Virus record (IMG/VR): IMGVR_UViG_3300032227_000993 | Source: a virus | Taxonomy: Duplodnaviria > Caudoviricetes | Direction: 5' to 3' (one strand) | DNA length: 64,000 nucleotides | Shown here: one piece after another, positions 1-64,000 of the stretch | How the letters are laid out: every line of letters begins with the position of its first letter | Position numbering within the stretch: the stretch's first letter is position 1 | Notes under the pieces: model-generated | Told to the model about the DNA's origin: nothing | Databases searched by the model: none | The model's input: the letters and a program-made list of their open reading frames with translations, nothing else | Position numbers and translations under genes: made by a program

Positions 1-2
1 AC

Positions 3-521
3 GCAGTAAACTATGAAAACATCAGTATTGCGTTGGCCAATACACTTAGTGATCAAGGTAAAGGATGGATTTATGCCATGGCATTTGGCAACGGCGGAAG
101 TAGTGTTGACCCTACTGGCGTTATTACCTACTTGCCACCCAACGTGACCGGACAAAATGCCTCACTTTACAACGAAACTTATGCTAAAGTGGTAGATCAA
201 AATTCAGCTTCCAACTTAGATCCAGCAAATAACAACATGACAGTATTACATACCTCTGGTAATGTATATACTGACATTTTAGTAACGTGTCTATTAGACT
301 ACGGCGAGCCGCCAGGCCAACAAGCCTTTGATAATAGCACAAATTTTAACGGTGAATACGTGTTTGATGAGTTAGGTTTGCAGTGTTGGAATGGGTCCGC
401 CACTGATTTATTCCTAATTACCCACGTTATTTTCCACCCTGTGCAAAAGAGTCTAAACCGTCAAATCCAGATAGATTACACTCTCAGAATACAGACTTTA
501 ACTAATTTAAGTACATCATAA
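3..521 (+). CDS. virion structural (baseplate/tail-associated) protein, 5'-truncated
   Basis: Frame is open to the window edge (AVNYENISIALANTLS...); G/N/T-rich, upstream of tail-fibre-like genes. Confidence 0.6.
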   Translation, partial: AVNYENISIALANTLSDQGKGWIYAMAFGNGGSSVDPTGVITYLPPNVTGQNASLYNETYAKVVDQNSASNLDPANNNMTVLHTSGNVYTDILVTCLLDYGEPPGQQAFDNSTNFNGEYVFDELGLQCWNGSATDLFLITHVIFHPVQKSLNRQIQIDYTLRIQTLTNLSTS

Positions 522-543
522 ATATGTGTACATTAAACGGTAA

Positions 544-549
544 TAAATA
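544..549 (+). promoter_or_regulatory. T4-type late promoter core (TAAATA)
   Basis: ATAAATA at 518-524 and 543-549 in the AT-rich gap before structural gene 577; T4 late consensus is TATAAATA. Confidence 0.5.
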
Positions 550-576
550 CAACACTACTAGGACGGAGTAAACCAA

Positions 577-1764
577 ATGTCATACACAATTAATCTAACT
601 AACGGGAATGTTTTTGCAGTAATTCCTGATGGAACTATTAACCAATCAAGTTCACAAACTTTAGTTGGTAAAAATTACGCCGGCTATGGCCAATTCTTGA
701 ATGATAACTTTATTCATCTTTTAGAGTGCGGAGCCAATAGTACTGCTCCTGGCGCACCTTTGACAGGTCAGCTTTGGTTTAATACTACATCCGGTGTACT
801 ACAAGTGTACAACGGCGTTGGTTTTAAATCTTTGGGTGGCGCTGCCGCTGCTTCAAGTGCTCCAACAAATAATGCCGTAGGTGATTTATGGTATGACACC
901 GTAAACGCACAGTTGAATGTTTGGACTGGTACAGCATGGTTACTGGTTGGTCCAGTTTACACAGCAGGCACAGGTGTAACTGGCGCAATTCCAGCTACTA
1001 TTTCTGACAGTAGTGCTGTTAATCATACCGTGGTTGACCTGTATGTAGGTAATGTGTTGGTTGGTATTATTTCTAAAGATTCTTCTTTTACTCCTAGTCC
1101 AGCAATTACAGGATACACAAACATTCTTCCTGGTATCAATTTAGCAGCACCTGGAACTATTGCTAATACTCCGTTGTTCCAAGGCACAGCAACAAGTACA
1201 ACAAGTTTGAATGGCTTGACATCAAGTCAATTTATGCGTTCTGATGCCAACACAGCAACCACAGGTAGTATCACTATTGGTGGCGGCATTATCAACTCAG
1301 CAGGCAATGGCATAAGCAACATTGGCTCGAGTGGTGCTTATTTCAACACAATATTTGCCAAAGCAACATCAGCACAATACGCCGACGTAGCAGAGCGTTT
1401 TGCTATTGACGTTGCGCAACCAGCTGGTACCGTGGTTGAGTTAGGCGGTACAGCAGAAATTACCATTTCTACCGATGAATTGAGCGAAACTGTGTTCGGT
1501 GTGATAAGTACACAAGCAGCATATTTAATGAACAGCGGCGCAGGCGACGACAGCACCCATCCACCAATTGCTATGACAGGTCGTGTTCCAGTTAGAACAA
1601 CAGGAATAGTACGCAAAGGCGACAGATTAGTTTCAGCAGGCAATGGCTTAGCAAGAGCTGCCAAGGCCGGTGAAGCTACAGCATTTAACGTTATTGGTCG
1701 TGCGTTAGCTGATAAAATAGATTCCGGTTTAGGTACTGTAGAAGCTATTGTAACTATTAAATAA
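577..1764 (+). CDS. tail fibre/baseplate protein with C-terminal intramolecular-chaperone (peptidase G2-like) domain
   Basis: N-term LVGKNYAGYGQFLNDNF; WFNT/WYDT repeats; C-term YADVAERF...GTVV...GRVPV...IGRAL. Confidence 0.7.
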   Translation: MSYTINLTNGNVFAVIPDGTINQSSSQTLVGKNYAGYGQFLNDNFIHLLECGANSTAPGAPLTGQLWFNTTSGVLQVYNGVGFKSLGGAAAASSAPTNNAVGDLWYDTVNAQLNVWTGTAWLLVGPVYTAGTGVTGAIPATISDSSAVNHTVVDLYVGNVLVGIISKDSSFTPSPAITGYTNILPGINLAAPGTIANTPLFQGTATSTTSLNGLTSSQFMRSDANTATTGSITIGGGIINSAGNGISNIGSSGAYFNTIFAKATSAQYADVAERFAIDVAQPAGTVVELGGTAEITISTDELSETVFGVISTQAAYLMNSGAGDDSTHPPIAMTGRVPVRTTGIVRKGDRLVSAGNGLARAAKAGEATAFNVIGRALADKIDSGLGTVEAIVTIK

Positions 1765-1779
1765 TTACAGGAAAAAACA

Positions 1780-2727
1780 ATGACATATTCAGTAGGCGGA
1801 ACAATTCAAGCAACAGACTATAATGGTTTTGTTAGCACCAACGCAGCAAACGTAAACGCAACGTTGACATCATATGGCCAGACAACACTTTCAACAGTGG
1901 CAGCAGCAGCCACAGTCACAGCGACACAATGGGCTACATTAAATGGTAACGTTTCTACTCTGGCAAGCCACCAGGGTACAGTGATTACTTCACGTACCAA
2001 TCCAGTAGCAGGTAATGTTATTACTGTTTTATCAAATCTTGGTACTGACATCACAAGCCTTAATACCAATTTGTACAACGCCAACGTTACTGGCCCACAA
2101 TACACAGCATGGACCGGTACATCCAGTAAAACTACTTCTACAGGATCAGGTGGCTCAGCGTGGACCATCACCTTTACTCAAACAGTGACCTTTGCCAATA
2201 CAACAGCGGCCACTAATTTCTTCAATGCCGGCGGCCTAATTAAAGTACAATTTAGCAAAACATCCACAGGCACCACAGAAGATACAGCATGGAATACATT
2301 TATTAACACAGTTAACGGAGCAGTATTCCTAAGTTCTACTGCTGCTAGTAAAACAATCGCTGGTACTGCCTACACAGGTACTACTAAAGTTGGTGGGTCA
2401 GGCACACCGGCTGTGTTAGCAACAGGCACAGGCTATTTCCAATTGACCGGTACACCAGTGACAATTTACAGACAGTTTGACGCAGGCGCTGCCTATTCAG
2501 GCAACTATGTTCAAGTCAATGCCAGTGTTTCTGGCGCAGTAATTACACTTACTACTTCTTGGGTCAACACCGGAGCTGCAGTCAGTGCAGTAATTTCTGG
2601 AGGTACAGCAACAACAGGTATTACATTTGGCACAGCACCAGCCACAGTTGTCACTTACTTCCCACCAGAAACAACATACCTAACAAACTCATGGGGTACT
2701 CCTACTGTAGCAGCATCAGTGACCTAA
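1780..2727 (+). CDS. Thr/Gly-rich virion structural protein (tail fibre-like)
   Basis: Very T/G/A/S-rich beta-type composition; follows 577-1764. Confidence 0.6.
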   Translation: MTYSVGGTIQATDYNGFVSTNAANVNATLTSYGQTTLSTVAAAATVTATQWATLNGNVSTLASHQGTVITSRTNPVAGNVITVLSNLGTDITSLNTNLYNANVTGPQYTAWTGTSSKTTSTGSGGSAWTITFTQTVTFANTTAATNFFNAGGLIKVQFSKTSTGTTEDTAWNTFINTVNGAVFLSSTAASKTIAGTAYTGTTKVGGSGTPAVLATGTGYFQLTGTPVTIYRQFDAGAAYSGNYVQVNASVSGAVITLTTSWVNTGAAVSAVISGGTATTGITFGTAPATVVTYFPPETTYLTNSWGTPTVAASVT

Positions 2728-2747
2728 TAACCCAATTTAGTTTTACC

Positions 2748-2768
2748 AAAAGCCCCGCAAGGGGCTTT
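2748..2768 (+). terminator. Rho-independent terminator
   Basis: AAAGCCCC-GCAA-GGGGCTTT hairpin followed by T-rich tract. Confidence 0.8.
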
Positions 2769-2794
2769 ACTTTATCCGCTTTTTGTAGTAAACT
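2766..2794 (+). promoter_or_regulatory. sigma70-type promoter
   Basis: TTTACT-N17-TAAACT; ATG 6 nt after -10. Confidence 0.55.
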
Positions 2795-2800
2795 AAACCT

Positions 2801-3106
2801 ATGAATACTGAAAACATCGTAGCACACGCTCGTGCCCGTTTTGATCACGCGGCAGCCAAGCGAACACTCAAGGAAAAATATCAAGGAAAGTTGACATTTG
2901 CTCACGCTGGCGGTATGTGGCTGGCAGGTCCTGAACTACTTGCTACCTTGGCTGCCTGTACCGGTCCCACTGCTGTCGTACTTGACTTGTATGATACTCC
3001 TATTAAAATTATCCCCAACGAGTTCCGCGACATTGTAAGATCTCACTGGCAAGAACAAATGAATGCCTGGTTAGTTGAACACGATGAACTTAATAAGAAC
3101 AGATGA
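2801..3106 (+). CDS. hypothetical protein
   Basis: 101-aa ORF, ATGA-coupled to the next gene. Confidence 0.7.
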   Translation: MNTENIVAHARARFDHAAAKRTLKEKYQGKLTFAHAGGMWLAGPELLATLAACTGPTAVVLDLYDTPIKIIPNEFRDIVRSHWQEQMNAWLVEHDELNKNR

Positions 3107-3903
3107 CAACCGGCGTTCTAATTTTTGCTTACAATAACGAGCACATAGATTATCTTGCCATGGCCGCTTGGTCAGCAAAAAATATTCGCCGTCATCTCAA
3201 CTTGCCTGTTGCTGTTGTAACAAATTGTGCTGTACCTAAAGATTATCGCTTTGAACAGGTTATCATAGCACAAACTGATAGTGTGTACAGTCGCAAGTTT
3301 GAAGATATCGAGGAGTCTGTAACCTGGTACAATGCCAATCGCGTTGACGCATACAGTTTATCACCGTGGAGTCAGACATTGGTATTAGATGCTGATTATG
3401 TAGTGGCAAGCAGTGAACTTAGAAAAGTATTAGAAATTAAAAAAAATTTTGTAGCACACAACGCTGCATATGATGTTACTAATCAGCCTAACTTTAGCGA
3501 ACACAATTACTTTGGCCGCAATCGTATGCCCATGTGGTGGGCAACGGTAATGATGTTCCGTCGTAGTCGAGAAGCTGAAATGATATTTAGATGTATGACA
3601 ATGATCAAAGAAAACTGGGATCACTACCGCGGGCTGTATGGAGTAAGCCAGCGTACCTATCGAAATGATTATGCTTTGAGTATTGCCCTTGGCATTGTTG
3701 ATGGCCACACACAGACATATCCTGGTATTCCTTGGAACTTGGCATCTGTATCGCACTCGCATAAACTTTATCAGCTTGACACAGACAAATATCGCGTAGA
3801 GTTTCTAACACAAGATAATAAATCTCGATACATTACACTTGATCAAGATTTCCATGCCATGGGCAAAGCACATTTAGGAGCAATCGTTGACAATCCTCGC
3901 TGA
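3103..3903 (+). CDS. nucleotide-diphospho-sugar transferase-like (GT-A) protein
   Basis: Hydrophobic first strand, VLDADY DxD motif, RNDYALSIAL; paralogous to the next gene. Confidence 0.55.
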   Translation: MTTGVLIFAYNNEHIDYLAMAAWSAKNIRRHLNLPVAVVTNCAVPKDYRFEQVIIAQTDSVYSRKFEDIEESVTWYNANRVDAYSLSPWSQTLVLDADYVVASSELRKVLEIKKNFVAHNAAYDVTNQPNFSEHNYFGRNRMPMWWATVMMFRRSREAEMIFRCMTMIKENWDHYRGLYGVSQRTYRNDYALSIALGIVDGHTQTYPGIPWNLASVSHSHKLYQLDTDKYRVEFLTQDNKSRYITLDQDFHAMGKAHLGAIVDNPR

Positions 3904-4663
3904 ACGCGGTTATCTCATACCTGCCATTGATTCTGAATCTACAGATTATTTGAGTTGTGCTGTACAACTGGCCCAGTCTATTAGACAATGGCATCCTGCG
4001 GCCAACATTGCTGTTGTATCTGTAAAAAGATGTAGTGATCCAGTATTTGATCATGTGATTCCCTTGCCATATGGCGACTTGGGCGGGTATGCCAATGACT
4101 GGCAATGTTTTGCCGCTACCCCTTACCGTGAAACTGTTAAATTAGAAGCTGACATGATTTGTGCCAGTCCCATTGATCATTGGTGGAAATTGTTTGAACA
4201 TCGCGATGTAGTTATTAGCAAGGGCTGTAGAGATTTCTACAATCAACCCGGAACTTCAAGACAATATCGTCAGATATTTGATAATAATAATTTACCTGAT
4301 GTGTACAACGGGATTACTTACTGGAGACGTAGTCAAACTGCCAAAGAATTTTTTGATTTGGTGCGTGATATTTTTGAACGTTGGAACGATTACAAAACTT
4401 TACTAAAATTTCCTGATCAATATCCAACCACCGATGTAGTGTATGCCATGGCAGCAGTTATCATGGGCGAAGAACAAGTGACATTGCCGCAAGGATTTGG
4501 CCCCACTATGGTTCATATGAAAAAAGGTATGATACCTACAAGTTCAGAAAACTGGACCGAGGAATTGGTATGGGAACACACAAAACCTGGACTACGAATC
4601 AACACCGTAGCACAATGGGGACTTGTACACTACCACATTAAAGATTGGAATTTGCATGAATGA
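3887..4663 (+). CDS. GT-A-like glycosyltransferase paralogue
   Basis: KLEADM, VYNGITYW, TDVVYAMA resemble the preceding ORF and GT8-like folds. Confidence 0.55.
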   Translation: MTILAERGYLIPAIDSESTDYLSCAVQLAQSIRQWHPAANIAVVSVKRCSDPVFDHVIPLPYGDLGGYANDWQCFAATPYRETVKLEADMICASPIDHWWKLFEHRDVVISKGCRDFYNQPGTSRQYRQIFDNNNLPDVYNGITYWRRSQTAKEFFDLVRDIFERWNDYKTLLKFPDQYPTTDVVYAMAAVIMGEEQVTLPQGFGPTMVHMKKGMIPTSSENWTEELVWEHTKPGLRINTVAQWGLVHYHIKDWNLHE

Positions 4664-4976
4664 GCAAGAATTCTGGGCCGCACTGGCCCCGCTACCGGAA
4701 CCTACTCCACCTACATATCGTTTGTATTACAACGACTTAGGCGAGCCGTTATTTTACTCTATGGAAGATGTATCAGGTAAGTATATTGAGATCGACCACG
4801 CAACATACAGTAATCCGCCCACTCACGTGAGAGTAATAGACGGAAAGCTCGTAATATTAAAAACAAATTTTGTAACAAAACTAACTCCAGCGCCAACAGG
4901 TACACCGTGCGATCCTTTAGATGTTAGCATAGTAGTAGATGTTACAGAACCTCACACAAACTGGATTTTAAAATGA
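4656..4976 (+). CDS. hypothetical protein
   Basis: Coupled ORF; likely start at MNEQEF (ATG overlapping the previous stop). Confidence 0.65.
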   Translation: MNEQEFWAALAPLPEPTPPTYRLYYNDLGEPLFYSMEDVSGKYIEIDHATYSNPPTHVRVIDGKLVILKTNFVTKLTPAPTGTPCDPLDVSIVVDVTEPHTNWILK

Positions 4977-5896
4977 AAATAGACATAGCAGACTTGGATT
5001 GTATATATCTTTCCTATGACGAACCTAACAAAGAAGAAAACTGGGTAAAAATTAAGAACATGGTGCCTTGGGCTGTACGTGTTGACGGAGTCAAAGGAAG
5101 CGACGCCGCGCACAAGGCCGCCGCCGATGCTGCTTCAACAGATCGTTTTATTTTAATCGACGGCGACAATATCCCCGACGATAAGTTTTTTAATTTAACA
5201 TTGGATTTACAAGAACGCGATGTAGATTGTGTATTCCGTTGGAGAGCCAAAAATTACATCAACGGCCTCATGTACGGCAACGGAGGCTTGAGCTGTTGGA
5301 CCAAAGAATTTATTTACAGCATGAAGACACACGAAAATACAGATGGCTCTGCTGAAAATGATGTGGAATTTTGTTTTTATCCCAACTACATTGCCATGTA
5401 CGATTGTTATTCTACCACTTATCCCAACACTACACCTTTCCAGGCTTGGCGTGCCGGCTTCCGTGAAGGTGTTAAAATGTGTTTGAACAAAGGCACTCGA
5501 CCCACACTACAAGACTTTAAAGATCGTGTTCATCATCGTAATCTTGATCATCTTACTGTCTGGCAAAATGTAGGTCGTGATGTAGAAAATGGAATTTGGG
5601 CCATGCTTGGTGCTCGTATGGGCACCTACATGACAATGATTACTCCTGAGTGGGATTATCGACAAGTACAAAACTTTGACACACTACAAGACTTGTATGC
5701 CAGTATTGACGGACATGACCCTGAAATTATTGCCGCTCGTATCGCTGAAGATTTGTCTACCCAACTTGATTTGCCTATTACTATGATGTATGACAATGAA
5801 AGCAAGTTTTTCAAACACCATTATCGTAGCAACTGGCATAATCAAGGTGTGATGATTCGCGAGTTAGATGTCATCCGTAGTCAAGAAGGCTGGTAA
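4973..5896 (+). CDS. glycosyltransferase family 2-like protein
   Basis: YLSYDEP, LIDGDN DxD motif, YGNGGL, AWRAGFREGVK; similar to the C-terminus of 19711-21900. Confidence 0.6.
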   Translation: MKIDIADLDCIYLSYDEPNKEENWVKIKNMVPWAVRVDGVKGSDAAHKAAADAASTDRFILIDGDNIPDDKFFNLTLDLQERDVDCVFRWRAKNYINGLMYGNGGLSCWTKEFIYSMKTHENTDGSAENDVEFCFYPNYIAMYDCYSTTYPNTTPFQAWRAGFREGVKMCLNKGTRPTLQDFKDRVHHRNLDHLTVWQNVGRDVENGIWAMLGARMGTYMTMITPEWDYRQVQNFDTLQDLYASIDGHDPEIIAARIAEDLSTQLDLPITMMYDNESKFFKHHYRSNWHNQGVMIRELDVIRSQEGW

Positions 5897-7281
5897 TGAC
5901 AAAAAGTGTATTCCTAACAGCTGCTGAACAGATGAAAGAGGACTTAGGTCCTGCTCTTTGTCTTGCTAAGTGGAAACAAGTAAGTCTACACTTACCTACA
6001 GGACTCAACAACTCCTGCTACCATCCGCCACTACACCAAATACCCAAGGAACTGTTAGCTGACAATCCGTCAGCACTACACAATACACCGCACAAAAAAG
6101 AGCAACGCAAAATTATGCTCAAGCAAGAGCGACCAACAGAATGCAGCTATTGTTGGACACAAGAGGACATGGGCAATCTGTCCGACCGTCACTATCGCTC
6201 AGGTGAGCCATGGGCCGCCATGGACTTTGAAGCAATAAAAAACTCTACTGGAGATGAAAATGTTATACCTAGTTATGTGGAAGTTAATTTTAATCATGCT
6301 TGTAACTTATCTTGTAGCTATTGTAGCCCGCAATTTAGTTCATCATGGCAGGCAGAAGTCGATAAGCTGGGAGGTTTTCCTACCTCAACTGTTCATAATG
6401 ATCCTACTCATTTTGTTGGATCTCGTCGTCCTATTCCAGCTAGGGAAGAGAATCCTTACGTAGACGCATTTTGGGCCTGGTGGCCTGAACTGTATCCAAA
6501 ACTAAAACACTTCCGCATGACCGGAGGTGAGCCTATGCTAGACAAAAATACCTATCGAGTATTTGATTACGTGTTGGCACTACCTAAGAACGATTTACAT
6601 TTAAATGTAACCAGTAATTTTTCTGTAGAAGATCAACTATTTGAAAAGTATCTTGGTTATGTCAAGCGTTTATGCGATACACAGATAGAACACTTTATGC
6701 AGTATGTAAGCGTCGACTCAGGTATTCCTAGCCACGCCGAATACATACGCCACGGACTGACATATTCTACCATGATTACTTCTGTACACAAGTATTTAAG
6801 AGAAGTGCCTAATCGTAATAGTCTTACATTTATTATTACAATGAATAATTTAAGCGTATTAGGTTTACGTAAACAGCTAGAAGGAATATTACACTTACGT
6901 CAAACATACAGCAAAACATACCAACGTGTTTGGTTTGATACACCGCTACTACGCCAACCAGCTTGGCAAAGTATCCAACTACTACCACCTTCATACATAG
7001 CCATACTTGAGGAAACTGCTGACTGGATGGAGCAGCATTTAGAAACCGCAGAGGATCCACTACACGGATTTAAGGACTACGAAGTACAGCGCCTACGCCG
7101 TGACATAGATTGGGCCAAGGAAGGCAGTAATCTTGACCCGGACTATGTTAAACTACAAAAAGCAGATTTTTATCGTTTCTTTGCGGAACACGATCGCCGC
7201 CGCAACACAAATTTTCTAAATACCTTTCCTGAGATGGCAGCCTGGTGGACAGAATGTGAATATCATGCCAAACAACTTTGA
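5896..7281 (+). CDS. radical SAM protein with N-terminal twitch/SPASM-like domain
   Basis: N-term CLAKW..SCYH..CSYCW; core CNLSCSYC and TGGEP. Confidence 0.9.
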   Translation: MTKSVFLTAAEQMKEDLGPALCLAKWKQVSLHLPTGLNNSCYHPPLHQIPKELLADNPSALHNTPHKKEQRKIMLKQERPTECSYCWTQEDMGNLSDRHYRSGEPWAAMDFEAIKNSTGDENVIPSYVEVNFNHACNLSCSYCSPQFSSSWQAEVDKLGGFPTSTVHNDPTHFVGSRRPIPAREENPYVDAFWAWWPELYPKLKHFRMTGGEPMLDKNTYRVFDYVLALPKNDLHLNVTSNFSVEDQLFEKYLGYVKRLCDTQIEHFMQYVSVDSGIPSHAEYIRHGLTYSTMITSVHKYLREVPNRNSLTFIITMNNLSVLGLRKQLEGILHLRQTYSKTYQRVWFDTPLLRQPAWQSIQLLPPSYIAILEETADWMEQHLETAEDPLHGFKDYEVQRLRRDIDWAKEGSNLDPDYVKLQKADFYRFFAEHDRRRNTNFLNTFPEMAAWWTECEYHAKQL

Positions 7282-8428
7282 ATTAATACTCGATGTAGAA
7301 TGTGAAGTTTATGCGCAACTCAATCCGTATGCCGACGATGAGTTTCGTGATTTTTCACGACAAGAAATTGTACCTGGTGCGGTGTATGTAATTGGAAGAA
7401 TCCAATCAGCAATACACATTGATAAAATTAAACATCTAGCCGAGTCGGGTCAAGCTATCATTGTGTTTAGTAATCCTGCCGAGGGATCAGAAACTATTGC
7501 CTCGGCAGTGGCAAGGTTAGGCCTGATGCCATTGATTGAAGCTAAAAAAGTTTTATTATTAGGCGGCGGCGATATGGAAGAAAAATATCCTTACTATCGT
7601 TATGATTGTTTTTTAGTAAAAATACTTGATTACCTAAGTAATAAAAAAGCAATGAAGCGCACACATGAGATATTTGAAAAAAAAGATAAACCCTACAAGT
7701 TTTTATTTTTAAATGGCCGTACTAGACCTAATCGCAAGTACTTGTTAGAGAAATTCCGATTAAGTGGATTGTTAGATCAAAGTTTGTGGACCAATTTACA
7801 ATCCAGCTCGGCAGATAACAGATACATTACTCTTACCGATGAAACCACAGGCAAAGATTTAATGTATCCTAGTTTTCCTTACAAGTTATTGCCTAAAGAA
7901 TACGAAATAGCTGAATTTCAAAACAATATCGATACAACATTTCCTAGTGATGTAGGACAATTTATTAAGCCAAACTTGTTTAATAACGAATGGGGAGAAG
8001 TACACCTTAAACCCGAAGTCTACATTGATACTTATTTTAGTTTAGTAACAGAAACAGTATTCACATACCCCTATAGTTTTAGAACAGAGAAAATTGCTAA
8101 ACCATTGGCAATAGGACATCCTTGGATTGTGGCAGCCAATACCGGTTATTATCGTGATATGCGTAACTTAGGATTTAAGACGTTCGGGCATCTTATTGAT
8201 GAAGGTTTTGATGAAATAGTTAACGATCAAGATCGTATTCATCGCATTTGGCAAGTAACCGAGGACTTGTGCAAGCAAGACTTACCTGCTTTCTTAGCCG
8301 CTGCAGAAGAAGTGTGTAAATACAATCAACAACATCTCAAAGAACTACGCAGTAACATTATTCGTGATTTTCCTGAAGAATTTGTACAATTTTTAACAAA
8401 ACATATCAATGAACGATCTAGAATTTAA
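7256..8428 (+). CDS. hypothetical glycosyltransferase-like protein
   Basis: YFSLVTETVF..TEKIAKP..GFKTFGHLIDEGFD motif shared with 18588-19712. Confidence 0.5.
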   Translation: MNIMPNNFELILDVECEVYAQLNPYADDEFRDFSRQEIVPGAVYVIGRIQSAIHIDKIKHLAESGQAIIVFSNPAEGSETIASAVARLGLMPLIEAKKVLLLGGGDMEEKYPYYRYDCFLVKILDYLSNKKAMKRTHEIFEKKDKPYKFLFLNGRTRPNRKYLLEKFRLSGLLDQSLWTNLQSSSADNRYITLTDETTGKDLMYPSFPYKLLPKEYEIAEFQNNIDTTFPSDVGQFIKPNLFNNEWGEVHLKPEVYIDTYFSLVTETVFTYPYSFRTEKIAKPLAIGHPWIVAANTGYYRDMRNLGFKTFGHLIDEGFDEIVNDQDRIHRIWQVTEDLCKQDLPAFLAAAEEVCKYNQQHLKELRSNIIRDFPEEFVQFLTKHINERSRI

Positions 8429-9752
8429 AAAACAAGTATTAGACAACAAGTCTGCAAGTTTCTGTGCCGCTAAATGGTACAATGCTACCATATGGCTGGG
8501 CTCGGGCATGAGTACTTCTTGTCATCACCCGCCGGCTCACAAGATTGACACCGCAGAACTTGCAATCAATCCCAAGGCAATACATAATACTCAACAGAAA
8601 AAAGATGATCGGCGACTAATGTTGGCCGGCGAACGTCCTCGTGGATGCGAGTACTGCTGGAAGATAGAGGACATGGGAGTAGATGCCATATCCGACCGTG
8701 TTTACAAAAGTAAAATTTATCCTATTGAGGCATTAGATGAAGCATACACCACACCATACCAAGATGACGTTGACCTCAAAACCCTTGAAATCGCATTTGA
8801 CCGCACTTGTCAGTTTGCCTGTAGTTACTGTAATCCAGCGTTCTCTAGTACTTGGGTTAAAGACATTAGGAATAATGGTGCTTATACCAATCTTGTCAGT
8901 GACGGCCGTAATCACTTTACTCACGCTCATGATAGCAGTCAGCTATACACCTTTGGAGAAACTAATCCTTACACTGAAGCGTTCTTCAAGTGGTGGGAGT
9001 CGGACCTCCACAAGACGCTCCAAGAATTAAGAATTACTGGTGGCGAGCCAACCATGAGTGGCGAGTTATGGAAGTTAATTGATTGGTTTAGAGAAAACAA
9101 AGGAAAATCACAAACCAAGCTGGCCATTAACAGCAACCTTGGCATGGATAGACTAAAGCTATTAGACTTTGCTGAACGCATACGCGATTTACCGCACGTA
9201 GAAATTTATACCTCTAACGAAGCCACATTTACTCAGGCTGAATACATTCGTGACGGTTTAGATTACAATTTATGGATGCACAACGCACAAGAATTATTAG
9301 AAAGCGGCAGTATCAAAGCATTACACGTGATGTGTACTATCAATGCGTTGAGTCTTTGTTCATTGACTGAATTTTTAGACCATTTAATTGAAATGAAGGA
9401 AATGTATGGCAAAGAACGTGTTAGTTTTACACTAAATATTTTACGCTTTCCAAGTTTTCAATCACCGTTGGTATTATCTAAAACATTACGCAAAACATAC
9501 GAGTTAGATTTGAGCGTATGGATTGGTCGTAATCGTGATAATCCTTTGATACACGAACACGAATTGAATCACGCATTGCGTCTACGTGATTATCTTGCTA
9601 TGGTTGAGACTCCACATTCTGAAGCGTTTGAAATGCCAAAATTATTAAATGATTTCAAACAGTTCTACACACAATACGACGAACGTAGAAATAAAAATTT
9701 TACAACAACATTTCCCTTATTAGCAGATTGGTACAATGACATACGAGTATAA
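8409..9752 (+). CDS. radical SAM protein, N-terminal twitch type
   Basis: FCAAKW..SCHH..CEYCW; CQFACSYC; TGGEP. Confidence 0.9.
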   Translation: MNDLEFKKQVLDNKSASFCAAKWYNATIWLGSGMSTSCHHPPAHKIDTAELAINPKAIHNTQQKKDDRRLMLAGERPRGCEYCWKIEDMGVDAISDRVYKSKIYPIEALDEAYTTPYQDDVDLKTLEIAFDRTCQFACSYCNPAFSSTWVKDIRNNGAYTNLVSDGRNHFTHAHDSSQLYTFGETNPYTEAFFKWWESDLHKTLQELRITGGEPTMSGELWKLIDWFRENKGKSQTKLAINSNLGMDRLKLLDFAERIRDLPHVEIYTSNEATFTQAEYIRDGLDYNLWMHNAQELLESGSIKALHVMCTINALSLCSLTEFLDHLIEMKEMYGKERVSFTLNILRFPSFQSPLVLSKTLRKTYELDLSVWIGRNRDNPLIHEHELNHALRLRDYLAMVETPHSEAFEMPKLLNDFKQFYTQYDERRNKNFTTTFPLLADWYNDIRV

Positions 9753-10992
9753 CTCAACAGATCTAGTTAGGCCAACTGAGCTTACAGAACGTGAAGAATT
9801 TTTATTAAAAGATTCTAAAACATTTTGTATCTATCCTTGGATACATTTACACGCTTACCCAACCGGCGAAGCATATCCGTGCTGTCATGCAGAAATGGCA
9901 TACCCTGTGGGCAACTGCCGCCATAAAACACTTGAGGAAATTTATTACGATGCTCCCATGCGTGAATTGCGTAAAGATATGCTTGCTGAAAGAATGAATC
10001 CAGCCTGCGGACGTTGTTACGAGCAAGAAGAGTCTGGGTTCTTCTCAGGACGCAAGAGTGCCAACAAGCATCATGGTCATCATATTAAACGCATAGATGA
10101 TGGCAAGTTCCAGATGAGCTACTGGGATGTTCGCTTCAGTAATCTATGTAATCTAAGCTGCCGCTCGTGCGGTCATATCTTTAGTAGTAGCTGGTATCAA
10201 GACCAAGCGGCTCTAGCTGGGCCCAGCTGGACAGAAAACAATAAAGCACTCAATATTGCTGGGCGCAACAAGGACGATATGTGGGAACAATTACTGCCGC
10301 ATATTGACTATGTAGAACAGATTTACTTTGCCGGTGGCGAGCCCCTAATGATGGAGGAACACTACCGCATACTTGACGAACTTGAACGGCGCGGTCGTTT
10401 TGATGTGCGCTTAATCTACAACACCAACTTTACACAAACTAAACTTAAAGATCGTGTGGTGTTTGACTACTGGCGCAAGTTTGACTCTGTGGCAGTAGGC
10501 GCAAGTCTTGACGCTATGGGTCCACGTGCTGAATACATACGCAAAGGCACAGACTGGGCAACAGTAGAATACAACCGCGAACAGATGATGGCAATTTGTC
10601 CCAAAGTAGATTTTTACATTAGTCCTACACTTAGCATTATGAACGCACTACACTTGCCTAGCTTTCATAAAACCTGGGTAGAAAAAGGTTACATCAAGCC
10701 ACAAGACTTAAATGTAAACATACTACAAGACCCAGCCTACTTGCGTATTGACATTGCTCCTATCAAGTACAAACAACGTATTCGGCAGGCATACATAGAG
10801 CATCTAGAGTGGTTACGTCCATTGGATCCGCTTAACCGTGCTACTGTAGGATTTGAAAGTGCTATCAATTTTATGATGGCTACTGACAATACAGCATTGA
10901 TCCCCCAATTTTGGAGCAAGACGCTAGAGCTTGATAAAATTAGAGGCGAGCAATTACTCCAAGTTATTCCTGAACTAGAGGCGCTGTCTTGA
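9736..10992 (+). CDS. radical SAM protein, N-terminal twitch type
   Basis: FCIYPW..PCCH..CGRC; CNLSCRSC; AGGEP. Confidence 0.9.
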   Translation: MTYEYNSTDLVRPTELTEREEFLLKDSKTFCIYPWIHLHAYPTGEAYPCCHAEMAYPVGNCRHKTLEEIYYDAPMRELRKDMLAERMNPACGRCYEQEESGFFSGRKSANKHHGHHIKRIDDGKFQMSYWDVRFSNLCNLSCRSCGHIFSSSWYQDQAALAGPSWTENNKALNIAGRNKDDMWEQLLPHIDYVEQIYFAGGEPLMMEEHYRILDELERRGRFDVRLIYNTNFTQTKLKDRVVFDYWRKFDSVAVGASLDAMGPRAEYIRKGTDWATVEYNREQMMAICPKVDFYISPTLSIMNALHLPSFHKTWVEKGYIKPQDLNVNILQDPAYLRIDIAPIKYKQRIRQAYIEHLEWLRPLDPLNRATVGFESAINFMMATDNTALIPQFWSKTLELDKIRGEQLLQVIPELEALS

Positions 10993-12197
10993 ACTTACCA
11001 CATGACAAATTTTGTGTCCTACCATGGGTTAGCCTTGAGACATCGCCCATAGGAACTGTACGTCCTTGCTGTCTGGCCGATCACGAGATTACCGATAATG
11101 CTGGTGAAAAGTTTAACCTTAGTACAGCAACCTTTTCGGCAATACAAAATAGTCACGATATGCGTCGACTACGTCGGCAGTTTATCGACGGAGAGCAACC
11201 TGAAACTTGCCGTAAATGTTGGAACGAAGAACAATCTGGTAGGACGTCTAAGCGTATGCATACTCTTGACCGACTTAAACACGTGATTCCACCCCAGGAC
11301 TGGACTATAGATGCTAAACCTTTGATGTTCCTTGATCTTAAACTGGGTAATATTTGTAACCTCAAGTGCCGTATCTGTGGATCGTGGAGCTCTAGTACCT
11401 ATGCCACTGAGGAGATGAAGCATACAGGTAATCAAAAAGGCAGCTTCCATCATCAAATGTTACGCCAAGGATCTTGGCCGCGCGAAAACAAAGTATTTTG
11501 GAATGAAATAGATGAGATATCATCGCAAATACGCTATTTAGAATTTACTGGCGGTGAGCCTTTTATGATACAAGAGCATTTTGATATGCTACAAGGATTG
11601 GTAGAACGTGGTATCGCACCCAATATTGAAATACACTACAATACCAATGGTACACAATGGCCTAAAGACGCTGACGAAATTTGGCGACATTTTAAAACTG
11701 TAGAAATTGCTTTTAGTATCGATGATGTAGGTGCCCGTTTTGAATATCAACGCAGTAATGCCAAGTGGCACGAGGTCTGCGAAAATATTGAAAAGTTTAG
11801 ACAACTTCGTATTCGATATCCCAACATACAGCTTCAAGTTTGTTCCACAGTAAATGTGTTTAATGTGTTTTATGTCGACGAATTAGCCAATTGGATTGAT
11901 AAACAAGAGTTTGATTTTGTCTATTGGAATATGATGCATGATGCTCCGTATTTTAGTATTGCTAACCTACCTAAGGCGGCCAAACAAACCATTACCAACA
12001 GATTGATCACCGCCGACGTGTCCAACAAACATAAACAAGAGTTTATAAACATCATGGACTTTATGAATAATGGCAATCAAGATTTAAGCAAACAAATGAT
12101 TGCTGAAATTCGCAAAGTAGATCTACGTCGCAATGAAAATCTTGCTCAAGTAGAACCAGAATTTGCCACCCTTATTGGCTATGAAGTTACCTCCTAA
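10989..12197 (+). CDS. radical SAM protein, N-terminal twitch type
   Basis: FCVLPW..PCCL..CRKCW; CNLKCRIC; TGGEP. Confidence 0.9.
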   Translation: MNLPHDKFCVLPWVSLETSPIGTVRPCCLADHEITDNAGEKFNLSTATFSAIQNSHDMRRLRRQFIDGEQPETCRKCWNEEQSGRTSKRMHTLDRLKHVIPPQDWTIDAKPLMFLDLKLGNICNLKCRICGSWSSSTYATEEMKHTGNQKGSFHHQMLRQGSWPRENKVFWNEIDEISSQIRYLEFTGGEPFMIQEHFDMLQGLVERGIAPNIEIHYNTNGTQWPKDADEIWRHFKTVEIAFSIDDVGARFEYQRSNAKWHEVCENIEKFRQLRIRYPNIQLQVCSTVNVFNVFYVDELANWIDKQEFDFVYWNMMHDAPYFSIANLPKAAKQTITNRLITADVSNKHKQEFINIMDFMNNGNQDLSKQMIAEIRKVDLRRNENLAQVEPEFATLIGYEVTS

Positions 12198-13470
12198 GAA
12201 TCTTTGCCTTGCTCCTTGGACGCACACTTATCTCAGTCCACAAACTGAGCGACGTATGTGCTGTGCCTCACGCGAGCCAGCGCAAAACTTTGAACAATAC
12301 ATAGATACAAAATCGGGAACAGGCCAGTACATTCCCTTGACTCTTGAACAACATTGGAACGGAGAGCATATGAAAAGTGTGCGCCGACGCATGATGGCCG
12401 GTGAAACACTACCTGAGTGTGCTGTATGTAACGAGCAACTGTTAAACACAGATGTTTATCGCAGTTATTTTAACCGTATGTTTGGCCACAAGCAAGACGA
12501 AATATGGCTGGCCACAGATAAAGACGGTTCTACCACTATGAAGCCAATAAGTTGGGACTATCGTTTCTCTAACCTATGTAACTTTAAATGTCGTATGTGT
12601 GGAGATATGCTGTCATCGGCGTGGGAATCAGAACAACGCCAGCATCGTATGATTGACTGGGATAATCCTAAAAATAACTGGATGAAATTAGAAGTACGTG
12701 CGGAGATAAGCAAGTTTCAAGACACTCAAATAGAAGAAGAATTTGCTCAGGCTGTCAAAGAACACCGTGTAGAAGAAGTTTACTGGGTAGGTGGCGAACC
12801 CTTAATGTATGAACAGCATTGGCGGTACATGAAACAAATAGTAGATCAAGGCGACGGAGATCGCGTGTATGCTAGATACAACACTAATCTTAGCAGAGTG
12901 GATTACAAAGGCATCAGTCTTTACGATGATATTTTGTGTCATCTTCGTGATTACCAGATATGTGCTAGCCTCGATGGAACAGGCGCCATTGGCGAATACA
13001 TCAGAACTGGACTTGACTATGCTGTGTGGCGAGATAATTTTGCCCGTGGAGTAGCAACAGCAAAAAATCGCAGACAATGGCGGATTGATTTTACCCTTAC
13101 TTTACCAGGGCTATTTGAAGTTGAAAACATCCAGGCCCTTGCTAGAGAATTTGATGTAGAAATACTTGCCAAAGTAATCTTTTCGTTCTCACCGGATATC
13201 ATCCTAAGTCCATTGGCACTACCACGCAAGCTACTCAACAGAACTGTTGACCGCCTGTTGCCCATGACCACAGGTGCTATGTATGATGTATTAGTTCAGC
13301 TAAAAAACCGGCCTACCTTTGAGGAGCAATGGCCCGACACCTTTGCCAAACAGCTTGCTTGGGGCAAGCATCGTGTGTTACAATTAGAGTCGATACGTGG
13401 CGGCATGACCCTTGCGGATATTTTACAACAGGATCCAGAAATTTATGAGTGGTACAACCAAATATCTTGA
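12181..13470 (+). CDS. radical SAM protein, N-terminal twitch type
   Basis: LCLAPW..MCCA..CAVC; CNFKCRMC; VGGEP; likely start MKLPP. Confidence 0.9.
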   Translation: MKLPPKNLCLAPWTHTYLSPQTERRMCCASREPAQNFEQYIDTKSGTGQYIPLTLEQHWNGEHMKSVRRRMMAGETLPECAVCNEQLLNTDVYRSYFNRMFGHKQDEIWLATDKDGSTTMKPISWDYRFSNLCNFKCRMCGDMLSSAWESEQRQHRMIDWDNPKNNWMKLEVRAEISKFQDTQIEEEFAQAVKEHRVEEVYWVGGEPLMYEQHWRYMKQIVDQGDGDRVYARYNTNLSRVDYKGISLYDDILCHLRDYQICASLDGTGAIGEYIRTGLDYAVWRDNFARGVATAKNRRQWRIDFTLTLPGLFEVENIQALAREFDVEILAKVIFSFSPDIILSPLALPRKLLNRTVDRLLPMTTGAMYDVLVQLKNRPTFEEQWPDTFAKQLAWGKHRVLQLESIRGGMTLADILQQDPEIYEWYNQIS

Positions 13471-14500
13471 CCGAATAGAGATACTATTGTGGGACAAGGA
13501 TGAAAATCCTACTCATGTTTATGTTGACGTGTTTGATAATTCGCTTAGTCGTAAGTGGTTATCGGCATTAAATCAGTTATTAGTAAACAATTATCATTTA
13601 GAGAAGAATTATTGCTTCTTGGGCTTCCCTGGCGCTGACCGCAATGGCAAACTTATTATCGATCAGATAAACAAATCTATTGAATTTATTAATAACTCAG
13701 ACATTGGCTACACTATCGACGATCATTTTGCGTTGTCGGAAGTATTAGACAGCGAATCGCGTATTAATCATGACAGATTTAATCACTTACATAGATACTT
13801 TGAAGATTTACAAGGAGTAAGCGGCAATATTAGTCCTTACTACTGGAAAGCAGACAATGCTACACGATGGCATATTAGACAACTCAATCTTTTGTGCCAT
13901 GAGTTTGAATCTTGGGCACTAAGTTGGCGTAAAAAACACACAGCACCCGAGTGGGTTCGTCCTAGCCAGTTGATGTGTTGGCTTAATGCTCCACGTTTTG
14001 TATTAGATGACGAAGATTATGAATTATTTGGCATTGAAACTATTAATCGTTCCATGGGTGGAGTATTTGTAGGAGTAAACAAAGCGGTAGGCAAACATCA
14101 TTGGGAAGTATTCCACGATGAAGGTAGAGATAGTCGTGTTAGTGAATTAACCACTACAACATTAAAACCACAAACAGAAGCTGCTGGCGATTTTGACATT
14201 GAGTGGGGTGTTGATCCTAGTAATCGTGAGTGGCAGATAAATGTATTAAAAGATTTTAGAGAATGGTTGATTGTCAACGGCTTTGACCCCGACGATAAAA
14301 GTTTAACCATCGGTCATCCGCAAGTAGGGCAGGTAGATTTGGCAGCAAGTTTTGGAACTGACGACTACAACACTATTTGGGACAAACTTAATAATCAGTT
14401 GAATGTAAAAAGCATTAAAACTAGCAAAGCAAGTGCTAGTTACACGTACAATTGGTCTGATGTAGACTACATGGAGCAACAAATAAAATGTCTTGGTTAA
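13445..14500 (+). CDS. hypothetical protein
   Basis: Long coupled ORF, His-rich (HLHRYFE, LCHEFE, GKHHWE); no family recognised. Confidence 0.7.
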   Translation: MSGTTKYLDRIEILLWDKDENPTHVYVDVFDNSLSRKWLSALNQLLVNNYHLEKNYCFLGFPGADRNGKLIIDQINKSIEFINNSDIGYTIDDHFALSEVLDSESRINHDRFNHLHRYFEDLQGVSGNISPYYWKADNATRWHIRQLNLLCHEFESWALSWRKKHTAPEWVRPSQLMCWLNAPRFVLDDEDYELFGIETINRSMGGVFVGVNKAVGKHHWEVFHDEGRDSRVSELTTTTLKPQTEAAGDFDIEWGVDPSNREWQINVLKDFREWLIVNGFDPDDKSLTIGHPQVGQVDLAASFGTDDYNTIWDKLNNQLNVKSIKTSKASASYTYNWSDVDYMEQQIKCLG

Positions 14501-14589
14501 AAAATATTTACAAACGCATTGTACTTGAGATTAAGTATCGTCGCAAGTTAAAAGAACTGCGCAAGAAGGATCCTTTTATTTACAAATGA
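14488..14589 (+). CDS. small basic protein (33 aa, MSWLKNIY...KDPFIYK)
   Basis: Not in ORF track; fills the gap and its TGA overlaps the carbamoyltransferase ATG. Confidence 0.6.
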   Translation: MSWLKNIYKRIVLEIKYRRKLKELRKKDPFIYK

Positions 14590-16073
14590 AACATTATCTA
14601 GGTATTTCAGCTGGCTATCATGATGCCGCCGCTACTGTGATCAATAGTAACGGCGATATTCTCTTTGCTGGTCATAGTGAACGCTACAGTAAATTAAAAA
14701 ACGATAAAAATTTATGCGATAACTTACTATCTGAATTATGTGAGTGGCAATATGATACCGTGGCATTTTACGAACGTCCGTGGATGCATAATTTACAACA
14801 GTTGTATTCAGGACAACACAATGTAGGGCCATGGACCCGGCGTGGCACATTAAACAAACACCTAGGTACTTGGTATCAGACTCCAGCCAAGCACGAAGTC
14901 TGTTATCCTCATCACCTGTGTCACGCTGCCGCCGGATTTCAGACAAGTGTATTTGATCGAGCCACTGTAGTGGTAATAGATGCCATTGGCGAGTTTGATA
15001 CAATTTCAATTTATGGAGCAAAGTATGATAAAAAAGGTAAGGCAGTTTATAAAAAACTTTGGGGACAAAAATATCCACACTCAATCGGACTCCTTTATAG
15101 TGCAATTACTCAGCGCATTGGCTTACACCCGTTAGACGAAGAATATATTACCATGGGTATGAGCGCCTACGGCGATAAAACAGCGGCCAGTGTTATTATG
15201 GGTAATCATTTGATAGAAAATGCTAAAGAAATAAAATTTAAGCAAAATTTACACGCTGGTGTAGATAAAGATTTTATGTTTTTCACTACAAACGCAGATT
15301 TGGCCGCAGGAGTGCAAGCTGTTGCAGAAGAATTGATAAGTAATGTTATGATTAAAGCTCGTGAATTTGGCTGGAGCGATAATCTGGTGTATCAAGGCGG
15401 TGTTGCCTTAAACTGTTTAGCCAATAGAAATCTCGGTCGTTACTTTGAAAATATTTGGATCATGCCTTGCCCTGGCGATGCTGGCTCTAGTCTTGGAGCG
15501 GCTGCTCTTGCCTACGGCAAGCGCATCAACTTCACCAACGCTTATCTTGGTCACAACATTAGCGGAAAATATCCTGTTAACGCCTGTCTCGATCATTTAC
15601 TTACAGATAGAATCGTTGGAGTTGCTTCCGGTCGTGCTGAATTTGGGCCCCGAGCACTTGGGAACAGAAGTCTACTCGCAGACCCAAGAGGACCTGATAT
15701 AAAGGACCGTGTTAATGAAATCAAACGCAGACAAAAGTTTAGACCATTCGCGCCAGTCGTATTGGCAGAGCTCGCTGATGAATTTTTTGATATGCCTGCT
15801 GGCTTTCGTAATAGTCCTTACATGCAGTCAGTCGCTAAGTGTAAGCATCCTGAATTGTATCCTGCTATTGTTCATCACGACGGTACTAGTAGAGTACAGA
15901 CTGTACCAGATAACGGTTCGGGCATTAGGCAGTTGCTTGAAAAATGGTATGTCCTGACAGGATGTCCTATGCTGTTAAACACTAGTCTTAATATCCGCGG
16001 CGAACCCATGGTCAATGATCGAGCAGATGCTGATCGTTTTGAAAAATTATACAATGTGAAAGTGTGTTCGTGA
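14586..16073 (+). CDS. carbamoyltransferase (NodU/CmcH family)
   Basis: YHDAAA, HHLCHAA, VIDAIGE, GGVALNC, EFGPRALGNRS, RQKFRPFAP, LNTSLN. Confidence 0.92.
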   Translation: MKHYLGISAGYHDAAATVINSNGDILFAGHSERYSKLKNDKNLCDNLLSELCEWQYDTVAFYERPWMHNLQQLYSGQHNVGPWTRRGTLNKHLGTWYQTPAKHEVCYPHHLCHAAAGFQTSVFDRATVVVIDAIGEFDTISIYGAKYDKKGKAVYKKLWGQKYPHSIGLLYSAITQRIGLHPLDEEYITMGMSAYGDKTAASVIMGNHLIENAKEIKFKQNLHAGVDKDFMFFTTNADLAAGVQAVAEELISNVMIKAREFGWSDNLVYQGGVALNCLANRNLGRYFENIWIMPCPGDAGSSLGAAALAYGKRINFTNAYLGHNISGKYPVNACLDHLLTDRIVGVASGRAEFGPRALGNRSLLADPRGPDIKDRVNEIKRRQKFRPFAPVVLAELADEFFDMPAGFRNSPYMQSVAKCKHPELYPAIVHHDGTSRVQTVPDNGSGIRQLLEKWYVLTGCPMLLNTSLNIRGEPMVNDRADADRFEKLYNVKVCS

Positions 16074-17341
16074 ACGAATTTCCTATTAAAACAAAAACAG
16101 GATGCATTCTTAAGTGGTCCTGGAGCACAATATTTTTAAAACAAGGCGAAACAAATAGTTGTCATCGTTGTGCGTTATTGCCTATTGATCCTGATAACTT
16201 TGCTAACTTTCACAATCTTCCTGGGAAAGTAGAAGCCCGTGAAACAATGTTACGTGGAGAATGGCCTCAGGCAGGTTGCCAGAGTTGCCAGCGCATTGAA
16301 GAGGCCGGCGGAAAAAGTTATCGTATGAATCAATTTGATACTGGTAGAAACAATGGAGTAATTCCTATTGAATTGTTTGATGATCCTACTGCCACCGAAG
16401 TAGTTCCTACTATTTTAGAAATTTATTTTAATAATGTATGCAATATGGCTTGTGTGTACTGCGATGAAAGATTAAGCAGCAAGTGGGAAGAAGAAAATCG
16501 CAAATTTGGATCATACAGCATTGGCAACACACCGTTGATCAATAAATATGTAAATACTCCGCATTATGATCAAATGTTATCAGAATTCTGGAGATACTTG
16601 GAAAATTATGGACATCGTTTACGAGTATTTCAGATACTTGGAGGCGAGCCGTTCTTCCAAAAAGAGTTTGATGATGCCTTAGATTTTTGGGAAGCTCACC
16701 CTAATCCGCAGTTATCTATTGTTATTGTTACTAACTTAAAAGTTCCACCCAAAAAGTTCAAAGCCTATCTTGAAAGATTTAAACGTATGATTGCCGCCGG
16801 CGCCTGCAGAGAGTTTCACATCGCAGCCAGCCTTGATGCCTGGGGACCAGCAGAAGAATATGTTCGCCAAGGTTTAGATTTAGAGGAGTGGAGAGAAAAT
16901 TTTGAATATGCGATTACGCAACCACTGATAAAACTTGGAATAAACGCTACAATTTCATCACTCACTATCAAAGGATTTGCTGAATTATTATGTAATATTA
17001 GCAAGTGGAACAAAATTAGACAGGAATACACGTCCAATATTCAGATGAAAAATATTAAATTAAGTTTCCAAAATTTAACACACCCAACAGTCATGCGTGG
17101 GTCATGGTTTGGCCCCGGAGTGTTTGATGATGATTTTGCTGCGGCGTTGGCGGCCATGCCTGAAGGTGATCCTGAATACGATCATGCCAAAGAATACTTG
17201 TTGGGTATTAGTAAAGAGTGGTCCAACGGTGCTAAAAATGTTGAACGTATCAATGAATTAAAGGTGTATTTAACAGAATTAGATAGACGTAGAAATACCA
17301 ACTGGAAAGAAACATTCCCGTGGTTAAACAAAGAATGGTAA
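16064..17341 (+). CDS. radical SAM protein, N-terminal twitch type (tandem copy 1)
   Basis: CILKW..SCHR..CQSC; CNMACVYC; LGGEP. Confidence 0.9.
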   Translation: MFVNEFPIKTKTGCILKWSWSTIFLKQGETNSCHRCALLPIDPDNFANFHNLPGKVEARETMLRGEWPQAGCQSCQRIEEAGGKSYRMNQFDTGRNNGVIPIELFDDPTATEVVPTILEIYFNNVCNMACVYCDERLSSKWEEENRKFGSYSIGNTPLINKYVNTPHYDQMLSEFWRYLENYGHRLRVFQILGGEPFFQKEFDDALDFWEAHPNPQLSIVIVTNLKVPPKKFKAYLERFKRMIAAGACREFHIAASLDAWGPAEEYVRQGLDLEEWRENFEYAITQPLIKLGINATISSLTIKGFAELLCNISKWNKIRQEYTSNIQMKNIKLSFQNLTHPTVMRGSWFGPGVFDDDFAAALAAMPEGDPEYDHAKEYLLGISKEWSNGAKNVERINELKVYLTELDRRRNTNWKETFPWLNKEW

Positions 17342-17342
17342 G

Positions 17343-18608
17343 ATGAAAAAAATATTTCCTATTAAAACAGAAACAGCGTGTCTATTAAAATGGGCGTGGA
17401 GCACTATCTATTTAGGCCAAGGCAAAACCAGTTCGTGCCATCGGGTAGATCAATTTCCTATTGACCCTAATAATTTTGCTAATTTCCACAATCAGCCTGA
17501 AAAAATTGCCGCTCGCAAAACAATGCTTAAAGGAGAGTGGCCGCAGGCAGGTTGTCAGTACTGTCAAAAAATTGAAGAAGCAGGCGGCATGAGTGATAGA
17601 CAATACCAGCTTCACGAATCAAAAAATATGGATCATATTCCTCAAGAATTGTTTGATGATCCTACCGCCACCGAAGTAGTTCCTACGATTTTAGAAATTT
17701 ATTTCAACAATGTATGTAATATGGCTTGTGTTTACTGTGGAAGTCATTTTAGCAGCAAGTGGGAAGAAGAAAATAACAAATTTGGAGTTTTTCAAAAAGG
17801 AGCAGTTGAATTTGGCTGGAACAAACCACAGAATCCTGACTATGAAAAAATGCTTGCTGACTTCTGGAAGTATCTAGAAGAAAAAGATCGTTACAAAGCA
17901 ATACGCTACTATCAAATACTTGGTGGCGAGCCTTTCTTCCAAAAAGAGTTTGACACCAGCATTGAGTTCTGGGAAACCCATCCTAACCCTGATGTAGCAT
18001 TTAACATTATTACAAATTTAAAAGTACCACCCAAGAAGTTTAAAGCATACATAGACCGCTTTGGCAAGATGGTAGAAGAAGGCAAACTGTCACGCTTACA
18101 AATCACAGGAAGTTTAGACGCTTGGGGCCCACAAGAAGAATATGTACGCTGGGGACTAGACTTGAAAGAGTGGGAAGAAAATTTTACTTACTTGTTAGAT
18201 AAACCTTGGATTGTTATGGTAGTTAACATGGCTATTACTGGATTAACTATCAAGACTTTACCTGAGCTTATTGAAAAAATCAAAGAATGGAATTTGCGCA
18301 GGCCCGATGGCAATAAAATTTATCTATCGTTTATGACTGCAACTAATCCACTTGAACTAGTACCGGACATTTTTGGAAAGGGCGTGTTTGATGAAGATTT
18401 TAAACGCTTGATGGATGTGTGGCCTACAGATACGCCTGATGATTTAAGTGCTAAAGAACACATGGCAGGCATTATTAAACAAATTGAAAATGCTCCGCAG
18501 AAACCACTACAAATTGAAAATTTAAAAACTTATCTAACAGAATTAGACCGTCGCCGTGGCACACATTGGCCTACGTTATTTCCTTGGCTAGATAAAAACT
18601 GGATCTAG
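17343..18608 (+). CDS. radical SAM protein, N-terminal twitch type (tandem copy 2)
   Basis: CLLKW..SCHR..CQYC; CNMACVYC; near-identical blocks with 16064-17341. Confidence 0.9.
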   Translation: MKKIFPIKTETACLLKWAWSTIYLGQGKTSSCHRVDQFPIDPNNFANFHNQPEKIAARKTMLKGEWPQAGCQYCQKIEEAGGMSDRQYQLHESKNMDHIPQELFDDPTATEVVPTILEIYFNNVCNMACVYCGSHFSSKWEEENNKFGVFQKGAVEFGWNKPQNPDYEKMLADFWKYLEEKDRYKAIRYYQILGGEPFFQKEFDTSIEFWETHPNPDVAFNIITNLKVPPKKFKAYIDRFGKMVEEGKLSRLQITGSLDAWGPQEEYVRWGLDLKEWEENFTYLLDKPWIVMVVNMAITGLTIKTLPELIEKIKEWNLRRPDGNKIYLSFMTATNPLELVPDIFGKGVFDEDFKRLMDVWPTDTPDDLSAKEHMAGIIKQIENAPQKPLQIENLKTYLTELDRRRGTHWPTLFPWLDKNWI

Positions 18609-19712
18609 TGCGGGATCCATAGATTCTAACATTTCTGTCAGTTCAGTCCACAATATTTTTTCAAATCCACCACCGTAAAAGTGATTGTAGTTGTGTTCAA
18701 TAACTGTTCTAGCAGCATCAAACAATTCTTGTTTACCGTGCGCTGGCAATTCATCTAAGCTACGCAATAGACTAGCAATGCGTTCTACTCTAAGCACATC
18801 GTCGGTTTCATCGTCATAACTTTCGTCCCATAAGTGACTAAAAGTTTTAAATCCATAAGATCGTAAATGTTTTAAACTGCCAGCAGTTCCTATGATAATA
18901 AAAGGCATACGCAAACAAATAGGCTTGAAGGATTTTTCTGTTAAATGTAATTTGCGTCCGTGTGCCACAGTTTCGGCCACAAGATACAGTAAGCTATCAG
19001 CAGACTCGTCAAATAAACTTAGCCAACAACTGTGCATGGGAGCATCAGTTTCGCCAGGAAAATTAATAGGAAATTGTTGTTGAGCAAATACTTCACCAAT
19101 GTCAGGATAAATGTCATCAAACTGTTTAATAATATCGTGAACGCTGTGATTTTCACCTGGGCATACATCAGGGCAACTGATCCAGTTATTGGTTATTTTA
19201 TTTTTAAAAATATGATACAGCATTAATAATCGATGCCTGCGTGTTCCGCCAAGAATACGATTAGGCATAATAAATGTTTTTGTAATGGTACGCTGTTGCG
19301 GAGGAGTCATTAAAAATGTCTTATCGTATCCGCGATACCAATCTAATGCGGCCCATCCCCAGAAAAAATAATAATAACTTTTCCAACCATAGCGTCTACA
19401 TACTTCATCTACACTATCGCTGTCTTTTTCGCTGGTAACAATAGATCCTTGAACAGTAGGATCTCTGTAGGTAATATCTGAAATGTAAACTTTAGCTTCA
19501 TCAAATGTATCAGCGTGTATTGCCAAATCGATTGGTTGAACATCAAAAAATAGTGTATAATTATTTTCAAGGATGTCAGATCTGCCATAATTAATTAAAC
19601 TACCTGGATCACTTGCCCCAAAAGGAGCACACATTAACATTCTCGTTCCAATTCTGTTTTTTCGCAGCCAGGCCCAAAATGTGTTGTTGTAAATTTCGTC
19701 AATTCTAATCAT
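18588..19712 (-). CDS. hypothetical glycosyltransferase-like protein
   Basis: LYLVAETV..TEKSFKPI..GFKTFSHLWDESYD, paralogue of 7256-8428. Confidence 0.5.
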   Translation of the reverse strand: MIRIDEIYNNTFWAWLRKNRIGTRMLMCAPFGASDPGSLINYGRSDILENNYTLFFDVQPIDLAIHADTFDEAKVYISDITYRDPTVQGSIVTSEKDSDSVDEVCRRYGWKSYYYFFWGWAALDWYRGYDKTFLMTPPQQRTITKTFIMPNRILGGTRRHRLLMLYHIFKNKITNNWISCPDVCPGENHSVHDIIKQFDDIYPDIGEVFAQQQFPINFPGETDAPMHSCWLSLFDESADSLLYLVAETVAHGRKLHLTEKSFKPICLRMPFIIIGTAGSLKHLRSYGFKTFSHLWDESYDDETDDVLRVERIASLLRSLDELPAHGKQELFDAARTVIEHNYNHFYGGGFEKILWTELTEMLESMDPALDPVFI

Positions 19713-21900
19713 GTTCGATGTATTTTATTCTGGAATGAAACCTAACTTGTTTGCTCATGAGCAGGCAGTAGATTCTATTGAGCAAGCACAGGCGTTGAGT
19801 AAAACAAGATATTTCTGGTGGGTAAATTACTTATCTGACTACACGGACTTTGATTTTTCTTTTGAACCAGTGCCTTGGGAAGCACAATACACACATACTT
19901 GGCCTAGTCAGCATCACGAATATTCAGGAACATATCTTGTTCCTAAACAAGGTAACATAGAATACAAGTTTCATACAGAACTTATTCTCAATAAAGAATT
20001 ACATAAGAATTACAAGGTCTTGGTTGATGCTGTAGACTTTGATTACACATGGCATCCACATCCATTTGATCCACCATTCATTTATGTATTTGGTAATCAG
20101 TGGTATCCTTCTAACACAATGCCTACTGTAGAATATCATGTGCCTGGTGCTGTTGATCGCAAGTTTATGACCCAGCCCGTGGCTCAACTTAGAGAACAAA
20201 CTACCAATCACTGGCATACACTACTAGACTGTGAAATGGATTACAGTTGGTGTCCAGATCCAGGCGACCCTCCCTACATTTATGTTTTTGGCAATCAGTG
20301 GCATCGTGCTGAAGTAATGCCTACTGTAGAATATCATGTCAACGGTGCTACCGAACGCAAGTATGTTCTTTATCCCAGAGCTAAATTAGTAGCTGACAAA
20401 ACACTATGGAAAGTCCCTGCTGGCATAGATCAATCTGAAATTGATTTTTCCTGGGTACCTGATCCCGGCAGTCCTCCTTACATTTATCAGTTTGCCACAC
20501 AACATCAGCGCACCGGCGGCCCGCAATATTGTATGCCAGGTGCCACAGATACAAAGTACATAGATCAAATAAAAGTACGAACCGATCGTGTAGCCACAGC
20601 CCTGTATGAAATAGATCACATGGACGGTAATAGTGGACAAATTCCTAACACTACCAAGCGAGTTCGTTATTTTGACAATTACTTAGACACATTAAAGCGC
20701 ATAGCAAATAGCATTTCTGATGATCACGAATTTATTTGGATTTGTAGCAGCGTATGCGACTACACAGCCTTTGACTTTACATGGCATCCCGAACAATGGC
20801 AAGCAACTATGCTACACGTATTTCCAAGCAACGAAGAAAAATTTGGTGATACATTTTTTATGCACGTACCCACATTTAAATACCGTACAGAAAAATGTCA
20901 ACTGCTTGAATGGTACGACTTAAACTTTACTGACATAACTGTACCACGTAGACCTTTGCCGGTGGTTACACACGATTACGACTCACACGTAGACGCTATC
21001 AAGACTTTAAATTTTGATGGACCGCTGGCTGTATTTTCTACTGGTGTAGAATGTAACACTATGCCTACTGTTCCGCTATGGCGCGAGAAAACTAAAACTG
21101 TAGTGCCCCTAAGCTCTGGAGCTAGTAATGTTATCGTACCCAAGTCAGCCATTCATTACATTAAAACACAGGCATATGACTATCCGTACATAGATAAAAC
21201 GCATAAACAAGGCATTGACCAACCACTAGACATTGTGTTTATCGATAACGGCGAGATTACAGCTGATTACAACTACGATAAACTAAAACTAACCGCCCCC
21301 AACCAATTACACCGCAGTTCGGGCGTTAACGGACGTATAGCCGCTTATTGTGCAGCCGCCAAGTTAAGTACTACTCCATGGTTCTTTGCTGTATTTGCGA
21401 AGTTAGAAGTTAATCCTGACTTTAATTGGTCATGGCAACCTGATAGACTACAAGAACCTAAACATTACATCTTCCATGCGCATAATTTAGTCAACGGATT
21501 AGAATACGGACATCAGGCCATGATTGCCTACAATAAAAAGTTAGTGTTAGAGAACACCGCACCAGGATTAGATTTCACACTAGATCAAGCACACGAAGTA
21601 GTTCCGTTATTATCAGGAACAGCTAATTATCATACAGATGCTTGGACTTGTTGGCGTACAGCCTTCCGTGAGTGTATTAAACTTAAAGCAAGTTTACCCA
21701 ATGTGGAAAACGAATGGCGTCTGTCGCAGTGGTTGACGGTTGATCGCACCACAGACAAGTGGAGTCAAAAAGGCGCAGAGGATGCAATTGAGTACTATGA
21801 ATCTGTCGCAGGTGAGTTTAGTGAGCTTAAGAAAAGTTACGATTGGCAGTGGTTATCAACTTACGCTTTTATGAAGCGGAATCTGTTACCGAATCAATAA
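19711..21900 (-). CDS. repeat-containing protein with C-terminal GT-like domain
   Basis: Internal repeats DY(T/S)WxPxPxxPPYIYxF; C-term NGLEYGHQ..AWTCWRTAFRECIKL like 4973-5896. Confidence 0.6.
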
Positions 21901-22945
21901 TGTATTCAACTTCCAAGTCCGACAATTCTGGATAAATTGGAAGAGATAACACACGTCGGCTTAGCGCACTAGCAATACTGAGAATATCAGGCCCATCCAA
22001 CTGTTCATATGCTGGTAACTCGTGTAGAGGATGCGCATAATGTATCCTAGTTTCAACATTGTGTAGTTCAAGATTACGTTTGACAATATCTCTATGATCC
22101 AAGTCAATGACAAACTTATGAAAGCTATGATGTTGAAAGTTGTTATCGTCTATCAATGTTCTGATGCCTGATCCCTTAAGGCGGTCTATCCAGTATTTAG
22201 AAATAGTACCACGTCTGTCTTGCCACATATCAATGTATTTTGTTTTAACTAGCATTTGCGCACAATCTACTTCACTCATACGACTATTAGTTCCCAAGGC
22301 ATAATGACTTGGCTTGCCGTTGTTACGCCACTCACGAGCAAAATTAAGCAAGTCCATGTCGTTGGTTACTACAGCACCACCATTGCCATAGTTGGACAAG
22401 TTTTTCATAGGGTCGAAACTGATGGCCGCGGCATTGCCCAGGCGAAACCCTTCATTACTTAACCAATGCTGTGCTGCGTCCTCAATTACAATACCTGTAG
22501 AATAAAATAATTGATGTTTAAGAGCCACTCCATACAGGCCAACTGCTACTGTGGCCTGGACACTTAGATCTTGTGGAACTTTTTTAAGATTAATAACACC
22601 ATACGGGTCGGTATCTACTAGGGTTACGTCCCAACCAGCTCGCATAAATGCGTTGGCGGTAGCGGCATAGGTTAATGTGGGGATTAATACTCTAGGAGGC
22701 ATTGGCATACCTACCTGTTGAACATAGTAAGCGGCAATAATTTCTAATGCGTGTGTTCCACTATGACAGGTAATGGCATATTTACAACCATTGCGTTTGG
22801 CCAACCAGTTTTCAAACTCTGCGGTGTAGTTGCCGTCCATCAACAGGCCGCTACGATAAACCTCATCGGTTACGTCAAGGATTTCTGACCTTAAATTGTT
22901 ATATTGCTTTTTTAATCCGGTAAACGGAATCTTTAAGCCAGTCAT
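21869..22945 (-). CDS. DegT/DnrJ/EryC1/StrS family sugar aminotransferase
   Basis: CHSGTHAL, EDAAQ, SFDPMKNLSNYGNGG (PLP Lys), LSLPIYP. Confidence 0.92.
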   Translation of the reverse strand: MTGLKIPFTGLKKQYNNLRSEILDVTDEVYRSGLLMDGNYTAEFENWLAKRNGCKYAITCHSGTHALEIIAAYYVQQVGMPMPPRVLIPTLTYAATANAFMRAGWDVTLVDTDPYGVINLKKVPQDLSVQATVAVGLYGVALKHQLFYSTGIVIEDAAQHWLSNEGFRLGNAAAISFDPMKNLSNYGNGGAVVTNDMDLLNFAREWRNNGKPSHYALGTNSRMSEVDCAQMLVKTKYIDMWQDRRGTISKYWIDRLKGSGIRTLIDDNNFQHHSFHKFVIDLDHRDIVKRNLELHNVETRIHYAHPLHELPAYEQLDGPDILSIASALSRRVLSLPIYPELSDLEVEYIIDSVTDSAS

Positions 22946-23873
22946 AATATTCTTGAAATCCTTCTTCTATGTTTACTTCTGGGTAATAACCAAAATCGTT
23001 TTTTGCTCTAAGTATATTTAACTGACCACGCTGAGGGAAGCTATTATCTCGCGGTTTTACTAGAATAGTGCCGCGGCCTACAATATCAACAGCAAGTTTT
23101 GCGGCATCTAGTAGTGTTCTAGATTGTCCACGGGTAATATTGTATGTGGCATTCTTGGTATCTTCGCTGACAGCAGACAATGCAATGCCCATTGCGGCAT
23201 CGTCAACGTAGGTAAAGTCTAAAGCATCGTCAATACCGTTGACTAAAATATCTTTATCGCGCATGGCCGCTAATAAGAACTTACTGACTACACGATCCTC
23301 TACATCATAAGGACCATACACAGCACTAGGACGAATAATAGTGTAATCTATATTGTGCCTGCGAGCATAATCCTGTACCAACCACTCGCCGGCCAACTTC
23401 ATAATGCCATATTGACCTATGGGCCGACAATCGCTGCCTTCGTCGATGCCGTCAAAGAATTCGTGTTTGCCAAAGTTACCGTAAACCATACTAGAGCTGA
23501 TGTAAACAAATTTTTTAACTTGATGTTTAACACTAAGCTCGAGCAAGTTAAGTAAACCTTCACTCATGACACGACTACCCCACTGAGGATTACTGTTAAC
23601 TACTTTTTGTCTAGGAAAACTGGCCAAGTGTATTACACAGTCTACACCTTCAAAGATGCTGTCATCAAATGGATCTTCGATACTGGCAATACAAATATTG
23701 CGAGTCTTAATGCGACACATACGTTCAAGCATTAAGTAATCTATTTCTTCTTTAGGAATAACACCATATGTAGTACAGTTATCGATGATAGCAACATCGT
23801 GACGGAAACTTTCGAGTACACGAACTACGTTGTGCCCAATAAAGCCTAGTCCTCCTGTAACTAAAAATTTCAT
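22899..23873 (-). CDS. NAD-dependent epimerase/dehydratase
   Basis: TGGLGFIG, HLAS, YISSSMVYG, YGIMK (YxxxK), RPSAVYG. Confidence 0.92.
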   Translation of the reverse strand: MKFLVTGGLGFIGHNVVRVLESFRHDVAIIDNCTTYGVIPKEEIDYLMLERMCRIKTRNICIASIEDPFDDSIFEGVDCVIHLASFPRQKVVNSNPQWGSRVMSEGLLNLLELSVKHQVKKFVYISSSMVYGNFGKHEFFDGIDEGSDCRPIGQYGIMKLAGEWLVQDYARRHNIDYTIIRPSAVYGPYDVEDRVVSKFLLAAMRDKDILVNGIDDALDFTYVDDAAMGIALSAVSEDTKNATYNITRGQSRTLLDAAKLAVDIVGRGTILVKPRDNSFPQRGQLNILRAKNDFGYYPEVNIEEGFQEYYDWLKDSVYRIKKAI

Positions 23874-24091
23874 AATAATATTCCGTGAATGTAAATACCA
23901 GCCATAATTAAATTTAAAATGATTAAACTAGGCTCACGCCATAAAAAACTTAACAGTATCCATAGTGAAGCATTTAGTAGACCAGAAAACTTGTAATATG
24001 GCCCAATGTCATGCGCAGTTAAAACTACATGAGTTAGTGCTACAAATGTTGCCAACCATTTTATGTAAAAGTCTAAAGGTTTATGCCGCAC
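23870..24091 (-). CDS. small membrane protein
   Basis: Three hydrophobic segments; coupled to neighbours. Confidence 0.6.
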   Translation of the reverse strand: MRHKPLDFYIKWLATFVALTHVVLTAHDIGPYYKFSGLLNASLWILLSFLWREPSLIILNLIMAGIYIHGILL

Positions 24092-24326
24092 TATCCCACC
24101 GCAAAAAATATTCTGTGGCAGATTTTTCTTCTACTTCACCATAGACAATAACACGTTGCCCATAGGTGCGAGCATCGGGACGAATAATAAATTGTGGGTC
24201 TAAACAGTTAGCCTTGATCCAACGCCCTTGGTCAGTATCCATAAATTCTGCCAACGGAAATGCGGCGTAAATTTCAGGATCTTCAGGATCGCCAATGCCA
24301 AAGGTGTGAAAAATAATCTTTACCAT
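24081..24326 (-). CDS. small hypothetical protein
   Basis: Ends ATEYFLRWD, like the 28-30 kb small-protein family. Confidence 0.65.
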   Translation of the reverse strand: MVKIIFHTFGIGDPEDPEIYAAFPLAEFMDTDQGRWIKANCLDPQFIIRPDARTYGQRVIVYGEVEEKSATEYFLRWDSAA

Positions 24327-24353
24327 ACTAGTATCATTGTAGCATAATACAAA

Positions 24354-25016
24354 TTATTTTACAATGAATTCGGTAATCATTGGAAAGATTGTGGCCAATG
24401 ATTCAGCACAGGCAATCGCAATGGCACGATGTTCTTTTTGTGTCTCCGGTCCGGATCTTAATTCAATGTAGTGTAACCAAGAACGTAGCGTACCTTGCAT
24501 GTACAATCTACTTACTGTGAGTCCTTCGGGTAATACAGCACGGGCTTGTTCTTTGGCGATGCCTTTTTCTAACGCCCAGCGATAGGATTTCTGTGCCGCG
24601 GCAATAACATAATCTTGCTGTGTTTCCCAATTTAATTGTAGCCCAGCATCATCAGTTTCTATGCTGTTTTGCCGATTCTTAACGTCTTGTAAACGTGCTT
24701 CCTTAAACTCAAATCCCAAGTCAGCTACAGCATAACGCTGACTAAATTCTTGGAATGAAAAGCTACGATGCCGTAAGATTTGTCGAGCAATGTCGCGAGT
24801 AGTTTCAATTTCTAGACAAGCACTAACCATTTCAAGCGGTGACCAATGCTGGTGCTTGATAAGATAACGTATTAGTTTTTCGCTTGTTTCTGTGTTGGTT
24901 TGGTTAGCAGGATTGCTAACACGAGCGCAGTAAGCAACTAGTTCTTGAGCATTTACAATACCCTGGTTGACTAGTTCCTTACTTGGCTCACTGCTACTTA
25001 CTAATGATACTTTCAA
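24354..25016 (-). CDS. thyX: flavin-dependent thymidylate synthase
   Basis: ARVSN, HWSPLE, RHRSFSFQEFSQRY ThyX signature. Confidence 0.95.
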   Translation of the reverse strand: MKVSLVSSSEPSKELVNQGIVNAQELVAYCARVSNPANQTNTETSEKLIRYLIKHQHWSPLEMVSACLEIETTRDIARQILRHRSFSFQEFSQRYAVADLGFEFKEARLQDVKNRQNSIETDDAGLQLNWETQQDYVIAAAQKSYRWALEKGIAKEQARAVLPEGLTVSRLYMQGTLRSWLHYIELRSGPETQKEHRAIAIACAESLATIFPMITEFIVK

Positions 25017-25315
25017 AGGTTACCTAAGATTTTATCTGTTTCTGGTTGAACAAGAGCGGCTACACTTTTAATATCTACCACAAAGTCTACATCCTTGATA
25101 TCAGCATCTAGTTCTTGGAAAGTTCTAGTTACCAACTGTTCAATTTCATCCAAGGCAAGACCTTGTCTAACTAATGTATGAATATTAATAGTGCGTTGCT
25201 TGCCACCACTTAGTTTTAAAATAATTTTTTTAATACATTCCAGGGGAACATCGGTTTTGTTTACTTCATTAATGATTAGTTCCCACTGGTCAAGCGGATC
25301 AGTTGGTAGCATCAC
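25013..25315 (-). CDS. hypothetical protein
   Basis: 100-aa coupled ORF. Confidence 0.65.
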   Translation of the reverse strand: MMLPTDPLDQWELIINEVNKTDVPLECIKKIILKLSGGKQRTINIHTLVRQGLALDEIEQLVTRTFQELDADIKDVDFVVDIKSVAALVQPETDKILGNL

Positions 25316-26051
25316 TCACCTGTGCCGAAGCTTTTGGTGGACGACCTTTTTTCTTTGGAGCTTCGGCTACTGGTGGAGTCCAAGTAGCTTCGCCAAGATT
25401 AACGCCTGGAGTCATACGCTCGGCATCTTTCTTCATACGAGCAGCTTCGGAAATCATAGCAGTAGCTTCTTGTTCCATGCGTTTAGCTTGAGCTAACATA
25501 TTGGCAGCAATTTGGCGATCACTTAATACACCGTCTTGTGGAGCAATAAGTTTTTCACCTTCTGTAAAGCGAGATTCAGCAGATTGCTGTTTGGCAAGTT
25601 GTTCTTCTTTGTACTTGGCTTCAGCAGCACGTTTAACAGCAGGATCAACCATGCCACGTGATGCTTCGTTCTCTTCCATTTTTTTACGAGCTTCTTCGCC
25701 TTGATTCATCTCGTTAACTAACTTGTTAAGTTCATCTAAACGAACACTGGCGTTGGTGGATGGAGTCATGATAACGTCAGATGTACGGATCTTCTTAATC
25801 ATGCGCTCATTGTGTAATGTTTCAAGAATAGGACGACCGTCTGGTAAGAAAGAACGATGCAACGCATCGGCTAATTGATTGGCTTGTTGCCCAACTTCAC
25901 TTTCTACCACCTTTTGAATTGCATCTTGCCAAGCGGCATTTAATACTTCAGGATAAATGACCAAGCACATATGAGTGTCGCCTGGAACTTCGCGATACAA
26001 TACCAGTACCTTTCGGTCATTATTTTTACCTACGTGTTTAATCTGTGCCAT
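25299..26051 (-). CDS. hypothetical protein with coiled-coil C-terminus
   Basis: Likely start MAQIKHVG after GGAGG; basic tail KKKGRPPK. Confidence 0.7.
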   Translation of the reverse strand: MAQIKHVGKNNDRKVLVLYREVPGDTHMCLVIYPEVLNAAWQDAIQKVVESEVGQQANQLADALHRSFLPDGRPILETLHNERMIKKIRTSDVIMTPSTNASVRLDELNKLVNEMNQGEEARKKMEENEASRGMVDPAVKRAAEAKYKEEQLAKQQSAESRFTEGEKLIAPQDGVLSDRQIAANMLAQAKRMEQEATAMISEAARMKKDAERMTPGVNLGEATWTPPVAEAPKKKGRPPKASAQVSDATN

Positions 26052-26052
26052 G

Positions 26053-26289
26053 TTAACCTCCTTGTGTTGAGTCAACCGGGGCACCTGTTGACTCATTTGA
26101 TTCTGTATCACCTTCTGCTTCGGCGGCAGCCTGTGCCGTTACAGCATTAAGGAAGATTGTGAGCTTGTCGTAGACAGCACCAATCTGGGCCAATTCAGCA
26201 CCGCGGAATGCTCCACGTTGTGCCGCAAGATCAACGATGGCCTGGAGGGCACCAAGATCTGCTACTGTGATTTGAGTTGTATTTTCCAT
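26053..26289 (-). CDS. hypothetical protein
   Basis: 78 aa; AAQRGAFRGAEL; acidic tail. Confidence 0.65.
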   Translation of the reverse strand: MENTTQITVADLGALQAIVDLAAQRGAFRGAELAQIGAVYDKLTIFLNAVTAQAAAEAEGDTESNESTGAPVDSTQGG

Positions 26290-26319
26290 GTAGATATTTA
26301 AGCTATTTACATGGACTCA

Positions 26320-26350
26320 AAAAATAAAATACCCCATTTAAGGGGTATTT
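26320..26350 (-). terminator. Rho-independent terminator
   Basis: AAATACCCC-loop-GGGGTATTT followed by TATTTTTT on the minus strand. Confidence 0.75.
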
Positions 26351-26368
26351 CGGTAAAACTGAGTTGGT

Positions 26369-26536
26369 TTATCTAGGGGATAGTGCTACGTTTAACGCAA
26401 TCAATGCTCCAACAATAACAGCGTTAATGTAATCGCCGCGACTTAAACTAGTAAAGAAGCTCAGTGTTAGCCAACCGGTAACGAACCAGCTGATTTTTTC
26501 TTGATTCTTAAAATACCACAATTTGATACTGTTCAT
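26369..26536 (-). CDS. small membrane protein (55 aa)
   Basis: Not in track; MNSIKLWYFKNQEKISWFVTG..., GGAG RBS, two hydrophobic segments. Confidence 0.55.
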   Translation of the reverse strand: MNSIKLWYFKNQEKISWFVTGWLTLSFFTSLSRGDYINAVIVGALIALNVALSPR

Positions 26537-26613
26537 AATTTTCTCCTATTCAGATGTATCTACTGCGACTATCAGTGCTACCAATACAACAATAACTATT
26601 GCGACGGACATCA

Positions 26614-27915
26614 TTAGTGACTCTTTTCTTCTTCGTAATAAGCATACTGACCAAATGGTGGAACAATGCTGGTACTGCCGTGAATTACAAACACAGTATC
26701 GCAATAGTTCTCATCGCCCCAAGAACCATATGGATATCCGTCAGTTAAGATAATCAATCGTTTAGGTTCAATCTCTTGTTCTTTAAGATATTCATAGATA
26801 CAATCAAAGTCAGTGCCGCCTCCGCCTTTACATTCGTAGTCAGTAATATTCTCTAAATTTTCTGAATTGTACTGTTGTGGATTATGAACGGCTGTGTCAA
26901 ATGTAGCCAAGTGAATGCGATATGACTCAAACTGTTCCATAATACCAGCTGTTTCACCCAAAAAGTCCTTGAGCATTACACCATCGATAGAACCTGACGC
27001 ATCGATAAGTAATGCGATGTCAATAAGTTCGTCGGGCTTGCGTCCTGGCATAACAGCATCCATATCCCAACCCTTACGACTGCTACGCATCCAGGTAAAA
27101 TCACTCTTAATAGTACTTTCTAATTGCATACGGAGTAACTCACGCCAGTTCATCTTGGGAGCAGTTAAATCTTGAATAATACGCTTGACGCCTGCTGGTA
27201 AATTACCAGCACCATCACTGGCTGCCGCGGCCGCTAGTAATGCTTCTTTGATCTCGTCCTTGATAGCATCTTTTTCGGCTTGTGATAACTTGGGACGACC
27301 GTTACCATCTTCGCCGTCACCGCCGCCCTCACCTGTTTCGTCACCATCCATGTGATCGTCAAGTAACTGCTCAATTAGTTTCTGTACATCAATTTTTTCA
27401 GCATTTTCGTAAAGAATATCGTAAATCTCTTCTGAACTCTTACCATCATACTTAGAATCGTACAAACACGGTACTGTGGTAATCTTTTCACCTACACGAT
27501 GTTTAATCAAGTCAGAGTTAACGCAATAATCTGCGGCACAGTTGTACAATTGAGCGTCTCGATCGCCGCGACGACCAAAGTGATCATACACACAATGTAA
27601 TACTTCGTGACCAAACAAGAATTCAATTTCTTTTGGGCGTAGTTTATCTACAAATCGACTATTGTAGTAGAAGTTACGACCATCTGTGCCTGCGGTAGTA
27701 CACCATTCGTCAGCATTGACCAATTTTAATCGTGTAGCAAGATTACCAAAGAAACTTGCACGGAGTAATAAACCTACACGAGCTGTAATCAGTTTTTCTC
27801 GTACTTCGCGGTCTAACTTAGGATCCATTGGGCCCAGTAATTCTTTGCCTGTAGCGCCTTTAGTATCTGCTGTAGTGCCTTTTGCTGACATATTTAACGA
27901 CTCCTGTAGTTTCAT
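26614..27915 (-). CDS. metallopeptidase-like/vWA domain protein
   Basis: HEVLH zinc motif, acidic linker, DASGS MIDAS motif, GGGTDF, LTDG; start moved to follow the promoter. Confidence 0.85.
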   Translation of the reverse strand: MKLQESLNMSAKGTTADTKGATGKELLGPMDPKLDREVREKLITARVGLLLRASFFGNLATRLKLVNADEWCTTAGTDGRNFYYNSRFVDKLRPKEIEFLFGHEVLHCVYDHFGRRGDRDAQLYNCAADYCVNSDLIKHRVGEKITTVPCLYDSKYDGKSSEEIYDILYENAEKIDVQKLIEQLLDDHMDGDETGEGGGDGEDGNGRPKLSQAEKDAIKDEIKEALLAAAAASDGAGNLPAGVKRIIQDLTAPKMNWRELLRMQLESTIKSDFTWMRSSRKGWDMDAVMPGRKPDELIDIALLIDASGSIDGVMLKDFLGETAGIMEQFESYRIHLATFDTAVHNPQQYNSENLENITDYECKGGGGTDFDCIYEYLKEQEIEPKRLIILTDGYPYGSWGDENYCDTVFVIHGSTSIVPPFGQYAYYEEEKSH

Positions 27916-27924
27916 TATACTACT

Positions 27925-27953
27925 ATTATAGCAGATGTTGATTTTACTGTCAA
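27925..27953 (-). promoter_or_regulatory. sigma70 consensus promoter
   Basis: TTGACA-N17-TATAAT. Confidence 0.85.
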
Positions 27954-28222
27954 CCACCAAATTTCAGCTTGAAAAAGGTCATTTCCGCGTCGGATTTAAG
28001 GTAGATACGCTTGTTACCGTGCTCGGTGTCCCAAGCCCATAGCTGTGGCGTTTCTGACCATCCCAGTTCCGAACTAGGCCCAAATGTAGTCCAACACCAG
28101 ATCCTTAGTTCGGTCAACAAGCGCCTAGACTCTATGTAATCTCGAGGAGTAGGACTAATAGAATACTTAAACTCTGTATGACCGTTGTGCCTGCGATCTA
28201 ATTTAGTAACAAGGTATTTCAT
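27950..28222 (-). CDS. small hypothetical protein (C-terminal FxLKF family)
   Basis: Ends DAEMTFFKLKFGG. Confidence 0.7.
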   Translation of the reverse strand: MKYLVTKLDRRHNGHTEFKYSISPTPRDYIESRRLLTELRIWCWTTFGPSSELGWSETPQLWAWDTEHGNKRIYLKSDAEMTFFKLKFGG

Positions 28223-28223
28223 A

Positions 28224-28535
28224 TCAGCCCAAGTATTTTAACACAAAAAAACTCTGCGATGCTTCGTCCCAGAAATCAAGATGTACTTGTTCTTTGTAGT
28301 AAAATCTACCTCGGAGCTCGTCGTGTGCGTCATCGGTGTAGTCCCACGGTACTAGGCCTTTGTGCCGTCTTACTGTGACTCCCAGTTCGCGACGCATTTT
28401 CCATGAAAGCAACATACTATGACCATGCTCCTTGATAATCTTTGAAGAAATCTCTTCCCATTCGTCAGGCTCATGAAAAATAATCAAGTTGCGTTTAATT
28501 TCAATCTTCACGAGGTAATCCTTTGACCGCATCAA
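28224..28535 (-). CDS. small hypothetical protein (family member)
   Basis: Ends EASQSFFVLKYLG. Confidence 0.7.
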   Translation of the reverse strand: MMRSKDYLVKIEIKRNLIIFHEPDEWEEISSKIIKEHGHSMLLSWKMRRELGVTVRRHKGLVPWDYTDDAHDELRGRFYYKEQVHLDFWDEASQSFFVLKYLG

Positions 28536-28719
28536 TAGCTTGTCTAGCGTATTTACTAATTTTACCGCCTTGATCCATGCGCTCGATATCTTCCAAGGCA
28601 GTCATCATAATTTCTGCTTCTTCGGCCATCTTGTACACACGATTGCGCAGATTGCTAGAATCAATCCACGATCCTATGGCACTGACTAACCTAGCAACAA
28701 GATATGACCAATCAATCAT
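28501..28719 (-). CDS. small hypothetical protein
   Basis: Coupled helical ORF, lacks the family motif. Confidence 0.6.
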   Translation of the reverse strand: MIDWSYLVARLVSAIGSWIDSSNLRNRVYKMAEEAEIMMTALEDIERMDQGGKISKYARQAIDAVKGLPRED

Positions 28720-28978
28720 TAGTAAACTTTAATAAAAATATTGTGTACTTTTGTTCATCAACAATCTCATTGGCTAACTGTAGATCGCCATCGGGTGTAA
28801 AAGTCAATTTAAGTCCATACTCTGATTGTAGCCATACATAAAAACTTTCTGTAGTTGTTAACTGATCGTATTCACTTTTGGCTCGTGAAACCTTGACCCA
28901 AGTAGTGCCAGCATCGCCAATGATGGTGTCTAGTCTGGCGGCATTATTGGCGTAGTAGTTTTTACTCATACGGCCCAC
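28712..28978 (-). CDS. small hypothetical protein (family member)
   Basis: Ends EQKYTIFLLKFTND. Confidence 0.7.
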   Translation of the reverse strand: MGRMSKNYYANNAARLDTIIGDAGTTWVKVSRAKSEYDQLTTTESFYVWLQSEYGLKLTFTPDGDLQLANEIVDEQKYTIFLLKFTND

Positions 28979-29190
28979 CTTAATCTGTAAAAACTTTCTA
29001 ACGATTCGTTAGTAAATGTAATCTCAACACAGGGCTGGGTATGGGTGCTATCATCCCAACCGTCATACTCGCTGGGCATATATGACCAACGAAAATCTTG
29101 GTCAACTACCAGTCCTTCACTACGAAGTGTGTCTAAATAACTCATAGCGTCGGCAGCGTTTTTGACAGGAACAATTAACACTAGCCCCAC
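28966..29190 (-). CDS. small hypothetical protein (family member)
   Basis: Ends ESLESFYRLRWAV. Confidence 0.7.
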   Translation of the reverse strand: MGLVLIVPVKNAADAMSYLDTLRSEGLVVDQDFRWSYMPSEYDGWDDSTHTQPCVEITFTNESLESFYRLRWAV

Positions 29191-29417
29191 CTCAACATAA
29201 ACCAGGTGTAATCTTCATCGCGATCAAATATGTAATATACCGTATCAAACTTTCCTCGCGGACTAGCAGGATCAACTCTACATCGAAACTCTTTGCGCCA
29301 ACGCTGACCATAATGCCGTGGATTTTCTAAATGTTCAACCGGTAGTGTACGCCTGGCATTCCAATACGCACGATTAAACCGATCATCTAACACATTGACT
29401 CTAATCATGGTCCCCAT
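29181..29417 (-). CDS. small hypothetical protein (family member)
   Basis: Ends DEDYTWFMLRWG. Confidence 0.7.
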   Translation of the reverse strand: MGTMIRVNVLDDRFNRAYWNARRTLPVEHLENPRHYGQRWRKEFRCRVDPASPRGKFDTVYYIFDRDEDYTWFMLRWG

Positions 29418-29632
29418 CGCAACAAAAACATCATGCGTTCTTGTTCCTTTTCAAAGTTTAGCATCATACCAAACTGATGATGTATGCCACGAGGTAAGTT
29501 GGTTGCCATCCACTCTTGTATTTCATACTCGTTGGCTTGCCAATAATCCTGATCTAAAATGATTAAACTTGGCTGGAACTGACCGTTCTGTACTTCAAAG
29601 CGACGAGTTAAAAAGTTACCAGGCGTTGTCAT
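29405..29632 (-). CDS. small hypothetical protein (family member)
   Basis: Ends EQERMMFLLRWGP. Confidence 0.7.
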   Translation of the reverse strand: MTTPGNFLTRRFEVQNGQFQPSLIILDQDYWQANEYEIQEWMATNLPRGIHHQFGMMLNFEKEQERMMFLLRWGP

Positions 29633-29903
29633 ATGCTCTTATTAAGTTCTTGGCCTTGAGTTTGACCATGGTAAACTCCTTGGGGCAAACACGGAATCTG
29701 TGCGCTTCCCAGGTAGGTTTAACCAAGTAAACACCATTGGCATTTTCCAGCCAAACCCTAGTGCTATTAGCAACATATTCATCGTGTACCTTAAAATCCA
29801 TCCAGCCACCTTCGGCCGGACTACAGTTAGGCATGACCCACAGTTGCCACTGCTGTTGTTTGTACTTGTTGGTTCTTGTATCTAGTTCGTAGTAGTAGTT
29901 CAT
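29616..29903 (-). CDS. small hypothetical protein
   Basis: KEFTMVKLKA near the C-terminus. Confidence 0.65.
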   Translation of the reverse strand: MNYYYELDTRTNKYKQQQWQLWVMPNCSPAEGGWMDFKVHDEYVANSTRVWLENANGVYLVKPTWEAHRFRVCPKEFTMVKLKAKNLIRAYDNAW

Positions 29904-30163
29904 GCTAGAGCGGCCTCTGTTCCGTATTTTAACTTAAACCAATTCAATTGTTCATCGTCCTTTAAGTAAATCATGTACTGCTGATAGATGATGTAAAATG
30001 CCCAGTTCTCATTACTTATGGGCTCGTCACGAGAGACATCTGCGCCCGGTCCCCAGGTTACTGTACACCACCGACGCACCGCATGGAACTCCAGCATACG
30101 ATTAACCTGTATGCCGTACTCAAAGTACCTGTTCTCTCGAGTGTTGTGTAGGTAGTATTTCAT
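29900..30163 (-). CDS. small hypothetical protein (family member)
   Basis: DEQLNWFKLKYG near the C-terminus. Confidence 0.7.
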   Translation of the reverse strand: MKYYLHNTRENRYFEYGIQVNRMLEFHAVRRWCTVTWGPGADVSRDEPISNENWAFYIIYQQYMIYLKDDEQLNWFKLKYGTEAALA

Positions 30164-30224
30164 AAAAGGTTGGAGGGCGGTGCGAACACAGCCCTGTGTT
30201 TTTTAGACACCACCCCCCAATGAC

Positions 30225-31310
30225 TTAGGCGCTTGCTTGCAAAATGTACTTGCCATACTTCTTATGGAACTCATCAAAGTTCTTGAGTTTAGTAGGCTGG
30301 AACGGTAAGTTGTATGTAGTAAGAGCAATTCTAGCACCCATAACAACCAACTCTGTTTCAAAGTTCTTCATCATGTAAGCAAAGAAGTTGTCGGCCATTT
30401 TATGAAAGTCAGCATCTTTAACTTTATTTTCAATAGCACCTTTGAGTTCATAGCACATAGAGATAACCAAACTGTACATGGCTGATACTTCTTTGACTTC
30501 GAGAGTATCTACTTTACCTGACAATATCTCTTCTGGTTTAGGCATACGTCCTGCTACCTTGCGGTGAGCCATGAATTTAACAGCCAACCCTTCGCCTACA
30601 GTACCAGCAATCAAATTCATTACAGTATCATCATCGCTGTCTTCGTCAGATAAGATTTCTGATACAAAAGACCAAGAGCGTGGAGTAGCAAAGGCACGAC
30701 TAGCCGATTTGGGATCAAAGTCGTACAAGTCCTGCTTGGCAAAACTCAAATAACCCACAACATCTTTATGGATGTTTTTGTTTACTGCCCAGTCTTGCCA
30801 TGACGCAAAATCACATTTCATTTCTTGATGGATAAAGCGATTGGCCAACGGAGTAGGCATACGATATGTAACACCCTTGTCTGACTCGCGATTACCAGCA
30901 GCAACAATTACTACATTTTTTGGCAACTTGTACTTGCCAATTCTGCGATTCAAAATAAGTTGATATGCAGCCGATTGAACAGAAGGAGCTGACGAGTTCA
31001 TCTCATCTAAGAATAATACCACAATAGGATACTGAGCAGAAAACTCTTCGTCCGGCAAATCAATTGGCTCTGCCCAATCCATCTTGCCTAATTCTTTATT
31101 GTAAAACGGAATACCACGAATGTCTGTGGGTTCCATTTGACCTAGTCGTAAGTCAATCATAGCACCGCCAAGTTCGTTGGTAATATCTTCTACCAGTTCT
31201 GACTTACCGATACCAGGAGGGCCCCATAAAAATAATGGACGCTGATGTTTAAATGCTTTTAAAATTGAACGACGGGCTTGAACCGAAGTAATTTGTCTTG
31301 TTTCTGACAT
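30225..31310 (-). CDS. MoxR-type AAA+ ATPase
   Basis: Walker A GPPGIGKS, Walker B LFLDE, AAGN, PLANRF, TPRSW. Confidence 0.9.
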   Translation of the reverse strand: MSETRQITSVQARRSILKAFKHQRPLFLWGPPGIGKSELVEDITNELGGAMIDLRLGQMEPTDIRGIPFYNKELGKMDWAEPIDLPDEEFSAQYPIVVLFLDEMNSSAPSVQSAAYQLILNRRIGKYKLPKNVVIVAAGNRESDKGVTYRMPTPLANRFIHQEMKCDFASWQDWAVNKNIHKDVVGYLSFAKQDLYDFDPKSASRAFATPRSWSFVSEILSDEDSDDDTVMNLIAGTVGEGLAVKFMAHRKVAGRMPKPEEILSGKVDTLEVKEVSAMYSLVISMCYELKGAIENKVKDADFHKMADNFFAYMMKNFETELVVMGARIALTTYNLPFQPTKLKNFDEFHKKYGKYILQASA

Positions 31311-31366
31311 GGGCTGTGTTTCCTTTTAAAGTTGTACTACTAGTTAAAATTTCTTACTGTACGACT

Positions 31367-31395
31367 ATTTTACTATTAATTGAGTTTATTGTCAA
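31367..31395 (-). promoter_or_regulatory. sigma70 promoter
   Basis: TTGACA-N17-TAAAAT upstream of the AAA gene. Confidence 0.75.
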
Positions 31396-31561
31396 CCTTG
31401 GCTTCGTTCATAAACACTTCCAAAGCAAGCCGTTCACGAACCGAAAGTTGTTGATAATACTTGACCATGTATTCGATGCCCGTAAGTTCATCAACTTGAT
31501 TGGCTTTGGCGAAATCTTGTATGTAAAGATACGCTTCTTGGATATTCATGGTCTTAAGCAT
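31376..31561 (-). CDS. small hypothetical protein
   Basis: 61 aa, has its own consensus promoter. Confidence 0.6.
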   Translation of the reverse strand: MLKTMNIQEAYLYIQDFAKANQVDELTGIEYMVKYYQQLSVRERLALEVFMNEAKVDNKLN

Positions 31562-31567
31562 AGTACT

Positions 31568-31596
31568 ATTATAGCTTAAATGGATTTTATTGTCAA
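31568..31596 (-). promoter_or_regulatory. sigma70 consensus promoter
   Basis: TTGACA-N17-TATAAT; ATG 6 nt downstream. Confidence 0.85.
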
Positions 31597-31600
31597 CCGA

Positions 31601-32728
31601 TTATTTTATCAGGTGTAGTTTGCTAAAACAAGCAGGTAATTGCCAGTTAGGGCCATCTTTTTTAATGTAGTTTATTTTGCCTGCTCGTGAAAACATTTCA
31701 AATACAATAGTGCTGTATTCGTCAACCAAGCGCCGCCATTTTTGTACAGCCGGTGAATCCTTATGATTTTGCCACCAATGTTCTTCTTCATACCAAAAGA
31801 AGAATTTGGTTTTTTTAACTTGCCACAGGTTTTTATCATGTGAAGGATACAACAATGTTTTTACAATTTCATCGTATGCTCCTGAGCCCCAAGCAGCACT
31901 TCTGTGTGGAAACTCAAGTAAATTTTTGTATTGTGGGTTGGCTTCAAACCAACGAATTAAAATATGAGCCTGTTTACGCAAAATCTTTTCTGCTGCTGGA
32001 TCCCAAAAAAACGAAATACATTCAAACGGCGATTCAGGATCTGCTTCAGTTTCGTTCATGATATGCGGATTCATGCGCTCGTCAATAAACGCAATGTAAT
32101 ATTTTCCGTCAACCAGATACAAAAACGGTTTGTCAATGGCGTAAATTAACCCAGCTCTTTTGAACTGTAAACTTTTGGGAAAGTAACGATACAAAAACTT
32201 TTTACCTAACGAACTAGCAGTATACGAATTTAAATCATTGACCTTGACAATAGTATTATTCCATAAGTCAACTAATTCTTGGCCCCAAGTCAAGTGAGTG
32301 ATATTGATGTTGGGTTGATATTGTCGCAGTTTTTCAACCTGTGGTTTGGCCGCAAGTACTGCTTCCTGCCCCATGTTCCTACCATCCTTGACATCTTCGC
32401 CAAGATATGATTCTTCGGCACTACGATTCATTAGTTGATCTATTTCTAAACCATTTTTAATAAAACTTTCTGCGGCTGTGTGGCTATCTTCGCCACCACT
32501 GTAGCTTAACAATAGGTAATCATATTTCAATCTAATGCTGAGTGCTCGTTCAAAATACAGTTGTTCTAAAGTTTCAGTGGGTTCAGTGCCCCAATCAACA
32601 CGGCCAAATTCCTCGTCACGATAATTCCAATGTGGAAAATAGTTATTGGGAATAGCCGCATTGAATGCTTCTAACTTATTAGTGTATATTTTTCCAGCAA
32701 CTTCATAATAGCCGTGTTTTGGAATCAT
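31601..32728 (-). CDS. PP-loop (adenine nucleotide alpha-hydrolase-like) protein
   Basis: LLSYSGGEDS PP-loop motif. Confidence 0.55.
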   Translation of the reverse strand: MIPKHGYYEVAGKIYTNKLEAFNAAIPNNYFPHWNYRDEEFGRVDWGTEPTETLEQLYFERALSIRLKYDYLLLSYSGGEDSHTAAESFIKNGLEIDQLMNRSAEESYLGEDVKDGRNMGQEAVLAAKPQVEKLRQYQPNINITHLTWGQELVDLWNNTIVKVNDLNSYTASSLGKKFLYRYFPKSLQFKRAGLIYAIDKPFLYLVDGKYYIAFIDERMNPHIMNETEADPESPFECISFFWDPAAEKILRKQAHILIRWFEANPQYKNLLEFPHRSAAWGSGAYDEIVKTLLYPSHDKNLWQVKKTKFFFWYEEEHWWQNHKDSPAVQKWRRLVDEYSTIVFEMFSRAGKINYIKKDGPNWQLPACFSKLHLIK

Positions 32729-33621
32729 TCTTTAATAATTTTTTTAATGTTATTGGTTGAATCCTTTAGATACTTGGCAAAATCAGTTGAGTTTTTAGGT
32801 TCTACTATCAACCCTCGACTTGTTAATGATTGCGATATGCTAGGATCTTTGAGAGCTGAAATTACAGCCGTACCAAAGGTATTTACAGCTTCATTAGTTG
32901 TAGCATTTGGAGTCACAATACCTAACCAAACTGACCCGCTAACAGGAATACCTAATTCGTAACTAGTTGGAACATCCGGCATAGTATCTAATCGGGTGCG
33001 ATTAAACACTAACATGGGCTTCATGGTGCCGCCTTGAACATGGCTACTAATTTGCAAGGCACTAGATGCCGAAACATCGACATGGCCAGCCAGTACATCG
33101 GGCCACATGGCACCACCGCCTTTGTATGGGATACTAGTCCAACCCGGCCGAGCTGCAGAAGTAGTCAAGTAAGCGATACTTCTGGTGCCGCCGTTGCCGT
33201 AAGTAATTTTTTCAGCCTTTAACAAATCGTTAACAGTTTTGTACAAACTTTTTGAATTTACTCCTAGCACCACTGGACTGTGAGCCATAAACACTACAGG
33301 TTGAAAATTAACCAAACTATGTCCGCTAGTCGGCTCCATAATAGAATTAGGTATGATCTCGTCAGCAGTTAATAAAAATGTGTAGTTGTCGTTGATAGAC
33401 ATTACCTTCTGTGCTCCAATAGAACCATTGGCACCAGGTACAAGTTCAATTACCACTGGTTGGTTTAATAGTTTAACTAGATGTGGTTGAATTGTTCGAG
33501 CAACAATATCAGACGTGCCACCGGCTGAATATGGTATTAGTAATTTAATAGGCTTTTCTGGCCATACAGCATACGCATAGTTTGTTGCACATAGTGCTAA
33601 TAATAAAATAATTTTTTTCAT
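32725..33621 (-). CDS. tripartite tricarboxylate transporter substrate-binding protein (Bug/TctC)
   Basis: Signal peptide, WPEKPIKLLIPYSAGGTSD..AR, PGANG, PYKGGG, PDVPT..ELG. Confidence 0.9.
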   Translation of the reverse strand: MKKIILLLALCATNYAYAVWPEKPIKLLIPYSAGGTSDIVARTIQPHLVKLLNQPVVIELVPGANGSIGAQKVMSINDNYTFLLTADEIIPNSIMEPTSGHSLVNFQPVVFMAHSPVVLGVNSKSLYKTVNDLLKAEKITYGNGGTRSIAYLTTSAARPGWTSIPYKGGGAMWPDVLAGHVDVSASSALQISSHVQGGTMKPMLVFNRTRLDTMPDVPTSYELGIPVSGSVWLGIVTPNATTNEAVNTFGTAVISALKDPSISQSLTSRGLIVEPKNSTDFAKYLKDSTNNIKKIIKE

Positions 33622-34181
33622 AAAGATTCCTTAAGTGTAATTAATAAATTTTCTTCAATAGGATCTCGCATAAGACCAATCTGCACAGCAATTCTTGATG
33701 TTTCAATATTTTCAACACTATGTATTTGTCGCCCGTTGATAAGATACCAGTTATTAGCTTGAGCATAAAATACTTCTATAGGTTCAAGATTATCGTACTC
33801 ATTAAAATACAGACCTTTGCTAATGTCTAACTTCAATTGTTCGTTACGAGCTTTGTAAAATACTGTCGATACGTTCTCCCCACCTGTGTTAATAACATAT
33901 TGTAAAGTGTAGAATCTTGTGCGGTCTAAGTGAGGACCCAAACACGGCGGGCTAATTTTACTGTAGCCTAAATTTGCCCATTCTTGTACGATGTATTTTT
34001 TAACCCAATCTTCCAAGCTAAAATTAACGTGTTCGCCTGTGTACACACCAGCAGAGTATTCCTTACTGTCTTGAGTTACTTTACGTAAGGCATCGCCAGT
34101 TATGTAAGTGACATTATCGTCACAATTAATTAACTCAGGCGGGATAGTTGGCAACCATGGCAAATGGATATACGAGTACAT
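33618..34181 (-). CDS. 2OG-Fe(II) oxygenase-like protein
   Basis: PHLD (HxD) ... IHSVE ... RIAVQI. Confidence 0.55.
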   Translation of the reverse strand: MYSYIHLPWLPTIPPELINCDDNVTYITGDALRKVTQDSKEYSAGVYTGEHVNFSLEDWVKKYIVQEWANLGYSKISPPCLGPHLDRTRFYTLQYVINTGGENVSTVFYKARNEQLKLDISKGLYFNEYDNLEPIEVFYAQANNWYLINGRQIHSVENIETSRIAVQIGLMRDPIEENLLITLKESL

Positions 34182-34244
34182 ATTAAAATTTAATTGATTT
34201 TATTGCTTGTAGAAGAACTCTACTACGGTAGGCGTTCTGTACTA

Positions 34245-34273
34245 ATTGTACAGTAAAGACATTGCTATGTCAA
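34245..34273 (-). promoter_or_regulatory. sigma70 promoter
   Basis: TTGACA-N17-TACAAT. Confidence 0.75.
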
Positions 34274-34450
34274 GCGTCTTGGAAAATCCGACGTCGGAAG
34301 AACCCGGCGTTGCATTATTATTTAGTACTGGTTATTCTTGTGTCAGGAAAACCAGCAAACCCCGTGAGCCCAGCCCATCCGGTTTTCGGGTCAGCGGAGG
34401 CAGAATATGGTTACCGGTCTGCCTATAACTACTAACGAACTATTTTTTAC

Positions 34451-34618
34451 TTACCTGCCACGGCCAGCACTACGAGTAGGCGGTTTTTTAGCCGGGCCCG
34501 ATGACGGTTTTACTTTTACTTTTTTTTCTACTGTGGCATTGACATCGCTGCCATCAACATGGTGAATGCCTTTTTTCTTATCTAATGCTGCTTTGATTGT
34601 ATCTGATAATTTACTCAT
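34451..34618 (-). CDS. small basic protein (55 aa)
   Basis: Not in track; MSKLSDTIKAALDKKKG...RSAGRGR, AAGGAAG RBS. Confidence 0.55.
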   Translation of the reverse strand: MSKLSDTIKAALDKKKGIHHVDGSDVNATVEKKVKVKPSSGPAKKPPTRSAGRGR

Positions 34619-34634
34619 ACACTTCCTTAAATTT

Positions 34635-34710
34635 TGGTGCCCTCACCATGATTCGAACACGGGACCCCCTGATTACAAATCAGGTGCTCTACCGACTGAG
34701 CTATAAGGGC
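34635..34710 (-). tRNA. tRNA-Thr(TGT)
   Basis: Full cloverleaf, CCTGA-TTTGTAA-TCAGG, encoded CCA. Confidence 0.95.
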
Positions 34711-34718
34711 AGTATTTG

Positions 34719-34934
34719 TTATTCTGCGACTACTGCTACTTCTGGTGCTCGGTAAGTAGGACGAGCTTTTAATTCTGTAATACGACGTTGAATTTTTGCC
34801 ACGTGTTTCTTGCGAGCATTGGTCACTAATTTTTCTAATTGAGCCACATTCAACGGACCCAAACGCTCTTTACCATTCTTGGTACGCATTGGATCTGCTT
34901 TACGAGTTTTTTGATTTCCACCTTTGGTTGCCAT
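34719..34934 (-). CDS. small basic protein
   Basis: K/R-rich 71 aa with RBS. Confidence 0.65.
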   Translation of the reverse strand: MATKGGNQKTRKADPMRTKNGKERLGPLNVAQLEKLVTNARKKHVAKIQRRITELKARPTYRAPEVAVVAE

Positions 34935-34957
34935 AATTGTTCCTTTGTTATTTTTAC

Positions 34958-36097
34958 TTATTCATCAATGCTGCTAGGCTTAAAAATTTCGTCGTAATTC
35001 AATCCACGTATTTGATCAAGCGTATCTATGTAATTTCTAAATTGTACATAGTGTTGGTGATTGAATTTGATATTGTTTGTAATGTTCTTGATAAATGTTT
35101 TGGCCTTAGAATCTAAATTGGAGGTCTCGGCCCACTGAACAAATAGATCAAAATCTTTTGGTGGAACACTATCTAAATTTAACCAAGGCTGACCTTGATT
35201 GGTATTAAAATGTATTGCAAAGTTATTATCGCGAGCAAACTCTACCAACTCAGGCAAGGCATACACACTAGTGTGTTGTATGGTATGATGTAACTGTATT
35301 TTTGTTATTGGTAAATGAGATTTTAATTTGACAAAATTATCTAAAATATTTTGCCACTTTGCTGGATATCGCACATAATAATTTTTATCTCCTGTTCCTT
35401 CTAGACTGATATTTAAAAATATTTGCCTGAATTTTTTGAGTACATCAATCAACGCAGTCGGTAAGCTACTAAAATTAGTATTAAACGATAGGTTTACTAG
35501 ATTTTTGTTTTTGATATCTTCTAACACACGTATTGTAGAAGGGTTAATAAATGGCTCTCCGCCAGTCATTCTAAAAGATATTGTGTTTTTTAATATGTCC
35601 TGACTAAATTGATAAAATTCATCAGTTTCGCAATATTCAGGGTGTTGGTAACTTATCTCCATGCCTAACTTTTTAAATTTTTCTTGGTTAGCCAATCGCT
35701 CCGCAGATATTAAACTACTTGACCATGGGCTACACATAATACATTTAAGATTGCACACACTAGAAATAAGATATTGGACATGATAAATTGGATTATTTTT
35801 ATCCACAGCCTGGGCAGCACGTTGTCCATAGGTCTCATTGCTTTGTTGACGTAAACTTTTTAAGCCTAAATCTTCCTCACGCCAACAAACCATACATCTG
35901 TCGTGTCTGATTCCGGCTTCGGCATCATCATGTATTCGTTGCTGGACTTCCTTTTGATATCGATCAAATTCAGTAAATTTAATATGTTGCCACTTGGATC
36001 TATCATATTGACAACATGGATCTAGGCTACCATCTAAATCAACTTTGATACCGTGGTAAGTCAAGGCACAGCGGAGAGGGTCGTTGACATCAATCAT
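34958..36097 (-). CDS. radical SAM protein, N-terminal twitch type
   Basis: CALTY..PCCQ..CMVCW; CNLKCIMC; TGGEP. Confidence 0.9.
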   Translation of the reverse strand: MIDVNDPLRCALTYHGIKVDLDGSLDPCCQYDRSKWQHIKFTEFDRYQKEVQQRIHDDAEAGIRHDRCMVCWREEDLGLKSLRQQSNETYGQRAAQAVDKNNPIYHVQYLISSVCNLKCIMCSPWSSSLISAERLANQEKFKKLGMEISYQHPEYCETDEFYQFSQDILKNTISFRMTGGEPFINPSTIRVLEDIKNKNLVNLSFNTNFSSLPTALIDVLKKFRQIFLNISLEGTGDKNYYVRYPAKWQNILDNFVKLKSHLPITKIQLHHTIQHTSVYALPELVEFARDNNFAIHFNTNQGQPWLNLDSVPPKDFDLFVQWAETSNLDSKAKTFIKNITNNIKFNHQHYVQFRNYIDTLDQIRGLNYDEIFKPSSIDE

Positions 36098-36824
36098 AAT
36101 AACCAGGGAATAAATTTACTAAATTAAATTGACTGTAGTCAACAGGAATAACGCCTTGTTTATTGTTTACAACAATATCTTTGATCAAGTCTTTGACTTG
36201 TTCGTGTACACCGTCGCTTAAATGACCAGTGCGATCCATAATGTAAGGGGCAACTCCTACACGTTCGCCTTCACCTAAACTTAATGTTTCAAACGCAAAG
36301 TCAACCAGTGTACCTCCGCTAAAGTATTTCTTAGCCAACTCCTGCGAGCTTGTTGTGTTGGGTAAAAAGATAAATTTAGTATTGGGATACTGTCTAGGTA
36401 ATTCTAAACACCACTTGACCATGAGTTCAAATTCAAACTCATGCTCATCTTTGCTGTACAGATATCTATAGTACTTGTCGGCAGCGTCTTGTATTTCAGC
36501 TTCTTTGGCAGCCAGCTCACCTAAATCTCTGCCTTCAATTTTGGCTGTAATAACTCGCTCAGTTAAATTGTCAGTGTACAATCTATGAGGCCAAGTAAAA
36601 GTAAAAATGGCAACATCAAAATTAATTTTTGCTGACCACCGCTTCCATTCAGCAATGGCATAGTATTGACTGGTGCCACCTAGTCCCGAACAGATAAATG
36701 GAGCGGCTAGATCGTCAAGCAATCGATGCGCCCAAATTTTTCTACCCAATGGTATATTGGGATTTTCACGCCTATGCCACACAGTATCAATGTAACTGTC
36801 GCCAAAAAACCCTATCTTCATTGC
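36090..36824 (-). CDS. SGNH/GDSL hydrolase-like protein
   Basis: IGFFGDSY block I, GLGGTS, C-term GHLS; likely start MKIGFFG. Confidence 0.55.
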   Translation of the reverse strand, partial: AMKIGFFGDSYIDTVWHRRENPNIPLGRKIWAHRLLDDLAAPFICSGLGGTSQYYAIAEWKRWSAKINFDVAIFTFTWPHRLYTDNLTERVITAKIEGRDLGELAAKEAEIQDAADKYYRYLYSKDEHEFEFELMVKWCLELPRQYPNTKFIFLPNTTSSQELAKKYFSGGTLVDFAFETLSLGEGERVGVAPYIMDRTGHLSDGVHEQVKDLIKDIVVNNKQGVIPVDYSQFNLVNLFPGYYD

Positions 36825-37450
36825 GGAACGGTGTAGTGGATTTGTAGTAGCTCGCGCATTTTGTATTGTGAATGCTTGTTCCAATTAGAAGTACAATGTA
36901 GTTGAATAGTTTCAAATAATGCTGCGGCACCGGCTTCGTAGGTAAAAATACCATCCAAGTTTAAATAGTCAGCCATGTACTTTCCATTGTTGGGATCTTG
37001 TGTATGCTCCAGGTCTTCAGTTTCACTGATGTTAGAAATCTTAGTAGCAGTTTCTGGATTCCAAGTCATAAAATATTCTTCAACCATCTTGGCATTGCTG
37101 GCTGATTTTTCTTTGAATACGATGGTTTTAAATTCAGGAATAGTATCTAACGCAATCACATACGTCCATGTTGGATGAGGAGTCTGCATTGAGTAGTCGT
37201 CAATATGGATAAGGTGCGCACGGCTTTGGCGCTGTAGTGCGCACCAGATGTCTGTGGCATTAGGATGTACAGCACGAACAATGTCTTCAATAATTTTAAA
37301 TTCTTTATCTTGTGGCACAACTTGTAATCTGTGATCGATAACGCCATCGTCTACTTCAAAATTAACGTAGACACGGTCTTTTTTATCTTCCCAAAATTGT
37401 CTAAAATCAACAATTTGTTCTGGTGTAACAAGTTTTTTAAATATTTGCAT
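36818..37450 (-). CDS. 2OG-Fe(II) oxygenase-like protein
   Basis: IHIDD ... QLHCT ... R; weak. Confidence 0.45.
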   Translation of the reverse strand: MQIFKKLVTPEQIVDFRQFWEDKKDRVYVNFEVDDGVIDHRLQVVPQDKEFKIIEDIVRAVHPNATDIWCALQRQSRAHLIHIDDYSMQTPHPTWTYVIALDTIPEFKTIVFKEKSASNAKMVEEYFMTWNPETATKISNISETEDLEHTQDPNNGKYMADYLNLDGIFTYEAGAAALFETIQLHCTSNWNKHSQYKMRELLQIHYTVPQ

Positions 37451-37505
37451 GTTGTTCTCTTTGTGTTATTATTACTTATTATTTTCAACAGTCAACTTTA
37501 AAAAA

Positions 37506-38510
37506 TTAACTTGAAAATTGTTCCATTACCTTATCAAATTTACCACATTGTTTAGCACACTCTTTTATGCCTGTTGTACTCCAAGCTGCTTCTACCTGAT
37601 CAAAATATCCGCTGTTAAAAATTTCTTCTAAGGTTTGATTATTAAGATTTGGCCAATACTTAATGGTATCCAAGTATTGTGTTTTGTTATGATGAGCGCG
37701 AATGTAAGTCATATCTAACCAACAACATGGAGTTACAGTACCGTCAGCACCGATGTAGACTTGATTGTCATTTTTTGCCTTGCAATTAATAACAGGTAAC
37801 TGTTGTTCTTCGGCCTTGATTACTTTACTTATCATATTGGTGCTTTTAATAGTCGGCTGTATGATGTGGACAGTTTTGCTGGTAGTGCTAGTAGTGCTAG
37901 AAGTGCTAGTGGTAACAGGTAATTTGTCAATGGTAAATCGATTTGTATTTTTTGTAAAAAATTCAGCGAATCCCATTTGTTTGCTGAGTTCTCTACAAGT
38001 GTCTGCTTGGTGTTCGTTATGTTGAAATACTAACATATCCCATCTAGCACGACCTCCAGCCTTGATAAATTCTTTAGCATTGTTAATAATTTTATTCCAT
38101 TCAGTGTTTATTCTGTACAAATGATGGGTATCCTCTAGCCCGTCAATGGCAAATACAACATCTACCCGCAAGTTGGCAAGTTCTACAAACCACTCGGGTG
38201 TTCGTGCGCTACCGTTGGTGTACAGCTCTAATGTCATGTTATTATTATGACTACGCAGATATTTAAAAATTTCCATAGTATCTTTGGCTACAATGGCGTC
38301 ACCAAGATTACCGCACATTTTTAAATGATTCAATTGTTTTACAAATTCCACTGAGAACCAAGTCTCAAACTGGTTTAATGTAATTTCAGTCAAGTTTACT
38401 AGGGGTGAAAGCAAACCGTTGGGTTCGTAACGACCGCACATAGGGCATTTGGCTTGGCACTTAGATGTAATTTCAAGATGTACCGATCTTAATTGATTAA
38501 TTTTGTACAT
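37506..38510 (-). CDS. radical SAM protein with C-terminal SPASM-like domain
   Basis: CQAKCPMC, CGNLGD; C-term C..GTVTPCCW..C..QC. Confidence 0.9.
   Translation of the reverse strand: MYKINQLRSVHLEITSKCQAKCPMCGRYEPNGLLSPLVNLTEITLNQFETWFSVEFVKQLNHLKMCGNLGDAIVAKDTMEIFKYLRSHNNNMTLELYTNGSARTPEWFVELANLRVDVVFAIDGLEDTHHLYRINTEWNKIINNAKEFIKAGGRARWDMLVFQHNEHQADTCRELSKQMGFAEFFTKNTNRFTIDKLPVTTSTSSTTSTTSKTVHIIQPTIKSTNMISKVIKAEEQQLPVINCKAKNDNQVYIGADGTVTPCCWLDMTYIRAHHNKTQYLDTIKYWPNLNNQTLEEIFNSGYFDQVEAAWSTTGIKECAKQCGKFDKVMEQFSS
37878..37913. repeat. 4 x 9-bp degenerate tandem repeat
   Basis: gctggtagt/gctagtagt/gctagaagt/gctagtggt, encoding a Thr/Ser run. Confidence 0.7.
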
Positions 38511-38547
38511 CTGTTATTTATTTTGACCTGAAGCCAGGATTATTGAT

Positions 38548-38637
38548 TGGCGGAGAGTGTGAGATTCGAACTCACGATAGTGTTACCACTATGACGGTTT
38601 AGTAGACCGTTGGTTTCAGCCGCTCACCCAACTCTCC
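38548..38637 (-). tRNA. tRNA-Ser(ACT), class II
   Basis: GGAGAGT/ACTCTCC, G73, long arm ATAGTG-GTAA-CACTAT, anticodon arm ACGGT-CTACTAA-ACCGT. Confidence 0.92.
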
Positions 38638-38654
38638 AGTTACTACAATAATTC

Positions 38655-38729
38655 TGGCTCCCCAACCAGGACTTGAACCTGGGACCAACAGATTAACAGT
38701 CTGCTGCTCTACCGACTGAGCTATCGGGG
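38655..38729 (-). tRNA. tRNA-Asn(GTT)
   Basis: CTGTTAA loop, G73, CCA; acceptor stem has a 1-nt bulge. Confidence 0.88.
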
Positions 38730-38762
38730 AATAACCTGTGCTACGCTTGCATGGGTATTGTG

Positions 38763-39089
38763 TTACTTATCGCGACGCTCGTGTCGATGACTGATTTTGT
38801 AAGTTTTGCCAAACAACTCGTAGCCTACGAGACCTTGTTCGACTTCCTGTAGTGCTGTCACACGATTTCCGTATTTACGTTCAATCAAAGTAGCATCGCC
38901 GCGATTTAATTCGCGAACACGATTGGCCACAATCAATACTGCGTCATAGCGTGTGCCAATCATCTCTGCGGCACGTTGTCCTGTGCGCCCTTCGATACTG
39001 TTACTGTCATAAAATTTATCAAGTTTGTAACGCAATACAGTATTGCCATCGCTTTGAATTTGTGTTACTACTCTTGTGGTATCAATCAT
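38763..39089 (-). CDS. rpoZ: RNA polymerase omega subunit-like protein
   Basis: IGTRYDAVLIVANRVREL..GD..VTALQEVEQG matches the RpoZ pattern (NRFDLVLVAARRARQ..IALREIEEG). Confidence 0.75.
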   Translation of the reverse strand: MIDTTRVVTQIQSDGNTVLRYKLDKFYDSNSIEGRTGQRAAEMIGTRYDAVLIVANRVRELNRGDATLIERKYGNRVTALQEVEQGLVGYELFGKTYKISHRHERRDK

Positions 39090-39107
39090 TTTATTTCCTA
39101 ATTAAAG

Positions 39108-39260
39108 TTAGTGTGGGATTTGTACTGGCAAGTACGGAACCGCTCGAGGACCATGACGTTGCTGCAAGAGTTTACGAGCTTCGTAGGCATCATCGGCGCC
39201 TACTCGATCCTTAAATTCTTTACCGTCGGGTCCTCTGACAGTTGCTTCGTACAGTTTCAT
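39108..39260 (-). CDS. small hypothetical protein (50 aa)
   Basis: Not in track; MKLYEATVRGPDGKEFKDRVGADDAYEARKLL... Confidence 0.55.
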   Translation of the reverse strand: MKLYEATVRGPDGKEFKDRVGADDAYEARKLLQQRHGPRAVPYLPVQIPH

Positions 39261-39261
39261 A

Positions 39262-39426
39262 TTATTTTGCCAAGATAGCTGCTTGTTTCAATGCTTTGAT
39301 GAGTTCGTGGGTGCGTCGCTTGGCAGCCATAATACTACGACTAGCGTGTGCTCGCTTTTCAGATTTACTCCATTGTCCTGCTAAAGTACGTTGTAATTCG
39401 GTTGCGGTTTGTTGTGGTTTTGCCAT
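39262..39426 (-). CDS. small basic protein (54 aa)
   Basis: Not in track; AAGGAGA RBS; downstream of a sigma70 promoter. Confidence 0.6.
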   Translation of the reverse strand: MAKPQQTATELQRTLAGQWSKSEKRAHASRSIMAAKRRTHELIKALKQAAILAK

Positions 39427-39448
39427 GACTTTCTCCTTATTAATAACT

Positions 39449-39477
39449 ATTGTACAGTAATATTCATACTATGTCAA
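39449..39477 (-). promoter_or_regulatory. sigma70 promoter
   Basis: TTGACA-N17-TACAAT. Confidence 0.8.
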
Positions 39478-39483
39478 CAACTC

Positions 39484-39560
39484 TGGTACCCCTGGAAGGA
39501 TTCGGACCTCCATATCCCGCCTTCTTGGAGCGGTGACTTTACCAGTTTGTCTACAGGGGT
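39484..39560 (-). tRNA. atypical tRNA-Leu(AAG), short variable arm
   Basis: ACCCCTG/CAGGGGT-A-CCA, anticodon arm CCGCT-CCAAGAA-GGCGG, T-loop TCCGAAT. Confidence 0.75.
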
Positions 39561-39566
39561 AAATCT

Positions 39567-40172
39567 CTATGTTACTTGTGTGGTACCATTTCCATTCTTG
39601 AAACCAACAACACCACCTTCTTCTCTGATGCGGGCTAATACATCTTCAAGTAGGATAGGCCTAAAGTCAGTTTGCTCCACGCATACACAATGGTATCTAG
39701 GATCAATCCACCGACGCCCACGCTCTACAAACTCTTGTGTAGTTTGTGCTGTTTTCATAACACGTTGCGTGTGCAAGTGACCATGAATGTTGACGCCAAA
39801 ACGACCAAGACTATCTTCATGAATAGGAATGTGCGTTAAAATCATTCCATTCATGACGTGTACACCACGCAGGCTTCTAAAGTAAGGAGCATAGTCCTCG
39901 TCCTTAAAAATATCGTGATTACCACGAATAAGAATCTTGTCACCGTTGAGTCTATTCATGATAGGCAAACTCTTACGACTCATAACAACGTCACCCAAGT
40001 GATAAACTTTGTCGTTAGGGCCCACAGTTTCGTTCCACGCTTTGACCATGGCCTCATCCATTTCATCTGGATTGTCCCACGGGCGGATTTTGACTCCTGT
40101 GTCTTCGTGAGTAAAGCGGCACACACCAGCGTGACCAAAGTGCGTGTCTGACGTCAAAAATACTGCTGGCAT
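39567..40172 (-). CDS. calcineurin-like metallophosphoesterase
   Basis: SDTHFGH, HLGDV, GNHD, THIP, HGHLH. Confidence 0.9.
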   Translation of the reverse strand: MPAVFLTSDTHFGHAGVCRFTHEDTGVKIRPWDNPDEMDEAMVKAWNETVGPNDKVYHLGDVVMSRKSLPIMNRLNGDKILIRGNHDIFKDEDYAPYFRSLRGVHVMNGMILTHIPIHEDSLGRFGVNIHGHLHTQRVMKTAQTTQEFVERGRRWIDPRYHCVCVEQTDFRPILLEDVLARIREEGGVVGFKNGNGTTQVT

Positions 40173-40202
40173 GGTGTGCTCCTTTCTTTAGGTTAATAAA
40201 GC

Positions 40203-40231
40203 ATTGTACTACAATTAGAATTTATTGTCAA
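40203..40231 (-). promoter_or_regulatory. sigma70 promoter
   Basis: TTGACA-N17-TACAAT. Confidence 0.8.
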
Positions 40232-42360
40232 ATCGGCATTTGACTGATCAACTGGGCAAATTTTTCATAGTAGTCTTTGCGCGGTAATAAACCTCGTACC
40301 TGTTGTTGACTTTGTAAAGATTGTGGATTTGATTTATTACGGTCAGTTGTATTGGAATACCACTGAACAAAGGGCATTTTAAAATCTAAACACAAGGCTT
40401 GATTATTCCACATACCCGGACTGCTTTGAGTTTTCTCACCGTTGTTGTTGTAGTAAAAGTGTTTATGGAAAAACTCAACATCAAGCAGTAAATCGCAACG
40501 GTCAATAACCAGCGATTTAATTATGATATTTTTATCACGTAAAATATTGCCATCAACATCGACTTCTGTATCGTTTGTACCTTTGTTGGTCATCTGTAGA
40601 CTCAAGCAATTTAATTTATGAAGATCAATTACAGGAACTTCAAACTCTATTAAATGCTCACCTTGATCAAGGCAGCGTTCAACTATGGTAGTGTCGTTAA
40701 TTTTTACCACCAAGTTGGGATTAGTTATGCAAGCATTTGCCTCTACACCAAGTTGAACAGTCAACGATTTTTTGCTGTTTAGTATAGATTCAACCACTTG
40801 GTCAACATCAGCAATGGGATCAAACTGTGAAGTGTCGCCCTGTGCGTTGATATCAAAAAATTTATTAAGTCCGTCTAAATTGGCACGTGCTGATTCGTAA
40901 ACAGATTGTAATAAACTAGTTTCTTCAAGTTCAACACTCATATCCAACTCATCACATAACTTACTTAAAATTAAACGTCGCTGTAGTCTTACCTTGCTGG
41001 TGTTACCTCTATTGTTTCTGGCAATCCATCCAAACATACCTAAATCGTGTTGTTGATGAATATTGATATTGTAATCTGCTGGCGTGCCTGGGAGCAAATT
41101 GTAGGGTATTCCCAATAGCATACCGCTGATAGTTCCTGATCTAATGTAGGGGATGAGTTTAATGATCATGTCGCAATGATCCATAAAGTCTTCGTGACGC
41201 TCACTCCAGTGGCCTACAAAACTTAACAAGGTACACGAAATACCGTAGCGTTTGAAATAGTCTAGCTCAAAGAACAAAGCTTCGACTGTAGTTTTTTTAT
41301 CCATGTGGTCCAATACATAATTACTGCCGCTCTCGGCACCTATGGTCAAACCATGTCCTCCGCTTTTAACGATTGAGTCGTAGTATTGATCGATATCAGG
41401 CATATTCTGCATTTCTCGACAAATATATTGCCCAGTCCATGTGATGGGAATTGGAGCCACAGCATTATGTTGGATAAGTCTATTGATAAATTGTTTAAAA
41501 ATTTTCAAGCCGCCGTTACTCAAACTATCGGCCATTACAAATTTATTAATTTTAAATTTTTCTTGTAACGCAATTAGTTCTTCGGCAAATGCTACGCCGT
41601 CCTTGAACCGATACCGACCAAACTGTTTTTTAATATCGCAAAAATCACAGTCGCGTACACATCCGGTACTACCAATTACATCAAGCGACCGAACATTGTC
41701 GGGCCACTGGTATCTATCAAAATCATAATCGCTGTAGTCGGGCCAAGTGATATCTAAGTTGTCTCTTTTATTTTGTTTAGATTCGCTGGTGCCAGTAGCT
41801 AAAAACTCTAGCAGTGCATCTTCGGCATCGCCTATCACATAGTGTTTTACAAGGCCGCGATCTTTGAGTATGTAGACTAGGTCTGTTTTTACTTCAGAAC
41901 CTGTTATGTCTAATAAACTAATAGCTGTACTGGCTGGAAAGCAAGAGATGCCGCGTCCGCCAAGTACTATTCGATCAGTCATGCCTAATTTTTCAAATCG
42001 TCTTAATAAATCTATAGCAATTCGATGAGTGTAAACACTAAACACACTAAACCCAATGTATCTAGCATTGGCACTGATTACAGTATCAATAATGTAATCG
42101 TAAAATTCTTCTATCTGATTAATTTCGTCTGAATCAATCTCGGCACCTGGCACAATAAAATAATTTGATAGTCTGCTGGAAACATCAACGTTTCCTTTAC
42201 AACATACATGGAAAAAGTCACCAGAAAAATCAAAACATCTAGCACGGTACCCTGCTTCTTCGGCAATACCTTTTAAAATAGCTGGAGCCGAATAGATCCG
42301 ATCCATGCCTAGCGGTGGTAGCGAGCAGAATACTATGTCATAGTTGTAGTTATTATTCAT
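40228..42360 (-). CDS. B12-binding-type radical SAM protein with C-terminal extension
   Basis: N-term IGFSVF..VLGG..IGDAE; GCVRDCDFC; IGAESGS. Confidence 0.85.
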   Translation of the reverse strand: MNNNYNYDIVFCSLPPLGMDRIYSAPAILKGIAEEAGYRARCFDFSGDFFHVCCKGNVDVSSRLSNYFIVPGAEIDSDEINQIEEFYDYIIDTVISANARYIGFSVFSVYTHRIAIDLLRRFEKLGMTDRIVLGGRGISCFPASTAISLLDITGSEVKTDLVYILKDRGLVKHYVIGDAEDALLEFLATGTSESKQNKRDNLDITWPDYSDYDFDRYQWPDNVRSLDVIGSTGCVRDCDFCDIKKQFGRYRFKDGVAFAEELIALQEKFKINKFVMADSLSNGGLKIFKQFINRLIQHNAVAPIPITWTGQYICREMQNMPDIDQYYDSIVKSGGHGLTIGAESGSNYVLDHMDKKTTVEALFFELDYFKRYGISCTLLSFVGHWSERHEDFMDHCDMIIKLIPYIRSGTISGMLLGIPYNLLPGTPADYNINIHQQHDLGMFGWIARNNRGNTSKVRLQRRLILSKLCDELDMSVELEETSLLQSVYESARANLDGLNKFFDINAQGDTSQFDPIADVDQVVESILNSKKSLTVQLGVEANACITNPNLVVKINDTTIVERCLDQGEHLIEFEVPVIDLHKLNCLSLQMTNKGTNDTEVDVDGNILRDKNIIIKSLVIDRCDLLLDVEFFHKHFYYNNNGEKTQSSPGMWNNQALCLDFKMPFVQWYSNTTDRNKSNPQSLQSQQQVRGLLPRKDYYEKFAQLISQMPI

Positions 42361-42415
42361 TGATATTGGAAAAGAGTGTCAAATATTTATCTGACACTCT
42401 TGTAATGGTGTACTA

Positions 42416-42799
42416 CTAATTTAGTGGAAGGCCTCTTGCGGCCCTTCCACTACCTTTGTTTCTTGCGCTAAATGTATCAGTTTGGCTGTGACAGTTGGGA
42501 CATATTAATCTTAAATTCTCTGGATTGTTATTTCCAGCGTTTCCGTTGATATGATCAACTTGTAAAGTTAAAGGCTTATTGTTATGCTCGCTAATACCAC
42601 AGCAACTACATCTATAACCTTTAATTTCCGTTAACACTTTTCTAATAGTATTGCGATCACTTACTTCGCCACGATTAAATCTATTAATTGTTTTTGTAAA
42701 CATTCCTTTAGCACTACACCCATTACTACAATACACATTCATTTTGGAATGAGACCAATTAGATTTAATTCCACAACTTTTACAATTATATGTTTTCAT
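42416..42799 (-). CDS. HNH endonuclease
   Basis: CSCC..LQVDHINGN..NN..ENLRLICPNCH. Confidence 0.9.
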   Translation of the reverse strand: MKTYNCKSCGIKSNWSHSKMNVYCSNGCSAKGMFTKTINRFNRGEVSDRNTIRKVLTEIKGYRCSCCGISEHNNKPLTLQVDHINGNAGNNNPENLRLICPNCHSQTDTFSARNKGSGRAARGLPLN

Positions 42800-42813
42800 A
42801 ATTTTAAATAGAT

Positions 42814-42887
42814 TGGAGCGGGTAGCGAGAATCGAACTCGCGAATAGTCCTTGGCAAGGACTCGGGTTACCATTACATCATACCCGC
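42814..42887 (-). tRNA. tRNA-Gly(GCC)
   Basis: GCGGGTA/TACCCGC-T-CCA, TTGCCAA loop. Confidence 0.95.
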
Positions 42888-42895
42888 ACTAAATC

Positions 42896-43450
42896 TTAAT
42901 AGCTTACTAGTCTTGGACTAAAAGCAAAAGTTGCTGGGTAGTTGGCAATAAATGCCGCATTGGTTGGATCATTGATGTAGGCTGGATCAACCAAGGCACG
43001 GATATTCCAACCAAGATTAAGATACAGGCACTTGCCAAAGATATGTACAAAAAGAACATATTGAAACAGGCCTTGACCTTTGACCAACAAGTGACCAGGA
43101 TTCTGTTCATTACAGTTCAAATCACCCGACCAACTCATACCGTCTGTGCCATGTAGATACTTGACAGCAAAGCCATAAAACGGATTACGCCATAACCACT
43201 GGACCTTTGACCACCAGCAGGGATTATGAGCGGCACGGAATGTTTGGTCACCATCTAGGCTGTTGTCCGGCGTTTGCCACCAACCTAGCCAACTAAACAA
43301 GCGTGGACCCGACTCCCATACAGTACCATTGTTACACCAACCTGTTTGGGTGCTGTACATGATGCCAATAATAAAAGCAAGTGGGAATGTTAAAATAGTA
43401 CCAACTAAGTTAACAGGAACTAAGACTAAAAAGTATAAAAAATAGATCAT
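42896..43450 (-). CDS. hypothetical membrane-associated protein
   Basis: N-terminal TM, WWQTPDNSLDGD, WLWRNPFYGF; start at MIYFLY after GGAG. Confidence 0.7.
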   Translation of the reverse strand: MIYFLYFLVLVPVNLVGTILTFPLAFIIGIMYSTQTGWCNNGTVWESGPRLFSWLGWWQTPDNSLDGDQTFRAAHNPCWWSKVQWLWRNPFYGFAVKYLHGTDGMSWSGDLNCNEQNPGHLLVKGQGLFQYVLFVHIFGKCLYLNLGWNIRALVDPAYINDPTNAAFIANYPATFAFSPRLVSY

Positions 43451-43500
43451 AAAATCTCCTTGTGAACTATTTAATGTGTTGTGCAACCTGATTAAAATAA

Positions 43501-43574
43501 TGGAGCGGGATATCGGAATCGAACCGATGACCGAAGATTGGAAATCTGCTGTTTTGCCCCTAAACTAATCCCGC
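43501..43574 (-). tRNA. tRNA-Gly(TCC)
   Basis: GCGGGAT/ATCCCGC-T-CCA, TTTCCAA loop. Confidence 0.93.
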
Positions 43575-43575
43575 A

Positions 43576-43650
43576 TGGTGGGCCTTCTAAGAATTGAACT
43601 TAGACTCCAACGATTATGAGTCGTTTGCTTTACCATTAAGCTAAAGGCCC
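43576..43650 (-). tRNA. tRNA-CAT, probably Ile2 (lysidine type)
   Basis: GGGCCTT/AAGGCCC-A-CCA, AACGA-CTCATAA-TCGTT, resembles bacterial Ile2; elongator Met not excluded. Confidence 0.85.
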
Positions 43651-43657
43651 AACAAAT

Positions 43658-43731
43658 TGGCTCCGAGCCAGGGAATTGAACCCCATCCAACAGGTTTGGA
43701 GTCTGCTGTGCTACCGTAACACTTGCCCGGA
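43658..43731 (-). tRNA. tRNA-Trp(CCA)
   Basis: CTCCAAA loop, G73, CCA. Confidence 0.88.
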
Positions 43732-43842
43732 ATTGTTAGGTGAGAGTTATCCTCTCAAAACCGTACCTTACAGCGTCCTGTAAGTTCACTAGTAAATCCT
43801 AGTTATCAAAGTGAGCATTGTTAAGAGGCTTGACCGGGTGTT

Positions 43843-43916
43843 TGGTTGCGGGTCCTGGAATCGCACCAGGGACTAGAGCTTATGAGACTCTCGAGATACT
43901 CCTTCTCCAACCCGCG
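43843..43916 (-). tRNA. initiator-like tRNA-Met(CAT)
   Basis: C1:A72 mismatch, CTCATAA loop; lacks three G-C pairs; T-loop TGCGATT. Confidence 0.85.
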
Positions 43917-43922
43917 ATAGAT

Positions 43923-43998
43923 TGGTGGAGGTGACAGGACTTGAACCCGCTACATCCTGCTTGCAAAGCAGGCGCTCTACCAGATGAGCTACACCCCC
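43923..43998 (-). tRNA. tRNA-Ala(TGC)
   Basis: GGGGGTG/CACCTCC G3:U70, TTTGCAA loop. Confidence 0.95.
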
Positions 43999-44006
43999 AA
44001 ATAATT

Positions 44007-44081
44007 TGGTACACCCTAGGAGAATCGAACTCCTCTTCCGCCCGTGAAAGGGGCGTGTCCTAACCGATAGACGAAGGGTGC
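44007..44081 (-). tRNA. tRNA-Glu(TTC)
   Basis: CGCCC-CTTTCAC-GGGCG, CCA. Confidence 0.95.
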
Positions 44082-44245
44082 TAAGTGCCCGGCTACGCTT
44101 ATGTCGTGCGCCCCGGGCTAGGAATAATCATCGTTAGCTAGATCCGCTCTAGCTGGCGTGATAGATTTAAGTCTAACCTATCCAACCCTTGACTTTCTGG
44201 CAAGTCCGCAACCCCCGATTAAACCCCCGAGCAGGGTGACATTCT
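44082..44245 (-). ncRNA. candidate structured ncRNA between tRNA-Tyr and tRNA-Glu
   Basis: GC-rich, four hairpins, no convincing ORF. Confidence 0.45.
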
Positions 44246-44329
44246 TGGTGGAGAATACTGGGATCGAACCAGTCATGCCGTAGGCGCCGGATTTACAGTC
44301 CAGTGCATCACCATTGATGCTTCTTCTCC
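44246..44329 (-). tRNA. tRNA-Tyr(GTA)
   Basis: CTGTAAA loop, long variable arm, CCA. Confidence 0.95.
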
Positions 44330-44330
44330 A

Positions 44331-44442
44331 TATAGTAAAGCGCACTCAATCCTAGAAGTTTCGAACCTTCTAAGTAACCCGCGGAAGGTGTACCGGTAAG
44401 ACTCCGCATTTATGTATTAAGTGGCAAGTGCGCTTTACTATA
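44331..44442 (-). ncRNA. candidate ncRNA closed by a 16-bp perfect stem with a T-loop hairpin
   Basis: TATAGTAAAGCGCACT...AGTGCGCTTTACTATA; internal GCGGA/TCCGC and TAGAAG-GTTCGAAA-CTTCTA. Confidence 0.55.
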
Positions 44443-44505
44443 CACTAATTTTTTGTTCTACAAGAAGAACTCCATCCTAGTGCCCGCCCGTTTGTGTTAA
44501 GTTAT

Positions 44506-44535
44506 AGTGTAACACAGGACCTCGTTTCCTGTCAA
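44506..44535 (-). promoter_or_regulatory. sigma70-like promoter with an inverted repeat in the spacer
   Basis: TTGACA-N18-TACACT; ACAGGA/TCCTGT palindrome. Confidence 0.55.
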
Positions 44536-44551
44536 CCACTTATCTTGCTGT

Positions 44552-44722
44552 TTAATCTTCGATTTGAAAATAAACAGCGTCTCGTGCCTGGATCATTTCC
44601 TTGGCACGTTGGATCTTGTTTTGAAACAGTCTGGTCTTCATTTCTTCAGTCAGCGTTAAGTTACTGACTTCCCAGGCTTGTTTTACAACTCGATCGTTTA
44701 GATTACTGTAATCTATTGTCAT
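44552..44722 (-). CDS. small hypothetical protein (56 aa)
   Basis: Not in track; AAGGA RBS; MTIDYSNLNDRVVKQAWEV... Confidence 0.6.
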   Translation of the reverse strand: MTIDYSNLNDRVVKQAWEVSNLTLTEEMKTRLFQNKIQRAKEMIQARDAVYFQIED

Positions 44723-44736
44723 ACATTTCCTTTCAT

Positions 44737-44767
44737 AAAAAAAGCCCCTAACTACTTAGAGGCTTTT
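44737..44767 (-). terminator. intrinsic terminator (attenuator)
   Basis: AAAAGCCTCTAA-GTAG-TTAGGGGCTTTTTTT. Confidence 0.8.
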
Positions 44768-44803
44768 GAATAATAAACAAATACACACTACTATTCAAAC
44801 GCC
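44761..44803 (-). promoter_or_regulatory. antiterminator hairpin
   Basis: GGCGTTTGAATA pairs with TATTCAAAAGCC (11/12), overlapping the terminator 5' arm. Confidence 0.65.
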
Positions 44804-44892
44804 TTGACTCCTAGTTCTACGCCGCAACCATTGGCCCACACCCCAATTTGATTAGGAAGTATTGTTAAGAGTGTATATATTAAATGTTTCAT
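44791..44892 (-). CDS. putative leader peptide (33 aa)
   Basis: MKHLIYTLLTILPNQIGVWANGCGVELGVKAFE between a consensus promoter and a terminator. Confidence 0.6.
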   Translation of the reverse strand: MKHLIYTLLTILPNQIGVWANGCGVELGVKAFE

Positions 44893-44901
44893 AATAGTGT
44901 T

Positions 44902-44930
44902 ATTGTACTAGGTTATTTATCTTTTGTCAA
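44902..44930 (-). promoter_or_regulatory. sigma70 promoter
   Basis: TTGACA-N17-TACAAT. Confidence 0.8.
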
Positions 44931-44958
44931 CCTGTATTTTACCATAAATATCGACTCA

Positions 44959-45975
44959 ATGCTCAAACTCCACGAAATACAACAACTTCAGATAGAATTA
45001 ACCACTAGATGCAATGCTCGCTGTCCTTTGTGTATGCGAAACTATCGCGGTATGGAACACAACGATGGTTATCCAGAAACAGAACTACGCTTGGCAGATA
45101 TCCAGCGGATGTTCCCCGCAGAATTTCTAAAACAAATCAAACGGATACTGTTCAACGGTAATCTTGGAGATTTTGGTCTGGCCAAAGACAGCATAGAAAT
45201 AGTAAAATATTTTTTAGCCAACGGCATCAAAGAAATTGATATTTCCACCAACGGAAGTATGCGAACCACAGATTGGTGGGCACAATTAGCCTTACCAGGA
45301 GTTACTGTAGGGTTTGCTCTGGATGGCATGGCCGACACACACCATTTGTACAGACAAGACACAGACTGGCACAAAATTATTGAAAACGCTCAAGCTCTAA
45401 TACAGGCTGGCGGACGTGCTGTATGGCGTTTCATTCCATTTGATCACAATCGACATCAGATGGAAACTTGCCGGGCATTTTCAAAACAATTGGGATTTGT
45501 TGATTTTCAGGACATTGGGCATGGAAGAAATCGAACTTATGTCTACAATCGTACTGGCGAGTACAGTCATCTTATCGGCGAACCGTTTCAGCCATCGGAC
45601 TTGACCGACCCGCCCAAGATACAACAACTGGTAGAGCATCATCTTACTTGGTTTGATCCAAAAACATTCAAACAAGAACAAGACACCAGCGATTTGGAAA
45701 TTGATTGCCATCATAAACGATTCAAGGAACTGTATGTAGCTGCCAATGGAGAAGTGTATCCCTGCTGTTTTCTTGGCTTTTATCCGCAGACAATGCATCA
45801 TCCAGGCAATGTACAATTAAAACCTATTGTAAAACAAAACAATGCGTTGCACTACAGTTTAGAAACGTGTATTGAGTGGTTCAACGACGTAGAGGAATCA
45901 TGGCATCGCGAAAGCATTGCCGACGGTAGGATGTACATTTGTGTCAATACCTGTGCCGTAAAAAAAGCACCCTAG
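44959..45975 (+). CDS. radical SAM protein with C-terminal SPASM-like domain
   Basis: CNARCPLC, NGNLGD, GEVYPCCF..C..TC; start MLKLH after TAAATA at 44945. Confidence 0.9.
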   Translation: MLKLHEIQQLQIELTTRCNARCPLCMRNYRGMEHNDGYPETELRLADIQRMFPAEFLKQIKRILFNGNLGDFGLAKDSIEIVKYFLANGIKEIDISTNGSMRTTDWWAQLALPGVTVGFALDGMADTHHLYRQDTDWHKIIENAQALIQAGGRAVWRFIPFDHNRHQMETCRAFSKQLGFVDFQDIGHGRNRTYVYNRTGEYSHLIGEPFQPSDLTDPPKIQQLVEHHLTWFDPKTFKQEQDTSDLEIDCHHKRFKELYVAANGEVYPCCFLGFYPQTMHHPGNVQLKPIVKQNNALHYSLETCIEWFNDVEESWHRESIADGRMYICVNTCAVKKAP

Positions 45976-45986
45976 GGTGCTTTTTT
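45961..45986. terminator. bidirectional terminator
   Basis: AAAAAAGCACC-CTA-GGGTGCTTTTTT between convergent genes. Confidence 0.8.
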
Positions 45987-46000
45987 GTTACATTTAAAAA

Positions 46001-46738
46001 TTATTCAAATGTTTTGGTTAATGTAGCTACCCAAGCATCTTTGTACAACTGCTGACCATTGACGGTATTAGCACGTTGATTCTGAGTAGTCATGCTTGTG
46101 TTTGTGTAATAACGAACACCAATATCCCAAGCCTTGGGTAATGTGTAAACAGCACCTACGTTGATATCATTATAACTTGCGTTACCATGATTAGCAACTG
46201 CTGTACGACCATAGTGAGCAACAAAACTCAAGTCTTTGAGTTTAGCTGTCAAAGGAGCGAACGATTGTTTAACATCGGCTTGATAGTATTGTGTACCAGC
46301 ACTATTATTCACACCAAAGTAATTACTAGTAGAACGACTGTACTTAAGAGCAACAGGACCATAACCTACGCCAGCATACAATTCTTGTGTGTTGAAGTTA
46401 GGATTTTTACCATTGGTAGCATTAGGATAAAAATAGTTATAAGAACCAACATCGATTGTTAGACCCTTGTAAATATCTTTCTTGTATCCAGCATAGATGT
46501 CTGACTCTACACCAGCGCCGTTTGTATACAGTTGGCTAGAAACACTACTGTTCCAGTTACCAATGTACAAACCGCTTGAGTGAGTGTAGTCGATACCACC
46601 TTGTACTGCTGGGCCATTTTGAGTTTGACTGATACCACGGAAACGGTAATCACTTGCCAAACCTAAATTGCCTGTTACTTGTGCGTGGGCAGAAGTGATA
46701 CCTGCAATCGCAAACAATGCTAATAATAATTTTTTCAT
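46001..46738 (-). CDS. TorF/TIGR02001-type outer-membrane beta-barrel protein
   Basis: Signal peptide, SDYRFRGISQT..PAVQGG.DY, E.D.YAGY, C-terminal F. Confidence 0.85.
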   Translation of the reverse strand: MKKLLLALFAIAGITSAHAQVTGNLGLASDYRFRGISQTQNGPAVQGGIDYTHSSGLYIGNWNSSVSSQLYTNGAGVESDIYAGYKKDIYKGLTIDVGSYNYFYPNATNGKNPNFNTQELYAGVGYGPVALKYSRSTSNYFGVNNSAGTQYYQADVKQSFAPLTAKLKDLSFVAHYGRTAVANHGNASYNDINVGAVYTLPKAWDIGVRYYTNTSMTTQNQRANTVNGQQLYKDAWVATLTKTFE

Positions 46739-46846
46739 TCTAAATTTCCTTTATGTTTTGTACTGCTTAGACTTATATTTAGTGGGCCAACAACAGATCA
46801 ACAAATTTTACAGTAAAAGCAGCGCAATAATTTACATATTTAGGCA

Positions 46847-46870
46847 AAACAAAACCCGCCGAAGCGGGTT
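46847..46870 (-). terminator. terminator of the tmRNA gene
   Basis: AACCCGC-TTCG-GCGGGTT followed by TTGTTTT. Confidence 0.85.
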
Positions 46871-46874
46871 AAGT

Positions 46875-47230
46875 GGTAGTTTCTGTTACGAGGCATTTCC
46901 TGCCCTAAGCAGTGATTAAACTGCTAAAGATTGGCGTTGTGCTGAACGAGCAGAGAACTTAACGTTCTTACCTGAAACAGTTACTTCGCCTGTAGATGTT
47001 TTTGCATTTACAAAGTTTGCTTGATTTACAGTCATCGCCTACTGTGTTGCCTCTTTCGCTATCTCGCCATGTCGAAACCGGTCGGACCCAACAAAGCATA
47101 CTGTGTGGATCTTACGATGGGCCCTCGAAGGGTTGTCCCCACACTCCAGTAGACAATATGCTTTGGTGGATCCGGGGAGAATCGAACTCCCGTCCACAGC
47201 GCCTTCACTACGAAGGAATTACAACAATTC
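46875..47230 (-). ncRNA. ssrA: circularly permuted (two-piece) tmRNA
   Basis: Acceptor piece ending GGGAGTTCGATTCTCCC-CGGATCC-A-CCA (3' end 47164) precedes the coding piece starting GGGTCCG-ACCGGTTTCGAC (47089); G3:U70; tag frame 47005-46916. Confidence 0.9.
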
Positions 47231-47239
47231 TTTTAAAAC

Positions 47240-47479
47240 TTACAGAACGATTTCAGCACTTGCTGGATTGTACGAGGTAATGTATGTGATCCAAGCATCA
47301 GCAGCATTTGTATCTTTCCAAGTACGAGCAACAGTATATTGTGTTTGACCAAAAGTTCTAGTAGCAGCACCGTCGGTGTCGCCATTAGCAACTAATTGTG
47401 CAACATATTCTGTGATAGCAGTACTTTCGGCAGTTGTTGGAGTTCCGTTATTCCAAGTTACTAGTGTGTTAGTAGTCAT
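47240..47479 (-). CDS. hypothetical protein
   Basis: 79-aa T/A-rich ORF with AAGGA RBS. Confidence 0.65.
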   Translation of the reverse strand: MTTNTLVTWNNGTPTTAESTAITEYVAQLVANGDTDGAATRTFGQTQYTVARTWKDTNAADAWITYITSYNPASAEIVL

Positions 47480-47583
47480 ATAATATCCTTAATAATTATT
47501 CATCTTTTTCAAGATAATCTTTTAATTCAATAAGTGCGTAAATTAATACAGCACTCATAACAAACATTGCAAACATAACCATA

Positions 47584-47751
47584 TTAGTTATATCCTTTAA
47601 CAGCCTTACCGTCAATTTTGGGATTGCCCTTTGCATGAGCTTTTAAGAAATAATCCTTTTTACGCTCTTCTGGCAAGGGACCACATCCTAATCTATCCCA
47701 CTCTCGATCAGAGTAGTAATACTGCTGTACAGGCTTTTTGTTCTGTTCCAT
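47584..47751 (-). CDS. small hypothetical protein (55 aa)
   Basis: Not in track; MEQNKKPVQQYYYSDREWDRLGCGPLP; TAAATA 8 nt upstream. Confidence 0.55.
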   Translation of the reverse strand: MEQNKKPVQQYYYSDREWDRLGCGPLPEERKKDYFLKAHAKGNPKIDGKAVKGYN

Positions 47752-47873
47752 AGTAGTAATATTTACCTAAATTAATTAGTTTACTGGTAGCTCGAGCATT
47801 GTAACTCAAGATTTTGAGTATTGTGTGTTTCTACGTTATTATCAAGGCCTTATTAATGTGCAGTTTAACAGGG

Positions 47874-48242
47874 TTATTGATAATTGTCAAGAAATTTTTC
47901 TAAATTGCCATACAAATTGAGCAACATGGCTTCTTTACTGCTAAAAAACACAATATCTACTGGAAAACTCTTTTTAGTTACAACATAATAGGGATTTTGT
48001 AATTTTCTATCCAAATCTAATATGGTCTGTTGGGTAAACAGCATTTCATCGGGTATTTTGTAGGGGTAAAATTTTAATTCTAAGTGTTCGGATAATACTT
48101 TGTATCCTAAGGCTGTCAAGCGCAAGCCGCCACCGGGCCTAATATTAAACCACCAACTGGTTCTGGCAACTTCTACTGTGGTTGTAAACTGAGCAGGAAG
48201 TTGAGCTACCAATTGCTCAGTAAGTTTAAGTTTATTACGCAC
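47874..48242 (-). CDS. hypothetical protein
   Basis: GGLRLT..G motif, coupled ORF. Confidence 0.65.
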   Translation of the reverse strand: MRNKLKLTEQLVAQLPAQFTTTVEVARTSWWFNIRPGGGLRLTALGYKVLSEHLELKFYPYKIPDEMLFTQQTILDLDRKLQNPYYVVTKKSFPVDIVFFSSKEAMLLNLYGNLEKFLDNYQ

Positions 48243-48246
48243 AACA

Positions 48247-49479
48247 TTATTGGACGTCTAGCAACCAAGGCTCTGCTTCGGTGATAGCCGCAAAATATTC
48301 AGGCATGACTTCTTCAAACTTTTGGCTGCGAATCTTATCAAGAGCTTTAAGTTCGTACCAAAATTTAGGAAAATAAATGTTGCATCCAGCGATGTTGTTT
48401 TTTAACAAGGAGATAACGTTATCCAACTTTAATTTTGTCTGTGGAGCAGAGTTCTCAAATCTTTCAATCAAGGCATTTTTGACTGGTTGAGGCAAATGTC
48501 TAAAATCATATTGTTCAGGCGTGTACACAACATTAATTCCAAACCCAATAGAATGATTTGACAGACCTTCTACTATTGTATCTAAATACCAAATATTAAA
48601 AATACTAACAGTGATACAAATGTAAATAGAAACATTTTTATGTTCTTTGGCAAAGGCAATGTACTTGTCTAAGTTTTCAAATAGCTTGTCGGCCTTGACC
48701 CCGTAACGGACATAACTCAATTGCGCCGGGTCAACTGCGTCAATACTGATGCCAATTCTGGCTGATTTAAATTTAGGCAAACAATCAATGTAATCTTGAT
48801 TCCAAATAGTACAGTTGGTGTGTATCTGTACATCTGTGTTCTTGGCGCCACCTTCGTCGGCCACTTTAATCATACGGTCCCACATGGCAGGAGCAAGTAA
48901 GGGCTCGCCGCCGTAGATGTCAAGGAATACCAAACCTGGCAACCAACGCTCAAAGGTATCCCACACAGGTAAATTATCACGGCCAAAGCCATCGCGAATA
49001 GTTTCAAACTGACTTGTGTATTCTTTAAATGATCCTTCAAAGGTACCTTGTACTTGTTCTAACTTGTAAAAGTCTTGATACAAGCCAGTCGATGTGGCTG
49101 GTTGACAAGTGCGGCAACCCAAGTTGCACACGTTACTTGGTTTTAAAATCAACACATGAGGTTGATCCTCTGGCATATCCAGCGTGGCCAACTCGGCATT
49201 GAATTTTTGTCTGGTAGAAACTACTCCTGCCGCTTCATCATTCCAGCAGGCATGACAACTTGGAATCCGTTCACCAGCATCAAGTTTGGTGATAATTTCA
49301 TTGCGTGAAGGACTGTCCCACATATCTTGAAGTCCAGTATCGTACAAATACATTGCTTCGCCGTTGACAGTATTTCCGAACGATGCATTGTTTTTGTTAC
49401 ATACACAACAGTCGCCTTTATTTTGTACTGCCATTGATACGTGTGAGAGTTTGCAATAGGTTGCTGATTTTGTTGTCAT
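48247..49479 (-). CDS. radical SAM protein, N-terminal twitch type
   Basis: YCKLS..CCVC..CHACW; CNLGCRTC; YGGEP. Confidence 0.9.
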   Translation of the reverse strand: MTTKSATYCKLSHVSMAVQNKGDCCVCNKNNASFGNTVNGEAMYLYDTGLQDMWDSPSRNEIITKLDAGERIPSCHACWNDEAAGVVSTRQKFNAELATLDMPEDQPHVLILKPSNVCNLGCRTCQPATSTGLYQDFYKLEQVQGTFEGSFKEYTSQFETIRDGFGRDNLPVWDTFERWLPGLVFLDIYGGEPLLAPAMWDRMIKVADEGGAKNTDVQIHTNCTIWNQDYIDCLPKFKSARIGISIDAVDPAQLSYVRYGVKADKLFENLDKYIAFAKEHKNVSIYICITVSIFNIWYLDTIVEGLSNHSIGFGINVVYTPEQYDFRHLPQPVKNALIERFENSAPQTKLKLDNVISLLKNNIAGCNIYFPKFWYELKALDKIRSQKFEEVMPEYFAAITEAEPWLLDVQ

Positions 49480-49763
49480 GGATAAATTTGTTCGCCTTGT
49501 TTTAATAACACTACTGTAAATTTATCTGTTTTAAATTGAGTGTTAAGTTTTTTTGCGAGGTTGATGGCATGGCCAGGATTGGAGAAAGAAACCTTTTTGT
49601 ATTTAGGACCAGGGTATTGAACTAACATATTTCCAGTCTTTAGGTTGATGGGTTTACTGTCGTAGAAAACTGCCCAGGTGCCAGCTGATGCTAACACTTG
49701 TTCAGTTTTGTATGTTACCTTGTTTATTAATTCGGCAAGTACTGTAGGCTTTGGTCTACTCAT
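49476..49763 (-). CDS. hypothetical protein
   Basis: MSRPKP..KYKKVSFSNPGHAINLAKKLN; TAAATA upstream. Confidence 0.7.
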   Translation of the reverse strand: MSRPKPTVLAELINKVTYKTEQVLASAGTWAVFYDSKPINLKTGNMLVQYPGPKYKKVSFSNPGHAINLAKKLNTQFKTDKFTVVLLKQGEQIYP

Positions 49764-49805
49764 GATACTATTATTTATCTACAAAAGACCAATAATATGC
49801 GTATA

Positions 49806-50024
49806 TTATCCAGGCGTTTTAAAATCGCCACCGTTGATTTGTACCTGAATAACCTGTTCTTCCTTGTCAGCTATGGCCTGTTCTTGATAAGTTTTAAGCT
49901 CTAACAGTAGTTGCGTAAGGTCAGCGGCCATGCCTTTGGCATCAACCATAGGCATAACAAAGTCTTTGGCACCACGAGCTTCATGTCCACGTATGCGATC
50001 AATAAACTTTTGTAAGTGTAACAT
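49806..50024 (-). CDS. hypothetical protein
   Basis: 72-aa coupled ORF. Confidence 0.65.
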   Translation of the reverse strand: MLHLQKFIDRIRGHEARGAKDFVMPMVDAKGMAADLTQLLLELKTYQEQAIADKEEQVIQVQINGGDFKTPG

Positions 50025-50398
50025 TAGTGTTCACGCTTTAAAAAATTTTGTAACTGCGGCGGCTCCCAACCTTCTGGTTTGAGAATCTTACCATCTTCAC
50101 GACGTAGTACCTTGCCAGTGCGACGATCAATCTTGTTGAAGTTGGTGGCCATTACTTCGCGCCACGCACCTTCGCCATCAGCACCCATGGAGTTGATGGC
50201 TCCAATAGTAACAACAAGAATGTCTACCAAGGCATCTAAAGTTTCTACTGGATTTTTATTAGCAAGGGCTACCTGCAACTCATCGTATTCTTCTGTGATT
50301 AGTTTTGCGTACATTCTAAACTGATCATCGTTCATGCCTGAAATTGTTTGTTCACAGGCTGTCATAAATTTATCGCTGTCGCGAAACATATTTGTCAT
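50024..50398 (-). CDS. MazG-like nucleotide pyrophosphohydrolase
   Basis: LITEEYDEL..DALVDILVV..EV..TNFNK..REDGKILKP. Confidence 0.8.
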   Translation of the reverse strand: MTNMFRDSDKFMTACEQTISGMNDDQFRMYAKLITEEYDELQVALANKNPVETLDALVDILVVTIGAINSMGADGEGAWREVMATNFNKIDRRTGKVLRREDGKILKPEGWEPPQLQNFLKREH

Positions 50399-50847
50399 TT
50401 TGGTAGTGCTTCCTCTTTAGTGTAAAATGGTCCTTCATAAGGATATCGTTGTAGTACGATTAACTTTGGATCTTGCATTGCGGCCCACTTGCGCCCTTTC
50501 TTTACTGTGTACCAGCCTGCGGCGTGCCAGGATTTACTTTTATTTGATTTTGTGTAAACTGGTAGTTTTTGTGGCACATCCCACATGGGATTGTAAACAC
50601 GACCAGCAGCAGGATATCCGTGAACCGATTGTGTTGATGGTTTTGGTTTTGTTCTTTTAACAACAGCTTCAAACTGAATATTAATATTTCGCTCGACCAT
50701 CTTGATAGTTTTGTATTGAGCAACCACTTCATTATTAATTTTAACTTGGTATCCGCCAGTTACAGCTTCAATGTTACCAACTTTACGATCGTCTTGTTGT
50801 AACACCCAAAATTGTTTATCAATCACTGGTTTAGCTATTAGAGTCAT
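50395..50847 (-). CDS. hypothetical protein
   Basis: 150-aa coupled ORF. Confidence 0.7.
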   Translation of the reverse strand: MTLIAKPVIDKQFWVLQQDDRKVGNIEAVTGGYQVKINNEVVAQYKTIKMVERNINIQFEAVVKRTKPKPSTQSVHGYPAAGRVYNPMWDVPQKLPVYTKSNKSKSWHAAGWYTVKKGRKWAAMQDPKLIVLQRYPYEGPFYTKEEALPK

Positions 50848-51032
50848 TTAGTGTTTTTCTTTCTGCATTCTTCTTGTACTGCCACTGGCACATCTGGGTG
50901 CCAACCGCCTATTAACATACGACAGTCATATTTTACTACTACTTGATTTTTATCTGCGGGCCAAAATGCCAATATTAGCGTGCCGATGATCAATACAAAA
51001 GTTACAATAGTCCAAAACATATCTTTAGCCAT
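50844..51032 (-). CDS. small membrane protein
   Basis: N-terminal TM, YDCRMLIGGWHPDVP. Confidence 0.6.
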   Translation of the reverse strand: MAKDMFWTIVTFVLIIGTLILAFWPADKNQVVVKYDCRMLIGGWHPDVPVAVQEECRKKNTK

Positions 51033-52026
51033 TTAATACTCCTTTGTATGTTTCATTCATCCAGCGACCAAATGTTTCGGCATTCTCGGAACACTTGTTT
51101 AATTCATATTTGCCGCAAAACTGCATAAAGCGTACACCTACTTGTCCTACATCTTTATGACTAATTTGTTCACGGATACAAGAGTCAACAACATCTTTAA
51201 CTGCCTGCGGTTGTGCTGTCAAGTCAATTAAGGTACGGTTACGTTCGTAATCATCTAACACTCTATGTTCTACACCGTCTGGATCAGTCCAGCGTTGTAG
51301 CATCATGTTGTTCCAGTTGTAGCCTTTTTTGTCTTTGTCCGCAAACGCTTCCTGGAGTCCAACCTTGTTCTTAGTGCCCTTAGTTCTGACACCGGGATAC
51401 GCTGAGAACACGTTATCCGAGCTATCTCCTCGCATACACTTTTCAAAGAGTAGCCATTCTGGGTTCGGCGTCGACTTAGGTTCCTTAGTTTTCTTATCGA
51501 TAACCGCTTTGCCTTTGGCATCAAAAATTCCTTCTATGGTGTGTAATTCATCTGTAATACCATTGTACTGCGTAACATTGGGGGCTAATAATTGAACGAA
51601 GTCAGTATCGCTACTAACAATAATATTTTCGTCCTGGGGATGTAAAGCAATCCAACGAGCTATGATATCATCACCTTCTGCTGTGGCGCAGCGGATAACA
51701 CTACAGTTCGTCTTCTCTGACAAGTATTTAGTCAAATTATCATATGTTTCCCAGAACATTTTATCTTCTTCTACTTCGTGTTCGGTCAACGCAGCACGGG
51801 CCACAGTACGGTTATTTTTGTAGGGCTTGTAGGCATCCTTACGCCAGCTTCGCCCTTCCAAGGTAAACACCACATGATCTGCTTCAAATCTACGGGCCAT
51901 TTTATTGGCCGCCATCAAGGTGATGTGCAAGGCCATGCCAATCTTTTCCCAAGTATCGGCTCCACGGTGAGCACCATGCCTGGCGCGGAAGAATAAATTC
52001 GCTGTGTCTACGAGTAAGTATTTCAT
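51025..52026 (-). CDS. T4 RNase H-like 5'-3' exonuclease
   Basis: LLVD..N, EGRSWRK..Y..YK.NR, EGDDII, SSDTDF.QL, RGDSSDNV. Confidence 0.88.
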   Translation of the reverse strand: MKYLLVDTANLFFRARHGAHRGADTWEKIGMALHITLMAANKMARRFEADHVVFTLEGRSWRKDAYKPYKNNRTVARAALTEHEVEEDKMFWETYDNLTKYLSEKTNCSVIRCATAEGDDIIARWIALHPQDENIIVSSDTDFVQLLAPNVTQYNGITDELHTIEGIFDAKGKAVIDKKTKEPKSTPNPEWLLFEKCMRGDSSDNVFSAYPGVRTKGTKNKVGLQEAFADKDKKGYNWNNMMLQRWTDPDGVEHRVLDDYERNRTLIDLTAQPQAVKDVVDSCIREQISHKDVGQVGVRFMQFCGKYELNKCSENAETFGRWMNETYKGVLNG

Positions 52027-52032
52027 AAAACA

Positions 52033-52061
52033 AGTGTAACAGAATACAGTTTATTTGTCAA
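52033..52061 (-). promoter_or_regulatory. sigma70 promoter
   Basis: TTGACA-N17-TACACT; ATG 6 nt downstream. Confidence 0.75.
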
Positions 52062-52065
52062 CTAT

Positions 52066-52770
52066 TTAGATACGGTTGTTCTTAATAACATAATTTAACA
52101 TATACTTGTGCCAAAAGGAGTGACCGTCTTGACCAAAATGATATGATTTTGGTGTCACGGTATCAATTCCAGCCGCTTGGATTTTAGCCGAAAATGTTCC
52201 AGCAGGTTCATACGGATCAATGTAGCTGTCGCCCCAGTTGAATCTTTCTGCTGTAGGAATGGCTGAAAAATCATTATTACCGTTGAAGAAAATATGTGGA
52301 GCATCCATACCAATAAGCTCTTGATGGAATGCCCAGATATCCTTGTGTGCTTGTCTTGTTTTTTCTTGCCAGTCAAGACCAATTATGTAATTACGATATC
52401 TTTCCTGTGCTTCCTGCGGAACATGATCGATACCACTACCGTTGACTTGATACAAAATGCCATTGTACTGCCACTCTTCTCTTTCCCAAGTCGACCACTG
52501 TATAATAATTAATTTTTCTTTATTACGATTAATTTTGGTCCAGTCTCGGGTGGTACGAATAATTCTTGCGTTGCTTGATGCGCTTTCGGCATCACAATAA
52601 AATCCTGCTTTTAATGTATTTGCCAGGCAACGACCCCAACTGACTGCTAAATTTTCAGGATGTGGAATTCGTCCTAAATGATACAACCGCGGATCGTCTT
52701 GCGCAAAAGCATAAGAATTAACCGCTTCGGCTCCTGCGGTATGGCTATCGCCGTTTACATATAGAATCAA
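52066..52770 (-). CDS. SGNH hydrolase-like protein
   Basis: LYVNGDSHTAG, SSNARI, HFGQDGH. Confidence 0.6.
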   Translation of the reverse strand: MILYVNGDSHTAGAEAVNSYAFAQDDPRLYHLGRIPHPENLAVSWGRCLANTLKAGFYCDAESASSNARIIRTTRDWTKINRNKEKLIIIQWSTWEREEWQYNGILYQVNGSGIDHVPQEAQERYRNYIIGLDWQEKTRQAHKDIWAFHQELIGMDAPHIFFNGNNDFSAIPTAERFNWGDSYIDPYEPAGTFSAKIQAAGIDTVTPKSYHFGQDGHSFWHKYMLNYVIKNNRI

Positions 52771-53138
52771 CTTACTTCGCTCCTGCCATCGCCAACATCA
52801 CGTGTTTTGACCACGCGAGTATTCATTGCTTCGTATTGTTCAGCAGTTTCTAATACAACGTTACGACACACCGCTGTAAACCAACGATCTACAATGTCGG
52901 CGTCTGTGTCGCGGGCATCCATTTGATAGCCGTGTCGAATAAGATCGGCGATCATTTTATCGTTCCAATCAAATTCAAAGGCACCGTTATTAATATCAGC
53001 AGGATCAATTTCCATGCTCAATACTTCAAAGTATGGCTCACCGCGTTCGGTGGCCAATTGTTTGGCAGATTTAGCTTGCTCGGTTGCTACCGCAGCAATC
53101 TTTTTCTTTTTAAAGATATTTTTAACAGCATCAAACAT
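52767..53138 (-). CDS. hypothetical protein
   Basis: GEPY..FEFDWND..DRWF..VCRN; likely start MFDAVK. Confidence 0.7.
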   Translation of the reverse strand: MFDAVKNIFKKKKIAAVATEQAKSAKQLATERGEPYFEVLSMEIDPADINNGAFEFDWNDKMIADLIRHGYQMDARDTDADIVDRWFTAVCRNVVLETAEQYEAMNTRVVKTRDVGDGRSEVS

Positions 53139-53140
53139 AA

Positions 53141-54241
53141 TTACTCCTTGAATAAGTTTACTTCTTCCCATGGCAATCCAGACTTGCCAAAATGCCCATA
53201 GTTAGTAGTGCCGCTGTAGATAGGCCGGAACAAGTCGAAGCGATTGATAATACCTTTGGGTGTTAAATCTACATTGGCCTCAATCCATTCGGTTAACGCA
53301 CGGCTATCGCCATCGGACTCTACATAAAAGCTCATGGGATCTGCTACACCAATGGCATAACTAATCTGTACAGTGGCCCATGTGGCTTTGCCTGCGGCCA
53401 CAATGTTCTTGGCAAGATAACGAGCCATGTAAGCAGCACTACGGTCTACCTTGGTAGGATCCTTGCCTGAGAACGCACCGCCACCGTGTGGACTGTAACC
53501 ACCGTAGGTGTCTACAATAATCTTACGTCCTGTTAGGCCTGTGTCGCCATCTGGTCCGCCAATAACAAAACGTCCTGTTGGGTTGATGTAAAACTCTGTG
53601 TTTTCGTCAACATACTCAGCCGGCAATACCTGGCGAATAATCATTTCCACAGTAGCGCGAACAAACTCAATACTGACATCTTCTGAATGTTGTGTAGAAC
53701 ATACTACTTTGGCAATACGCAAAGGTTTATTATTTTCATCGTATTCAAATGTAACTTGACTCTTGGCGTCTGGACCTAACCAATTGGTACTGCCACCTTT
53801 TCTAATTGTAGTAAGTGCTTCTACAATACGATGGCTGTAATAAATTGCCGACGGCATATAGTTTTCTGTTTCGTCACAGGCATAACCAAACATTAGTCCT
53901 TGGTCACCTGCTCCAAAGTTATCTGTACCTAATGCAATGTCTGCTGACTGCCCGTGTAGCAAATTAATAATCTTAACTGTACGCCAATCAAAGCCCGTTT
54001 GCTCGTAGCCAATATTTTTGATAACTTGACGAATAGTTGACTCTACTTTAGCAGGATCTAACTCTCCCTTGTACTCACCAGCAACCACAACTGTGTCTGT
54101 GGTTACCAATGTTTCGCAAGCACAACGAAGACTTGTATCTTGTTTGCTCATTACTAAATCTAAAACGGCATCGCTGATAGCGTCTGCTACTTTGTCTGGG
54201 TGTCCTTCTGATACTGATTCTGATGTGAATAGATAGCTCAA
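53141..54241 (-). CDS. metK: S-adenosylmethionine synthetase
   Basis: FTSESVSEGHPDK, GAGDQG, GGPDGDTGLTGRK, GGGAFSGKDPTKVDRS. Confidence 0.97.
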   Translation of the reverse strand: MSYLFTSESVSEGHPDKVADAISDAVLDLVMSKQDTSLRCACETLVTTDTVVVAGEYKGELDPAKVESTIRQVIKNIGYEQTGFDWRTVKIINLLHGQSADIALGTDNFGAGDQGLMFGYACDETENYMPSAIYYSHRIVEALTTIRKGGSTNWLGPDAKSQVTFEYDENNKPLRIAKVVCSTQHSEDVSIEFVRATVEMIIRQVLPAEYVDENTEFYINPTGRFVIGGPDGDTGLTGRKIIVDTYGGYSPHGGGAFSGKDPTKVDRSAAYMARYLAKNIVAAGKATWATVQISYAIGVADPMSFYVESDGDSRALTEWIEANVDLTPKGIINRFDLFRPIYSGTTNYGHFGKSGLPWEEVNLFKE

Positions 54242-54242
54242 T

Positions 54243-54488
54243 TTAATTTCCTTTTAATTTCCATATGAGATGTTCGGTGGCGTCATGCCATTGATATTGA
54301 TACGCTGGTGTACCTGGCCCTGTCCACATAGCTGTTCCTTTGTAGGCATACTTCAACCAGATTACTTTATTACTTATCAAACATCTACGTGGCCACAATG
54401 AAAACTTGTATTCCCACCCTGCTTTGTAGTAAAAGCTACTGTTATCCATGCCTGGTATTGGCATTATTTGCCCCAGCCATTGCCCCAT
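54243..54488 (-). CDS. small hypothetical protein
   Basis: Trp-rich coupled ORF. Confidence 0.55.
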   Translation of the reverse strand: MGQWLGQIMPIPGMDNSSFYYKAGWEYKFSLWPRRCLISNKVIWLKYAYKGTAMWTGPGTPAYQYQWHDATEHLIWKLKGN

Positions 54489-55330
54489 AAATCCACGTGT
54501 AATCGAGGACTGTAATTAAATCCACGTTCGCAACAAATGTTAGCGATGTTTAATTTGTTTTCTTCATAGGGTCGAACAACACCACCTTGTGGCATCAAGT
54601 AAACAACACCTTTGAATCCACCTGCTCTAAACGCATCAACTGCTCGAACAGCTTCGGCTACGTGTTCTACTGTTTCAACAACAAACTTGAGATACACATT
54701 ACCAAATGCTTGATATTCATTTACAACTTCTGGGCAGATGGCCTCTTCCCAAGATTCGCCTGACGCACTTAACTTAGCACTTACACTGAATGTGACTTCT
54801 CTTAAAAATCCAGGACCATCTAATGTCCAGTTACGCAAAAACGCTTTGAAGTCTTCACTTAACTTTTGTGTTCCATTGGTTTCAAAGGTAATGTTCTTTA
54901 AGTCTGCCATGCCTGGATGACTTAACAATTCTCCATAAGCACGTTGCCAACCTAACAAGGGTTCACCACCTGTAATAACCAAGTGTACGTCATTGCCATT
55001 GTTCTGTACCCATGCGTTATTAGGAGTTAGTGCCAACATTTGATCCACCAGGTCCGTTGTTTCCACAGTAGGACTCAAATGTTTAAATGCTGGGTGCCAT
55101 GACGCATAACTGTCACAGCCTGTTTCGACCAAAGGCAATGATAAGAATGTAGCATATTTGTCTACAACCTTGGCAACTTCATCAGCGCCTGTGCTCTTCT
55201 CACCTGGCTTGCAACCAAACCCACTACAGGTAAAGTTACAACCATAAGTGCGCAAAAATACACTGGGCACACCAACAAAGCGTCCTTCACCTTGCAAACT
55301 GTAAAACAGTTCACTTACTTTAATTTTCAT
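54464..55330 (-). CDS. queE: 7-carboxy-7-deazaguanine synthase (radical SAM)
   Basis: ELFYSLQGEG..PSVFLRT.GCNFTC..CDS, TGGEP, ETNGT, YSPRLH. Confidence 0.88.
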   Translation of the reverse strand: MKIKVSELFYSLQGEGRFVGVPSVFLRTYGCNFTCSGFGCKPGEKSTGADEVAKVVDKYATFLSLPLVETGCDSYASWHPAFKHLSPTVETTDLVDQMLALTPNNAWVQNNGNDVHLVITGGEPLLGWQRAYGELLSHPGMADLKNITFETNGTQKLSEDFKAFLRNWTLDGPGFLREVTFSVSAKLSASGESWEEAICPEVVNEYQAFGNVYLKFVVETVEHVAEAVRAVDAFRAGGFKGVVYLMPQGGVVRPYEENKLNIANICCERGFNYSPRLHVDLWGNGWGK

Positions 55331-55821
55331 TTTTTCCACCACTCTTCAAAAGGAAAGTTAACCCAACGTGGGTCTTCAAGTTTGTTAATTTCTAATGCTG
55401 AATAATCTATGCGTTTAAATTCACTTGGTTCGTTGTTTATTAATACAGCAATGCGAACACTATTATTCCAGATAGTCGACCACGGCTCGCGTTTGCTTGG
55501 ATGAAAGTCTTCCCAATCTGCTTTGATCCAATTTAGAGTAGCACCGGAATCATTGATATCATCCACAATAAGAATGTTCTTACCGTTGTAGGCGTCTTCT
55601 GCCATCCAAAGATTATGCTCTTGTTCTCTACCATCACGTAGGCTTACTTTAAGACATTCCATAGGAACATCTAAATATTGGCTCATAAGAATAGCTGGCA
55701 GCAATCCTCCACGTGTAAGACCTACCACGTAATCGGGTCTCCAGCTATCTCGGTTCATCTGACGTAGAATTTCGTTGGTCAACGATTCTACATCTTGGTA
55801 AGTTAAGTTAGTATGGTCCAT
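55327..55821 (-). CDS. purine phosphoribosyltransferase-like protein
   Basis: VVGLTRGGL, ILIVDDINDSGAT PRPP-binding loop, FPFE. Confidence 0.85.
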   Translation of the reverse strand: MDHTNLTYQDVESLTNEILRQMNRDSWRPDYVVGLTRGGLLPAILMSQYLDVPMECLKVSLRDGREQEHNLWMAEDAYNGKNILIVDDINDSGATLNWIKADWEDFHPSKREPWSTIWNNSVRIAVLINNEPSEFKRIDYSALEINKLEDPRWVNFPFEEWWKK

Positions 55822-55827
55822 ACAAGT

Positions 55828-55856
55828 ATTATACACACTTGTATTTAGATTGTCAA
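55828..55856 (-). promoter_or_regulatory. sigma70 consensus promoter
   Basis: TTGACA-N17-TATAAT; ATG 6 nt downstream. Confidence 0.85.
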
Positions 55857-55860
55857 GCGA

Positions 55861-56751
55861 TTATGATAAAATATTTCTGATACCTTGCTCAAAACTCATA
55901 GGCTCATAATCAGGCATGACAGACCGCAATTTGCTAATATCTGGTCGACGATTAGCTACCGATCCAGGCATACTCGGTAACTGTTCAAAAACAGCATCAG
56001 GATGACCTAATTCTGCGGCAATGACCTTGACCGCATCACCAATTGAAATTTCACGATCGTTACCAACATTGATTAATTCACGGTTGGTATTTTCAGCAAC
56101 ATAGATACTGGCACGGATAGCATCACTTACATGGCAGAAACTGCGTGTTTCTTGTGAGCCAATTACAGAGAAGATCCCATTACGAATCTTGTCAATTTGG
56201 TCGCCTAAGAAGTGGCCCTTCTTTGAATTCTCACCATACACGTTAAAGTAACGAATCATAACATAAGGCAAGTCTGAATTAGCCAGGTAGTTTTCACTGG
56301 TAATTTTGGCCAAACGATATGACCAACGAGCATTGTGAATATCTTTAATAAACACATCTGCGTTTTCTGGCACAGGTGTTGTAGGATCATCTGCTACAAT
56401 TTCACTGCTTGACGCATACACAATACGCTTTAAGTTTGTTTGTTTGCGAGCAAAGTTAAAAATGTTTAGGTCGCATACAAAGTTATTTTCCAGTACCTTG
56501 TTAGGCATTTTGTAAAAGTTTGTTGTGCCATTGATAGCGCCATAGTGATAAATGTAATCAAAATCAGTGGGCAGTTGATTAATGTCATCTACATTATTCA
56601 AGTCTATACGGAACCATTCATCGCAAGGAGGAATAGTAGTGCTACGACTGTGATTGTCTACTGCGTAAACTGTATGTCCAGCTTCTTTGAGCTGGCGACA
56701 AAACTCTGTGCCTAATAGGCCACTGGCACCTGTGATTAAAATTTTACTCAT
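55861..56751 (-). CDS. NAD-dependent epimerase/dehydratase
   Basis: TGASGLLG, YASSSE, YRLAK, RYFNVYG. Confidence 0.9.
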   Translation of the reverse strand: MSKILITGASGLLGTEFCRQLKEAGHTVYAVDNHSRSTTIPPCDEWFRIDLNNVDDINQLPTDFDYIYHYGAINGTTNFYKMPNKVLENNFVCDLNIFNFARKQTNLKRIVYASSSEIVADDPTTPVPENADVFIKDIHNARWSYRLAKITSENYLANSDLPYVMIRYFNVYGENSKKGHFLGDQIDKIRNGIFSVIGSQETRSFCHVSDAIRASIYVAENTNRELINVGNDREISIGDAVKVIAAELGHPDAVFEQLPSMPGSVANRRPDISKLRSVMPDYEPMSFEQGIRNILS

Positions 56752-57521
56752 TTATTTAAACCTTTATTATCTTCTTGTACAGCATCAATCATTGTGTAAC
56801 TTAATCCTAATTTTTTAACCAAGTTAGCCCAGGCACTTGTGTCCTTAGGCAAACAATGTCCGCCAAAGCCACGCAAGTTTTCATTGCACATCAAGTATGC
56901 TGGATTAAAGCAATCACGTTTGATAATGGCATTGTAAACATTGTTGTAATCTACACCAAGAGCTTTGCATACATCATAGGCAATGTTGGAGAAGATAATT
57001 TGCACAGAGTGATTTACATTGTTAAAGTATTTTACAACTTCAGCTTCGGCAGGTTTAACACAAGCTACGTTCTGTGGCAAGTTACCGTGGATCTCTTTGA
57101 TGATGGCAAAATCTTCTTCACGGTCACTGCCAATAATGAGCAGGTCATGATTGTACATGAAATCAGCTAATGCTGTTTTAGCACGAAGGAATTCTGGAAC
57201 AGAACAAATACGCAATGTAGGATGTTCAGCACTAAGTCTGTCACTGGTACCCGGCACTACTGTACTCTTAACAGCTACTAAACCTTTGTAACCTGCCGCG
57301 TCCAATTCGCCAACAACCTTTTCAACAATACTTGTATCACAATCACCATTTGGTGCCTGGTTGGTTGGAACACAAAGGAATACACAATCGGTATCCAAAA
57401 CATCTTTTAATGTTGAACCTTCATATGCTGGATCAAAGAAACTCATTTGGTGTCCCAAATGATTTAGTCCTTCGTAAACTGCCTTACCTACTGTGCCTTT
57501 GCCTATTAAACCAATTTTCAT
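56748..57521 (-). CDS. UDP-glucose/GDP-mannose dehydrogenase family (lacks C-terminal domain)
   Basis: GKGTVG, VPT, KSTV.PGT, PEFLR, KYFNN, GFGGHCLPKD. Confidence 0.85.
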   Translation of the reverse strand: MKIGLIGKGTVGKAVYEGLNHLGHQMSFFDPAYEGSTLKDVLDTDCVFLCVPTNQAPNGDCDTSIVEKVVGELDAAGYKGLVAVKSTVVPGTSDRLSAEHPTLRICSVPEFLRAKTALADFMYNHDLLIIGSDREEDFAIIKEIHGNLPQNVACVKPAEAEVVKYFNNVNHSVQIIFSNIAYDVCKALGVDYNNVYNAIIKRDCFNPAYLMCNENLRGFGGHCLPKDTSAWANLVKKLGLSYTMIDAVQEDNKGLNK

Positions 57522-58118
57522 TTAATTCTCCTCTGGGTACTTCATATCAACCAGTTGATTAGTCTGGGTTGATGCCATGCTTACGATTTCTAATGCCACA
57601 TCACTTGGCTCTAAACAAAAAGCCGCTGTTGACATATCTATCATTGGTGTGCGTGTTCTTACTGGGTTAATTAACCCTACAGTAACAGTACTGCCGTCAA
57701 AGTAGTCGCAGGCACCTTGCCATACATTATGTAGCGCACTTTTACTGGCCGCGTATAAAATGTAGGCCTTGCGCCCAGACTTGTAAGCACTTGATCCAAC
57801 CATGATTATTTTTACAGGTTTTTTGCTGGGATTATCAATGTAATGTTTAATAATAGACCAGTTTGATCCTACATTGATATCAAATGTTTTATTGTGTGTC
57901 TCGGTGTTTGTATTGTCAAAGTGTCCTACTGAATTTACAACAACATCTGGCAGATGACTGCTCAACAGATTATCAACAGATTCATAACTGTTACTGTCTG
58001 TAAAGTCAACAAGTCCGCTGTGGACAGGAACAACAACATAACCAGATCGCAAGAACTGTTCTGCGACCGCTTGCCCAATGCCTCCGTGGGCTCCAAAGAC
58101 AACTGCTTTTTTACTCAT
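57522..58118 (-). CDS. short-chain dehydrogenase/reductase
   Basis: GAHGGIG, VVNSVG, YAASK. Confidence 0.85.
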   Translation of the reverse strand: MSKKAVVFGAHGGIGQAVAEQFLRSGYVVVPVHSGLVDFTDSNSYESVDNLLSSHLPDVVVNSVGHFDNTNTETHNKTFDINVGSNWSIIKHYIDNPSKKPVKIIMVGSSAYKSGRKAYILYAASKSALHNVWQGACDYFDGSTVTVGLINPVRTRTPMIDMSTAAFCLEPSDVALEIVSMASTQTNQLVDMKYPEEN

Positions 58119-58524
58119 CAGCGGGAATAATACTATCTACACGGAAAGTGTCTGATTCATACTCTTCGCCACCACGTGGTCCTTCAGCAAAGGCCATAAA
58201 CACACAACCTTGTGGACCAGCACGTAACGCATGAATTTCATTAGGCTCGCTGATGATAAAATCTCCACCTACTGCTTCGTACTTTTTGGCAGGGCCATCG
58301 CTGTCTACAGGTTTACTGTAATATTCTGTTGTACCTGCTACAATAAAAGTGTATTGTGTGGTTAATTTATGATAATGATTGGCACGAACAGCACCAGGCG
58401 CATTGCTTATCAAGCAACCTGAATTCATATTTGCTTTGGCAAATAAATCAGCAATAGTCCCACGTTCATCTTTGTGAACGCCTAAACCTGGTTCGGTATT
58501 GTTGTAAATGTTGTAATGTTTCAT
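58111..58524 (-). CDS. cupin (sugar isomerase/epimerase-like)
   Basis: DERG, RANHYH, EIHA. Confidence 0.75.
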   Translation of the reverse strand: MKHYNIYNNTEPGLGVHKDERGTIADLFAKANMNSGCLISNAPGAVRANHYHKLTTQYTFIVAGTTEYYSKPVDSDGPAKKYEAVGGDFIISEPNEIHALRAGPQGCVFMAFAEGPRGGEEYESDTFRVDSIIPADE

Positions 58525-59744
58525 TGTGAGATAAACTTTGTGTTAGGGTTAATTCTAAGTAACGCCTGTTTAAGTGGTTCACCAATGTTCCAACTTAATA
58601 CAAGTGCGTAAGGGTTTTCAAATTTGGCAAATTCATCATCGCCGCGAATAGGAATACGACTCAGCGGTGTGTACTTGCCTTGCTTAAACTCCGAAGAGTC
58701 AGTGATACAGTATAGATGTGTTTTGTTGAGTCCGTGCCAGTTGAGCCAAGTATTAGCTTTGGCAGCAGCACCTACACCAATGATAACAGCATTGGGTTCG
58801 TTGGTAACAATATCATAAAATTTCTTTAGCCACTCGTTGCGTTGTTCTATCAGCTGTAACTGTAGTTCATCGTAGAACGCAGGGTCAAATAGTCCTTGTG
58901 CTGTTTCCTGGGCAATGGAGTCTGCTACTTGATTAGCCAGCACATCGCTGTGGTGTGCTACTACTCGTAAACTTTGACCGTGGTAGTTGACCAACTCATA
59001 GCTGGCAATAGATAATCCAGCCTGGGCCAATACATTCTGTGCCATTTTGATAGTAAAGTATGTAGGATGTTCGTGATATGTCATATCGGGAAACTTACCA
59101 TTGGTGACCATCCAGCCCCAATAAGGAACTTCAAATACAAACACACCGTCTGGGGCCAACAAGTCAGCTACGGCTCGGGCAAAGCCTACAGGATCGTTAG
59201 CATGATTAAAAACATTGTTGGCCATGATAACTCGAGCAGGACCGTTAGCAATTTCTATAGCGGCGCCAACATCTGTACCAAACAATGCGTTGATAGTTTC
59301 TACGCCACGTGCTCTGGATATCGCGCACATATCGGCGCTGGTATCTACTCCAATAGCTTTGGTACCTGGTTGATTAAAGTGATTAATGAGATATCCATCA
59401 TTACTACCAATTTCTACCACCAGGCCTTGTGTCATGTACTTTGACTTGATGCTGTTGGCATATTCGTCCCAGTGATCGCGACTTGTTTTAGAATTACTTG
59501 ATGTGTAGGAGTAACTGTACAAGTTGTAGCGATCTTCGGCGTTGCTACTGTAACCAAGTTGTACAGAACCAGACTTGGGATTTAAATAAACTTGTAAGGG
59601 AAATACCGGTTCTGACAAGTTAACTTGATGTTCGGCAATAAACGTGTCAGCATAAGCGTGTTGACCAAAGTCAAGAATCTTAGTTACTGGTTCGCCTGTA
59701 ATTAAGCATTTGTCAACAAGGGTACTTTCCGTAATCTTGCTCAT
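58521..59744 (-). CDS. NDP-hexose C-methyltransferase-like protein
   Basis: Zn-binding N-term, VEIGSNDGYL, ANNVFNH, YHEH.TYF, GAAAKA, KQGKYTP. Confidence 0.85.
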   Translation of the reverse strand: MSKITESTLVDKCLITGEPVTKILDFGQHAYADTFIAEHQVNLSEPVFPLQVYLNPKSGSVQLGYSSNAEDRYNLYSYSYTSSNSKTSRDHWDEYANSIKSKYMTQGLVVEIGSNDGYLINHFNQPGTKAIGVDTSADMCAISRARGVETINALFGTDVGAAIEIANGPARVIMANNVFNHANDPVGFARAVADLLAPDGVFVFEVPYWGWMVTNGKFPDMTYHEHPTYFTIKMAQNVLAQAGLSIASYELVNYHGQSLRVVAHHSDVLANQVADSIAQETAQGLFDPAFYDELQLQLIEQRNEWLKKFYDIVTNEPNAVIIGVGAAAKANTWLNWHGLNKTHLYCITDSSEFKQGKYTPLSRIPIRGDDEFAKFENPYALVLSWNIGEPLKQALLRINPNTKFISQ

Positions 59745-60556
59745 TTACTGTGTACCATGAACTTGTTAACATCATTGGCTCGCATTTTAACCCAAGGGTC
59801 CTGCTTGCCAGCAATAACATTTTCCCACCATGTGGTATCTCTACCGGTGGCTTTTAAATGTTTAGCGATGTAGGTAGCATCGATAATTCGATTGTTACTA
59901 AACACCTGGTTATGAAAATCTAATGGATGACTTGGATTGCCTTCGTAGGTGACTTTTTTCTTTTGAGTAGTGTCATCATTATTGCCAGTTAAATCAGCAC
60001 GATCGTGCGTGACATAGATTTCTACAATTTCAATTAAATCAAGCAAGTAAGCAATTTGACTTAATTCAGCATCGACCATTTGGTGTCTGGATAAGAACTT
60101 GAATAGATCATACCATTCTTTTGGATAGATTGGAAAGATACTGTAAGGATGTTCGCCGTGTGTATGAACTTTTAATAATTTAAATTCGCCATCGTGATCG
60201 GTGATAATTTTATCCCAGCCAGTGGTTTCCATAACAGCATCGTCGTTCCAGACAAATAACCAATCAGCTGATGCTTGTACTCCAAGTCCGTTGTAATATT
60301 GATTGAGTCCTTGGTAGCCCAACGGTTCAAATAACATCACGGTGTAGGCAACACCTTTTTGCTCCAGCCACGGTTGTACGTCGGTACTGAAGTATCTTAA
60401 CCCAGTTTCATCATCGTTATCAAACCCTAATATGAGTTGAACCGCGTCTGTATTAAGTGTACGATTAAACAAACTAACCACACTAAGTTTTAGTGCTGTA
60501 GTCCGACCTCGTGTTGGTAAGAGTACTGCTATTTTAAATTCGTTAGCTGATGACAT
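59741..60556 (-). CDS. glycosyltransferase family 2-like
   Basis: LLPTRGR, GFDNDD, VWNDDA. Confidence 0.75.
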   Translation of the reverse strand: MSSANEFKIAVLLPTRGRTTALKLSVVSLFNRTLNTDAVQLILGFDNDDETGLRYFSTDVQPWLEQKGVAYTVMLFEPLGYQGLNQYYNGLGVQASADWLFVWNDDAVMETTGWDKIITDHDGEFKLLKVHTHGEHPYSIFPIYPKEWYDLFKFLSRHQMVDAELSQIAYLLDLIEIVEIYVTHDRADLTGNNDDTTQKKKVTYEGNPSHPLDFHNQVFSNNRIIDATYIAKHLKATGRDTTWWENVIAGKQDPWVKMRANDVNKFMVHSK

Positions 60557-60682
60557 TTAATCCCTGTTAATCGTAAATAGAAGCCTGCGATGTTGCTGTG
60601 TGGCTCTATTTAATTTAGCTGAGTTTAGCCTGCCCTATAAAAAAGTTAGCAGTTGCAACAGCTTGATTTACAAGGTTAAATA

Positions 60683-61186
60683 TTATTCAAATAACTCTTC
60701 GTTCCATTCACGGTGTCCTTCACGGAATGCCATGTTGCTTTGAGTTTCACGTACTTCTACACGATAGCACCATAAACGATCAGATTCAGACTGTCCCCAC
60801 ATATCAGGAATATACACGCCGTTGACATACTTGTACAGTTGATCTGCTAAGCCTTCACAACCTAATTTAGGTAGGATGGTAAGTTTGGCAAGATTCTTTG
60901 CTTGTAATAACTTGTATGTTTCGAGTTCAGGATCATCTTCGGCAACAAGTAAAGTGTGATCAAATTGACTTTCTAATACACCTTTGAGTTCTTTTAGTCC
61001 ACCATAGTCAGCGGCCCAGTTACGCACATCTAAATCATCTGTGCCAAAGTAAAACTTCATACTAAACGAATATCCGTGAATTAAGTTACAATGTGAGTCG
61101 GCTCGCCATTGTCGATAAGCGCAAGGAAATGCGTCGTGATACTCTTTTGTACTTGTGTATTTGTATTGCCTGGATTGATTTGCCAT
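60683..61186 (-). CDS. queD: 6-carboxytetrahydropterin synthase-like protein
   Basis: HCNLIHGY, DYGGLKELK..FDHTLL, GCEGLA, VRET..N.A. Confidence 0.85.
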   Translation of the reverse strand: MANQSRQYKYTSTKEYHDAFPCAYRQWRADSHCNLIHGYSFSMKFYFGTDDLDVRNWAADYGGLKELKGVLESQFDHTLLVAEDDPELETYKLLQAKNLAKLTILPKLGCEGLADQLYKYVNGVYIPDMWGQSESDRLWCYRVEVRETQSNMAFREGHREWNEELFE

Positions 61187-61204
61187 TTGTTTCTCCTATG
61201 TTAG

Positions 61205-61233
61205 ATTATAGCACAGATGGCAGAGTTTGTAAA
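61205..61233 (-). promoter_or_regulatory. sigma70 promoter of queD
   Basis: TTTACA-N17-TATAAT; TAAATA also at 61266-61271. Confidence 0.7.
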
Positions 61234-61264
61234 GCGGGAATGACATCAAAAGGCCGCTGTAATA

Positions 61265-61645
61265 CTATTTATTTCTATAATTACCCATACCCGGAATTGT
61301 ATTTCTTACTCCACCTATTGGATCTTTGACATCGCCTGACCTCCGTGGAATAAGATGAACGTGCGGCCAGTCAACGGTTTGGCCGGCAGCCGAGCCTGAA
61401 TTAAATCCAATATTAAATCCGTCCCATTCGCCCTTTTCTACTTGCCAAAGACCGTGTGTGTGGGCATCTCTAAATGCTTGATGTAAACAATCTAAACGAT
61501 TGTACTTGGGTACAAATAGTAAATGTCCTGGTGTACATGGATATCCATCAAGAAACACCACAACATGGATTTCATCCTGGACAATGTTGTCCCACGGTGC
61601 TGTACTTTCTGCCAATGTATCGGGTAGGTCGTTTGATATTTTCAT
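61265..61645 (-). CDS. HIT family hydrolase
   Basis: YPCTPGHLLFVPK, AAGQTV.WPHVHLIPR. Confidence 0.9.
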   Translation of the reverse strand: MKISNDLPDTLAESTAPWDNIVQDEIHVVVFLDGYPCTPGHLLFVPKYNRLDCLHQAFRDAHTHGLWQVEKGEWDGFNIGFNSGSAAGQTVDWPHVHLIPRRSGDVKDPIGGVRNTIPGMGNYRNK

Positions 61646-61652
61646 AATTCCT

Positions 61653-61796
61653 TCATTCCGTTCTTGCTCGATGTTTGGCCATGGCTTCTGCGCTACGCTG
61701 TTGAAAGTCTACCATGCTGTGATAGCCCATTTGATAGCACGGGCAATGCTTGCCTAAGATCCAGCGGGCTAATCGAATCCTTAGTTTCTGTATCAT
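61653..61796 (-). CDS. small hypothetical protein (47 aa)
   Basis: Not in track; MIQKLRIRLARWILGKHCPCYQMGY...; fills the gap. Confidence 0.5.
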   Translation of the reverse strand: MIQKLRIRLARWILGKHCPCYQMGYHSMVDFQQRSAEAMAKHRARTE

Positions 61797-62218
61797 ACAA
61801 ACACTTCCTCTTCTAAATATCGCTTTAGTTCTTTGTCGGTGGGTTCTACGGTGTAGTTGTTTTTGAAAAAGATTTCGTAACTGTCCGACCCGTATTTGCC
61901 AATACCATACAACTCGGTAGCATCATCACAGTTCCAAGTTATAAAGTCATCTGTCATTTTGCATAGTCTTTTGTAACGAACATTGACCATGCCTAGCGGC
62001 CAGATTACATCTTTTACTTCTTTTTCGGTAGCCTGCAGAAAATTAAAAGGGTGAGGCCAATGCTGCATGAAAACAGGAAATACTGTTTTTACAGGTTTAC
62101 GACCAGTTTGATTCAGCATAATCACAGCCACCATGTGTTGCCAGGCACCCCGCATATTGTCCAACCCAGCCGGCAACTGCTGTTGTACCATTAGATCATC
62201 TCTTAAAGGTTGTATCAT
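61793..62218 (-). CDS. HhH-GPD/MBD4-like DNA glycosylase
   Basis: IMLNQT, LYGIGKYGSDSYEIF helix-hairpin-helix signature. Confidence 0.75.
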   Translation of the reverse strand: MIQPLRDDLMVQQQLPAGLDNMRGAWQHMVAVIMLNQTGRKPVKTVFPVFMQHWPHPFNFLQATEKEVKDVIWPLGMVNVRYKRLCKMTDDFITWNCDDATELYGIGKYGSDSYEIFFKNNYTVEPTDKELKRYLEEEVFV

Positions 62219-62877
62219 TTTTTAGAGGCCAATACGATTTTACAAATGTGTTCTAGCCGTTCTATATGTTCGTATGCTCGCCATGGGCTTGTGTCAATGG
62301 CAACAACTCCGTGTCCTTTGATACCTACGACGTCATAGGCAATATTGCCCTCATCGTCTAGGCCCAGATTGCGATGGCAAGCGTCGCCCAACTCTTGACT
62401 AGTAGGCGGAACATCCGGAACATTGGGTGCTACTCTAGTGTATCTACTCAGTTCAGGAAAGTCGTCAACTATGGTGCTGAGATCAATGCCGGCATGCATG
62501 GCCGCCACAATGTAGGTAGGATGAAGATGTACTACCACTCGAACTTCGTCCTTGTGCTGTCCCATCTGTTTTTGTAGACCAAAGTGTAGAGGCATTTCTC
62601 CCGACGGTTTTAGATTACTGCTAATTTCGGTGTACTGATCCTCTTTCCACCCCCAGCGATCTGCCAATAGACCTGTGCCAGGTTCGTTCCAAGTTAGTGG
62701 GGCTTTGATGATAATTTTCTTAAACTGATCTGGTTGTAGAGTTTGTTTACGTACACCGCTTGGGGTAATGTAAAAATGGTCACGGTCGTGATGACGAATA
62801 CTAACATTACCATCTCTACTGGTAATCCAATTGCGCTTGTACGCATCTAACATTACTTCACATATTGTTTCTAACAT
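62215..62877 (-). CDS. class II aldolase/adducin family protein
   Basis: GNVSIR, ITPSG, PSGEMPLH, VHLHP, GHG. Confidence 0.88.
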   Translation of the reverse strand: MLETICEVMLDAYKRNWITSRDGNVSIRHHDRDHFYITPSGVRKQTLQPDQFKKIIIKAPLTWNEPGTGLLADRWGWKEDQYTEISSNLKPSGEMPLHFGLQKQMGQHKDEVRVVVHLHPTYIVAAMHAGIDLSTIVDDFPELSRYTRVAPNVPDVPPTSQELGDACHRNLGLDDEGNIAYDVVGIKGHGVVAIDTSPWRAYEHIERLEHICKIVLASKK

Positions 62878-63050
62878 TATTTTTCACCTTGTATTAGTTG
62901 GCCAGTTACAGCGTTGACTCGCAGTCCTGCTTCGTTGATGTAATAGGGCTGGCACATCTTTTCGCCGTCCCACTTTTGACCACACCAACACTCGCCCTCT
63001 GCGCTGATAATACAAGTGCCTGAACCACAGCATCTAGGATCTACATTCAT
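62877..63050 (-). CDS. Cys-rich small protein (57 aa)
   Basis: Not in track; MNVDPRCCGSGTCIISAEGECWCGQKWDGEKMC...; ATG overlaps folE TGA. Confidence 0.6.
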   Translation of the reverse strand: MNVDPRCCGSGTCIISAEGECWCGQKWDGEKMCQPYYINEAGLRVNAVTGQLIQGEK

Positions 63051-63808
63051 CGTGGCGCAAAGTCCTGTTGTAGTTTGATATTATCCATAAACTCTTTCTT
63101 GGTACCTGAGTCTGTGTTAAACGCACCTTTAAGTACTGTGGTCTGTGTTAAACTACTGTGTGCCATAATACCACGATTCTCACAACAACCATGTGTGGCT
63201 TGAATGTAAACGCCCACATCCTTACTACCTGTGGCTTTCATTATTTCTTTGGCAATATCGTTACACAATTCTTCTTGAAGAGTTCCTCTCCTCGCACACC
63301 ATTGTGCAATACGAGTGTATTTTGACAAGCCAATGAGCTTTTCTGCGGCAATGATACCAATGTAGGCAACACCCGAGACAGGCTGATGGTGATGACTACA
63401 CATACTACGCAATTCACTGCGTACAACCAACATTCCTTCATATCTATCCTCGCTATCGTTAGGAAAAGCTGTGCAATCTGGAGCAGGTTCATAGCGACCA
63501 GCCATAATTTCATTGTAATACATCTTAGCCAGGCGTCGAGCTGTGCCGTAACTGTTGGGATCATAAGCACGATCAATAAGCAAGGCATCCAATACTTTTT
63601 CAAATGCCTGTGTAGCTTCATTGATAAGTTGTTTCTTATCTTCATCGCTGACATATTCGCTAATGTTATCACCAGCCCAGAAACGTTTTTTGTTGGCAAT
63701 CATACGCTCACGAATAACTACACTTAACGGACGTCCATGATCTGGGTTTATCACAGCATCTTCGTAGCCGGGGTGGAATGGGGCTTCCTGTACAAGTTTA
63801 TCACTCAT
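63047..63808 (-). CDS. folE: GTP cyclohydrolase I
   Basis: SMCSHHHQP, GLSKYTR, RRGTLQEEL, HGCCENRG. Confidence 0.93.
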   Translation of the reverse strand: MSDKLVQEAPFHPGYEDAVINPDHGRPLSVVIRERMIANKKRFWAGDNISEYVSDEDKKQLINEATQAFEKVLDALLIDRAYDPNSYGTARRLAKMYYNEIMAGRYEPAPDCTAFPNDSEDRYEGMLVVRSELRSMCSHHHQPVSGVAYIGIIAAEKLIGLSKYTRIAQWCARRGTLQEELCNDIAKEIMKATGSKDVGVYIQATHGCCENRGIMAHSSLTQTTVLKGAFNTDSGTKKEFMDNIKLQQDFAPR

Positions 63809-63998
63809 TATTTTCCTCTTTTAACTTTTCAATAATTTCTTGTTGTTCTTGTTGCTTAATCTTATTTAGGTCGTACTTCTCAAACCTGCGAGAATATTTC
63901 ATGGAAGGCATTAATGCTGCTTTTTCAAACATATCTTCTTGTTTGCTATTAACAGTAAAAATGTAACCCTGTAGCGTGCCTAAGACTTTTTTATTCTC
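63801..63998 (-). CDS. 3' end of a gene starting beyond the window
   Basis: Open frame from the window edge to TGA overlapping the folE start. Confidence 0.5.
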   Translation of the reverse strand, partial: ENKKVLGTLQGYIFTVNSKQEDMFEKAALMPSMKYSRRFEKYDLNKIKQQEQQEIIEKLKEENNE

Positions 63999-64000
63999 TA

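Follow-up and report, generated by a model that had tools for sequence, protein, structure and literature searches.

Similar systems have been described in two groups of phages. T4-like marine pelagimyophages possess GT8-rich tail-fibre regions with radical SAM and glycosyltransferase (GT) cassettes (PMC7029224), and jumbo cyanophages carry GT clusters and carbamoyltransferase/sugar clusters (PMC7824862). The GT-rich tail-fibre regions of both groups have been read as agents of host-envelope remodelling (PMC7029224, PMC7824862), and a secondary-metabolite reading has been proposed for the cyanophage carbamoyltransferase clusters (PMC7824862).

The locus described here lies in a 64,000-nucleotide stretch of DNA, hereafter the window, the source of which is a giant lake phage. 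Positions 2801-18608 of the plus strand are filled by 15 plus-strand ORFs that form one compact unit, with neighbors overlapping by 1-59 nt or abutting and a sole gap of 85 nt (14501-14585). The encoded proteins comprise seven radical SAM proteins, one carbamoyltransferase (CT), two GT-A-like paralogues, one faintly GT2-like protein and four unknowns. We define the 13 genes from u101 through the CT gene as the core, in the order u101-gtA1-gtA2-u117-gtA3-rS1-u390-rS2-rS3-rS4-rS5-u362-CT, and the remaining two, rS6 and rS7, as the accessory part. Upstream are Thr/Ser-rich tail-fibre-like genes, followed by a terminator-like hairpin on the plus strand (2749-2768), read directly in the sequence, with an 8-bp G+C-rich stem, a GCAA loop and a T-rich tail reaching 2784. 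A simple terminator scan did not list this hairpin; it is present at the equivalent place in nearly all of the 36 relatives that were read, with compensatory changes in the stem. The overlapping or abutting ORFs and the conserved hairpin bear out the sequence-only reading of a translationally coupled operon directly after a tail-fibre terminator.

Conservation was assessed in 80 fetched IMG/VR loci from freshwater jumbo phages of ~345-360 kb. The order of the 13 core genes is kept in all 80, as far as each contig extends, with 34-87% amino-acid identity among the core proteins, and the operon lies 3' of tail-fibre-like genes in every locus that covers this region. The marine contigs L086 and L158/L162 carry gtA1/2, gtA3 and radical SAM genes, with u362 found in L086 only. 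Conserved sugar-handling enzymes and a carbamoyltransferase beside tail-fibre genes uphold the earlier proposal of a phage biosynthetic unit. We estimate at roughly 0.5 the probability that the operon is a self-contained unit for a cytoplasmic pathway tailoring a glycan by radical chemistry, a reading supported by the preserved core order and by the marine relatives that carry parts of it.

All seven radical SAM proteins match NCBIfam NF033640 (N_Twi_rSAM) at 221.7-384.1 bits, above the curated cut-off of 170 bits, and share four invariant N-terminal cysteines followed by CxxxCxxC and GGEP; Pfam SPASM matches the N-terminus in three of the seven. The core members are rS1 (5896-7281; 299 bits), rS2 (8409-9752; 290.8 bits), rS3 (9736-10992; 384.1 bits; SPASM at residues 31-95, E 1.2e-9), rS4 (10989-12197; 356.9 bits; SPASM at residues 9-78) and rS5 (12163-13470; 279.4 bits), and the accessory ones are rS6 (16064-17341; 221.7 bits) and rS7 (17343-18608; 241.4 bits), all on the plus strand. 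The location of the twitch-like domain N-terminal to CxxxCxxC, as first noticed, is thus confirmed by the NF033640 scores, the invariant cysteines and the N-terminal SPASM matches; with all seven proteins above the cut-off, however, this layout is that of a catalogued, already curated NCBIfam subfamily and not a novelty.

The radical SAM paralogues are 19-33% identical and, to judge from the sequences, are old. The seven Fe-S cysteines are retained in 57-63 distinct orthologues per paralogue group (61-62 of the 62 rS1 orthologues), and in the tree, the copies of marine contig L086 include a partner for each of rS1, rS2, rS3 and rS5, while the partner of rS4 comes from L088. Together, the divergence, the marine pairings and the retained cysteines make the pattern expected of distinct, non-redundant steps. 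For accessory rS6, no orthologue was assigned among the 80 loci, and orthologues of rS7 (60-70% identity) are limited to five of them; rS6 and rS7 are 56% identical to each other.

The carbamoyltransferase (14586-16073, plus strand) matches both Pfam domains of the NodU/CmcH/TobZ family (Carbam_trans_C, 163.2 bits; Carbam_trans_N, 114.5 bits), as originally assigned. It shows 44% identity to RsoM2USA_199 of the cultured Ralstonia phage RsoM2USA, 48% to a protein of marine virus AG-345-D19 and ~32% to cyanophage Nol-like enzymes. RsoM2USA also encodes an rS2 orthologue (gene _202, 51% identity) three genes away from its carbamoyltransferase, and the enzyme accompanies an N-twitch radical SAM protein in three separate phage lineages, namely, the window clade, RsoM2USA and AG-345-D19, a pairing that supports the glycan reading.

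The glycosyltransferase assignments vary in strength. The putative GT-A-fold (GT8/glycogenin-like) enzyme gtA1 (3103-3903, plus strand) has no Pfam match and contains an invariant D96-x-D98; its medium-confidence structural model (pLDDT 64) yielded only GT-A transferases among the PDB matches listed (glycogenin, GlyE and MNT2), the best being glycogenin (E 2.4e-4), with low TM-scores of 0.34-0.43. Its paralogue gtA2 (3887-4663, plus strand; hhalign probability 98.7%, E 1.6e-16) matches phrog_1903, annotated as function unknown. The model thus lends moderate support to a GT-A fold of gtA1 and gtA2. A possible divergent GT2-like transferase, gtA3 (4973-5896, plus strand), has an invariant D63-G64-D65, and its Pfam GT2 matches at the DGD motif (E 0.044-0.048) are below the Pfam cut-offs; Glyco_tranf_2_3 was matched by 5 of 36 sequences (best E 0.019) in a set including ~13 gtA3 orthologues and three proteins of the u729 type that contain a stretch similar to gtA3. 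The claim of three GT-A-like genes thus has moderate support, from the predicted fold of gtA1 and gtA2 and, more faintly, from the matches of gtA3.

Two further core proteins are harder to place. The u390 protein (7256-8428, plus strand), with an invariant E-T ... T-E-K motif, produced neither a Pfam match nor a PDB sequence match; its Atlas lead to GT10 scores only 0.79, and its structural look-alikes in viruses occur as fusions with an epimerase or methyltransferase domain, so that a GT10-like (fucosyltransferase-like) transferase is a possible assignment. The conserved u362 protein (13412-14500, plus strand) is modelled (pLDDT 76) as a cyclophilin-like beta-barrel that carries a helical insertion; the model has no Foldseek match in the PDB, middling VIA-align Z values of 5-7 against ~30 cyclophilin-like chains, and uncharacterised relatives in AlphaFold DB.

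The convergent aminotransferase/epimerase module noted earlier is indeed present on the minus strand, separated from the operon by u374 and u729. The u374 protein (18588-19712, minus strand) is a u390 paralogue (BLASTP E 4e-14, shared invariant columns) that occurs in many relatives although not in all, and u729 (19711-21900, plus strand), a 729-aa protein with no Pfam or NCBIfam match, contains a gtA3-like stretch (BLASTP, 28% identity across 26% of the query with gtA3-type proteins of L158/L162). The module itself consists of a DegT/PseC/WecE-type sugar aminotransferase (21869-22945; Pfam DegT_DnrJ_EryC1, 186.8 bits), for which the best NCBIfam matches are 4-amino-4,6-dideoxyhexose transaminases, all under the equivalog cut-offs, and an SDR-type NDP-sugar 4,6-dehydratase/epimerase (22899-23873; Pfam Epimerase, 130.1 bits), with dTDP-glucose 4,6-dehydratase as the best, sub-cut-off NCBIfam match (107.7 bits). 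These two enzymes, the NF033640 proteins, the carbamoyltransferase and the GT-A fold of gtA1 and gtA2 support the glycan reading; the weak GT assignments (low TM-scores, sub-threshold Pfam matches) and the unexplained u101, u117, u390 and u362 weaken it.

We found no characterised member of NF033640, so sugar chemistry is assumed for these enzymes rather than transferred, and the suggested relation to BtrN/NeoN is an analogy only, with no such structure retrieved in the PDB sequence search. The family is expanded genome-wide: related genomes have 5-17 copies each, the window has nine, and the dispersed copies in related genomes adjoin terminase, UvsX/RecA, helicase, SbcCD-like and ClpP genes, not sugar genes. 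Bacteroidota and some Proteobacteria encode 1-3 copies amid GT4, GT2, PhyH dioxygenase, DegT, AsnB-like and ABC-transporter genes, in what, by gene content, are polysaccharide loci. In a Hyphomicrobiales clade, the N-twitch enzyme is paired with PqqD and an HprK-like kinase, a peptide-type, RiPP-like context with GT2 and ABC exporter genes as further neighbors, and a Paenibacillus copy lies beside ketoacyl synthases and an SDR in a fatty-acid-synthase-like locus. The polysaccharide loci support the glycan reading, whereas the mixture of contexts, the position of the window paralogues outside the polysaccharide-context clade in the tree and the non-sugar neighbors of the dispersed copies count against it and against the claim that these radical SAM enzymes act on sugars.

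SPASM/twitch radical SAM enzymes are typically peptide maturases, and PqqD is a peptide-recognition element. Together with the PqqD-containing bacterial clade and the protein-coding core genes next to the dispersed phage copies, this points to an alternative under which a protein or peptide would be the substrate of the radical SAM enzymes (for epimerisation, thioether formation or C-C cross-linking, for example) in RiPP-like or virion-protein maturation. The targets would be the Thr/Ser-rich fibre proteins encoded ahead of the operon or the two small conserved operon proteins, with glycosylation and carbamoylation by the transferases to follow. One of these is u101 (2801-3106, plus strand), a 101-aa protein encoded by the first operon gene, with no Pfam or PHROG match and with orthologues 49-80% identical (46 ORFs in related loci); the other, Pro/Thr-rich u117 (4623-4976, plus strand), has no profile matches and is the least conserved core protein (orthologues 34-60% identical). 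However, both have at least 100 aa and neither has a core that is repetitive or rich in Cys, a search of all operon proteins for PqqD and RRE domains detected none even among matches as weak as E 10, and the window paralogues are outside the PqqD-associated clade, so we regard this alternative as unlikely.

No transmembrane-like segment was detected in any operon protein (19-residue hydropathy peaks at 1.57), and all look soluble, which, together with a phage-encoded SAM synthetase (53141-54241), supports the cytoplasmic glycan pathway. The operon also lacks a sugar nucleotidyltransferase, a recognised acceptor, a polyprenyl-phosphate priming transferase, a flippase and a polymerase, gaps that weaken this reading, as well as an exporter and any membrane protein. 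The missing membrane, priming, flipping, polymerising and export functions also count against a remodelling of the envelope of infected host cells (their O-antigen, LPS core or capsule), for superinfection block or receptor masking, which is the published interpretation of the pelagimyophage and cyanophage regions (PMC7029224, PMC7824862) and is in line with the bacterial relatives in ABC-transporter-type polysaccharide loci. The strict 13-gene core is also unlike what surface variation would lead one to expect, namely, polymorphic cassettes of the serotype type, and we judge envelope remodelling to be improbable, although slightly less so than peptide maturation.

GTs, a twitch radical SAM enzyme, a TobZ/CmcH-type carbamoyltransferase and a DegT aminotransferase make up a set reminiscent of aminoglycoside and nucleoside-antibiotic pathways. 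This resemblance, the soluble proteins and the secondary-metabolite reading of the cyanophage clusters (PMC7824862) would fit a diffusible carbamoylated pseudo-oligosaccharide, aminoglycoside- or nucleoside-like, acting as an antibiotic, signal or anti-defence compound. Such a product would leave the conserved tail-fibre adjacency unaccounted for, and neither a scaffold-forming enzyme (2-deoxy-scyllo-inosose synthase or a nucleoside-forming enzyme) nor an exporter or self-resistance gene was found; we give it little credence.

A sigma70-like element on the plus strand (2766-2794) consists of TTTACT (2766-2771), a 17-nt spacer and TAAACT (2789-2794), and we infer from the sequence that it functions as the operon's promoter. 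Its -10 element, which is degenerate in the window compared with the relatives, where it is mostly TGTATAAT or TGTACAAT and always 6-7 nt from the ATG, ends 6 nt ahead of the ATG at 2801, so that a leader or Shine-Dalgarno sequence would not fit. Unlike this element, the promoter of the neighboring fibre gene is late-type, a difference that weakens co-expression with virion genes and, with it, the glycan reading. Promoters of the sigma70 type are read by the host's polymerase, and one here would fit early expression for envelope remodelling; being presumably early, it would also suit pre-replicative hypermodification of phage DNA, such as glycosylated and carbamoylated bases, for restriction evasion. 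Phage DNA glycosyltransferases are soluble, as the operon proteins appear to be, and nucleotide chemistry is prominent in this phage, with ThyX (24354-25016) and queD, queE-like and PRTase genes (54464-61186). Nevertheless, a base hydroxymethylase, a DNA kinase, a transglycosylase and a DNA-binding domain are all absent from the operon, the 7-deazaguanine genes are clustered elsewhere with sugar enzymes of their own, and the bacterial radical SAM relatives are outside DNA-modification contexts, making this the least plausible of the alternatives, with very little in its favor.

From the gene families, the conserved gene order and cluster ligands and the absence of membrane segments, all shown by the analysis, we infer possible substrates, products and a target for the preferred glycan pathway. 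A soluble pathway would assemble a glycan or other glycoconjugate, which would then undergo radical editing. The downstream SDR dehydratase and DegT aminotransferase would provide an NDP-4-amino-4,6-dideoxyhexose; gtA1, gtA2 and perhaps gtA3, along with u390 and u374, would transfer sugars from NDP-sugars; and the carbamoyltransferase would O-carbamoylate a hydroxyl group. The five core N-twitch enzymes would then perform one distinct C-H activation each: the CxxxCxxC cluster would cleave SAM to the 5'-deoxyadenosyl radical, the N-terminal twitch auxiliary cluster, predicted to be fully Cys-ligated, would serve as an electron sink or relay, and the outcome on the sugar carbon could be oxidation, epimerisation or rearrangement. 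As to the target, we lean towards a phage-made one, such as the upstream Thr/Ser-rich fibre proteins, over host envelope precursors.

No characterised pathway of this composition was found, in agreement with the sequence-only reading. Its broader claim of novelty is weakened by NF033640, which catalogues the domain order, and by the published cassettes of pelagimyophages and jumbo cyanophages, which are similar to this operon and, as analogues, support the glycan reading (PMC7029224, PMC7824862). What the present analysis adds is the genome-wide expansion of NF033640, at 5-17 copies per related genome, the soluble look of every operon protein, the operon's own sigma70-like promoter, and the mixed polysaccharide, RiPP-like and lipid contexts of the bacterial relatives.

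The operon on the plus strand of the window (2801-18608) comprises 15 open reading frames (ORFs) that abut or overlap by 1 to 59 nt, the sole gap being one of 85 nt ahead of the gene for a carbamoyltransferase (hereafter CT); with ORF starts taken at the first possible start codon, some of the real overlaps may be shorter. Seven of these genes (rS1 to rS7; rS1 at 5896-7281, rS6 at 16064-17341 and rS7 at 17343-18608) encode radical SAM proteins, all of which score above the curated cut-off of the NCBIfam family NF033640 (N_Twi_rSAM, "twitch domain-containing radical SAM protein"), with whole-protein scores of 221.7 to 384.1 bits against a cut-off of 170 bits. In each of them, four invariant cysteines in the N-terminal domain are followed by the CxxxCxxC and GGEP (SAM-binding) motifs, which are invariant in all seven paralogs and in the 57 to 63 orthologs of each group, and the Pfam SPASM domain is recognized N-terminally in three of the seven (residues 31-95 of rS3, E-value 1.2e-9; residues 9-78 of rS4; residues 15-90 of rS5). 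Thus, the sequence-only reading was correct in placing a twitch-like domain ahead of the radical SAM core, but this layout is that of a cataloged family and not a new architecture. As members of NF033640, rS1 to rS7 are predicted to bind two [4Fe-4S] clusters and to cleave SAM reductively.

The seven paralogs are only 19 to 33% identical to one another, with the exception of rS6 and rS7 (56%), and a recent tandem duplication of the seven genes is ruled out by these values, rS6 and rS7 excepted. In a quick tree, the partners of rS1, rS2, rS3 and rS5 all come from the marine contig L086, and that of rS4 comes from L088, another contig; all seven cluster cysteines are retained in the 57 to 63 distinct orthologs of each group. 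Taken together, the old divergence, the pairing with L086 and L088 and the conservation of the cysteines make up the pattern that would be expected of several distinct, selected enzymatic steps.

Upstream of the operon, the tail-fiber-like gene ends at 2727 and is followed by a terminator-like hairpin (2749-2768) with a T-rich tail that is found in nearly all of the 36 relatives read, with compensatory changes in the stem. A sigma70-like promoter (TTTACT and TAAACT separated by 17 nt in the window) overlaps the 3' side of the hairpin. The -10 element, which in most relatives is TGTATAAT or TGTACAAT, always ends 6 to 7 nt before the ATG of the first gene (36 loci), so close that neither a leader nor a Shine-Dalgarno sequence would fit in between. 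Hairpin and promoter form a short conserved unit (2749-2803). Ahead of the fiber gene that starts at 577, the signals are instead a late-type element (ATAAATA) and a GGAG ribosome-binding site. From these signals, we infer that the operon constitutes a transcription unit of its own that would be read by a host-type polymerase, and its mRNA probably starts at the AUG, that is, appears to be leaderless. Within the window, TGTATAAT was rejected as a promoter class, being not enriched (88 matches vs 108 expected).

Among the remaining proteins of the operon, CT (14586-16073, +) is the most readily classified. By its domain content, it is a clear NodU/CmcH-type carbamoyltransferase (Carbam_trans_N, 114.5 bits, and Carbam_trans_C, 163.2 bits, with Pfam gathering cut-offs of 24 and 27, respectively); its score against the NodU equivalog NF041651 is 128.8 bits, with a cut-off of 1000, and by this measure it is a family member and not NodU itself. 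The products of gtA1 (3103-3903, +) and gtA2 (3887-4663, +) are paralogous (hhalign probability of 98.7%). For the gtA1 model (11 orthologs, pLDDT 64), the top Foldseek matches shown in the PDB are all GT-A transferases, including glycogenin, GlyE, MNT2 and alpha-1,3-galactosyltransferase, with a best E-value of 2.4e-4 and TM-scores of only 0.34 to 0.43. The two aspartates of the gtA1 DxD motif (D96 and D98) are invariant in the 11 orthologs, and the aligned place in gtA2 is occupied by E87-A88-D89, also invariant; no Pfam family, GT8 included, matched either protein at E-values up to 10. The gtA3 protein (4973-5896, +) contains an invariant DGD and matches Pfam GT2 at 14.0 to 14.2 bits, below the cut-offs of 23.3 to 27, such faint matches being seen in 5 of the 36 sequences of the set.

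The proteins u390 (7256-8428, +) and u374, which is encoded on the opposite strand at the end of the operon (18588-19712, -), are also paralogous and have a common invariant E-T...T-E-K motif that presumably resembles the motif of GT10. A lead toward GT10 fucosyltransferases came from an Atlas feature match, which at only 0.79 is weak; Pfam Glyco_transf_10 had no match in 20 members of the u390/u374 family, and a profile search with their alignment against 5.8 billion proteins retrieved only unannotated phage orthologs. The fold of u362 (13412-14500, +) is confidently modeled as a cyclophilin-like barrel, with a helical insertion (pLDDT 76); VIA-align gave a cyclophilin-like match that is only middling, Foldseek against the PDB and an Atlas look-up yielded nothing, and AlphaFold DB contained only unnamed relatives. 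For u101 (2801-3106, +) and u117 (4623-4976, +), there was no match at all, and PDB-sequence profile searches with the ortholog alignments of u362, u390/u374, gtA3, gtA1 and gtA2 returned nothing meaningful. Downstream of the operon, a DegT-type sugar aminotransferase and an SDR 4,6-dehydratase/epimerase are encoded on the minus strand.

The gene order u101-gtA1-gtA2-u117-gtA3-rS1-u390-rS2-rS3-rS4-rS5-u362-CT is retained without exception in the 80 IMG/VR loci fetched (contigs of up to 353 kb), over whatever part of it each contig covers, and this 13-gene core directly follows the fiber-like genes there. The rS6 and rS7 genes are accessory: of the 80 loci, five contain an rS7 ortholog and not one an rS6 ortholog, and the extra radical SAM genes of other loci are different ones. 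More than 7,300 homologs of one of the operon enzymes were detected among metagenomic proteins, the top 120 being at least 81% identical; at the DNA level, the complete operon matched none of 50,697 phage records. The linkage between radical SAM and CT genes recurs in phages of three separate lineages, the present clade being one. In RsoM2USA, a cultured jumbo phage of Ralstonia, an rS2 ortholog (gene _202, 51% identity) lies three genes away from a CT ortholog (gene _199, 44%), and in the marine virus AG-345-D19, a CT gene (48%) is directly followed by a radical SAM gene with an N-terminal twitch domain (N-twitch). In another jumbo phage from a culture collection, Vibrio phage K566 (255 kb), four N-twitch radical SAM genes are clustered with hypothetical genes (161548-168284 of its record), with a gene for a PagP-like lipid A acyltransferase a few kb from them.

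Related cassettes were also found in contigs filed with metagenome-assembled genomes (MAGs). Two contigs of a Haliscomenobacter MAG (L084 and L085) carry the phage cassette, with an rS3 protein that is 72% identical to that of the window, as do L087 and L088; the marine contigs L086 (from a "Legionellales" bin) and L158/L162 (from a "Rickettsiales" bin) carry related cassettes, which in L158/L162 include gtA1/2, gtA3 and an N-twitch radical SAM gene. All these contigs probably represent phage DNA binned with bacteria, and the Haliscomenobacter case could be a weak hint at the host.

The N-twitch family extends well beyond the operon. In the window, two additional genes (34958-36097 and 48247-49479, both on the minus strand) were recognized by motifs, namely seven cysteines (four of the twitch domain and those of CxxxCxxC) and GGEP, bringing the total to nine copies; a weaker radical SAM-like ORF is located at 44884-45975 (+). 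Four near-complete related genomes (G001 to G004) contain 5 to 17 NF033640 copies above the cut-off each, and those outside the cassette occupy syntenic slots among core genes, including terminase, RecA/UvsX-like, helicase and ClpP genes; at one locus (L164), the N-twitch gene is sandwiched between Metallophos (SbcD-like) and AAA_23/SMC (SbcC-like) genes. Such an arrangement is reminiscent of the inserted accessory genes of T4-like phages. The window also encodes a SAM synthetase with all three Pfam domains (53141-54241, -). Among the four genomes, SAM synthetase and a PNP/MTAN-like gene are present only where the N-twitch copies are most numerous (17), and an FMN_red-type reductase is found in none.

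In a representative library of 1.8 billion proteins, the family comprises 6,297 clusters at 50% identity (E <= 1e-30). Many of the best matches are proteins of 800 to 1,200 amino acids in which two or three complete N-twitch units are fused in tandem. As functional clues, fusions in long N-twitch proteins were of no help, the extra regions being a second radical SAM core, an unmatched domain or a faint FkbM-methyltransferase-like stretch (E-value 0.0015). The bacterial members have mixed contexts. Polysaccharide-type loci with GT4, GT2, PhyH dioxygenase, DegT, AsnB-like and ABC genes are seen mainly in Bacteroidota. In a Hyphomicrobiales clade, the neighbors are PqqD, an HprK-like kinase, GT2 and a nucleotidyltransferase; a Reichenbachiella copy is located between DUF3108 and YaaA, and a Paenibacillus copy is found with ketoacyl synthases. 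In the quick tree, rS1/rS2/rS6/rS7 and rS5 form phage-only lineages, and rS3 and rS4 fall near Bdellovibrionota genes; hence function cannot be transferred from the bacterial contexts by phylogeny. The literature search found no characterized member or known reaction of NF033640, and no characterization of an N-terminal SPASM/twitch enzyme or of phage radical SAM glycan chemistry.

Considering that the radical SAM genes are fixed beside those for GT-A-like proteins, CT and the aminosugar supply pair, that the radical SAM-CT linkage recurs in the three phage lineages, that many bacterial relatives are found in polysaccharide contexts, and that cassettes combining glycosyltransferases with radical SAM proteins (PMC7029224) and clusters combining them with carbamoyltransferases (PMC7824862) have been published, the best-supported reading is that the operon encodes a soluble pathway in which a carbamoylated glycoconjugate containing amino sugar is assembled and edited by radical chemistry (probability of about 0.5). 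None of the operon proteins contains a membrane segment, and the operon lacks a priming transferase, a flippase and an exporter, which places the pathway in the cytoplasm. This location favors an acceptor made by the phage. The two fiber-like proteins encoded upstream (577-2727, +) are very rich in Thr, Ser, Ala and Gly, and the second contains no Cys, many N-x-T/S sites and T-rich runs; speculatively, such compositions would suit a glycosylation target. The pathway could also feed host intermediates at the inner membrane face. Remodeling of the host envelope as its specific purpose appears unlikely. Release of the product as a diffusible metabolite is less likely still.

Two further alternatives differ from the glycoconjugate reading in the substrate. 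Action of the radical SAM enzymes on a protein or peptide seems improbable, only slightly more so than envelope remodeling: a PqqD-like RRE domain, which a RiPP maturase would call for, is absent from every operon protein in Pfam searches, and no short precursor was identified among the called ORFs. Hypermodification of DNA is the least probable of these options, given that searches of Pfam, NCBIfam and PHROGs detected no base hydroxymethylase, DNA kinase, transglycosylase or DNA glycosyltransferase in the operon; ThyX, encoded nearby, is a FAD-dependent thymidylate synthase of the ordinary kind. Elsewhere in the window (54464-61186, -), genes for a QueE-like radical SAM protein, a phosphoribosyltransferase, an SDR epimerase, a truncated UDP-glucose/GDP-mannose dehydrogenase, a sugar C-methyltransferase and a PTPS/QueD-like protein make up a second, sugar-plus-7-deazaguanine module that is distinct from the operon.

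Within the glycoconjugate reading, the auxiliary cluster held by the four N-terminal cysteines might serve as an electron acceptor, by analogy with BtrN, such that the edited sugar would be oxidized or epimerized. A broader and doubtful proposal is that the N-twitch enzymes are a large toolbox that has been expanded in this phage lineage and with which macromolecules are edited by oxygen-independent radical chemistry. Several distinct radical modifications (epimerized, oxidized or cross-linked residues) would then be installed by the operon on a carbamoylated glycan of the virion fibers, and other phage components would be the targets of the copies scattered beside terminase, UvsX, helicase and SbcCD-like genes; if so, this would be a type of virion and protein maturation chemistry that is not known to be described for any virus.

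Already known are the domain order, the family and, in general terms, the notion that phages carry glycan cassettes close to their fiber genes. What is new is the composition, that is, an ordered array of anciently diverged N-twitch radical SAM enzymes in place of the oxygenases of the cyanophage clusters, and the expansion that the family shows across the genomes of an abundant clade of freshwater phages. NF033640 is large, and no known reaction was found for it. In this clade, which is very abundant in lake metagenomes, five to seven diverged copies keep a fixed order together with sugar enzymes, an ordered and co-evolved set that enzymologists could search for new radical chemistry; the cultured RsoM2USA, with a minimal version that consists of a radical SAM protein and a carbamoyltransferase, is a starting point for genetics. 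Should virions or the host surface be decorated with the product, this would bear on host range and superinfection in a dominant group of freshwater phages.

BtrN and NeoN are twitch-type radical SAM enzymes of aminoglycoside pathways, with one auxiliary [4Fe-4S] cluster bound by four cysteines in a truncated SPASM domain, and the cysteine spacing of rS1 (19, 42 and 3 residues) resembles that of BtrN. In BtrN and NeoN, however, the twitch domain is C-terminal, whereas in the operon enzymes it is N-terminal. The likeness is one of mechanistic analogy and not of membership; PDB-sequence profile searches with the radical SAM proteins retrieved generic cores only (8vpo, BlsE, viperin and MoaA), BtrN and NeoN being absent. 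Compared to the NF033640 family as cataloged, the operon stands out as an ordered array of anciently diverged paralogs in a phage. Five Bacteroidota loci (L093-L095, L098 and L103) are similar to it in combining one to three N-twitch radical SAM genes with GT4/GT2 and sugar enzymes, but they include ABC transporters and PhyH dioxygenases, which the phage operon lacks, and their radical SAM proteins belong to a different clade from those of the window.

Among phages, the hypervariable tail-fiber region of pelagimyophages and cyanomyophages contains GT8-type glycosyltransferases and "radical SAM cassettes" and has been interpreted as altering the host O-chain, the radical SAM proteins themselves being left without analysis (Zaragoza-Solas et al. 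2020, PMC7029224). The resemblance lies in the presence of sugar-transferase and radical SAM genes in the tail-fiber region of T4-like phages; unlike that hypervariable region, the 13-gene core of the operon is fixed in order across the 80 loci. Jumbo cyanophages encode glycosyltransferase clusters as well as carbamoyltransferase-containing clusters for sugar and amino acid tailoring (Iyer et al. 2021, PMC7824862), which share with the operon phage-borne paralogous glycosyltransferases, NDP-sugar enzymes and CmcH-type carbamoyltransferases, the cyanophage Nol-like carbamoyltransferases being about 32% identical to CT. The cyanophage clusters, however, tailor their products with 2OG-Fe(II) and cupin oxygenases, a halogenase and methylases, whereas the operon does so with oxygen-independent radical SAM enzymes.

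Follow-up and report, generated by a model that had tools for sequence, protein, structure and literature searches.

The locus examined here raises the question of why a phage should carry a serine tRNA gene with the anticodon ACU, i.e., with adenosine at wobble position 34 (A34) in the AGN codon box, which is split between serine and arginine. The gene lies on the minus strand at positions 38548..38637 of the window, as the whole 64,000-nucleotide stretch of DNA that was analyzed is called here, and its source is an uncultured freshwater jumbo phage. It was called as Ser(act) by ARAGORN, among a total of 12 RNA genes in the window, and matched the Rfam tRNA model (RF00005) with 54.3 bits (E = 2e-09; gathering score, 29). 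Read from the minus strand, the 90-nt gene comprises an acceptor stem GGAGAGU/ACUCUCC, a D stem of 3 bp, an anticodon stem ACGGU/ACCGU closed by the loop C32-U33-A34-C35-U36-A37-A38, a variable arm with a 6-bp stem and a GUAA loop, and a T arm GUGAG-UUCGAAU-CUCAC that is followed by the discriminator G (G73) and an encoded CCA. The anticodon A34-C35-U36 occupies positions 38601..38603, the complement of T38603 being A34. The class II cloverleaf is exactly the minimum-free-energy fold of the sequence (-29.5 kcal/mol, z = -2.5), and the stem-loop word GGTCTACTAAACC occurred once in the window compared with an expectation of 0.06. A73 is the discriminator of bacterial tRNA-Leu and tRNA-Tyr and G73 that of tRNA-Ser; the gene thus has the features of a class II seryl tRNA, i.e., a long variable arm with its own stem-loop, a 3-bp D stem and G73. 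These findings confirmed that the gene is a genuine class II tRNA-Ser whose A34 falls in the split AGN box, and the description of it in the initial annotation as a perfect class II tRNA-Ser with the loop CT-ACT-AA was borne out by the ARAGORN call, the Rfam score and the predicted fold alike.

Sequencing error, with GCT in the reads, had been named as one outcome that would undo this description, but it was excluded as the source of A34. DNA contigs from a second sample (X2) and from an unrelated freshwater study (X5) spanned the anticodon and differed from the window elsewhere in the tRNA, the DNA contigs from X1, X2 and X5 showed no alternative letter at 38601-38603, and diverged homologues in many other assemblies retained ACT. 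A metatranscriptome (RNA run X6) contained a 45-nt piece that corresponded to the 3' half of the tRNA with 4 differences; the anticodon is outside this piece, which probably derives from another tRNA. An exact 50-nt word taken from the tRNA was absent from IMG/VR, and megablast revealed no close relative of the window region among cultured phages.

IMG/VR contains a large family of uncultured jumbo phages of which the window is a member, and within this family Ser(act) recurred near homologues of the neighboring phosphoesterase gene (loci L082, L104/105, L110, L118, L121/125 and L155). Together with the gene in the window, these Ser(act) genes represent six distinct sequences with compensating stem differences, and the gene of genome G005 is a seventh. 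Locus L155 is part of G001, a complete 344-kb genome with terminal repeats, the tRNA set of which includes Ser(TGA), Ser(GCT), Ser(ACT), Arg(TCT) and Arg(TCG). Since Ser(GCT) and Ser(ACT) occur together in G001, the latter is in that phage an additional isoacceptor and not a replacement, and the retention of GCT beside ACT suggests that AGC may not be covered by ACT. In a tree of the phosphoesterase gene, eight of nine ACT loci fell in one well-supported clade, with the window elsewhere on a long branch. A tree of the tRNA genes themselves (89 columns, poorly resolved) required four or more switches of anticodon label, and there are ACT genes that adjoin a TGA gene on the same contig. Repeated anticodon shifts or gene conversion would fit both trees, of which that of the tRNA is too weak to order the events; a single origin of Ser(ACT), also considered, was not backed by this poorly resolved tree with its four or more label changes.

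The distribution of such genes was determined from pattern searches of IMG/VR. At least 120 matches were obtained with a first pattern, defined by the loop CTACTAA, the T loop GTTCGAATC and the end CGCCA, and at least 120 with a second pattern that was the T32 version of the first. All listed loci but one for the first pattern, and 119 of the 120 listed matches for the second, were called as Ser(act) by ARAGORN, so that both patterns and the family loci together yielded at least 249 Ser(ACT) genes with at least 147 distinct sequences. Constancy of the anticodon loop, T loop and 3' end among these matches was imposed by the search patterns, and G73 was present in 146 of the 147 distinct sequences among the matches listed. 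Contigs with listed Ser(ACT) genes had GC contents of 26-54%, all but two of them falling within 26-46%. In an alignment of 60 diverse members, pair-keeping changes on both sides were noted for 23 of 24 stem pairs, and the variable arm covaried. Thus, Ser(ACT) is shown to be conserved under structural selection in many phages. A search of 596 Gb of prokaryote genomes with the first pattern yielded 32 raw and 25 real matches, many of which were in phage-like tRNA arrays of gut metagenome-assembled genomes or in Polynucleobacter islands, with one in a CPR genome. The anticodon, which had been described as rare, is accordingly rare in cells but not in phages.

Matches in Polynucleobacter (L430, L412, L435, L437, L438, L441 and L443) were distributed over several strains, with up to three copies per strain. 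Most of these copies were nearly identical to the gene of viral contig L264, the copy in P. brandtiae (L438) being a different sequence, and some had stem mismatches of the kind expected at attachment sites. At L430, Ser(ACT) adjoins genes for AIPR, GIY-YIG and P63C proteins. Near viral Ser(ACT) genes (loci L164-L411), ARAGORN also called other tRNAs with A34 in split boxes, namely two Asn(ATT), three Asp(ATC), one Cys(ACA), three Phe(AAA) and one His(ATG), and, among the same viral loci, one Ser(AGA) with a family-box anticodon.

The same gene was found in cultured jumbo phages, the database records of which label it merely as "tRNA-Ser". ARAGORN-checked examples are those of Salmonella phage Munch (MK268344.1:266654-266744), Xanthomonas phage XaC1 (OR258281.1:305983-306070; 83% identical to the gene in the window) and Erwinia phage Hallingskeid (PQ464590.1:114573-114663), and matches of 97.8% to the Hallingskeid gene were noted in phages 7t3, SE_PL, PHA46 and fENko-Kae01. 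The genes of the cultured phages share with that of the window the class II serine body, the loop CUACUAA, the encoded CCA, the setting in a jumbo-phage tRNA set and a downstream tRNA-Thr(UGU). They differ from it in that genes of the Hallingskeid and Munch type have A73 as opposed to G73, and in that the cultured carriers infect Enterobacteria or Xanthomonas whereas the phage of the window is from freshwater. Munch, with 12 tRNAs, and XaC1, with 8, both lack Ser(GCT), and the companions of Ser(ACT) in these phages, including Arg(TCT), read A/U-ending codons.

Codon counts in the window, a check that the initial annotation had named, identified AGT as the commonest serine codon (391, or 20.8 per thousand, versus 195 for AGC) at a GC content of 41%, and the corresponding AGT:AGC ratios were 202:51 in Munch and 84:17 in XaC1. 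The suggestion that the tRNA matches the U-ending codon use of an AT-rich phage was therefore correct as regards the bias itself, but the bias was not specific to carriers, the AGU fraction being equal (0.71 versus 0.69, p = 0.23) in ACT carriers and relatives with GCT only; no extra AGU enrichment in the former over the latter was found. Because relatives with GCT only have the same bias, codon matching leaves the choice between ACT and GCT unexplained. Codon use thus accounts for the carrying of an AGY reader but not for which of the two anticodons, ACT or GCT, is found in a given lineage.

The possibility that the tRNA reflects an altered genetic code was evaluated by mapping codons of the window onto tblastn alignments with relatives. 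AGA codons of the window were aligned with Arg in 63% and with Lys in 15% of cases, as were CGN codons, and relatives often had CGN at the same positions, while AGT codons were aligned with Ser in 41% of cases, a value similar to those for AGC and TCN. Reassignment of AGA/AGG to serine was rejected on these grounds; the genetic code is standard and AGA encodes arginine.

An intact, structurally selected gene that is widespread in phages with a standard code, and that in the window accompanies AGU as the top serine codon, is probably best explained as a functional extra seryl isoacceptor of the phage, with an unmodified A34 that would read AGU by Watson-Crick pairing. Seryl-tRNA synthetase recognizes the long variable arm and G73 and ignores the anticodon; because the enzyme is blind to the anticodon, charging of tRNA-Ser(ACU) with serine by the synthetase of the host is expected. 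An unmodified A34 would then pair with U3 in Watson-Crick geometry, which would make the tRNA a nearly dedicated AGU reader, a supplement to the host tRNA-Ser(GCU), whose reading of AGU depends on a G:U wobble. Since AGU is the top serine codon of the phage, tRNA-Ser(ACU) can be regarded as part of the usual phage kit for A/U-ending codons. Expression, charging, the unmodified state of A34 and AGU-only reading are inferred. Among the closest known tRNAs is the standard AGY reader, tRNA-Ser(GCU), as encoded, for example, by a sister phage (L086:4709-4798), which has the same class II form, G73, codon box and A37 after U36 and also an acceptor stem (GGAGAGU/ACUCUCC) identical to that of the tRNA-Ser(ACU) of the window. 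The two differ at position 34, which is G in the former and A in the latter, a difference that predicts reading of AGU only instead of AGC and AGU.

Results of decoding experiments with ACU tRNAs are limited to those engineered in E. coli (PMC11066159; bioRxiv 10.64898/2026.05.15.725136), which were AGU-specific, lacked inosine at position 34 (I34) and were not harmful. These tRNAs have the same anticodon as the phage gene and, in one study, the same 7-nt loop (PMC11066159), but they were built on the Tyr body of an archaeon or derived by mutation from a serine gene of E. coli, whereas the phage genes are natural and kept by selection. In the study with the CUACUAA loop, the ACU anticodon was without inosine modification, and reading was 9.4% for AGU, below detection for AGC and AGA and 0.36% for AGG (PMC11066159); these values are for E. 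coli and a partly foreign tRNA body, and TadA of the phage host could be broader in specificity.

Among the alternatives to an unmodified A34, deamination by host TadA or by an unrecognized phage enzyme, with the resulting ICU anticodon reading AGU, AGC and, weakly, the arginine codon AGA, is unlikely. The known I34 system closest to it is tRNA-Arg(ACG) with TadA, the substrate loop of which (CUACGAA) shares A34-C35 and is otherwise identical to CUACUAA except at position 36, where G in tRNA-Arg(ACG) is replaced by U in the tRNA-Ser of the window; the G36 of I34-type loops is therefore absent. The resemblance speaks for deamination, as does the presence in the phage family of Leu(AAG), a tRNA also modified by some bacterial TadA enzymes, alongside Ser(ACT). 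Against it, in addition to the E. coli result with the identical loop, the T32 loop UUACUAA was as common as the C32 loop among the listed phage Ser(ACT) genes (at least 120 matches with each pattern). Because the T32 loop is equally common, imitation of the Arg loop is not a conserved property, and the idea that C32 is retained to copy the loop of tRNA-Arg(ACG) was rejected. The retention of Ser(GCT) beside Ser(ACT) in G001 also argues against an inosine-containing AGY reader, and AGA was not avoided, with 179 codons in the window and AGA plus AGG making up 0.34 of arginine codons in ACT loci versus 0.39 in loci with GCT only. TadA was not detected at cut-off in three complete carrier genomes (G001, Munch and XaC1), in which weak matches of 17-26 bits compared with a cut-off of 150. 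Of the deaminases that are encoded by carriers, a 139-aa protein of G001 is ComEB-like, while a divergent 218-aa protein with a deaminase fold, a point in favor of modification, is encoded by two Ser(ACT) carriers, G001 (L291:1423-2079) and G005 (L290). This protein contains an HAE motif followed by PC-x9-C and has a weak RibD-like match (18 bits) and no solved relative; homologues of the 139-aa and 218-aa proteins were absent from the window. A version in which, during infection, a broad host TadA or an unrecognized phage enzyme turns A34 into inosine or some other modified base, such that AGU, AGC and a set fraction of AGA codons are read, is improbable. If true, it would amount to programmed low-level Arg-to-Ser substitution and to the first I34 tRNA in a split box other than that of Ile. 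The controlled mistranslation envisaged in the initial annotation found no support, given that AGA in the window aligns with Arg and Lys as CGN does and that the ACU tRNA in E. coli lacked inosine and read AGA below detection (PMC11066159).

Evasion of host nucleases that target Ser-GCT had also been envisaged. Thus, Ser(ACT) might serve as a defense-proof substitute that a host nuclease or other tRNA-targeting defense recognizing G34 of Ser(GCU) could not cut, with the consequence that AGY decoding would survive infection. Loop changes by which phage tRNAs evade anticodon nucleases have been documented (PMC10264068), Ser(GCT) is missing from the Ser(ACT) carriers Munch and XaC1, and some other selective force could be at work, given that AGU bias alone does not tell carriers of ACT from those of GCT. 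This explanation is nonetheless quite doubtful, as no known nuclease that targets tRNA-Ser(GCU) was found in the literature and Ser(gct) is the serine tRNA that escapes the known VapC nucleases (PMC10264068). In addition, an AGU-only reader would leave AGC, which accounts for a third of AGY codons in the window, unrescued, and no feature of the window ties the tRNA to a counter-defense gene, the neighboring radical SAM/SPASM gene being without tRNAs in 60 homologous loci scanned. A mainly non-decoding role, e.g., as a site where integration or recombination takes place, as a primer or as the origin of regulatory fragments, is more improbable still; the nearly identical Ser(ACT) genes in Polynucleobacter islands beside AIPR, GIY-YIG and P63C genes, some with attachment-site-like stem mismatches, would agree with such a role, but the jumbo phage genes are within ordinary tRNA arrays and keep all tRNA features including G73 and CCA, and no integrase was seen among the window ORFs scanned. 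Finally, an ANN anticodon is one point mutation away from GNN or UNN, several label changes are needed in the tRNA tree and some ACT genes stand beside a TGA gene on the same contig, all of which could be expected if the gene had arisen from an ordinary serine tRNA by a G34A (or U34A) mutation and were now neutral or decaying, or if it were an assembly error, in either case without a function of its own. This view was effectively refuted by conservation, i.e., by the intact cloverleaves of all 147 distinct sequences among the genes listed, by compensation in 23 of 24 pairs, by the clustering of eight of nine ACT loci in one supported phosphoesterase clade and by the occurrence of Ser(ACT) in independent assemblies as well as cultured phages.

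Encoded A34 that has been retained over evolution in AT-rich genomes is also known from Leu(AAG) of Lactobacillales and Thr(AGU) of Mollicutes. These tRNAs belong to family boxes, in which loose wobble is harmless to the amino acid, whereas ACU belongs to a split box shared with Arg, and split-box ANN genes in bacteria have been described as sporadic. Ser(ACU) is thus an A34 tRNA of a split codon box that has been retained in nature, and the class is already visible in public records. A tRNA-Ser(ACU) is listed for chlorovirus ATCV-1 in the table of a 2016 review (PMC4810235). No studies treating phage tRNA-Ser(ACT) genes were found in the literature. Contrary to the statement of a 2021 review that phage tRNAs lack the same "prohibited" ANN genes as those of bacteria (PMC8007984), hundreds of phage contigs, as well as cultured jumbo phages of Salmonella, Erwinia and Xanthomonas, carry an ANN tRNA of a split box that selection has maintained. 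These phages provide a natural system with tractable hosts in which to address decoding by unmodified A34, its cost and the reason for its avoidance by cells but not by phages. For annotation, serine genes with the ACT anticodon on phage contigs should not be dismissed as errors.

A tRNA-Asn(GUU) gene (38655..38730, minus strand; ARAGORN; Rfam 70.5 bits) is located 17 nt upstream of tRNA-Ser, and the two are probably part of one common precursor, judging from their spacing only. Directly upstream of this pair is an ORF of 108 aa that contains an Rpb6/omega domain of RNA polymerase (38763-39089, minus strand; PF01192, 34.9 bits). A consensus scan identified a candidate sigma-70-like promoter (TTGACA-17-TACAAT, 39449..39477, minus strand; 11/12 consensus match) upstream of the Rpb6-like ORF, tRNA-Asn and tRNA-Ser, which is weak because three such sites were found compared with 2.9 expected from shuffles. 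The second A34 tRNA of the array is a tRNA-Leu(AAG) (39484..39560, minus strand; ARAGORN; Rfam 50.6 bits). Leu(AAG) accompanies Ser(ACU) in L082, L110, L121/L125 and G005 as well, and leucine codons of the window include 255 CTT versus 78 CTC. Thr(AGT) was noted in other relatives (L102, L128/129/139 and L142). Downstream of tRNA-Ser on the same strand is a tRNA-Thr(UGU) gene (34635..34710, minus strand; ARAGORN), and the order Ser(ACU) followed by Thr(UGU) on one strand was common to the window (34635-38637), Munch (L444), XaC1 (L284), G001 (L162) and G005 (L163). That enterobacterial, Xanthomonas and freshwater jumbo phages have this order in common suggests that the pair may be old in the lineage.

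Elsewhere in the window, a tRNA with the anticodon GUA (Tyr) and the loop CUGUAAA (44249-44329, minus strand), which was missed by ARAGORN, was detected with Rfam (37.6 bits); it has an extended variable region and one acceptor mismatch. The upstream leader ORF at 44791-44892 was devoid of serine codons. Radical SAM genes are interspersed with the tRNA array (5896-7281, 34958-36097, 37506-38510, 40228-42360 and 48247-49479), one of them with a SPASM domain; a conserved tie between tRNA-Ser and the downstream radical SAM/SPASM gene was considered and rejected on the basis of the same 60 tRNA-free loci. A carbamoyltransferase of the NodU/TobZ type is encoded at 14586-16073. A permuted two-piece tmRNA of the betaproteobacterial type (46973-47269, minus strand) scored 112.9 bits with the beta_tmRNA model and 107.5 bits with the tmRNA_permuted model, and tmRNA genes with the tags ANAANDEVFALAA and ANASNDEVFALAA are present in relatives L085 and L101 as well. 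This beta-type tmRNA, together with the copies of Ser(ACT) in Polynucleobacter, hints at Polynucleobacter-like hosts. In related jumbo phages, tRNAs with a CTA anticodon, labeled "Pyl" by ARAGORN, were noted at L091:6834-6907 and six other loci; their resemblance to amber suppressors suggests that TAG may be read through or recoded in some relatives.

Follow-up and report, generated by a model that had tools for sequence, protein, structure and literature searches.

Bacterial amino-acid operons are controlled by leader-peptide attenuators, as in trpL, hisL, pheL, thrL, leuL and the multivalent ilvGMEDA leader. In the trp attenuator, the terminator is thermodynamically stronger than the antiterminator. 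Other attenuators respond to general translation inhibition, such as bmrB-bmrCD of B. subtilis and the upstream ORFs (uORFs) that control ABC-F/efflux resistance genes. T-box riboswitches and the pheST attenuator place genes of the translation apparatus under the control of tRNA charging. To our knowledge, the polycysteine ORFs of mycobacteria do not work by a terminator-based mechanism, and the regulation of phage tRNA genes has barely been studied. The function of the phage tRNA genes themselves is debated, with codon compensation and escape from tRNA-cleaving defences as the explanations under discussion (PMC10264068, PMC11464382, PMC11555353). In PMC4007540, trp-type attenuation is credited to Yanofsky 1981. 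The same article lists 14 predicted leaderless leader peptides that precede tRNA-synthetase and amino-acid genes in Deinococcus deserti (PMC4007540), and leaderless polycysteine short ORFs of mycobacteria act as cysteine-responsive attenuators (bioRxiv 10.1101/834739). We could not find a published description of leader attenuation acting on tRNA genes.

Here, we analysed a leader that precedes a tRNA array in a large freshwater phage. The window is the whole 64-kb stretch of phage DNA under analysis. An original prediction, made from the letters of this stretch, had placed a promoter, a 33-codon ORF, a helix of 11 pairs in 12, a terminator, a 56-aa ORF and the array one after another on the minus strand. 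All these parts are present at those places (Table 1). We consider it likely that the unit is a ribosome-dependent transcription attenuator heading the phage tRNA operon.

Like the leaders of amino-acid operons, the unit has a short ORF, which we infer to be translated, together with an intrinsic terminator that has bases in common with an antiterminator, and the position of the ribosome would decide which helix forms. Its length of about 32 codons is that of the ilv leader. Unlike the trp, his, phe, thr and leu leaders, it has no codon run for a single amino acid, and we found no conserved region 1:2 pairing in it; unlike amino-acid operon leaders in general, its ORF is leaderless and it would control tRNAs and a small protein instead of biosynthetic enzymes. 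With the bmrB-bmrCD type it shares a uORF lacking an amino-acid run, an antiterminator that any slowing of the ribosome would favour and an output that would help translation to recover. However, the uORFs of that type have Shine-Dalgarno sequences and control resistance proteins, whereas the phage output is tRNAs. As in the D. deserti and mycobacterial leaders, the regulatory ORF stands at the 5′ end of the transcript, and Cys codons are the sensing codons in mycobacteria; but in those leaders the sensed codon is clustered, and the genes under control are cellular ones for metabolism or synthetases. Finally, feedback of tRNA supply on genes of the decoding apparatus is the logic of T-boxes and pheST, although T-boxes bind uncharged tRNA directly, and the phage leader gave no Rfam match to a T-box at E up to 5. 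Among the Rfam leader models, none reached its gathering threshold, the best being Phe_leader with 26.4 bits against a gathering score of 55.

Results

Parts of the leader locus

The leader ATG at 44892 lies 9 nt past the -10 box and has no Shine-Dalgarno sequence. The promoter spacer holds the motif ATAAATA, which is kept in relatives. Two further TTGACA-17-TACAAT promoters in the window (40231 and 39477) precede ordinary genes with AAGGAG Shine-Dalgarno sequences. Within the leader ORF, the Trp codon is found at 44838-44836 and the Cys codon at 44826-44824. The last three bases of the antiterminator 3′ arm (GCC, 44763-44761) are at the same time the base of the terminator 5′ arm. In DNA letters the terminator stem is GCCTCTAA/TTAGGGGC (44763-44756/44751-44744), closed by the loop GTAG and followed by seven U at 44743-44737; when folded with RNAfold, the stem is 12 bp long. 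A terminator scan of the window did not list this terminator (44763-44737), which we think is due to the scan extending the stem into the U run, by our reading of the tool. Further downstream, tRNA-Tyr (44249-44329) was detected by Rfam only.

Table 1 Features of the leader locus and of the start of the tRNA array in the window.
Feature	Position	Strand	Remarks
Sigma-70-type promoter TTGACA-N17-TACAAT	44902..44930	minus	11/12 consensus matches; -35 box 44930-44925, -10 box 44907-44902
Leader ORF, 33 codons, MKHLIYTLLTILPNQIGVWANGCGVELGVKAFE, leaderless or near-leaderless	44791..44892	minus	stop TAG 44793-44791
Hairpin within the leader ORF, AUUGG...CCAAU, part of the folded ORF body	44830..44847	minus	predicted by folding; conserved in families A and B by alifold
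Antiterminator 5′ arm GGCGTTTGAATA, last four codons and first two stop-codon bases	44792..44803	minus	
Post-stop segment, predicted to pair with the transcript 5′ end (44900-44891)	44785..44794	minus	10 bp in the MFE structure
Antiterminator 3′ arm TATTCAAAAGCC	44761..44772	minus	pairs 11/12 with the 5′ arm GGCGTTTGAATA
Intrinsic terminator GCCUCUAA-GUAG-UUAGGGGC and U7	44737..44763	minus	hairpin and U tract
Shine-Dalgarno AAAGGAAA and 56-aa ORF, first gene past the terminator	44552..44733	minus	ORF itself 44722-44552
Conserved structured RNA between the 56-aa ORF and tRNA-Tyr	44432..44540 (approximate bounds)	minus	covarying hairpin stems; motif GGGCGG
Internal promoter-like site TTGACA-N18-TACACT	44506..44535	minus	10/12 matches; TG upstream of the -10 box; inside the conserved structured RNA
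First tRNA block: Tyr(GTA), Glu(TTC), Ala(TGC), Met(CAT), Trp(CCA), Met(CAT), Gly(TCC)	43501..44329	minus	

Occurrence of the unit in relatives

Judged from the sequences, the arrangement is far beyond chance. Of 90 distinct loci reached through homologues of the 56-aa protein, 86 have the same unit, and a promoter plus ATG pattern scan made without using that protein recovered it again. We count the unit in 84 distinct metagenomic phage loci; its leader peptides come in about 105 distinct sequences. The carriers are the large freshwater phage of the window and about 100 relatives. Searching cultured relatives (blastn and tblastn, 50,697 phage records), we found no match for the 56-aa protein and the unit in none of the records; the sole match was that of the window tRNA-Tyr to Limnohabitans phage DC31. 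In the search of sequencing runs, no run on record as RNA contained the leader stretch, while two runs guessed to be RNA contained 4-6% of the words of the stretch.

Antiterminator and terminator exclude each other

A single-register antiterminator structure imposed on the MAFFT alignment paired only 75% of the cells, its internal loops differing between subfamilies, and we therefore relied on folds of each sequence. Performing MFE folding of the nascent RNA, which begins at the start site and stops short of the terminator 3′ arm, we find at least 3 nt of the terminator 5′ arm paired with the last codons in 84/84 relatives, and at least 4 nt of it sequestered in 80/84. In families A and B, to which the window belongs, only 3-4 of the 7-8 terminator-arm bases are sequestered. 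Every one of the 84 nascent-RNA folds has the stop codon base-paired as a part of the antiterminator 5′ arm. The antiterminator had a mean energy of -20.0 kcal/mol, compared to -13.8 kcal/mol with shuffled upstream sequence, and cognate arms pair better than non-cognate arms (-15.4 versus -11.2 kcal/mol). Seven of its 14 pairs have changed on both sides, a level of covariation reached by none of 500 shuffles.

The terminator is kept as well. Every relative has a GC-rich hairpin followed by U6-7; across 80 relatives 99% of the cells are paired, with compensatory changes, and this hairpin is also the RNAalifold consensus. The three arms covary: CCCUGGA with UUCAGGG, CCUCGGA with UCGAGG, and GCCUCUAA with GAGGYG. 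The antiterminator and the terminator are mutually exclusive. The comparison of relatives that had been proposed with the original prediction yielded terminator and antiterminator covariation in the 84 distinct relatives, and the predicted geometry of a leader ORF, a terminator and an antiterminator heading the tRNA operon is conserved among them. Arrival of a ribosome at the ORF end necessarily melts the antiterminator; a ribosome stalled further upstream would leave it intact.

For the full-length RNA, the MFE structure is the terminator in 68/84 relatives, and in nine representative leaders the terminator state lies 1-17 (typically 4-7) kcal/mol below the antiterminator state. In these models the antiterminator is a kinetic trap only, with the terminator as the thermodynamic optimum in most relatives; as in the trp attenuator, the terminator is the stronger of the two.

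The likeness to trp and his attenuators that had been claimed holds for the conserved ORF, the terminator and the exclusive antiterminator, but finds no family-wide support for region 1. Family-wide, region 1:2 pairing averaged -5.2 kcal/mol for cognate and -4.9 kcal/mol for non-cognate partners, no better than non-cognate or shuffled sequence. A conserved trp-like region 1 and four-region design are not supported, strong pairing being limited to the subfamily of the window. In the window the 5′ end and the post-stop segment pair with -11 kcal/mol, making this segment a possible anti-antiterminator in that subfamily only. No upstream competitor of the antiterminator was seen in the leader folds. 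Because we found no conserved region 1:2 pairing, an untranslated phage leader should read through and not terminate, and for the same reason a start-codon knockout is predicted to raise, not abolish, the read-through.

Genes downstream of the terminator

The 56-aa protein falls into no Pfam or PHROG family and gave no Atlas lead. Its 105 homologues are all hypothetical save for three stray source names, which we take to be mislabels, and its model is a helical hairpin of two helices (pLDDT 74). Neither the leader nor the downstream structured RNA matched an Rfam family (the latter at E up to 5).

Arrays of tRNA genes lie downstream in 72 loci. In 18 of the 72, the first tRNA starts within 15 nt past the stop of the small ORF, which leaves no room for another promoter. 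In the locus L208, the conserved ncRNA and the tRNAs come immediately after the terminator; no small ORF and, by eye, no evident promoter stands between. For the family, the tRNA genes appear to lie in the same transcription unit, past the terminator. In the window, the caveat of a second promoter, raised with the original prediction, holds, as the promoter-like site is there. A promoter-like site occurs at the end of the small ORF (offsets -4 to +17) in about 14 of the 72 relatives, and the homologous hexamer is TTGCAG in the other relatives that we read. The internal site at 44535-44506 may feed the window tRNAs independently of the leader promoter.

Leader codons and the phage tRNA set

The leader codons listed in the original prediction are correct. 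Its further claim, that they sample the phage's own tRNA set, found weak to moderate support. In the window, phage tRNAs cover 14 of 32 leader codons against an expected 36% (P 0.22); with liberal wobble allowed, the number rises to 17 of 32 (P 0.06). Counted by anticodon, the match was more favourable: 10 of 11 are sampled, compared to 7.1-7.3 in stretches of 33 codons drawn at random from genes of the phage itself (P 0.03-0.05). By family, the observed/expected ratio of codons is 0.94-1.44, and 55-80% of the leader codons are beyond the reach of any phage tRNA. Swapping in the tRNA set of another locus loses only about 5% of the matches (P 0.02; 0.06 within families), where the sets of the relatives were counted within about 3 kb only.

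The amino acids gave a clearer picture. Of 105 distinct leader peptides, 104 have both Trp and Cys codons, whose order and spacing vary in at least 8 ways, and these two are the most enriched leader amino acids (2-fold). In turn, tRNA-Trp (35/39) and tRNA-Cys (33/39) are the commonest tRNAs of the arrays, and the enrichment of an amino acid in the leader correlates with the prevalence of its tRNA (Spearman 0.67, P 0.001), although the leader families are related and the counts not independent. Conserved columns of the peptide also favour amino acids that have a phage tRNA (odds ratio 2.5, P 0.003). Measured from the antiterminator arm, the Trp codons mostly lie 22-33 nt upstream and the Cys codons 13-21 nt (the window has 34 and 22 nt), so that a ribosome stalled at them would leave the arm free. 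Both tRNA-Trp and tRNA-Cys are low-copy in many bacteria.

The same attenuator could be tuned to the phage's own tRNA repertoire, acting as a decoding-speed sensor for the tRNAs of its operon, chiefly tRNA-Trp and tRNA-Cys; slow decoding would report a shortage and close a feedback loop. We put this forward tentatively and doubt it somewhat more than we believe it. The codon-level enrichment is small and leaves most codons without a phage tRNA, coverage in the window is marginal, and a locus's own set does barely better than that of another. Each leader has one or two Trp codons and usually a single Cys codon, not a run, and tRNA-Cys was not found within the 64-kb window. In half of the conserved columns, the amino acid has no phage tRNA to serve it. 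Moreover, the predicted folds (MFE, family C) place UGG and UGY within ORF-body helices, and RNA structure could explain their conservation too.

The leader frame and the ORF body

The leader frame is open in 84/84 distinct relatives, while the other two frames average 2-5 stops; by chance, an independent 32-codon frame would stay open with P about 0.11. It stays open through indels and length variants of 27-53 codons, and its changes are in excess at the third codon position. In relatives, the ATG is found 6-11 nt past the -10 box; three variants have a 5′ UTR of 21-61 nt, one of them (L132) with a well-spaced AAGGA. On these grounds, the leader ORF is a real, kept frame, and it is presumably translated. 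Many positions of the peptide are hypervariable, and parts of the peptide and of the nucleotide sequence are conserved even at synonymous sites, with several invariant stretches (e.g. CCA CAA CCC AAT in family C). This conservation at synonymous sites points to an additional role of the ORF body at the RNA or peptide level, which goes beyond our explanation.

Two other readings draw on the ORF body. The unit might be an independent small gene, for a micro-protein or an sRNA of about 150 nt, with its own promoter and terminator; the helix would stabilise the 3′ end, and read-through would be incidental. An sRNA gene is built in just this way, from a strong promoter, RNA of about 150 nt and a terminator; in addition, the ORF body is structured and part of the peptide is conserved. 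Terminated attenuator RNAs and leader peptides of Sinorhizobium are reported to act in trans (PMC6614838, PMC7298713). We nevertheless find a small gene unlikely, since it leaves unexplained that the stop codon and the terminator-arm base always lie in the helix and that the three arms covary. The downstream genes often have no promoter of their own, L208 included, and the many hypervariable peptide positions do not suit a micro-protein.

Alternatively, a protein or small molecule binding the ORF body or the antiterminator could work the switch, the ORF being incidental. The ORF body is a stable conserved domain, and its stretches that are invariant at synonymous sites suit such a factor. Against it, the frame survives indels in all relatives, the ATG keeps its place at the 5′ end, except in long leaders, which provide a Shine-Dalgarno sequence instead (clear in L132), the stop codon is always within the antiterminator arm, and Rfam gave no riboswitch match. 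Accordingly, we judge a switch worked by such a factor quite improbable. A RiPP precursor for the radical-SAM/SPASM enzyme that adjoins this small peptide with Cys and Trp in the window (44959-45975, plus strand) is rejected, because synteny with that enzyme is not conserved among the relatives that we read: most of them have an outer-membrane protein, an HNH protein or another gene upstream instead, the leader being linked to the terminator and tRNAs and not to the radical-SAM gene.

Discussion

On the conserved parts and the covarying, mutually exclusive helices described above, we base a model of a ribosome-dependent attenuator, in which the direction of the switch and its signal are proposals. 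Host RNA polymerase would start at the promoter at 44930-44902. The transcript would begin at the AUG or within about 3 nt of it, which would let a ribosome load at the 5′ end even though no Shine-Dalgarno sequence is present. As transcription proceeds, the last codons and the stop would pair with a segment that lies directly before the terminator 5′ arm and takes in the base of that arm, and this antiterminator would form before the terminator 3′ arm is made. A ribosome that keeps pace to the end of the ORF would melt and cover the antiterminator 5′ arm; the terminator hairpin would then form, and the transcript would end in the U tract at about 44737-44743. Without a loaded ribosome, or with one that falls behind or halts more than about 12 nt upstream of the arm, the antiterminator would persist, and the polymerase would continue into the 56-aa ORF and on through the conserved ncRNA to the tRNA genes. 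The device may be leaky if leaderless initiation is inefficient.

As the signal we propose how fast translation runs, or whether it is available at all; the best candidates for rate-limiting codons are those for Trp and Cys, which are universally kept. Slow reading of these codons, caused by high demand, decay of host tRNAs or tRNA-targeting defence nucleases, would let the antiterminator win and turn the tRNA array on. When ribosomes read slowly, the phage would probably make more of its tRNA operon.

The model differs from the trp paradigm in one prediction, namely that loss of the start codon would lead to more read-through. The leader family also makes available about 100 natural sequence variants with compensatory changes. 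If the model is true, leader-peptide attenuation extends from amino-acid and synthetase genes to the tRNA genes themselves, and at least some large phages adjust their tRNA supply to the translation state of the infected cell. If, in addition, the leader senses the operon's own tRNAs, it would constitute a self-regulating tRNA supply in a virus.

Results

The original prediction held for every part of the unit in the window: the promoter, the near-leaderless 33-codon ORF, the 11/12 antiterminator, the terminator and the 56-aa ORF all lie on the minus strand where it had placed them. The other two TTGACA-17-TACAAT promoters of the window serve ordinary genes with AAGGAG Shine-Dalgarno sequences downstream. 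Thus, the absent 5′ leader is a peculiarity of the 33-codon ORF. The consensus terminator scan was silent on the clear 44737-44763 terminator, so that a blank there does not mean absence; we think that stem extension swallowed the U run. The tRNA-Tyr(GTA) of the window has a long variable arm, and its CCA is encoded; ARAGORN missed this gene but does detect its homologues in relatives. Auxiliary genes from a large phage surround the attenuator, and the 56-aa protein is present on contigs up to 361 kb.

Features of the attenuator unit and its surroundings in the window, and loci with exchanged first genes
Feature	Position	Strand	Remarks
β-type tmRNA, permuted	46973-47269	minus	synteny
Gcw_chp-family gene	46001-46738	minus	synteny
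Attenuator	44552-44930 (with small ORF)	minus	synteny
Promoter TTGACA-N17-TACAAT	44930-44902	minus	11/12 consensus matches
Leader ORF start ATG	44892	minus	9 nt past −10 box; without Shine-Dalgarno sequence
Leader ORF, 33 codons	stop TAG at 44793-44791	minus	ORF call
Antiterminator 5′ arm GGCGTTTGAATA	44803-44792	minus	11/12 pairing with 3′ arm TATTCAAAAGCC at 44772-44761
Terminator GCCUCUAA-GUAG-UUAGGGGC	44763-44744	minus	then seven U
56-aa ORF	44722-44552	minus	preceded by Shine-Dalgarno sequence AAAGGAAA
Conserved structured RNA	44432-44540	minus	between small ORF and first tRNA; also L002:3180-3290, L064, L208
Promoter-like site TTGACA-18-TACACT	44535-44506	minus	10/12 matches; inside conserved structured RNA
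Non-coding stretch, ~220 nt	between 56-aa ORF and tRNA-Tyr	minus	
tRNA-Tyr(GTA)	44329-44249	minus	Rfam only (37.6 bits)
tRNAs Glu, Ala, Met, Trp, Met, Gly	after tRNA-Tyr	minus	
Exchanged first genes	L243, L174, L189, L202, L237 (~200 nt past promoter), L252, L208		

We gathered relatives from viral and metagenome contigs, using the 56-aa protein and its alignment as queries. This search gave 126 freshwater loci with 90 distinct upstream regions, and 86 of the 90 carry the unit: a TTGAC(A/C)-N17-TAtAAT promoter whose spacer contains ATAAATA, an ATG 6-11 nt beyond the −10 box, a leader ORF of 27-57 codons (mostly 32-34), the helix containing the stop codon, and then a GC hairpin followed by U residues. 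In 3/90, an analogous ORF stands behind a 21-61 nt 5′ UTR, one of them (L132) with AAGGA at good spacing; 1/90 is without the unit. Scanning with promoter and ATG alone added further copies, again with tRNAs downstream, in which the 56-aa ORF is swapped or missing, and all searches combined gave about 105 distinct leader peptides. The promoter pattern scan (loci L148-L263) also matched promoters of unrelated small ORFs on other viral contigs, such as a 46-aa MKLKKLIHKLYEAC... family. Different genes can take the first place behind the attenuator: a member of the 56-aa family, one of a 52-aa family (MENKKQNKFFL...MIAQIEA..., which looks unrelated to the former), a gene for an 81-aa Cys-rich protein, or none (L208). 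Several relatives (L003, L005, L006, L012) show the order tmRNA, Gcw_chp-family outer-membrane protein gene, attenuator, small ORF and tRNA array; in the window, this synteny is interrupted by a divergently inserted radical-SAM/SPASM gene (44959-45975, plus strand). The ATAAATA motif (window 44908-44924) is conserved across leaders at a fixed distance, and may mark a subclass of promoters or the place where a factor binds.

We folded the nascent RNA of 84 leaders, beginning at the presumed start site and stopping just short of the terminator 3′ arm. The terminator 5′ arm pairs with the ORF's last codons over at least 3 nt in 84/84 and at least 4 nt in 80/84; in one subfamily (C) all 7 nt are sequestered. 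The stop codon lies inside the antiterminator helix in all 84, and this helix averages −20.0 kcal/mol, compared with −13.8 for controls with shuffled upstream sequence. In an 80-sequence alignment, 7 of 14 antiterminator pairs have changed on both sides, a covariation reached by 0/500 shuffles, and terminator pairing is 99%. The three arms change together (CCCUGGA with UUCAGGG; CCUCGGA with UCGAGG; GCCUCUAA with GAGGYG), and cognate arms bind at −15.4 kcal/mol versus −11.2 when the arms come from leaders whose terminator differs. The proposed mutual exclusion of the two structures, with covariation of both pairings in related phage loci, is thus borne out. In the full-length RNA the terminator is the optimum in 68/84 leaders; in nine representatives its energy is lower than that of the antiterminator state by 1-17 kcal/mol, typically 4-7. 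The antiterminator would thus be a kinetic trap that forms first, as in the trp leader. From this comparison, the terminator/antiterminator switch that heads the phage tRNA operon is real and strongly conserved. Most relatives have a long (9 nt), conserved terminator loop, ACUAAACAC or ACUAACAAC (e.g. L134:2960-2975), and the subfamily of the window has the 4-nt GUAG loop instead.

The leader frame is open in 84/84 distinct leaders, while the remaining two frames average 2-5 stops; an open 32-codon frame has a chance of about 0.11 at leader base composition. It stays open through length variants of 27 to 53 codons, and changes within subfamilies favour third codon positions (35 versus 23/19 at first/second; 42 versus 30/29). 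Judged by these patterns, the leader ORF is real. Hypervariable positions are common in the peptide; some stretches admit no change, synonymous ones included, and a stable RNA domain is predicted for the ORF body. Therefore, RNA-level constraints also act on it.

The first tRNA begins at most 15 nt past the small ORF stop in 18/72 loci, and in L208 the terminator is followed directly by the conserved ncRNA and tRNAs, with neither small ORF nor evident promoter between them by eye. For the family, the tRNAs thus sit behind the attenuator. The structured RNA comprises hairpin 1 (NNGG-AAACGAGNU-CCNN), hairpin 2 (a covarying stem with loop GCACUAUAAAC), a single-stranded AAAYGGGCGG, a long helix around GGAUGRA with an inner hairpin, and an A-rich tail; Rfam gave no match to it at E up to 5. 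A promoter-like site stands at the small ORF end in the window and about 14/72 relatives, other relatives inspected having TTGCAG as the homologous hexamer, and families E and F have a strong promoter that ends immediately upstream of the structured RNA. The caveat of a second promoter therefore stands for the window, whose tRNAs may receive a second, unregulated transcriptional input.

We checked the leader codons against the phage tRNAs, which they were proposed to sample. In the window, the leader touches 10 of 11 anticodons; stretches drawn at random from the phage's genes touch 7.1-7.3 (P 0.03-0.05). The 11 anticodon species read 14/32 leader codons versus 36% expected (P 0.22), or 17/32 with liberal wobble and ATA read by a CAT tRNA (P 0.06). 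Across the family, Trp and Cys are the most enriched leader amino acids (2-fold), occurring in 104/105 distinct leaders in at least 8 orders and spacings, and tRNA-Trp (35/39) and tRNA-Cys (33/39) are the commonest in the arrays. Amino-acid enrichment correlates with tRNA prevalence (rho 0.67, P 0.001), and conserved leader columns tend to hold residues for which the phage has a tRNA (odds ratio 2.5, P 0.003). Trp and Cys codons mostly lie 22-33 and 13-21 nt ahead of the antiterminator arm; for the window the distances are 34 and 22 nt. A ribosome stalled there would spare the arm. These points favour a sensor matched to the phage's own tRNAs. Against it, in the 34 loci where 5 or more tRNAs are in reach, observed/expected codon match is 0.94-1.44 by family, and a foreign tRNA set lowers the match by only ~5% (P 0.02; 0.06 within families), so most leader codons depend on host tRNAs. 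Given the post hoc nature of these tests and the relatedness of the families, we regard a tRNA-matched sensor as possible though rather doubtful; to read the leader as a general sensor of translation speed is safer.

Discussion

Sequence and folding together make translation-coupled operation of the switch most likely. A ribosome at the last codons would most likely unwind the antiterminator 5′ arm and let the terminator form; with the ribosome absent, late, or stalled more than ~12 nt upstream, the antiterminator would stay and the polymerase read through.

The likeness to trp/his attenuators is partial. The phage unit has their anatomy of leader ORF, terminator and antiterminator, but lacks the regulatory-codon run and the biosynthetic target, and a family-wide region 1, the upstream segment giving termination on untranslated RNA, is not supported. 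Pairing of the 5′ end (44900-44891) with 44794-44785 reaches −11 kcal/mol in the window; over the family as a whole, however, cognate region 1 pairing shows no gain (−5.2 versus −4.9 non-cognate), and leader folds show no upstream competitor of the antiterminator. The phage leader does not fit the Rfam leader models. Deinococcus (PMC4007540) and mycobacteria (10.1101/834739) give precedents for leaderless leader peptides. Our full-text literature search found no published description of phage tRNA gene attenuation, and the phage-tRNA papers it returned treat a role against tRNA-targeting defences, not regulation (PMC10264068, PMC11464382, PMC11555353).

By its conserved architecture, the phage unit is most likely leader-peptide-type attenuation, in a variant with a tRNA operon as its target. 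Since region 1 pairing is not supported family-wide, loss of the start codon is predicted to raise read-through, which would set this design apart from the trp paradigm.

Follow-up and report, generated by a model that had tools for sequence, protein, structure and literature searches.

A very probably functional two-piece tmRNA gene with a long, non-standard tag in a freshwater T4-like jumbo phage

The two-piece tmRNA of betaproteobacteria was reportedly described by Sharkady and Williams in 2004. Genes for tmRNA (ssrA) are carried by phages as well, where they have been found in 402 of 18,146 genomes (Buchholz et al. 2022, PMC9004378), and a tmRNA database of 2025 holds 79 unique phage sequences (PMC11915505). 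One-piece forms are known from the mycobacteriophage Bxz1 group and from Bacillus phage G (PMC4131195), and huge phages with tmRNA, some of which also encode SmpB, have been described by Al-Shayeb et al. 2020 (PMC7162821). A preliminary description of the sequence treated here had called a permuted form in a phage unusual. This view cannot be upheld, since 53 of 133 unique phage tmRNAs are two-piece, 50 of these coming from aquatic phages, and their carriers include Melnitz (Methylophilales) and pelagimyophages of the Mosig/HTVC008M group (PMC9004378).

With regard to the tag peptides, the long ssrA tags of Mesoplasma and Mycoplasma are recognised by Lon, and E. coli ssrA variants ending in AAV are still ClpXP substrates, with slower decay (PMC9382460). 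In addition, a Sinorhizobium jumbo phage carries a tmRNA together with six Clp ORFs (PMC11242549).

Here we describe a tmRNA gene in a stretch of 64,000 nucleotides from IMG/VR record IMGVR_UViG_3300032227_000993, the whole of which is called the window in the following. Judged from its sequence, the window very probably contains a functional, phage-borne two-piece tmRNA gene. Two-piece phage tmRNA is already known as a class, to which the window adds a well-supported case, and the unusual trait of its tmRNA is the long, non-standard tag of 29 residues.

The tmRNA gene and its surroundings

The window is DNA of a freshwater T4-like jumbo phage. Thirteen tRNA genes are interleaved with genes of phage families, and the gene content includes thymidylate synthase, MazG, GTP cyclohydrolase/QueE/PTPS-type (queuosine-type) genes, an exonuclease and an HNH nuclease. 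The closest relatives of its ATPase are found in the 286-kb Pseudomonas phage PA5oct and in rhizobial jumbo phages of 470-490 kb. About a dozen radical SAM genes are spread over the window (5896-49479), which also has its own S-adenosylmethionine synthetase gene metK (53141-54241, minus strand). Every relative found is a viral contig of IMG/VR, with near-complete phage genomes of 288-357 kb among them, and no integrase context was seen.

Some neighbouring genes deserve mention in their own right. The gene just after the tmRNA terminator (46001-46738, minus strand) belongs to Gcw_chp (PF09694, E 9.5e-51), a bacterial family of predicted outer-membrane proteins and an odd cargo for a phage. A tRNA-Ser with anticodon ACU (38548-38637, minus strand) has adenosine at anticodon position 34, as do the tRNAs Ser ACU and Asn AUU of the relative L003 (13009-13101 and 13498-13573); in such tRNAs this base is unusual for bacteria. 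The thirteenth tRNA (44249-44329, minus strand) escaped ARAGORN and was detected by Rfam alone (37.6 bits); its identity with the tRNA-Tyr of Limnohabitans phage DC31 is 87.5%.

ARAGORN and the Rfam models had been named in the preliminary description as checks on the tmRNA, and both agree with it. ARAGORN, which was also the detection tool in PMC9004378, calls a permuted tmRNA with a 29-residue tag at 47256..46825 on the minus strand. The Rfam models beta_tmRNA (RF01850; 112.9 bits, E 1.5e-33, gathering cut-off 84 bits) and tmRNA_permuted (RF04321; 107.5 bits, E 5.4e-20, gathering cut-off 47 bits) both match over their full length, so that the match in the window is far above chance level. 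RF01850 is the best model of its clan, yet in the window the pairs in the middle of P2 are non-canonical and nothing matches the 3' stem of the model, and as alpha_tmRNA is the scoring model for some relatives instead (L033 and L034), the beta subtype is no firm sign of origin. Neither a glutamine (glnA) riboswitch nor any further Rfam family was detected within or adjoining the gene; low-scoring Rfam matches beside it were discarded as chance matches to the terminator. A blastn search of 50,697 GenBank phage records returned no DNA similar to the tmRNA gene, and for the 20 kb around it no similarity in these records except to tRNA genes.

The gene appears to contain the full set of sequence and structure elements of a permuted tmRNA. 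In the direction of transcription, and with the small genes preceding it, the features are:

47862..47890, minus strand: sigma-70-like promoter candidate, TTGACA-17-TAAACT with TG (consensus scan only)
47584..47751, minus strand: orf55, basic protein of 55 aa with the motif EWDRLGCGPLP, conserved upstream of the tmRNA
47496..47582, minus strand: orf28, gene of a small hydrophobic peptide, conserved in L001 and L003
47240..47479, minus strand: orf79, ORF of 79 aa found in the window only; 6 nt separate its stop codon from the point where conservation of the acceptor piece sets in
~47233..46848, minus strand: complete circularly permuted tmRNA gene (sequence, ARAGORN, Rfam)
47164..47233, minus strand: acceptor piece (Rfam alignments, conservation, covariation)
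47226..47222, minus strand: P2 outer strand UGUUG, acceptor piece
47216..47202, minus strand: local hairpin CCUUC/GAAGG, acceptor piece
47201..47195, minus strand: P2 inner strand, acceptor piece
47191..47164, minus strand: T-arm and 3' acceptor strand, GGGAGUUCGAUUCUCCCCGGAUCCACCA (sequence)
47191..47175, minus strand: T-arm, acceptor piece
47174..47168, minus strand: 3' acceptor strand CGGAUCC, acceptor piece
47167, minus strand: A73, acceptor piece
47166..47164, minus strand: encoded CCA, acceptor piece
47090..47163, minus strand: intervening spacer of 74 nt, between CCA and GGGUCCG
46871..47089, minus strand: coding piece (ARAGORN, Rfam, covariation)
47089..47083, minus strand: 5' acceptor strand GGGUCCG, coding piece
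47071..47065 and 47049..47045, minus strand: P2 partner strands, coding piece
47044..47029, minus strand: PK1 stem 1 CAGU/ACUG, coding piece
47005..47003, minus strand: resume codon GCA, preceded by UAAAU (ARAGORN, Rfam)
46916..47005, minus strand: tag reading frame, 29 codons and UAA (ARAGORN)
46925..46908, minus strand: hairpin AGCAGU/ACUGCU with the UAA stop (46918..46916) in its loop
46904..46892, minus strand: post-tag hairpin GGCA/UGCC, a pseudoknot in relatives
46844..46870, minus strand: intrinsic terminator with 7-bp stem, UUCG loop and U-run (sequence scan)

The 3' acceptor strand with its CCA, ending at 47164, precedes the GGGUCCG that begins at 47089 by 74 nt in the transcript, from which it follows that the gene order is permuted, as the preliminary description had stated. 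Its further structural claims are borne out as well: the G3:U70 pair is present in the acceptor stem, which we find to be a perfect 7-bp helix with A73, the D-loop analogue GGUUUCGAC is found at 47079..47071 on the minus strand, and the UUCG terminator consists of an AACCCGC stem, the UUCG loop, GCGGGUU and a U-run at 46870..46853. The range it had given, 46875-47230, stops short of the terminator and lacks a few bases at the beginning of the acceptor piece. The T-arm of the window carries a loop of the GUUCGAUUC type, and PK1 stem 2 was read by eye as GC..UGA with UCA..GC and varies little among relatives. The tag frame starts at the alanine resume codon, with neither a start codon nor a Shine-Dalgarno sequence. 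The terminator is present in most relatives, and conservation among them begins at AAAGAAUUGUUG (47233..47222), 6 nt past the stop codon of orf79.

On the minus strand the promoter candidate is thus followed by orf55, orf28, orf79, the tmRNA and the terminator, and relatives have orf122, tRNA-Met, orf55, orf28 and tmRNA one after the other. As a consensus scan revealed no promoter-like site between orf79 and the tmRNA, the simplest reading is that the tmRNA would be co-transcribed with the upstream ORFs and that the 5' end of its acceptor piece would be made by processing. No PHROG or Pfam match was obtained for orf79. Homologues of orf55 have the invariant core EW.RLGCGPLP; orf55 itself matches no Pfam family, and its Atlas matches are below 0.9 and unnamed. 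In 42 of 80 orf55 loci ARAGORN places a permuted tmRNA downstream on that strand, at a distance of 200-935 nt, and Rfam adds seven more (49 of 80 in total). The orf55 protein could be a cofactor of the tmRNA, or the linkage could be mere conserved gene order.

There is also a weak hint that a stable RNA with a CCA end is expressed. In 17 freshwater metatranscriptome runs, roughly one fifth to one quarter of the 31-mers of the tmRNA gene are present. Contigs aligned from four such runs, which belong to four studies, agree with the coding piece (46880-47076) except for 0-2 mismatches and also match the T-arm region (47165-47195). The flanking protein genes found no matching contig except for one 36-nt piece with 4 mismatches (46703-46738), which was taken as spurious. 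Illumina adapter sequence directly adjoins 47164, where the CCA 3' end is predicted, in assembled contigs, which are unreliable for transcript ends, strand and abundance and some of which perhaps come from close relatives. Contigs do not cover the spacer, and those of three runs stop at 46879-46881, neither of which counts as evidence, since contigs break at variant branch points.

Relatives, covariation and exchange of modules

An exact 28-mer of the T-arm and acceptor strand is common to six IMG/VR viral loci, and 80 further IMG/VR loci were reached via homologues of the neighbouring small protein orf55. From these loci 40 distinct permuted tmRNA genes were gathered as the covariation set. 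Tested sequence by sequence, 39 of the 40 have a perfect 7-bp acceptor stem, in 11 different versions, and G1-C72, G2-C71, G3:U70 and A73 are retained in all 39 relatives whose stem is intact. Pairing in the other helices was as follows:

T stem: 100% of cells paired, compensatory change in 4 of 5 pairs
P2 inner helix: 96% paired, compensatory change in 6 of 7 pairs
P2 outer helix: 97% paired, compensatory change in 2 of 5 pairs
PK1 stem 1: 99% paired, compensatory change in 4 of 4 pairs
Post-tag hairpin: 89% paired, compensatory change in 1 of 4 pairs
Local hairpin of the acceptor piece: 79% paired, compensatory change in 2 of 5 pairs

In the local hairpin, CCUUC/GAAGG changes to CCUUU/AAAGG or GCUUU/AAAGC across relatives, and this hairpin takes the place of the pairs that the Rfam beta model has in the middle of P2. 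For stem 2 of the post-tag pseudoknot, relatives show the compensatory classes GUUA/UAAC, AUUA/UAAU, ACUA/UAGU and GUCA/UGAC, and in the class of the window the stem consists of GG:CC only. Compensatory changes in at least 40 distinct phage copies show that selection maintains the tmRNA fold.

Two deviations among the relatives deserve mention. In L001/L022, GGGGAAGAUCU replaces the 5' acceptor strand and is unable to pair with the intact 3' strand; this tmRNA is probably a decaying copy or an assembly error, and the broken strand indicates that tmRNA copies can decay. Furthermore, the terminal CCA is not encoded in 16 of the 40 relatives (e.g. L012, L015, L020 and L051), which have ACCG, ACCT or AAAA after the stem and would thus need a host CCA-adding enzyme; the window itself encodes CCA.

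The spacer of the window (47163..47090) forms a long hairpin that prolongs the acceptor stem and has no ORF inside. Its fold has -31.7 kcal/mol and a z of -3.25, calculated for 85 nt that include 4-7 nt of acceptor-stem flank on each side, and it is presumably removed on maturation. The same spacer is found, identical to the letter, in L010, L040 and L064. The four tmRNA genes with this spacer have different acceptor stems or tags, the stem being common to one pair, and one of the three relatives has a short ALAA tag. This combination of identical spacers with differing stems and tags suggests that acceptor stem, spacer and tag are exchanged as modules, and that modular recombination appears to take place within the tmRNA gene. 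In relatives with long spacers, a Shine-Dalgarno sequence and an ATG directly follow the CCA (L036, L044, L057, L070, L071, L073). The ORFs in these long spacers are mutually unrelated, have 21-62 codons and in several cases encode hydrophobic products, and in L004/L073 the spacer ORF is a homologue of orf55 (L004 1709-1816, minus strand). In these relatives the spacer serves as a slot for small genes.

The tag, host factors and alternative explanations

The tag of the window, AKTSTGEVTVSGKNVKFSARSAQRQSLAV, has 29 residues and ends in SLAV. Among the relatives, two classes of tags occur on one scaffold, short canonical ones versus long ones, and the window belongs to the long class. The short tags read ANDEQFALAA, ANDELYALAA, ANDDVYAMAA or ANASNDE[VT]FALAA and are presumably similar to those of beta- and gammaproteobacteria. 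Long tags have 27-33 residues, mostly 29, and the form A[KN][AT][SN]TGEVTVSGKNVKF...[LF]AV. Across relatives the shared scaffold therefore carries tags ending in ALAA, AMAA, FAV or LAV, of which the LAV and FAV ends are hydrophobic and differ from the canonical LAA/ALAA. The tag sequence of the window was not found in the searchable literature, and the ARAGORN output for it is 'Tag not identified'.

In 22 unique tag sequences of 29 codons, frame, length and position of the stop are invariant, the other long variants (27, 28 and 33 codons) are all in frame, and the serine at position 11 is encoded by TCN as well as by AGT. The constancy of frame, length and stop, the in-frame variants and the switch of the Ser11 codon together argue that the tag frame is read. 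The pooled pN/pS across the tag is 0.77, and its conserved first half is conserved at the nucleotide level too, so that selection on the whole tag peptide is weak or mixed with constraint at the RNA level.

By established biology, tmRNA depends on RNase P, AlaRS, EF-Tu and SmpB. A Pfam search for SmpB (PF01668) had no match in five related phage genomes with sizes of 288-357 kb, of which three are at least 90% complete, while it recovered the protein in 10 of 14 control genomes; SmpB was not found among those ORFs of the window that were scanned either. Without an SmpB in the related phages, the tmRNA would have to use that of the host, with which it would need to be compatible, and would likewise need AlaRS, EF-Tu and RNase P of the host. 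The preliminary description had stated that the phage rescues stalled ribosomes itself; the tmRNA gene is indeed real, and the lack of SmpB in the five related genomes speaks against the independence implied. Its further idea of an anti-defence translation kit is speculative.

Proteases of the Clp type are encoded by the relatives themselves. The three most complete genomes (G001, G003 and G004; 316-344 kb) have a ClpX (NF003745, 505.7 bits, cut-off 359), a ClpA-like protein of full length, whose 797.6 bits for TIGR02639 stay under the cut-off of 993, and a typical ClpP (NF001368, 315.9 bits, cut-off 249) along with a second, divergent ClpP; in G001 the Clp genes lie at L088 2297-2872 and 4502-5098, L093 1412-2614 and L094 1070-3349. 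No Lon was detected in the related phage genomes searched. The Clp set is present in short-tag and long-tag genomes alike.

From these elements the following course of events can be proposed. The gene would be transcribed with the upstream small ORFs as one unit, which would begin at the promoter candidate near 47890 and end in the terminator (46870..46853). RNase P of the host would cut before G47089, and 3' processing would expose the encoded CCA at 47164. The predicted products are an acceptor piece of ~70 nt and a coding piece of ~220-240 nt, joined by the acceptor and P2 helices. The RNA would be charged by the host AlaRS through G3:U70 and brought by host SmpB and EF-Tu to ribosomes stalled on broken mRNAs, which are expected in quantity during a T4-like infection. 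Translation would resume at the GCA at 47005 and append the 29-residue tag ending in LAV, whereupon the ribosome would be freed and the tagged product probably directed to Clp proteases, which related phages encode too.

A different role has been considered in which the RNA acts as a decoy that binds SmpB or ribosomes of the host and blocks or diverts host trans-translation, as has been proposed for mycobacteriophage DS6A, whose form has the tRNA domain only. A phage form that consists of the tRNA-like domain only and inhibits tmRNA is on record (PMC4131195; PMC11915505), the lineage has no SmpB of its own, so that the phage RNA would compete with the host tmRNA for host SmpB, and the tag of the window lacks the canonical ALAA end. 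A decoy, however, needs no reading frame, yet the resume codon, the frame, the length of 29 codons and the hairpin with the stop in its loop are all kept (n=22); moreover, relatives bear canonical ANDE..ALAA tags on the same scaffold, and PK1 stem 1, which precedes the resume codon, is maintained with compensatory changes in 4 of 4 pairs. We therefore regard a decoy function as quite improbable. Still less credit can be given to the idea of a drifting, non-functional relic of a host ssrA that was acquired by recombination or as an attachment-site fragment. The ssrA gene is a frequent integration site of phages, and pieces of it can be present in phage genomes (PMC9004378); in one relative (L001/L022) the acceptor strand is indeed disrupted. 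On the other hand, nothing is missing from the two halves, the tag or the terminator, an integrase context was not seen, and the compensatory changes in 40 distinct phage copies largely refute a relic. In addition, a 32-mer of the T-arm and acceptor strand occurs in no permuted gene among 185,579 bacterial species representatives, the only match there being a one-piece tmRNA of a rumen Clostridia MAG.

Just as hard to believe is a bacterial or prophage origin of the window, in which case the tmRNA would be the host's own. The adjoining downstream gene does belong to the bacterial family Gcw_chp, and the best Rfam model for the RNA is the betaproteobacterial one, but the 13 tRNAs lie among phage-family genes, the relatives are viral contigs of IMG/VR throughout, and SmpB is missing from the five related genomes. 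A functional two-piece tmRNA of the phage thus remains the reading that we strongly prefer. Within it, one could speculate that the long tag serves to retarget products to the phage ClpX, ClpA-like protein and ClpP instead of SspB/ClpXP of the host, with the orf55 protein as cofactor. The long tag of Mesoplasma is a precedent for such a switch to another protease (PMC9382460), and if retargeting were true, the tagging of truncated infection proteins with the aid of host SmpB would amount to a tag-and-destroy circuit run by the phage; in this specific form we nevertheless consider it unlikely. The tag ending in LAV, the linked orf55 and the Clp genes of the relatives are leads, not findings.

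Comparison with described systems

The value of the locus lies in the family, i.e. 40 copies with a structure backed by covariation, modules that appear to be shuffled and two classes of tags, and it extends the class of two-piece phage tmRNAs to freshwater T4-like jumbo phages. LAV/FAV tags, Clp genes and the absence of SmpB together raise the question whether the gain from trans-translation is the recycling of ribosomes alone or directed proteolysis.

Like the genes of Melnitz and the pelagimyophages, the tmRNA of the window is a permuted ssrA of a large aquatic myophage that stands beside tRNA genes, here in a putative operon after a promoter candidate. In contrast to these, it has no glutamine riboswitch and scores best as Rfam beta, not alpha, and its phage is a freshwater one of jumbo size with a 29-residue tag that ends in LAV. 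As in the betaproteobacterial RNA of RF01850, the tRNA-like domain is followed by P2, PK1 and the context of the resume codon, whereas its acceptor stem GGGUCCG differs from the GGGGGUG type of the consensus, and both the middle P2, in place of which there is a local hairpin, and the 3' stem of the model are missing.

A phage ssrA beside large sets of tRNAs in a big genome is also found in Bxz1, phage G and the huge phages, but the tmRNAs of these are standard one-piece molecules and that of the window is two-piece; furthermore, some huge phages have SmpB and the relatives of this phage have none. As in Mesoplasma and Mycoplasma, the tag is far longer than the usual 10-11 residues and has a hydrophobic end other than LAA. 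There is, however, no sequence similarity to those tags, and the related phages have ClpX, a ClpA-like protein and ClpP instead of Lon.
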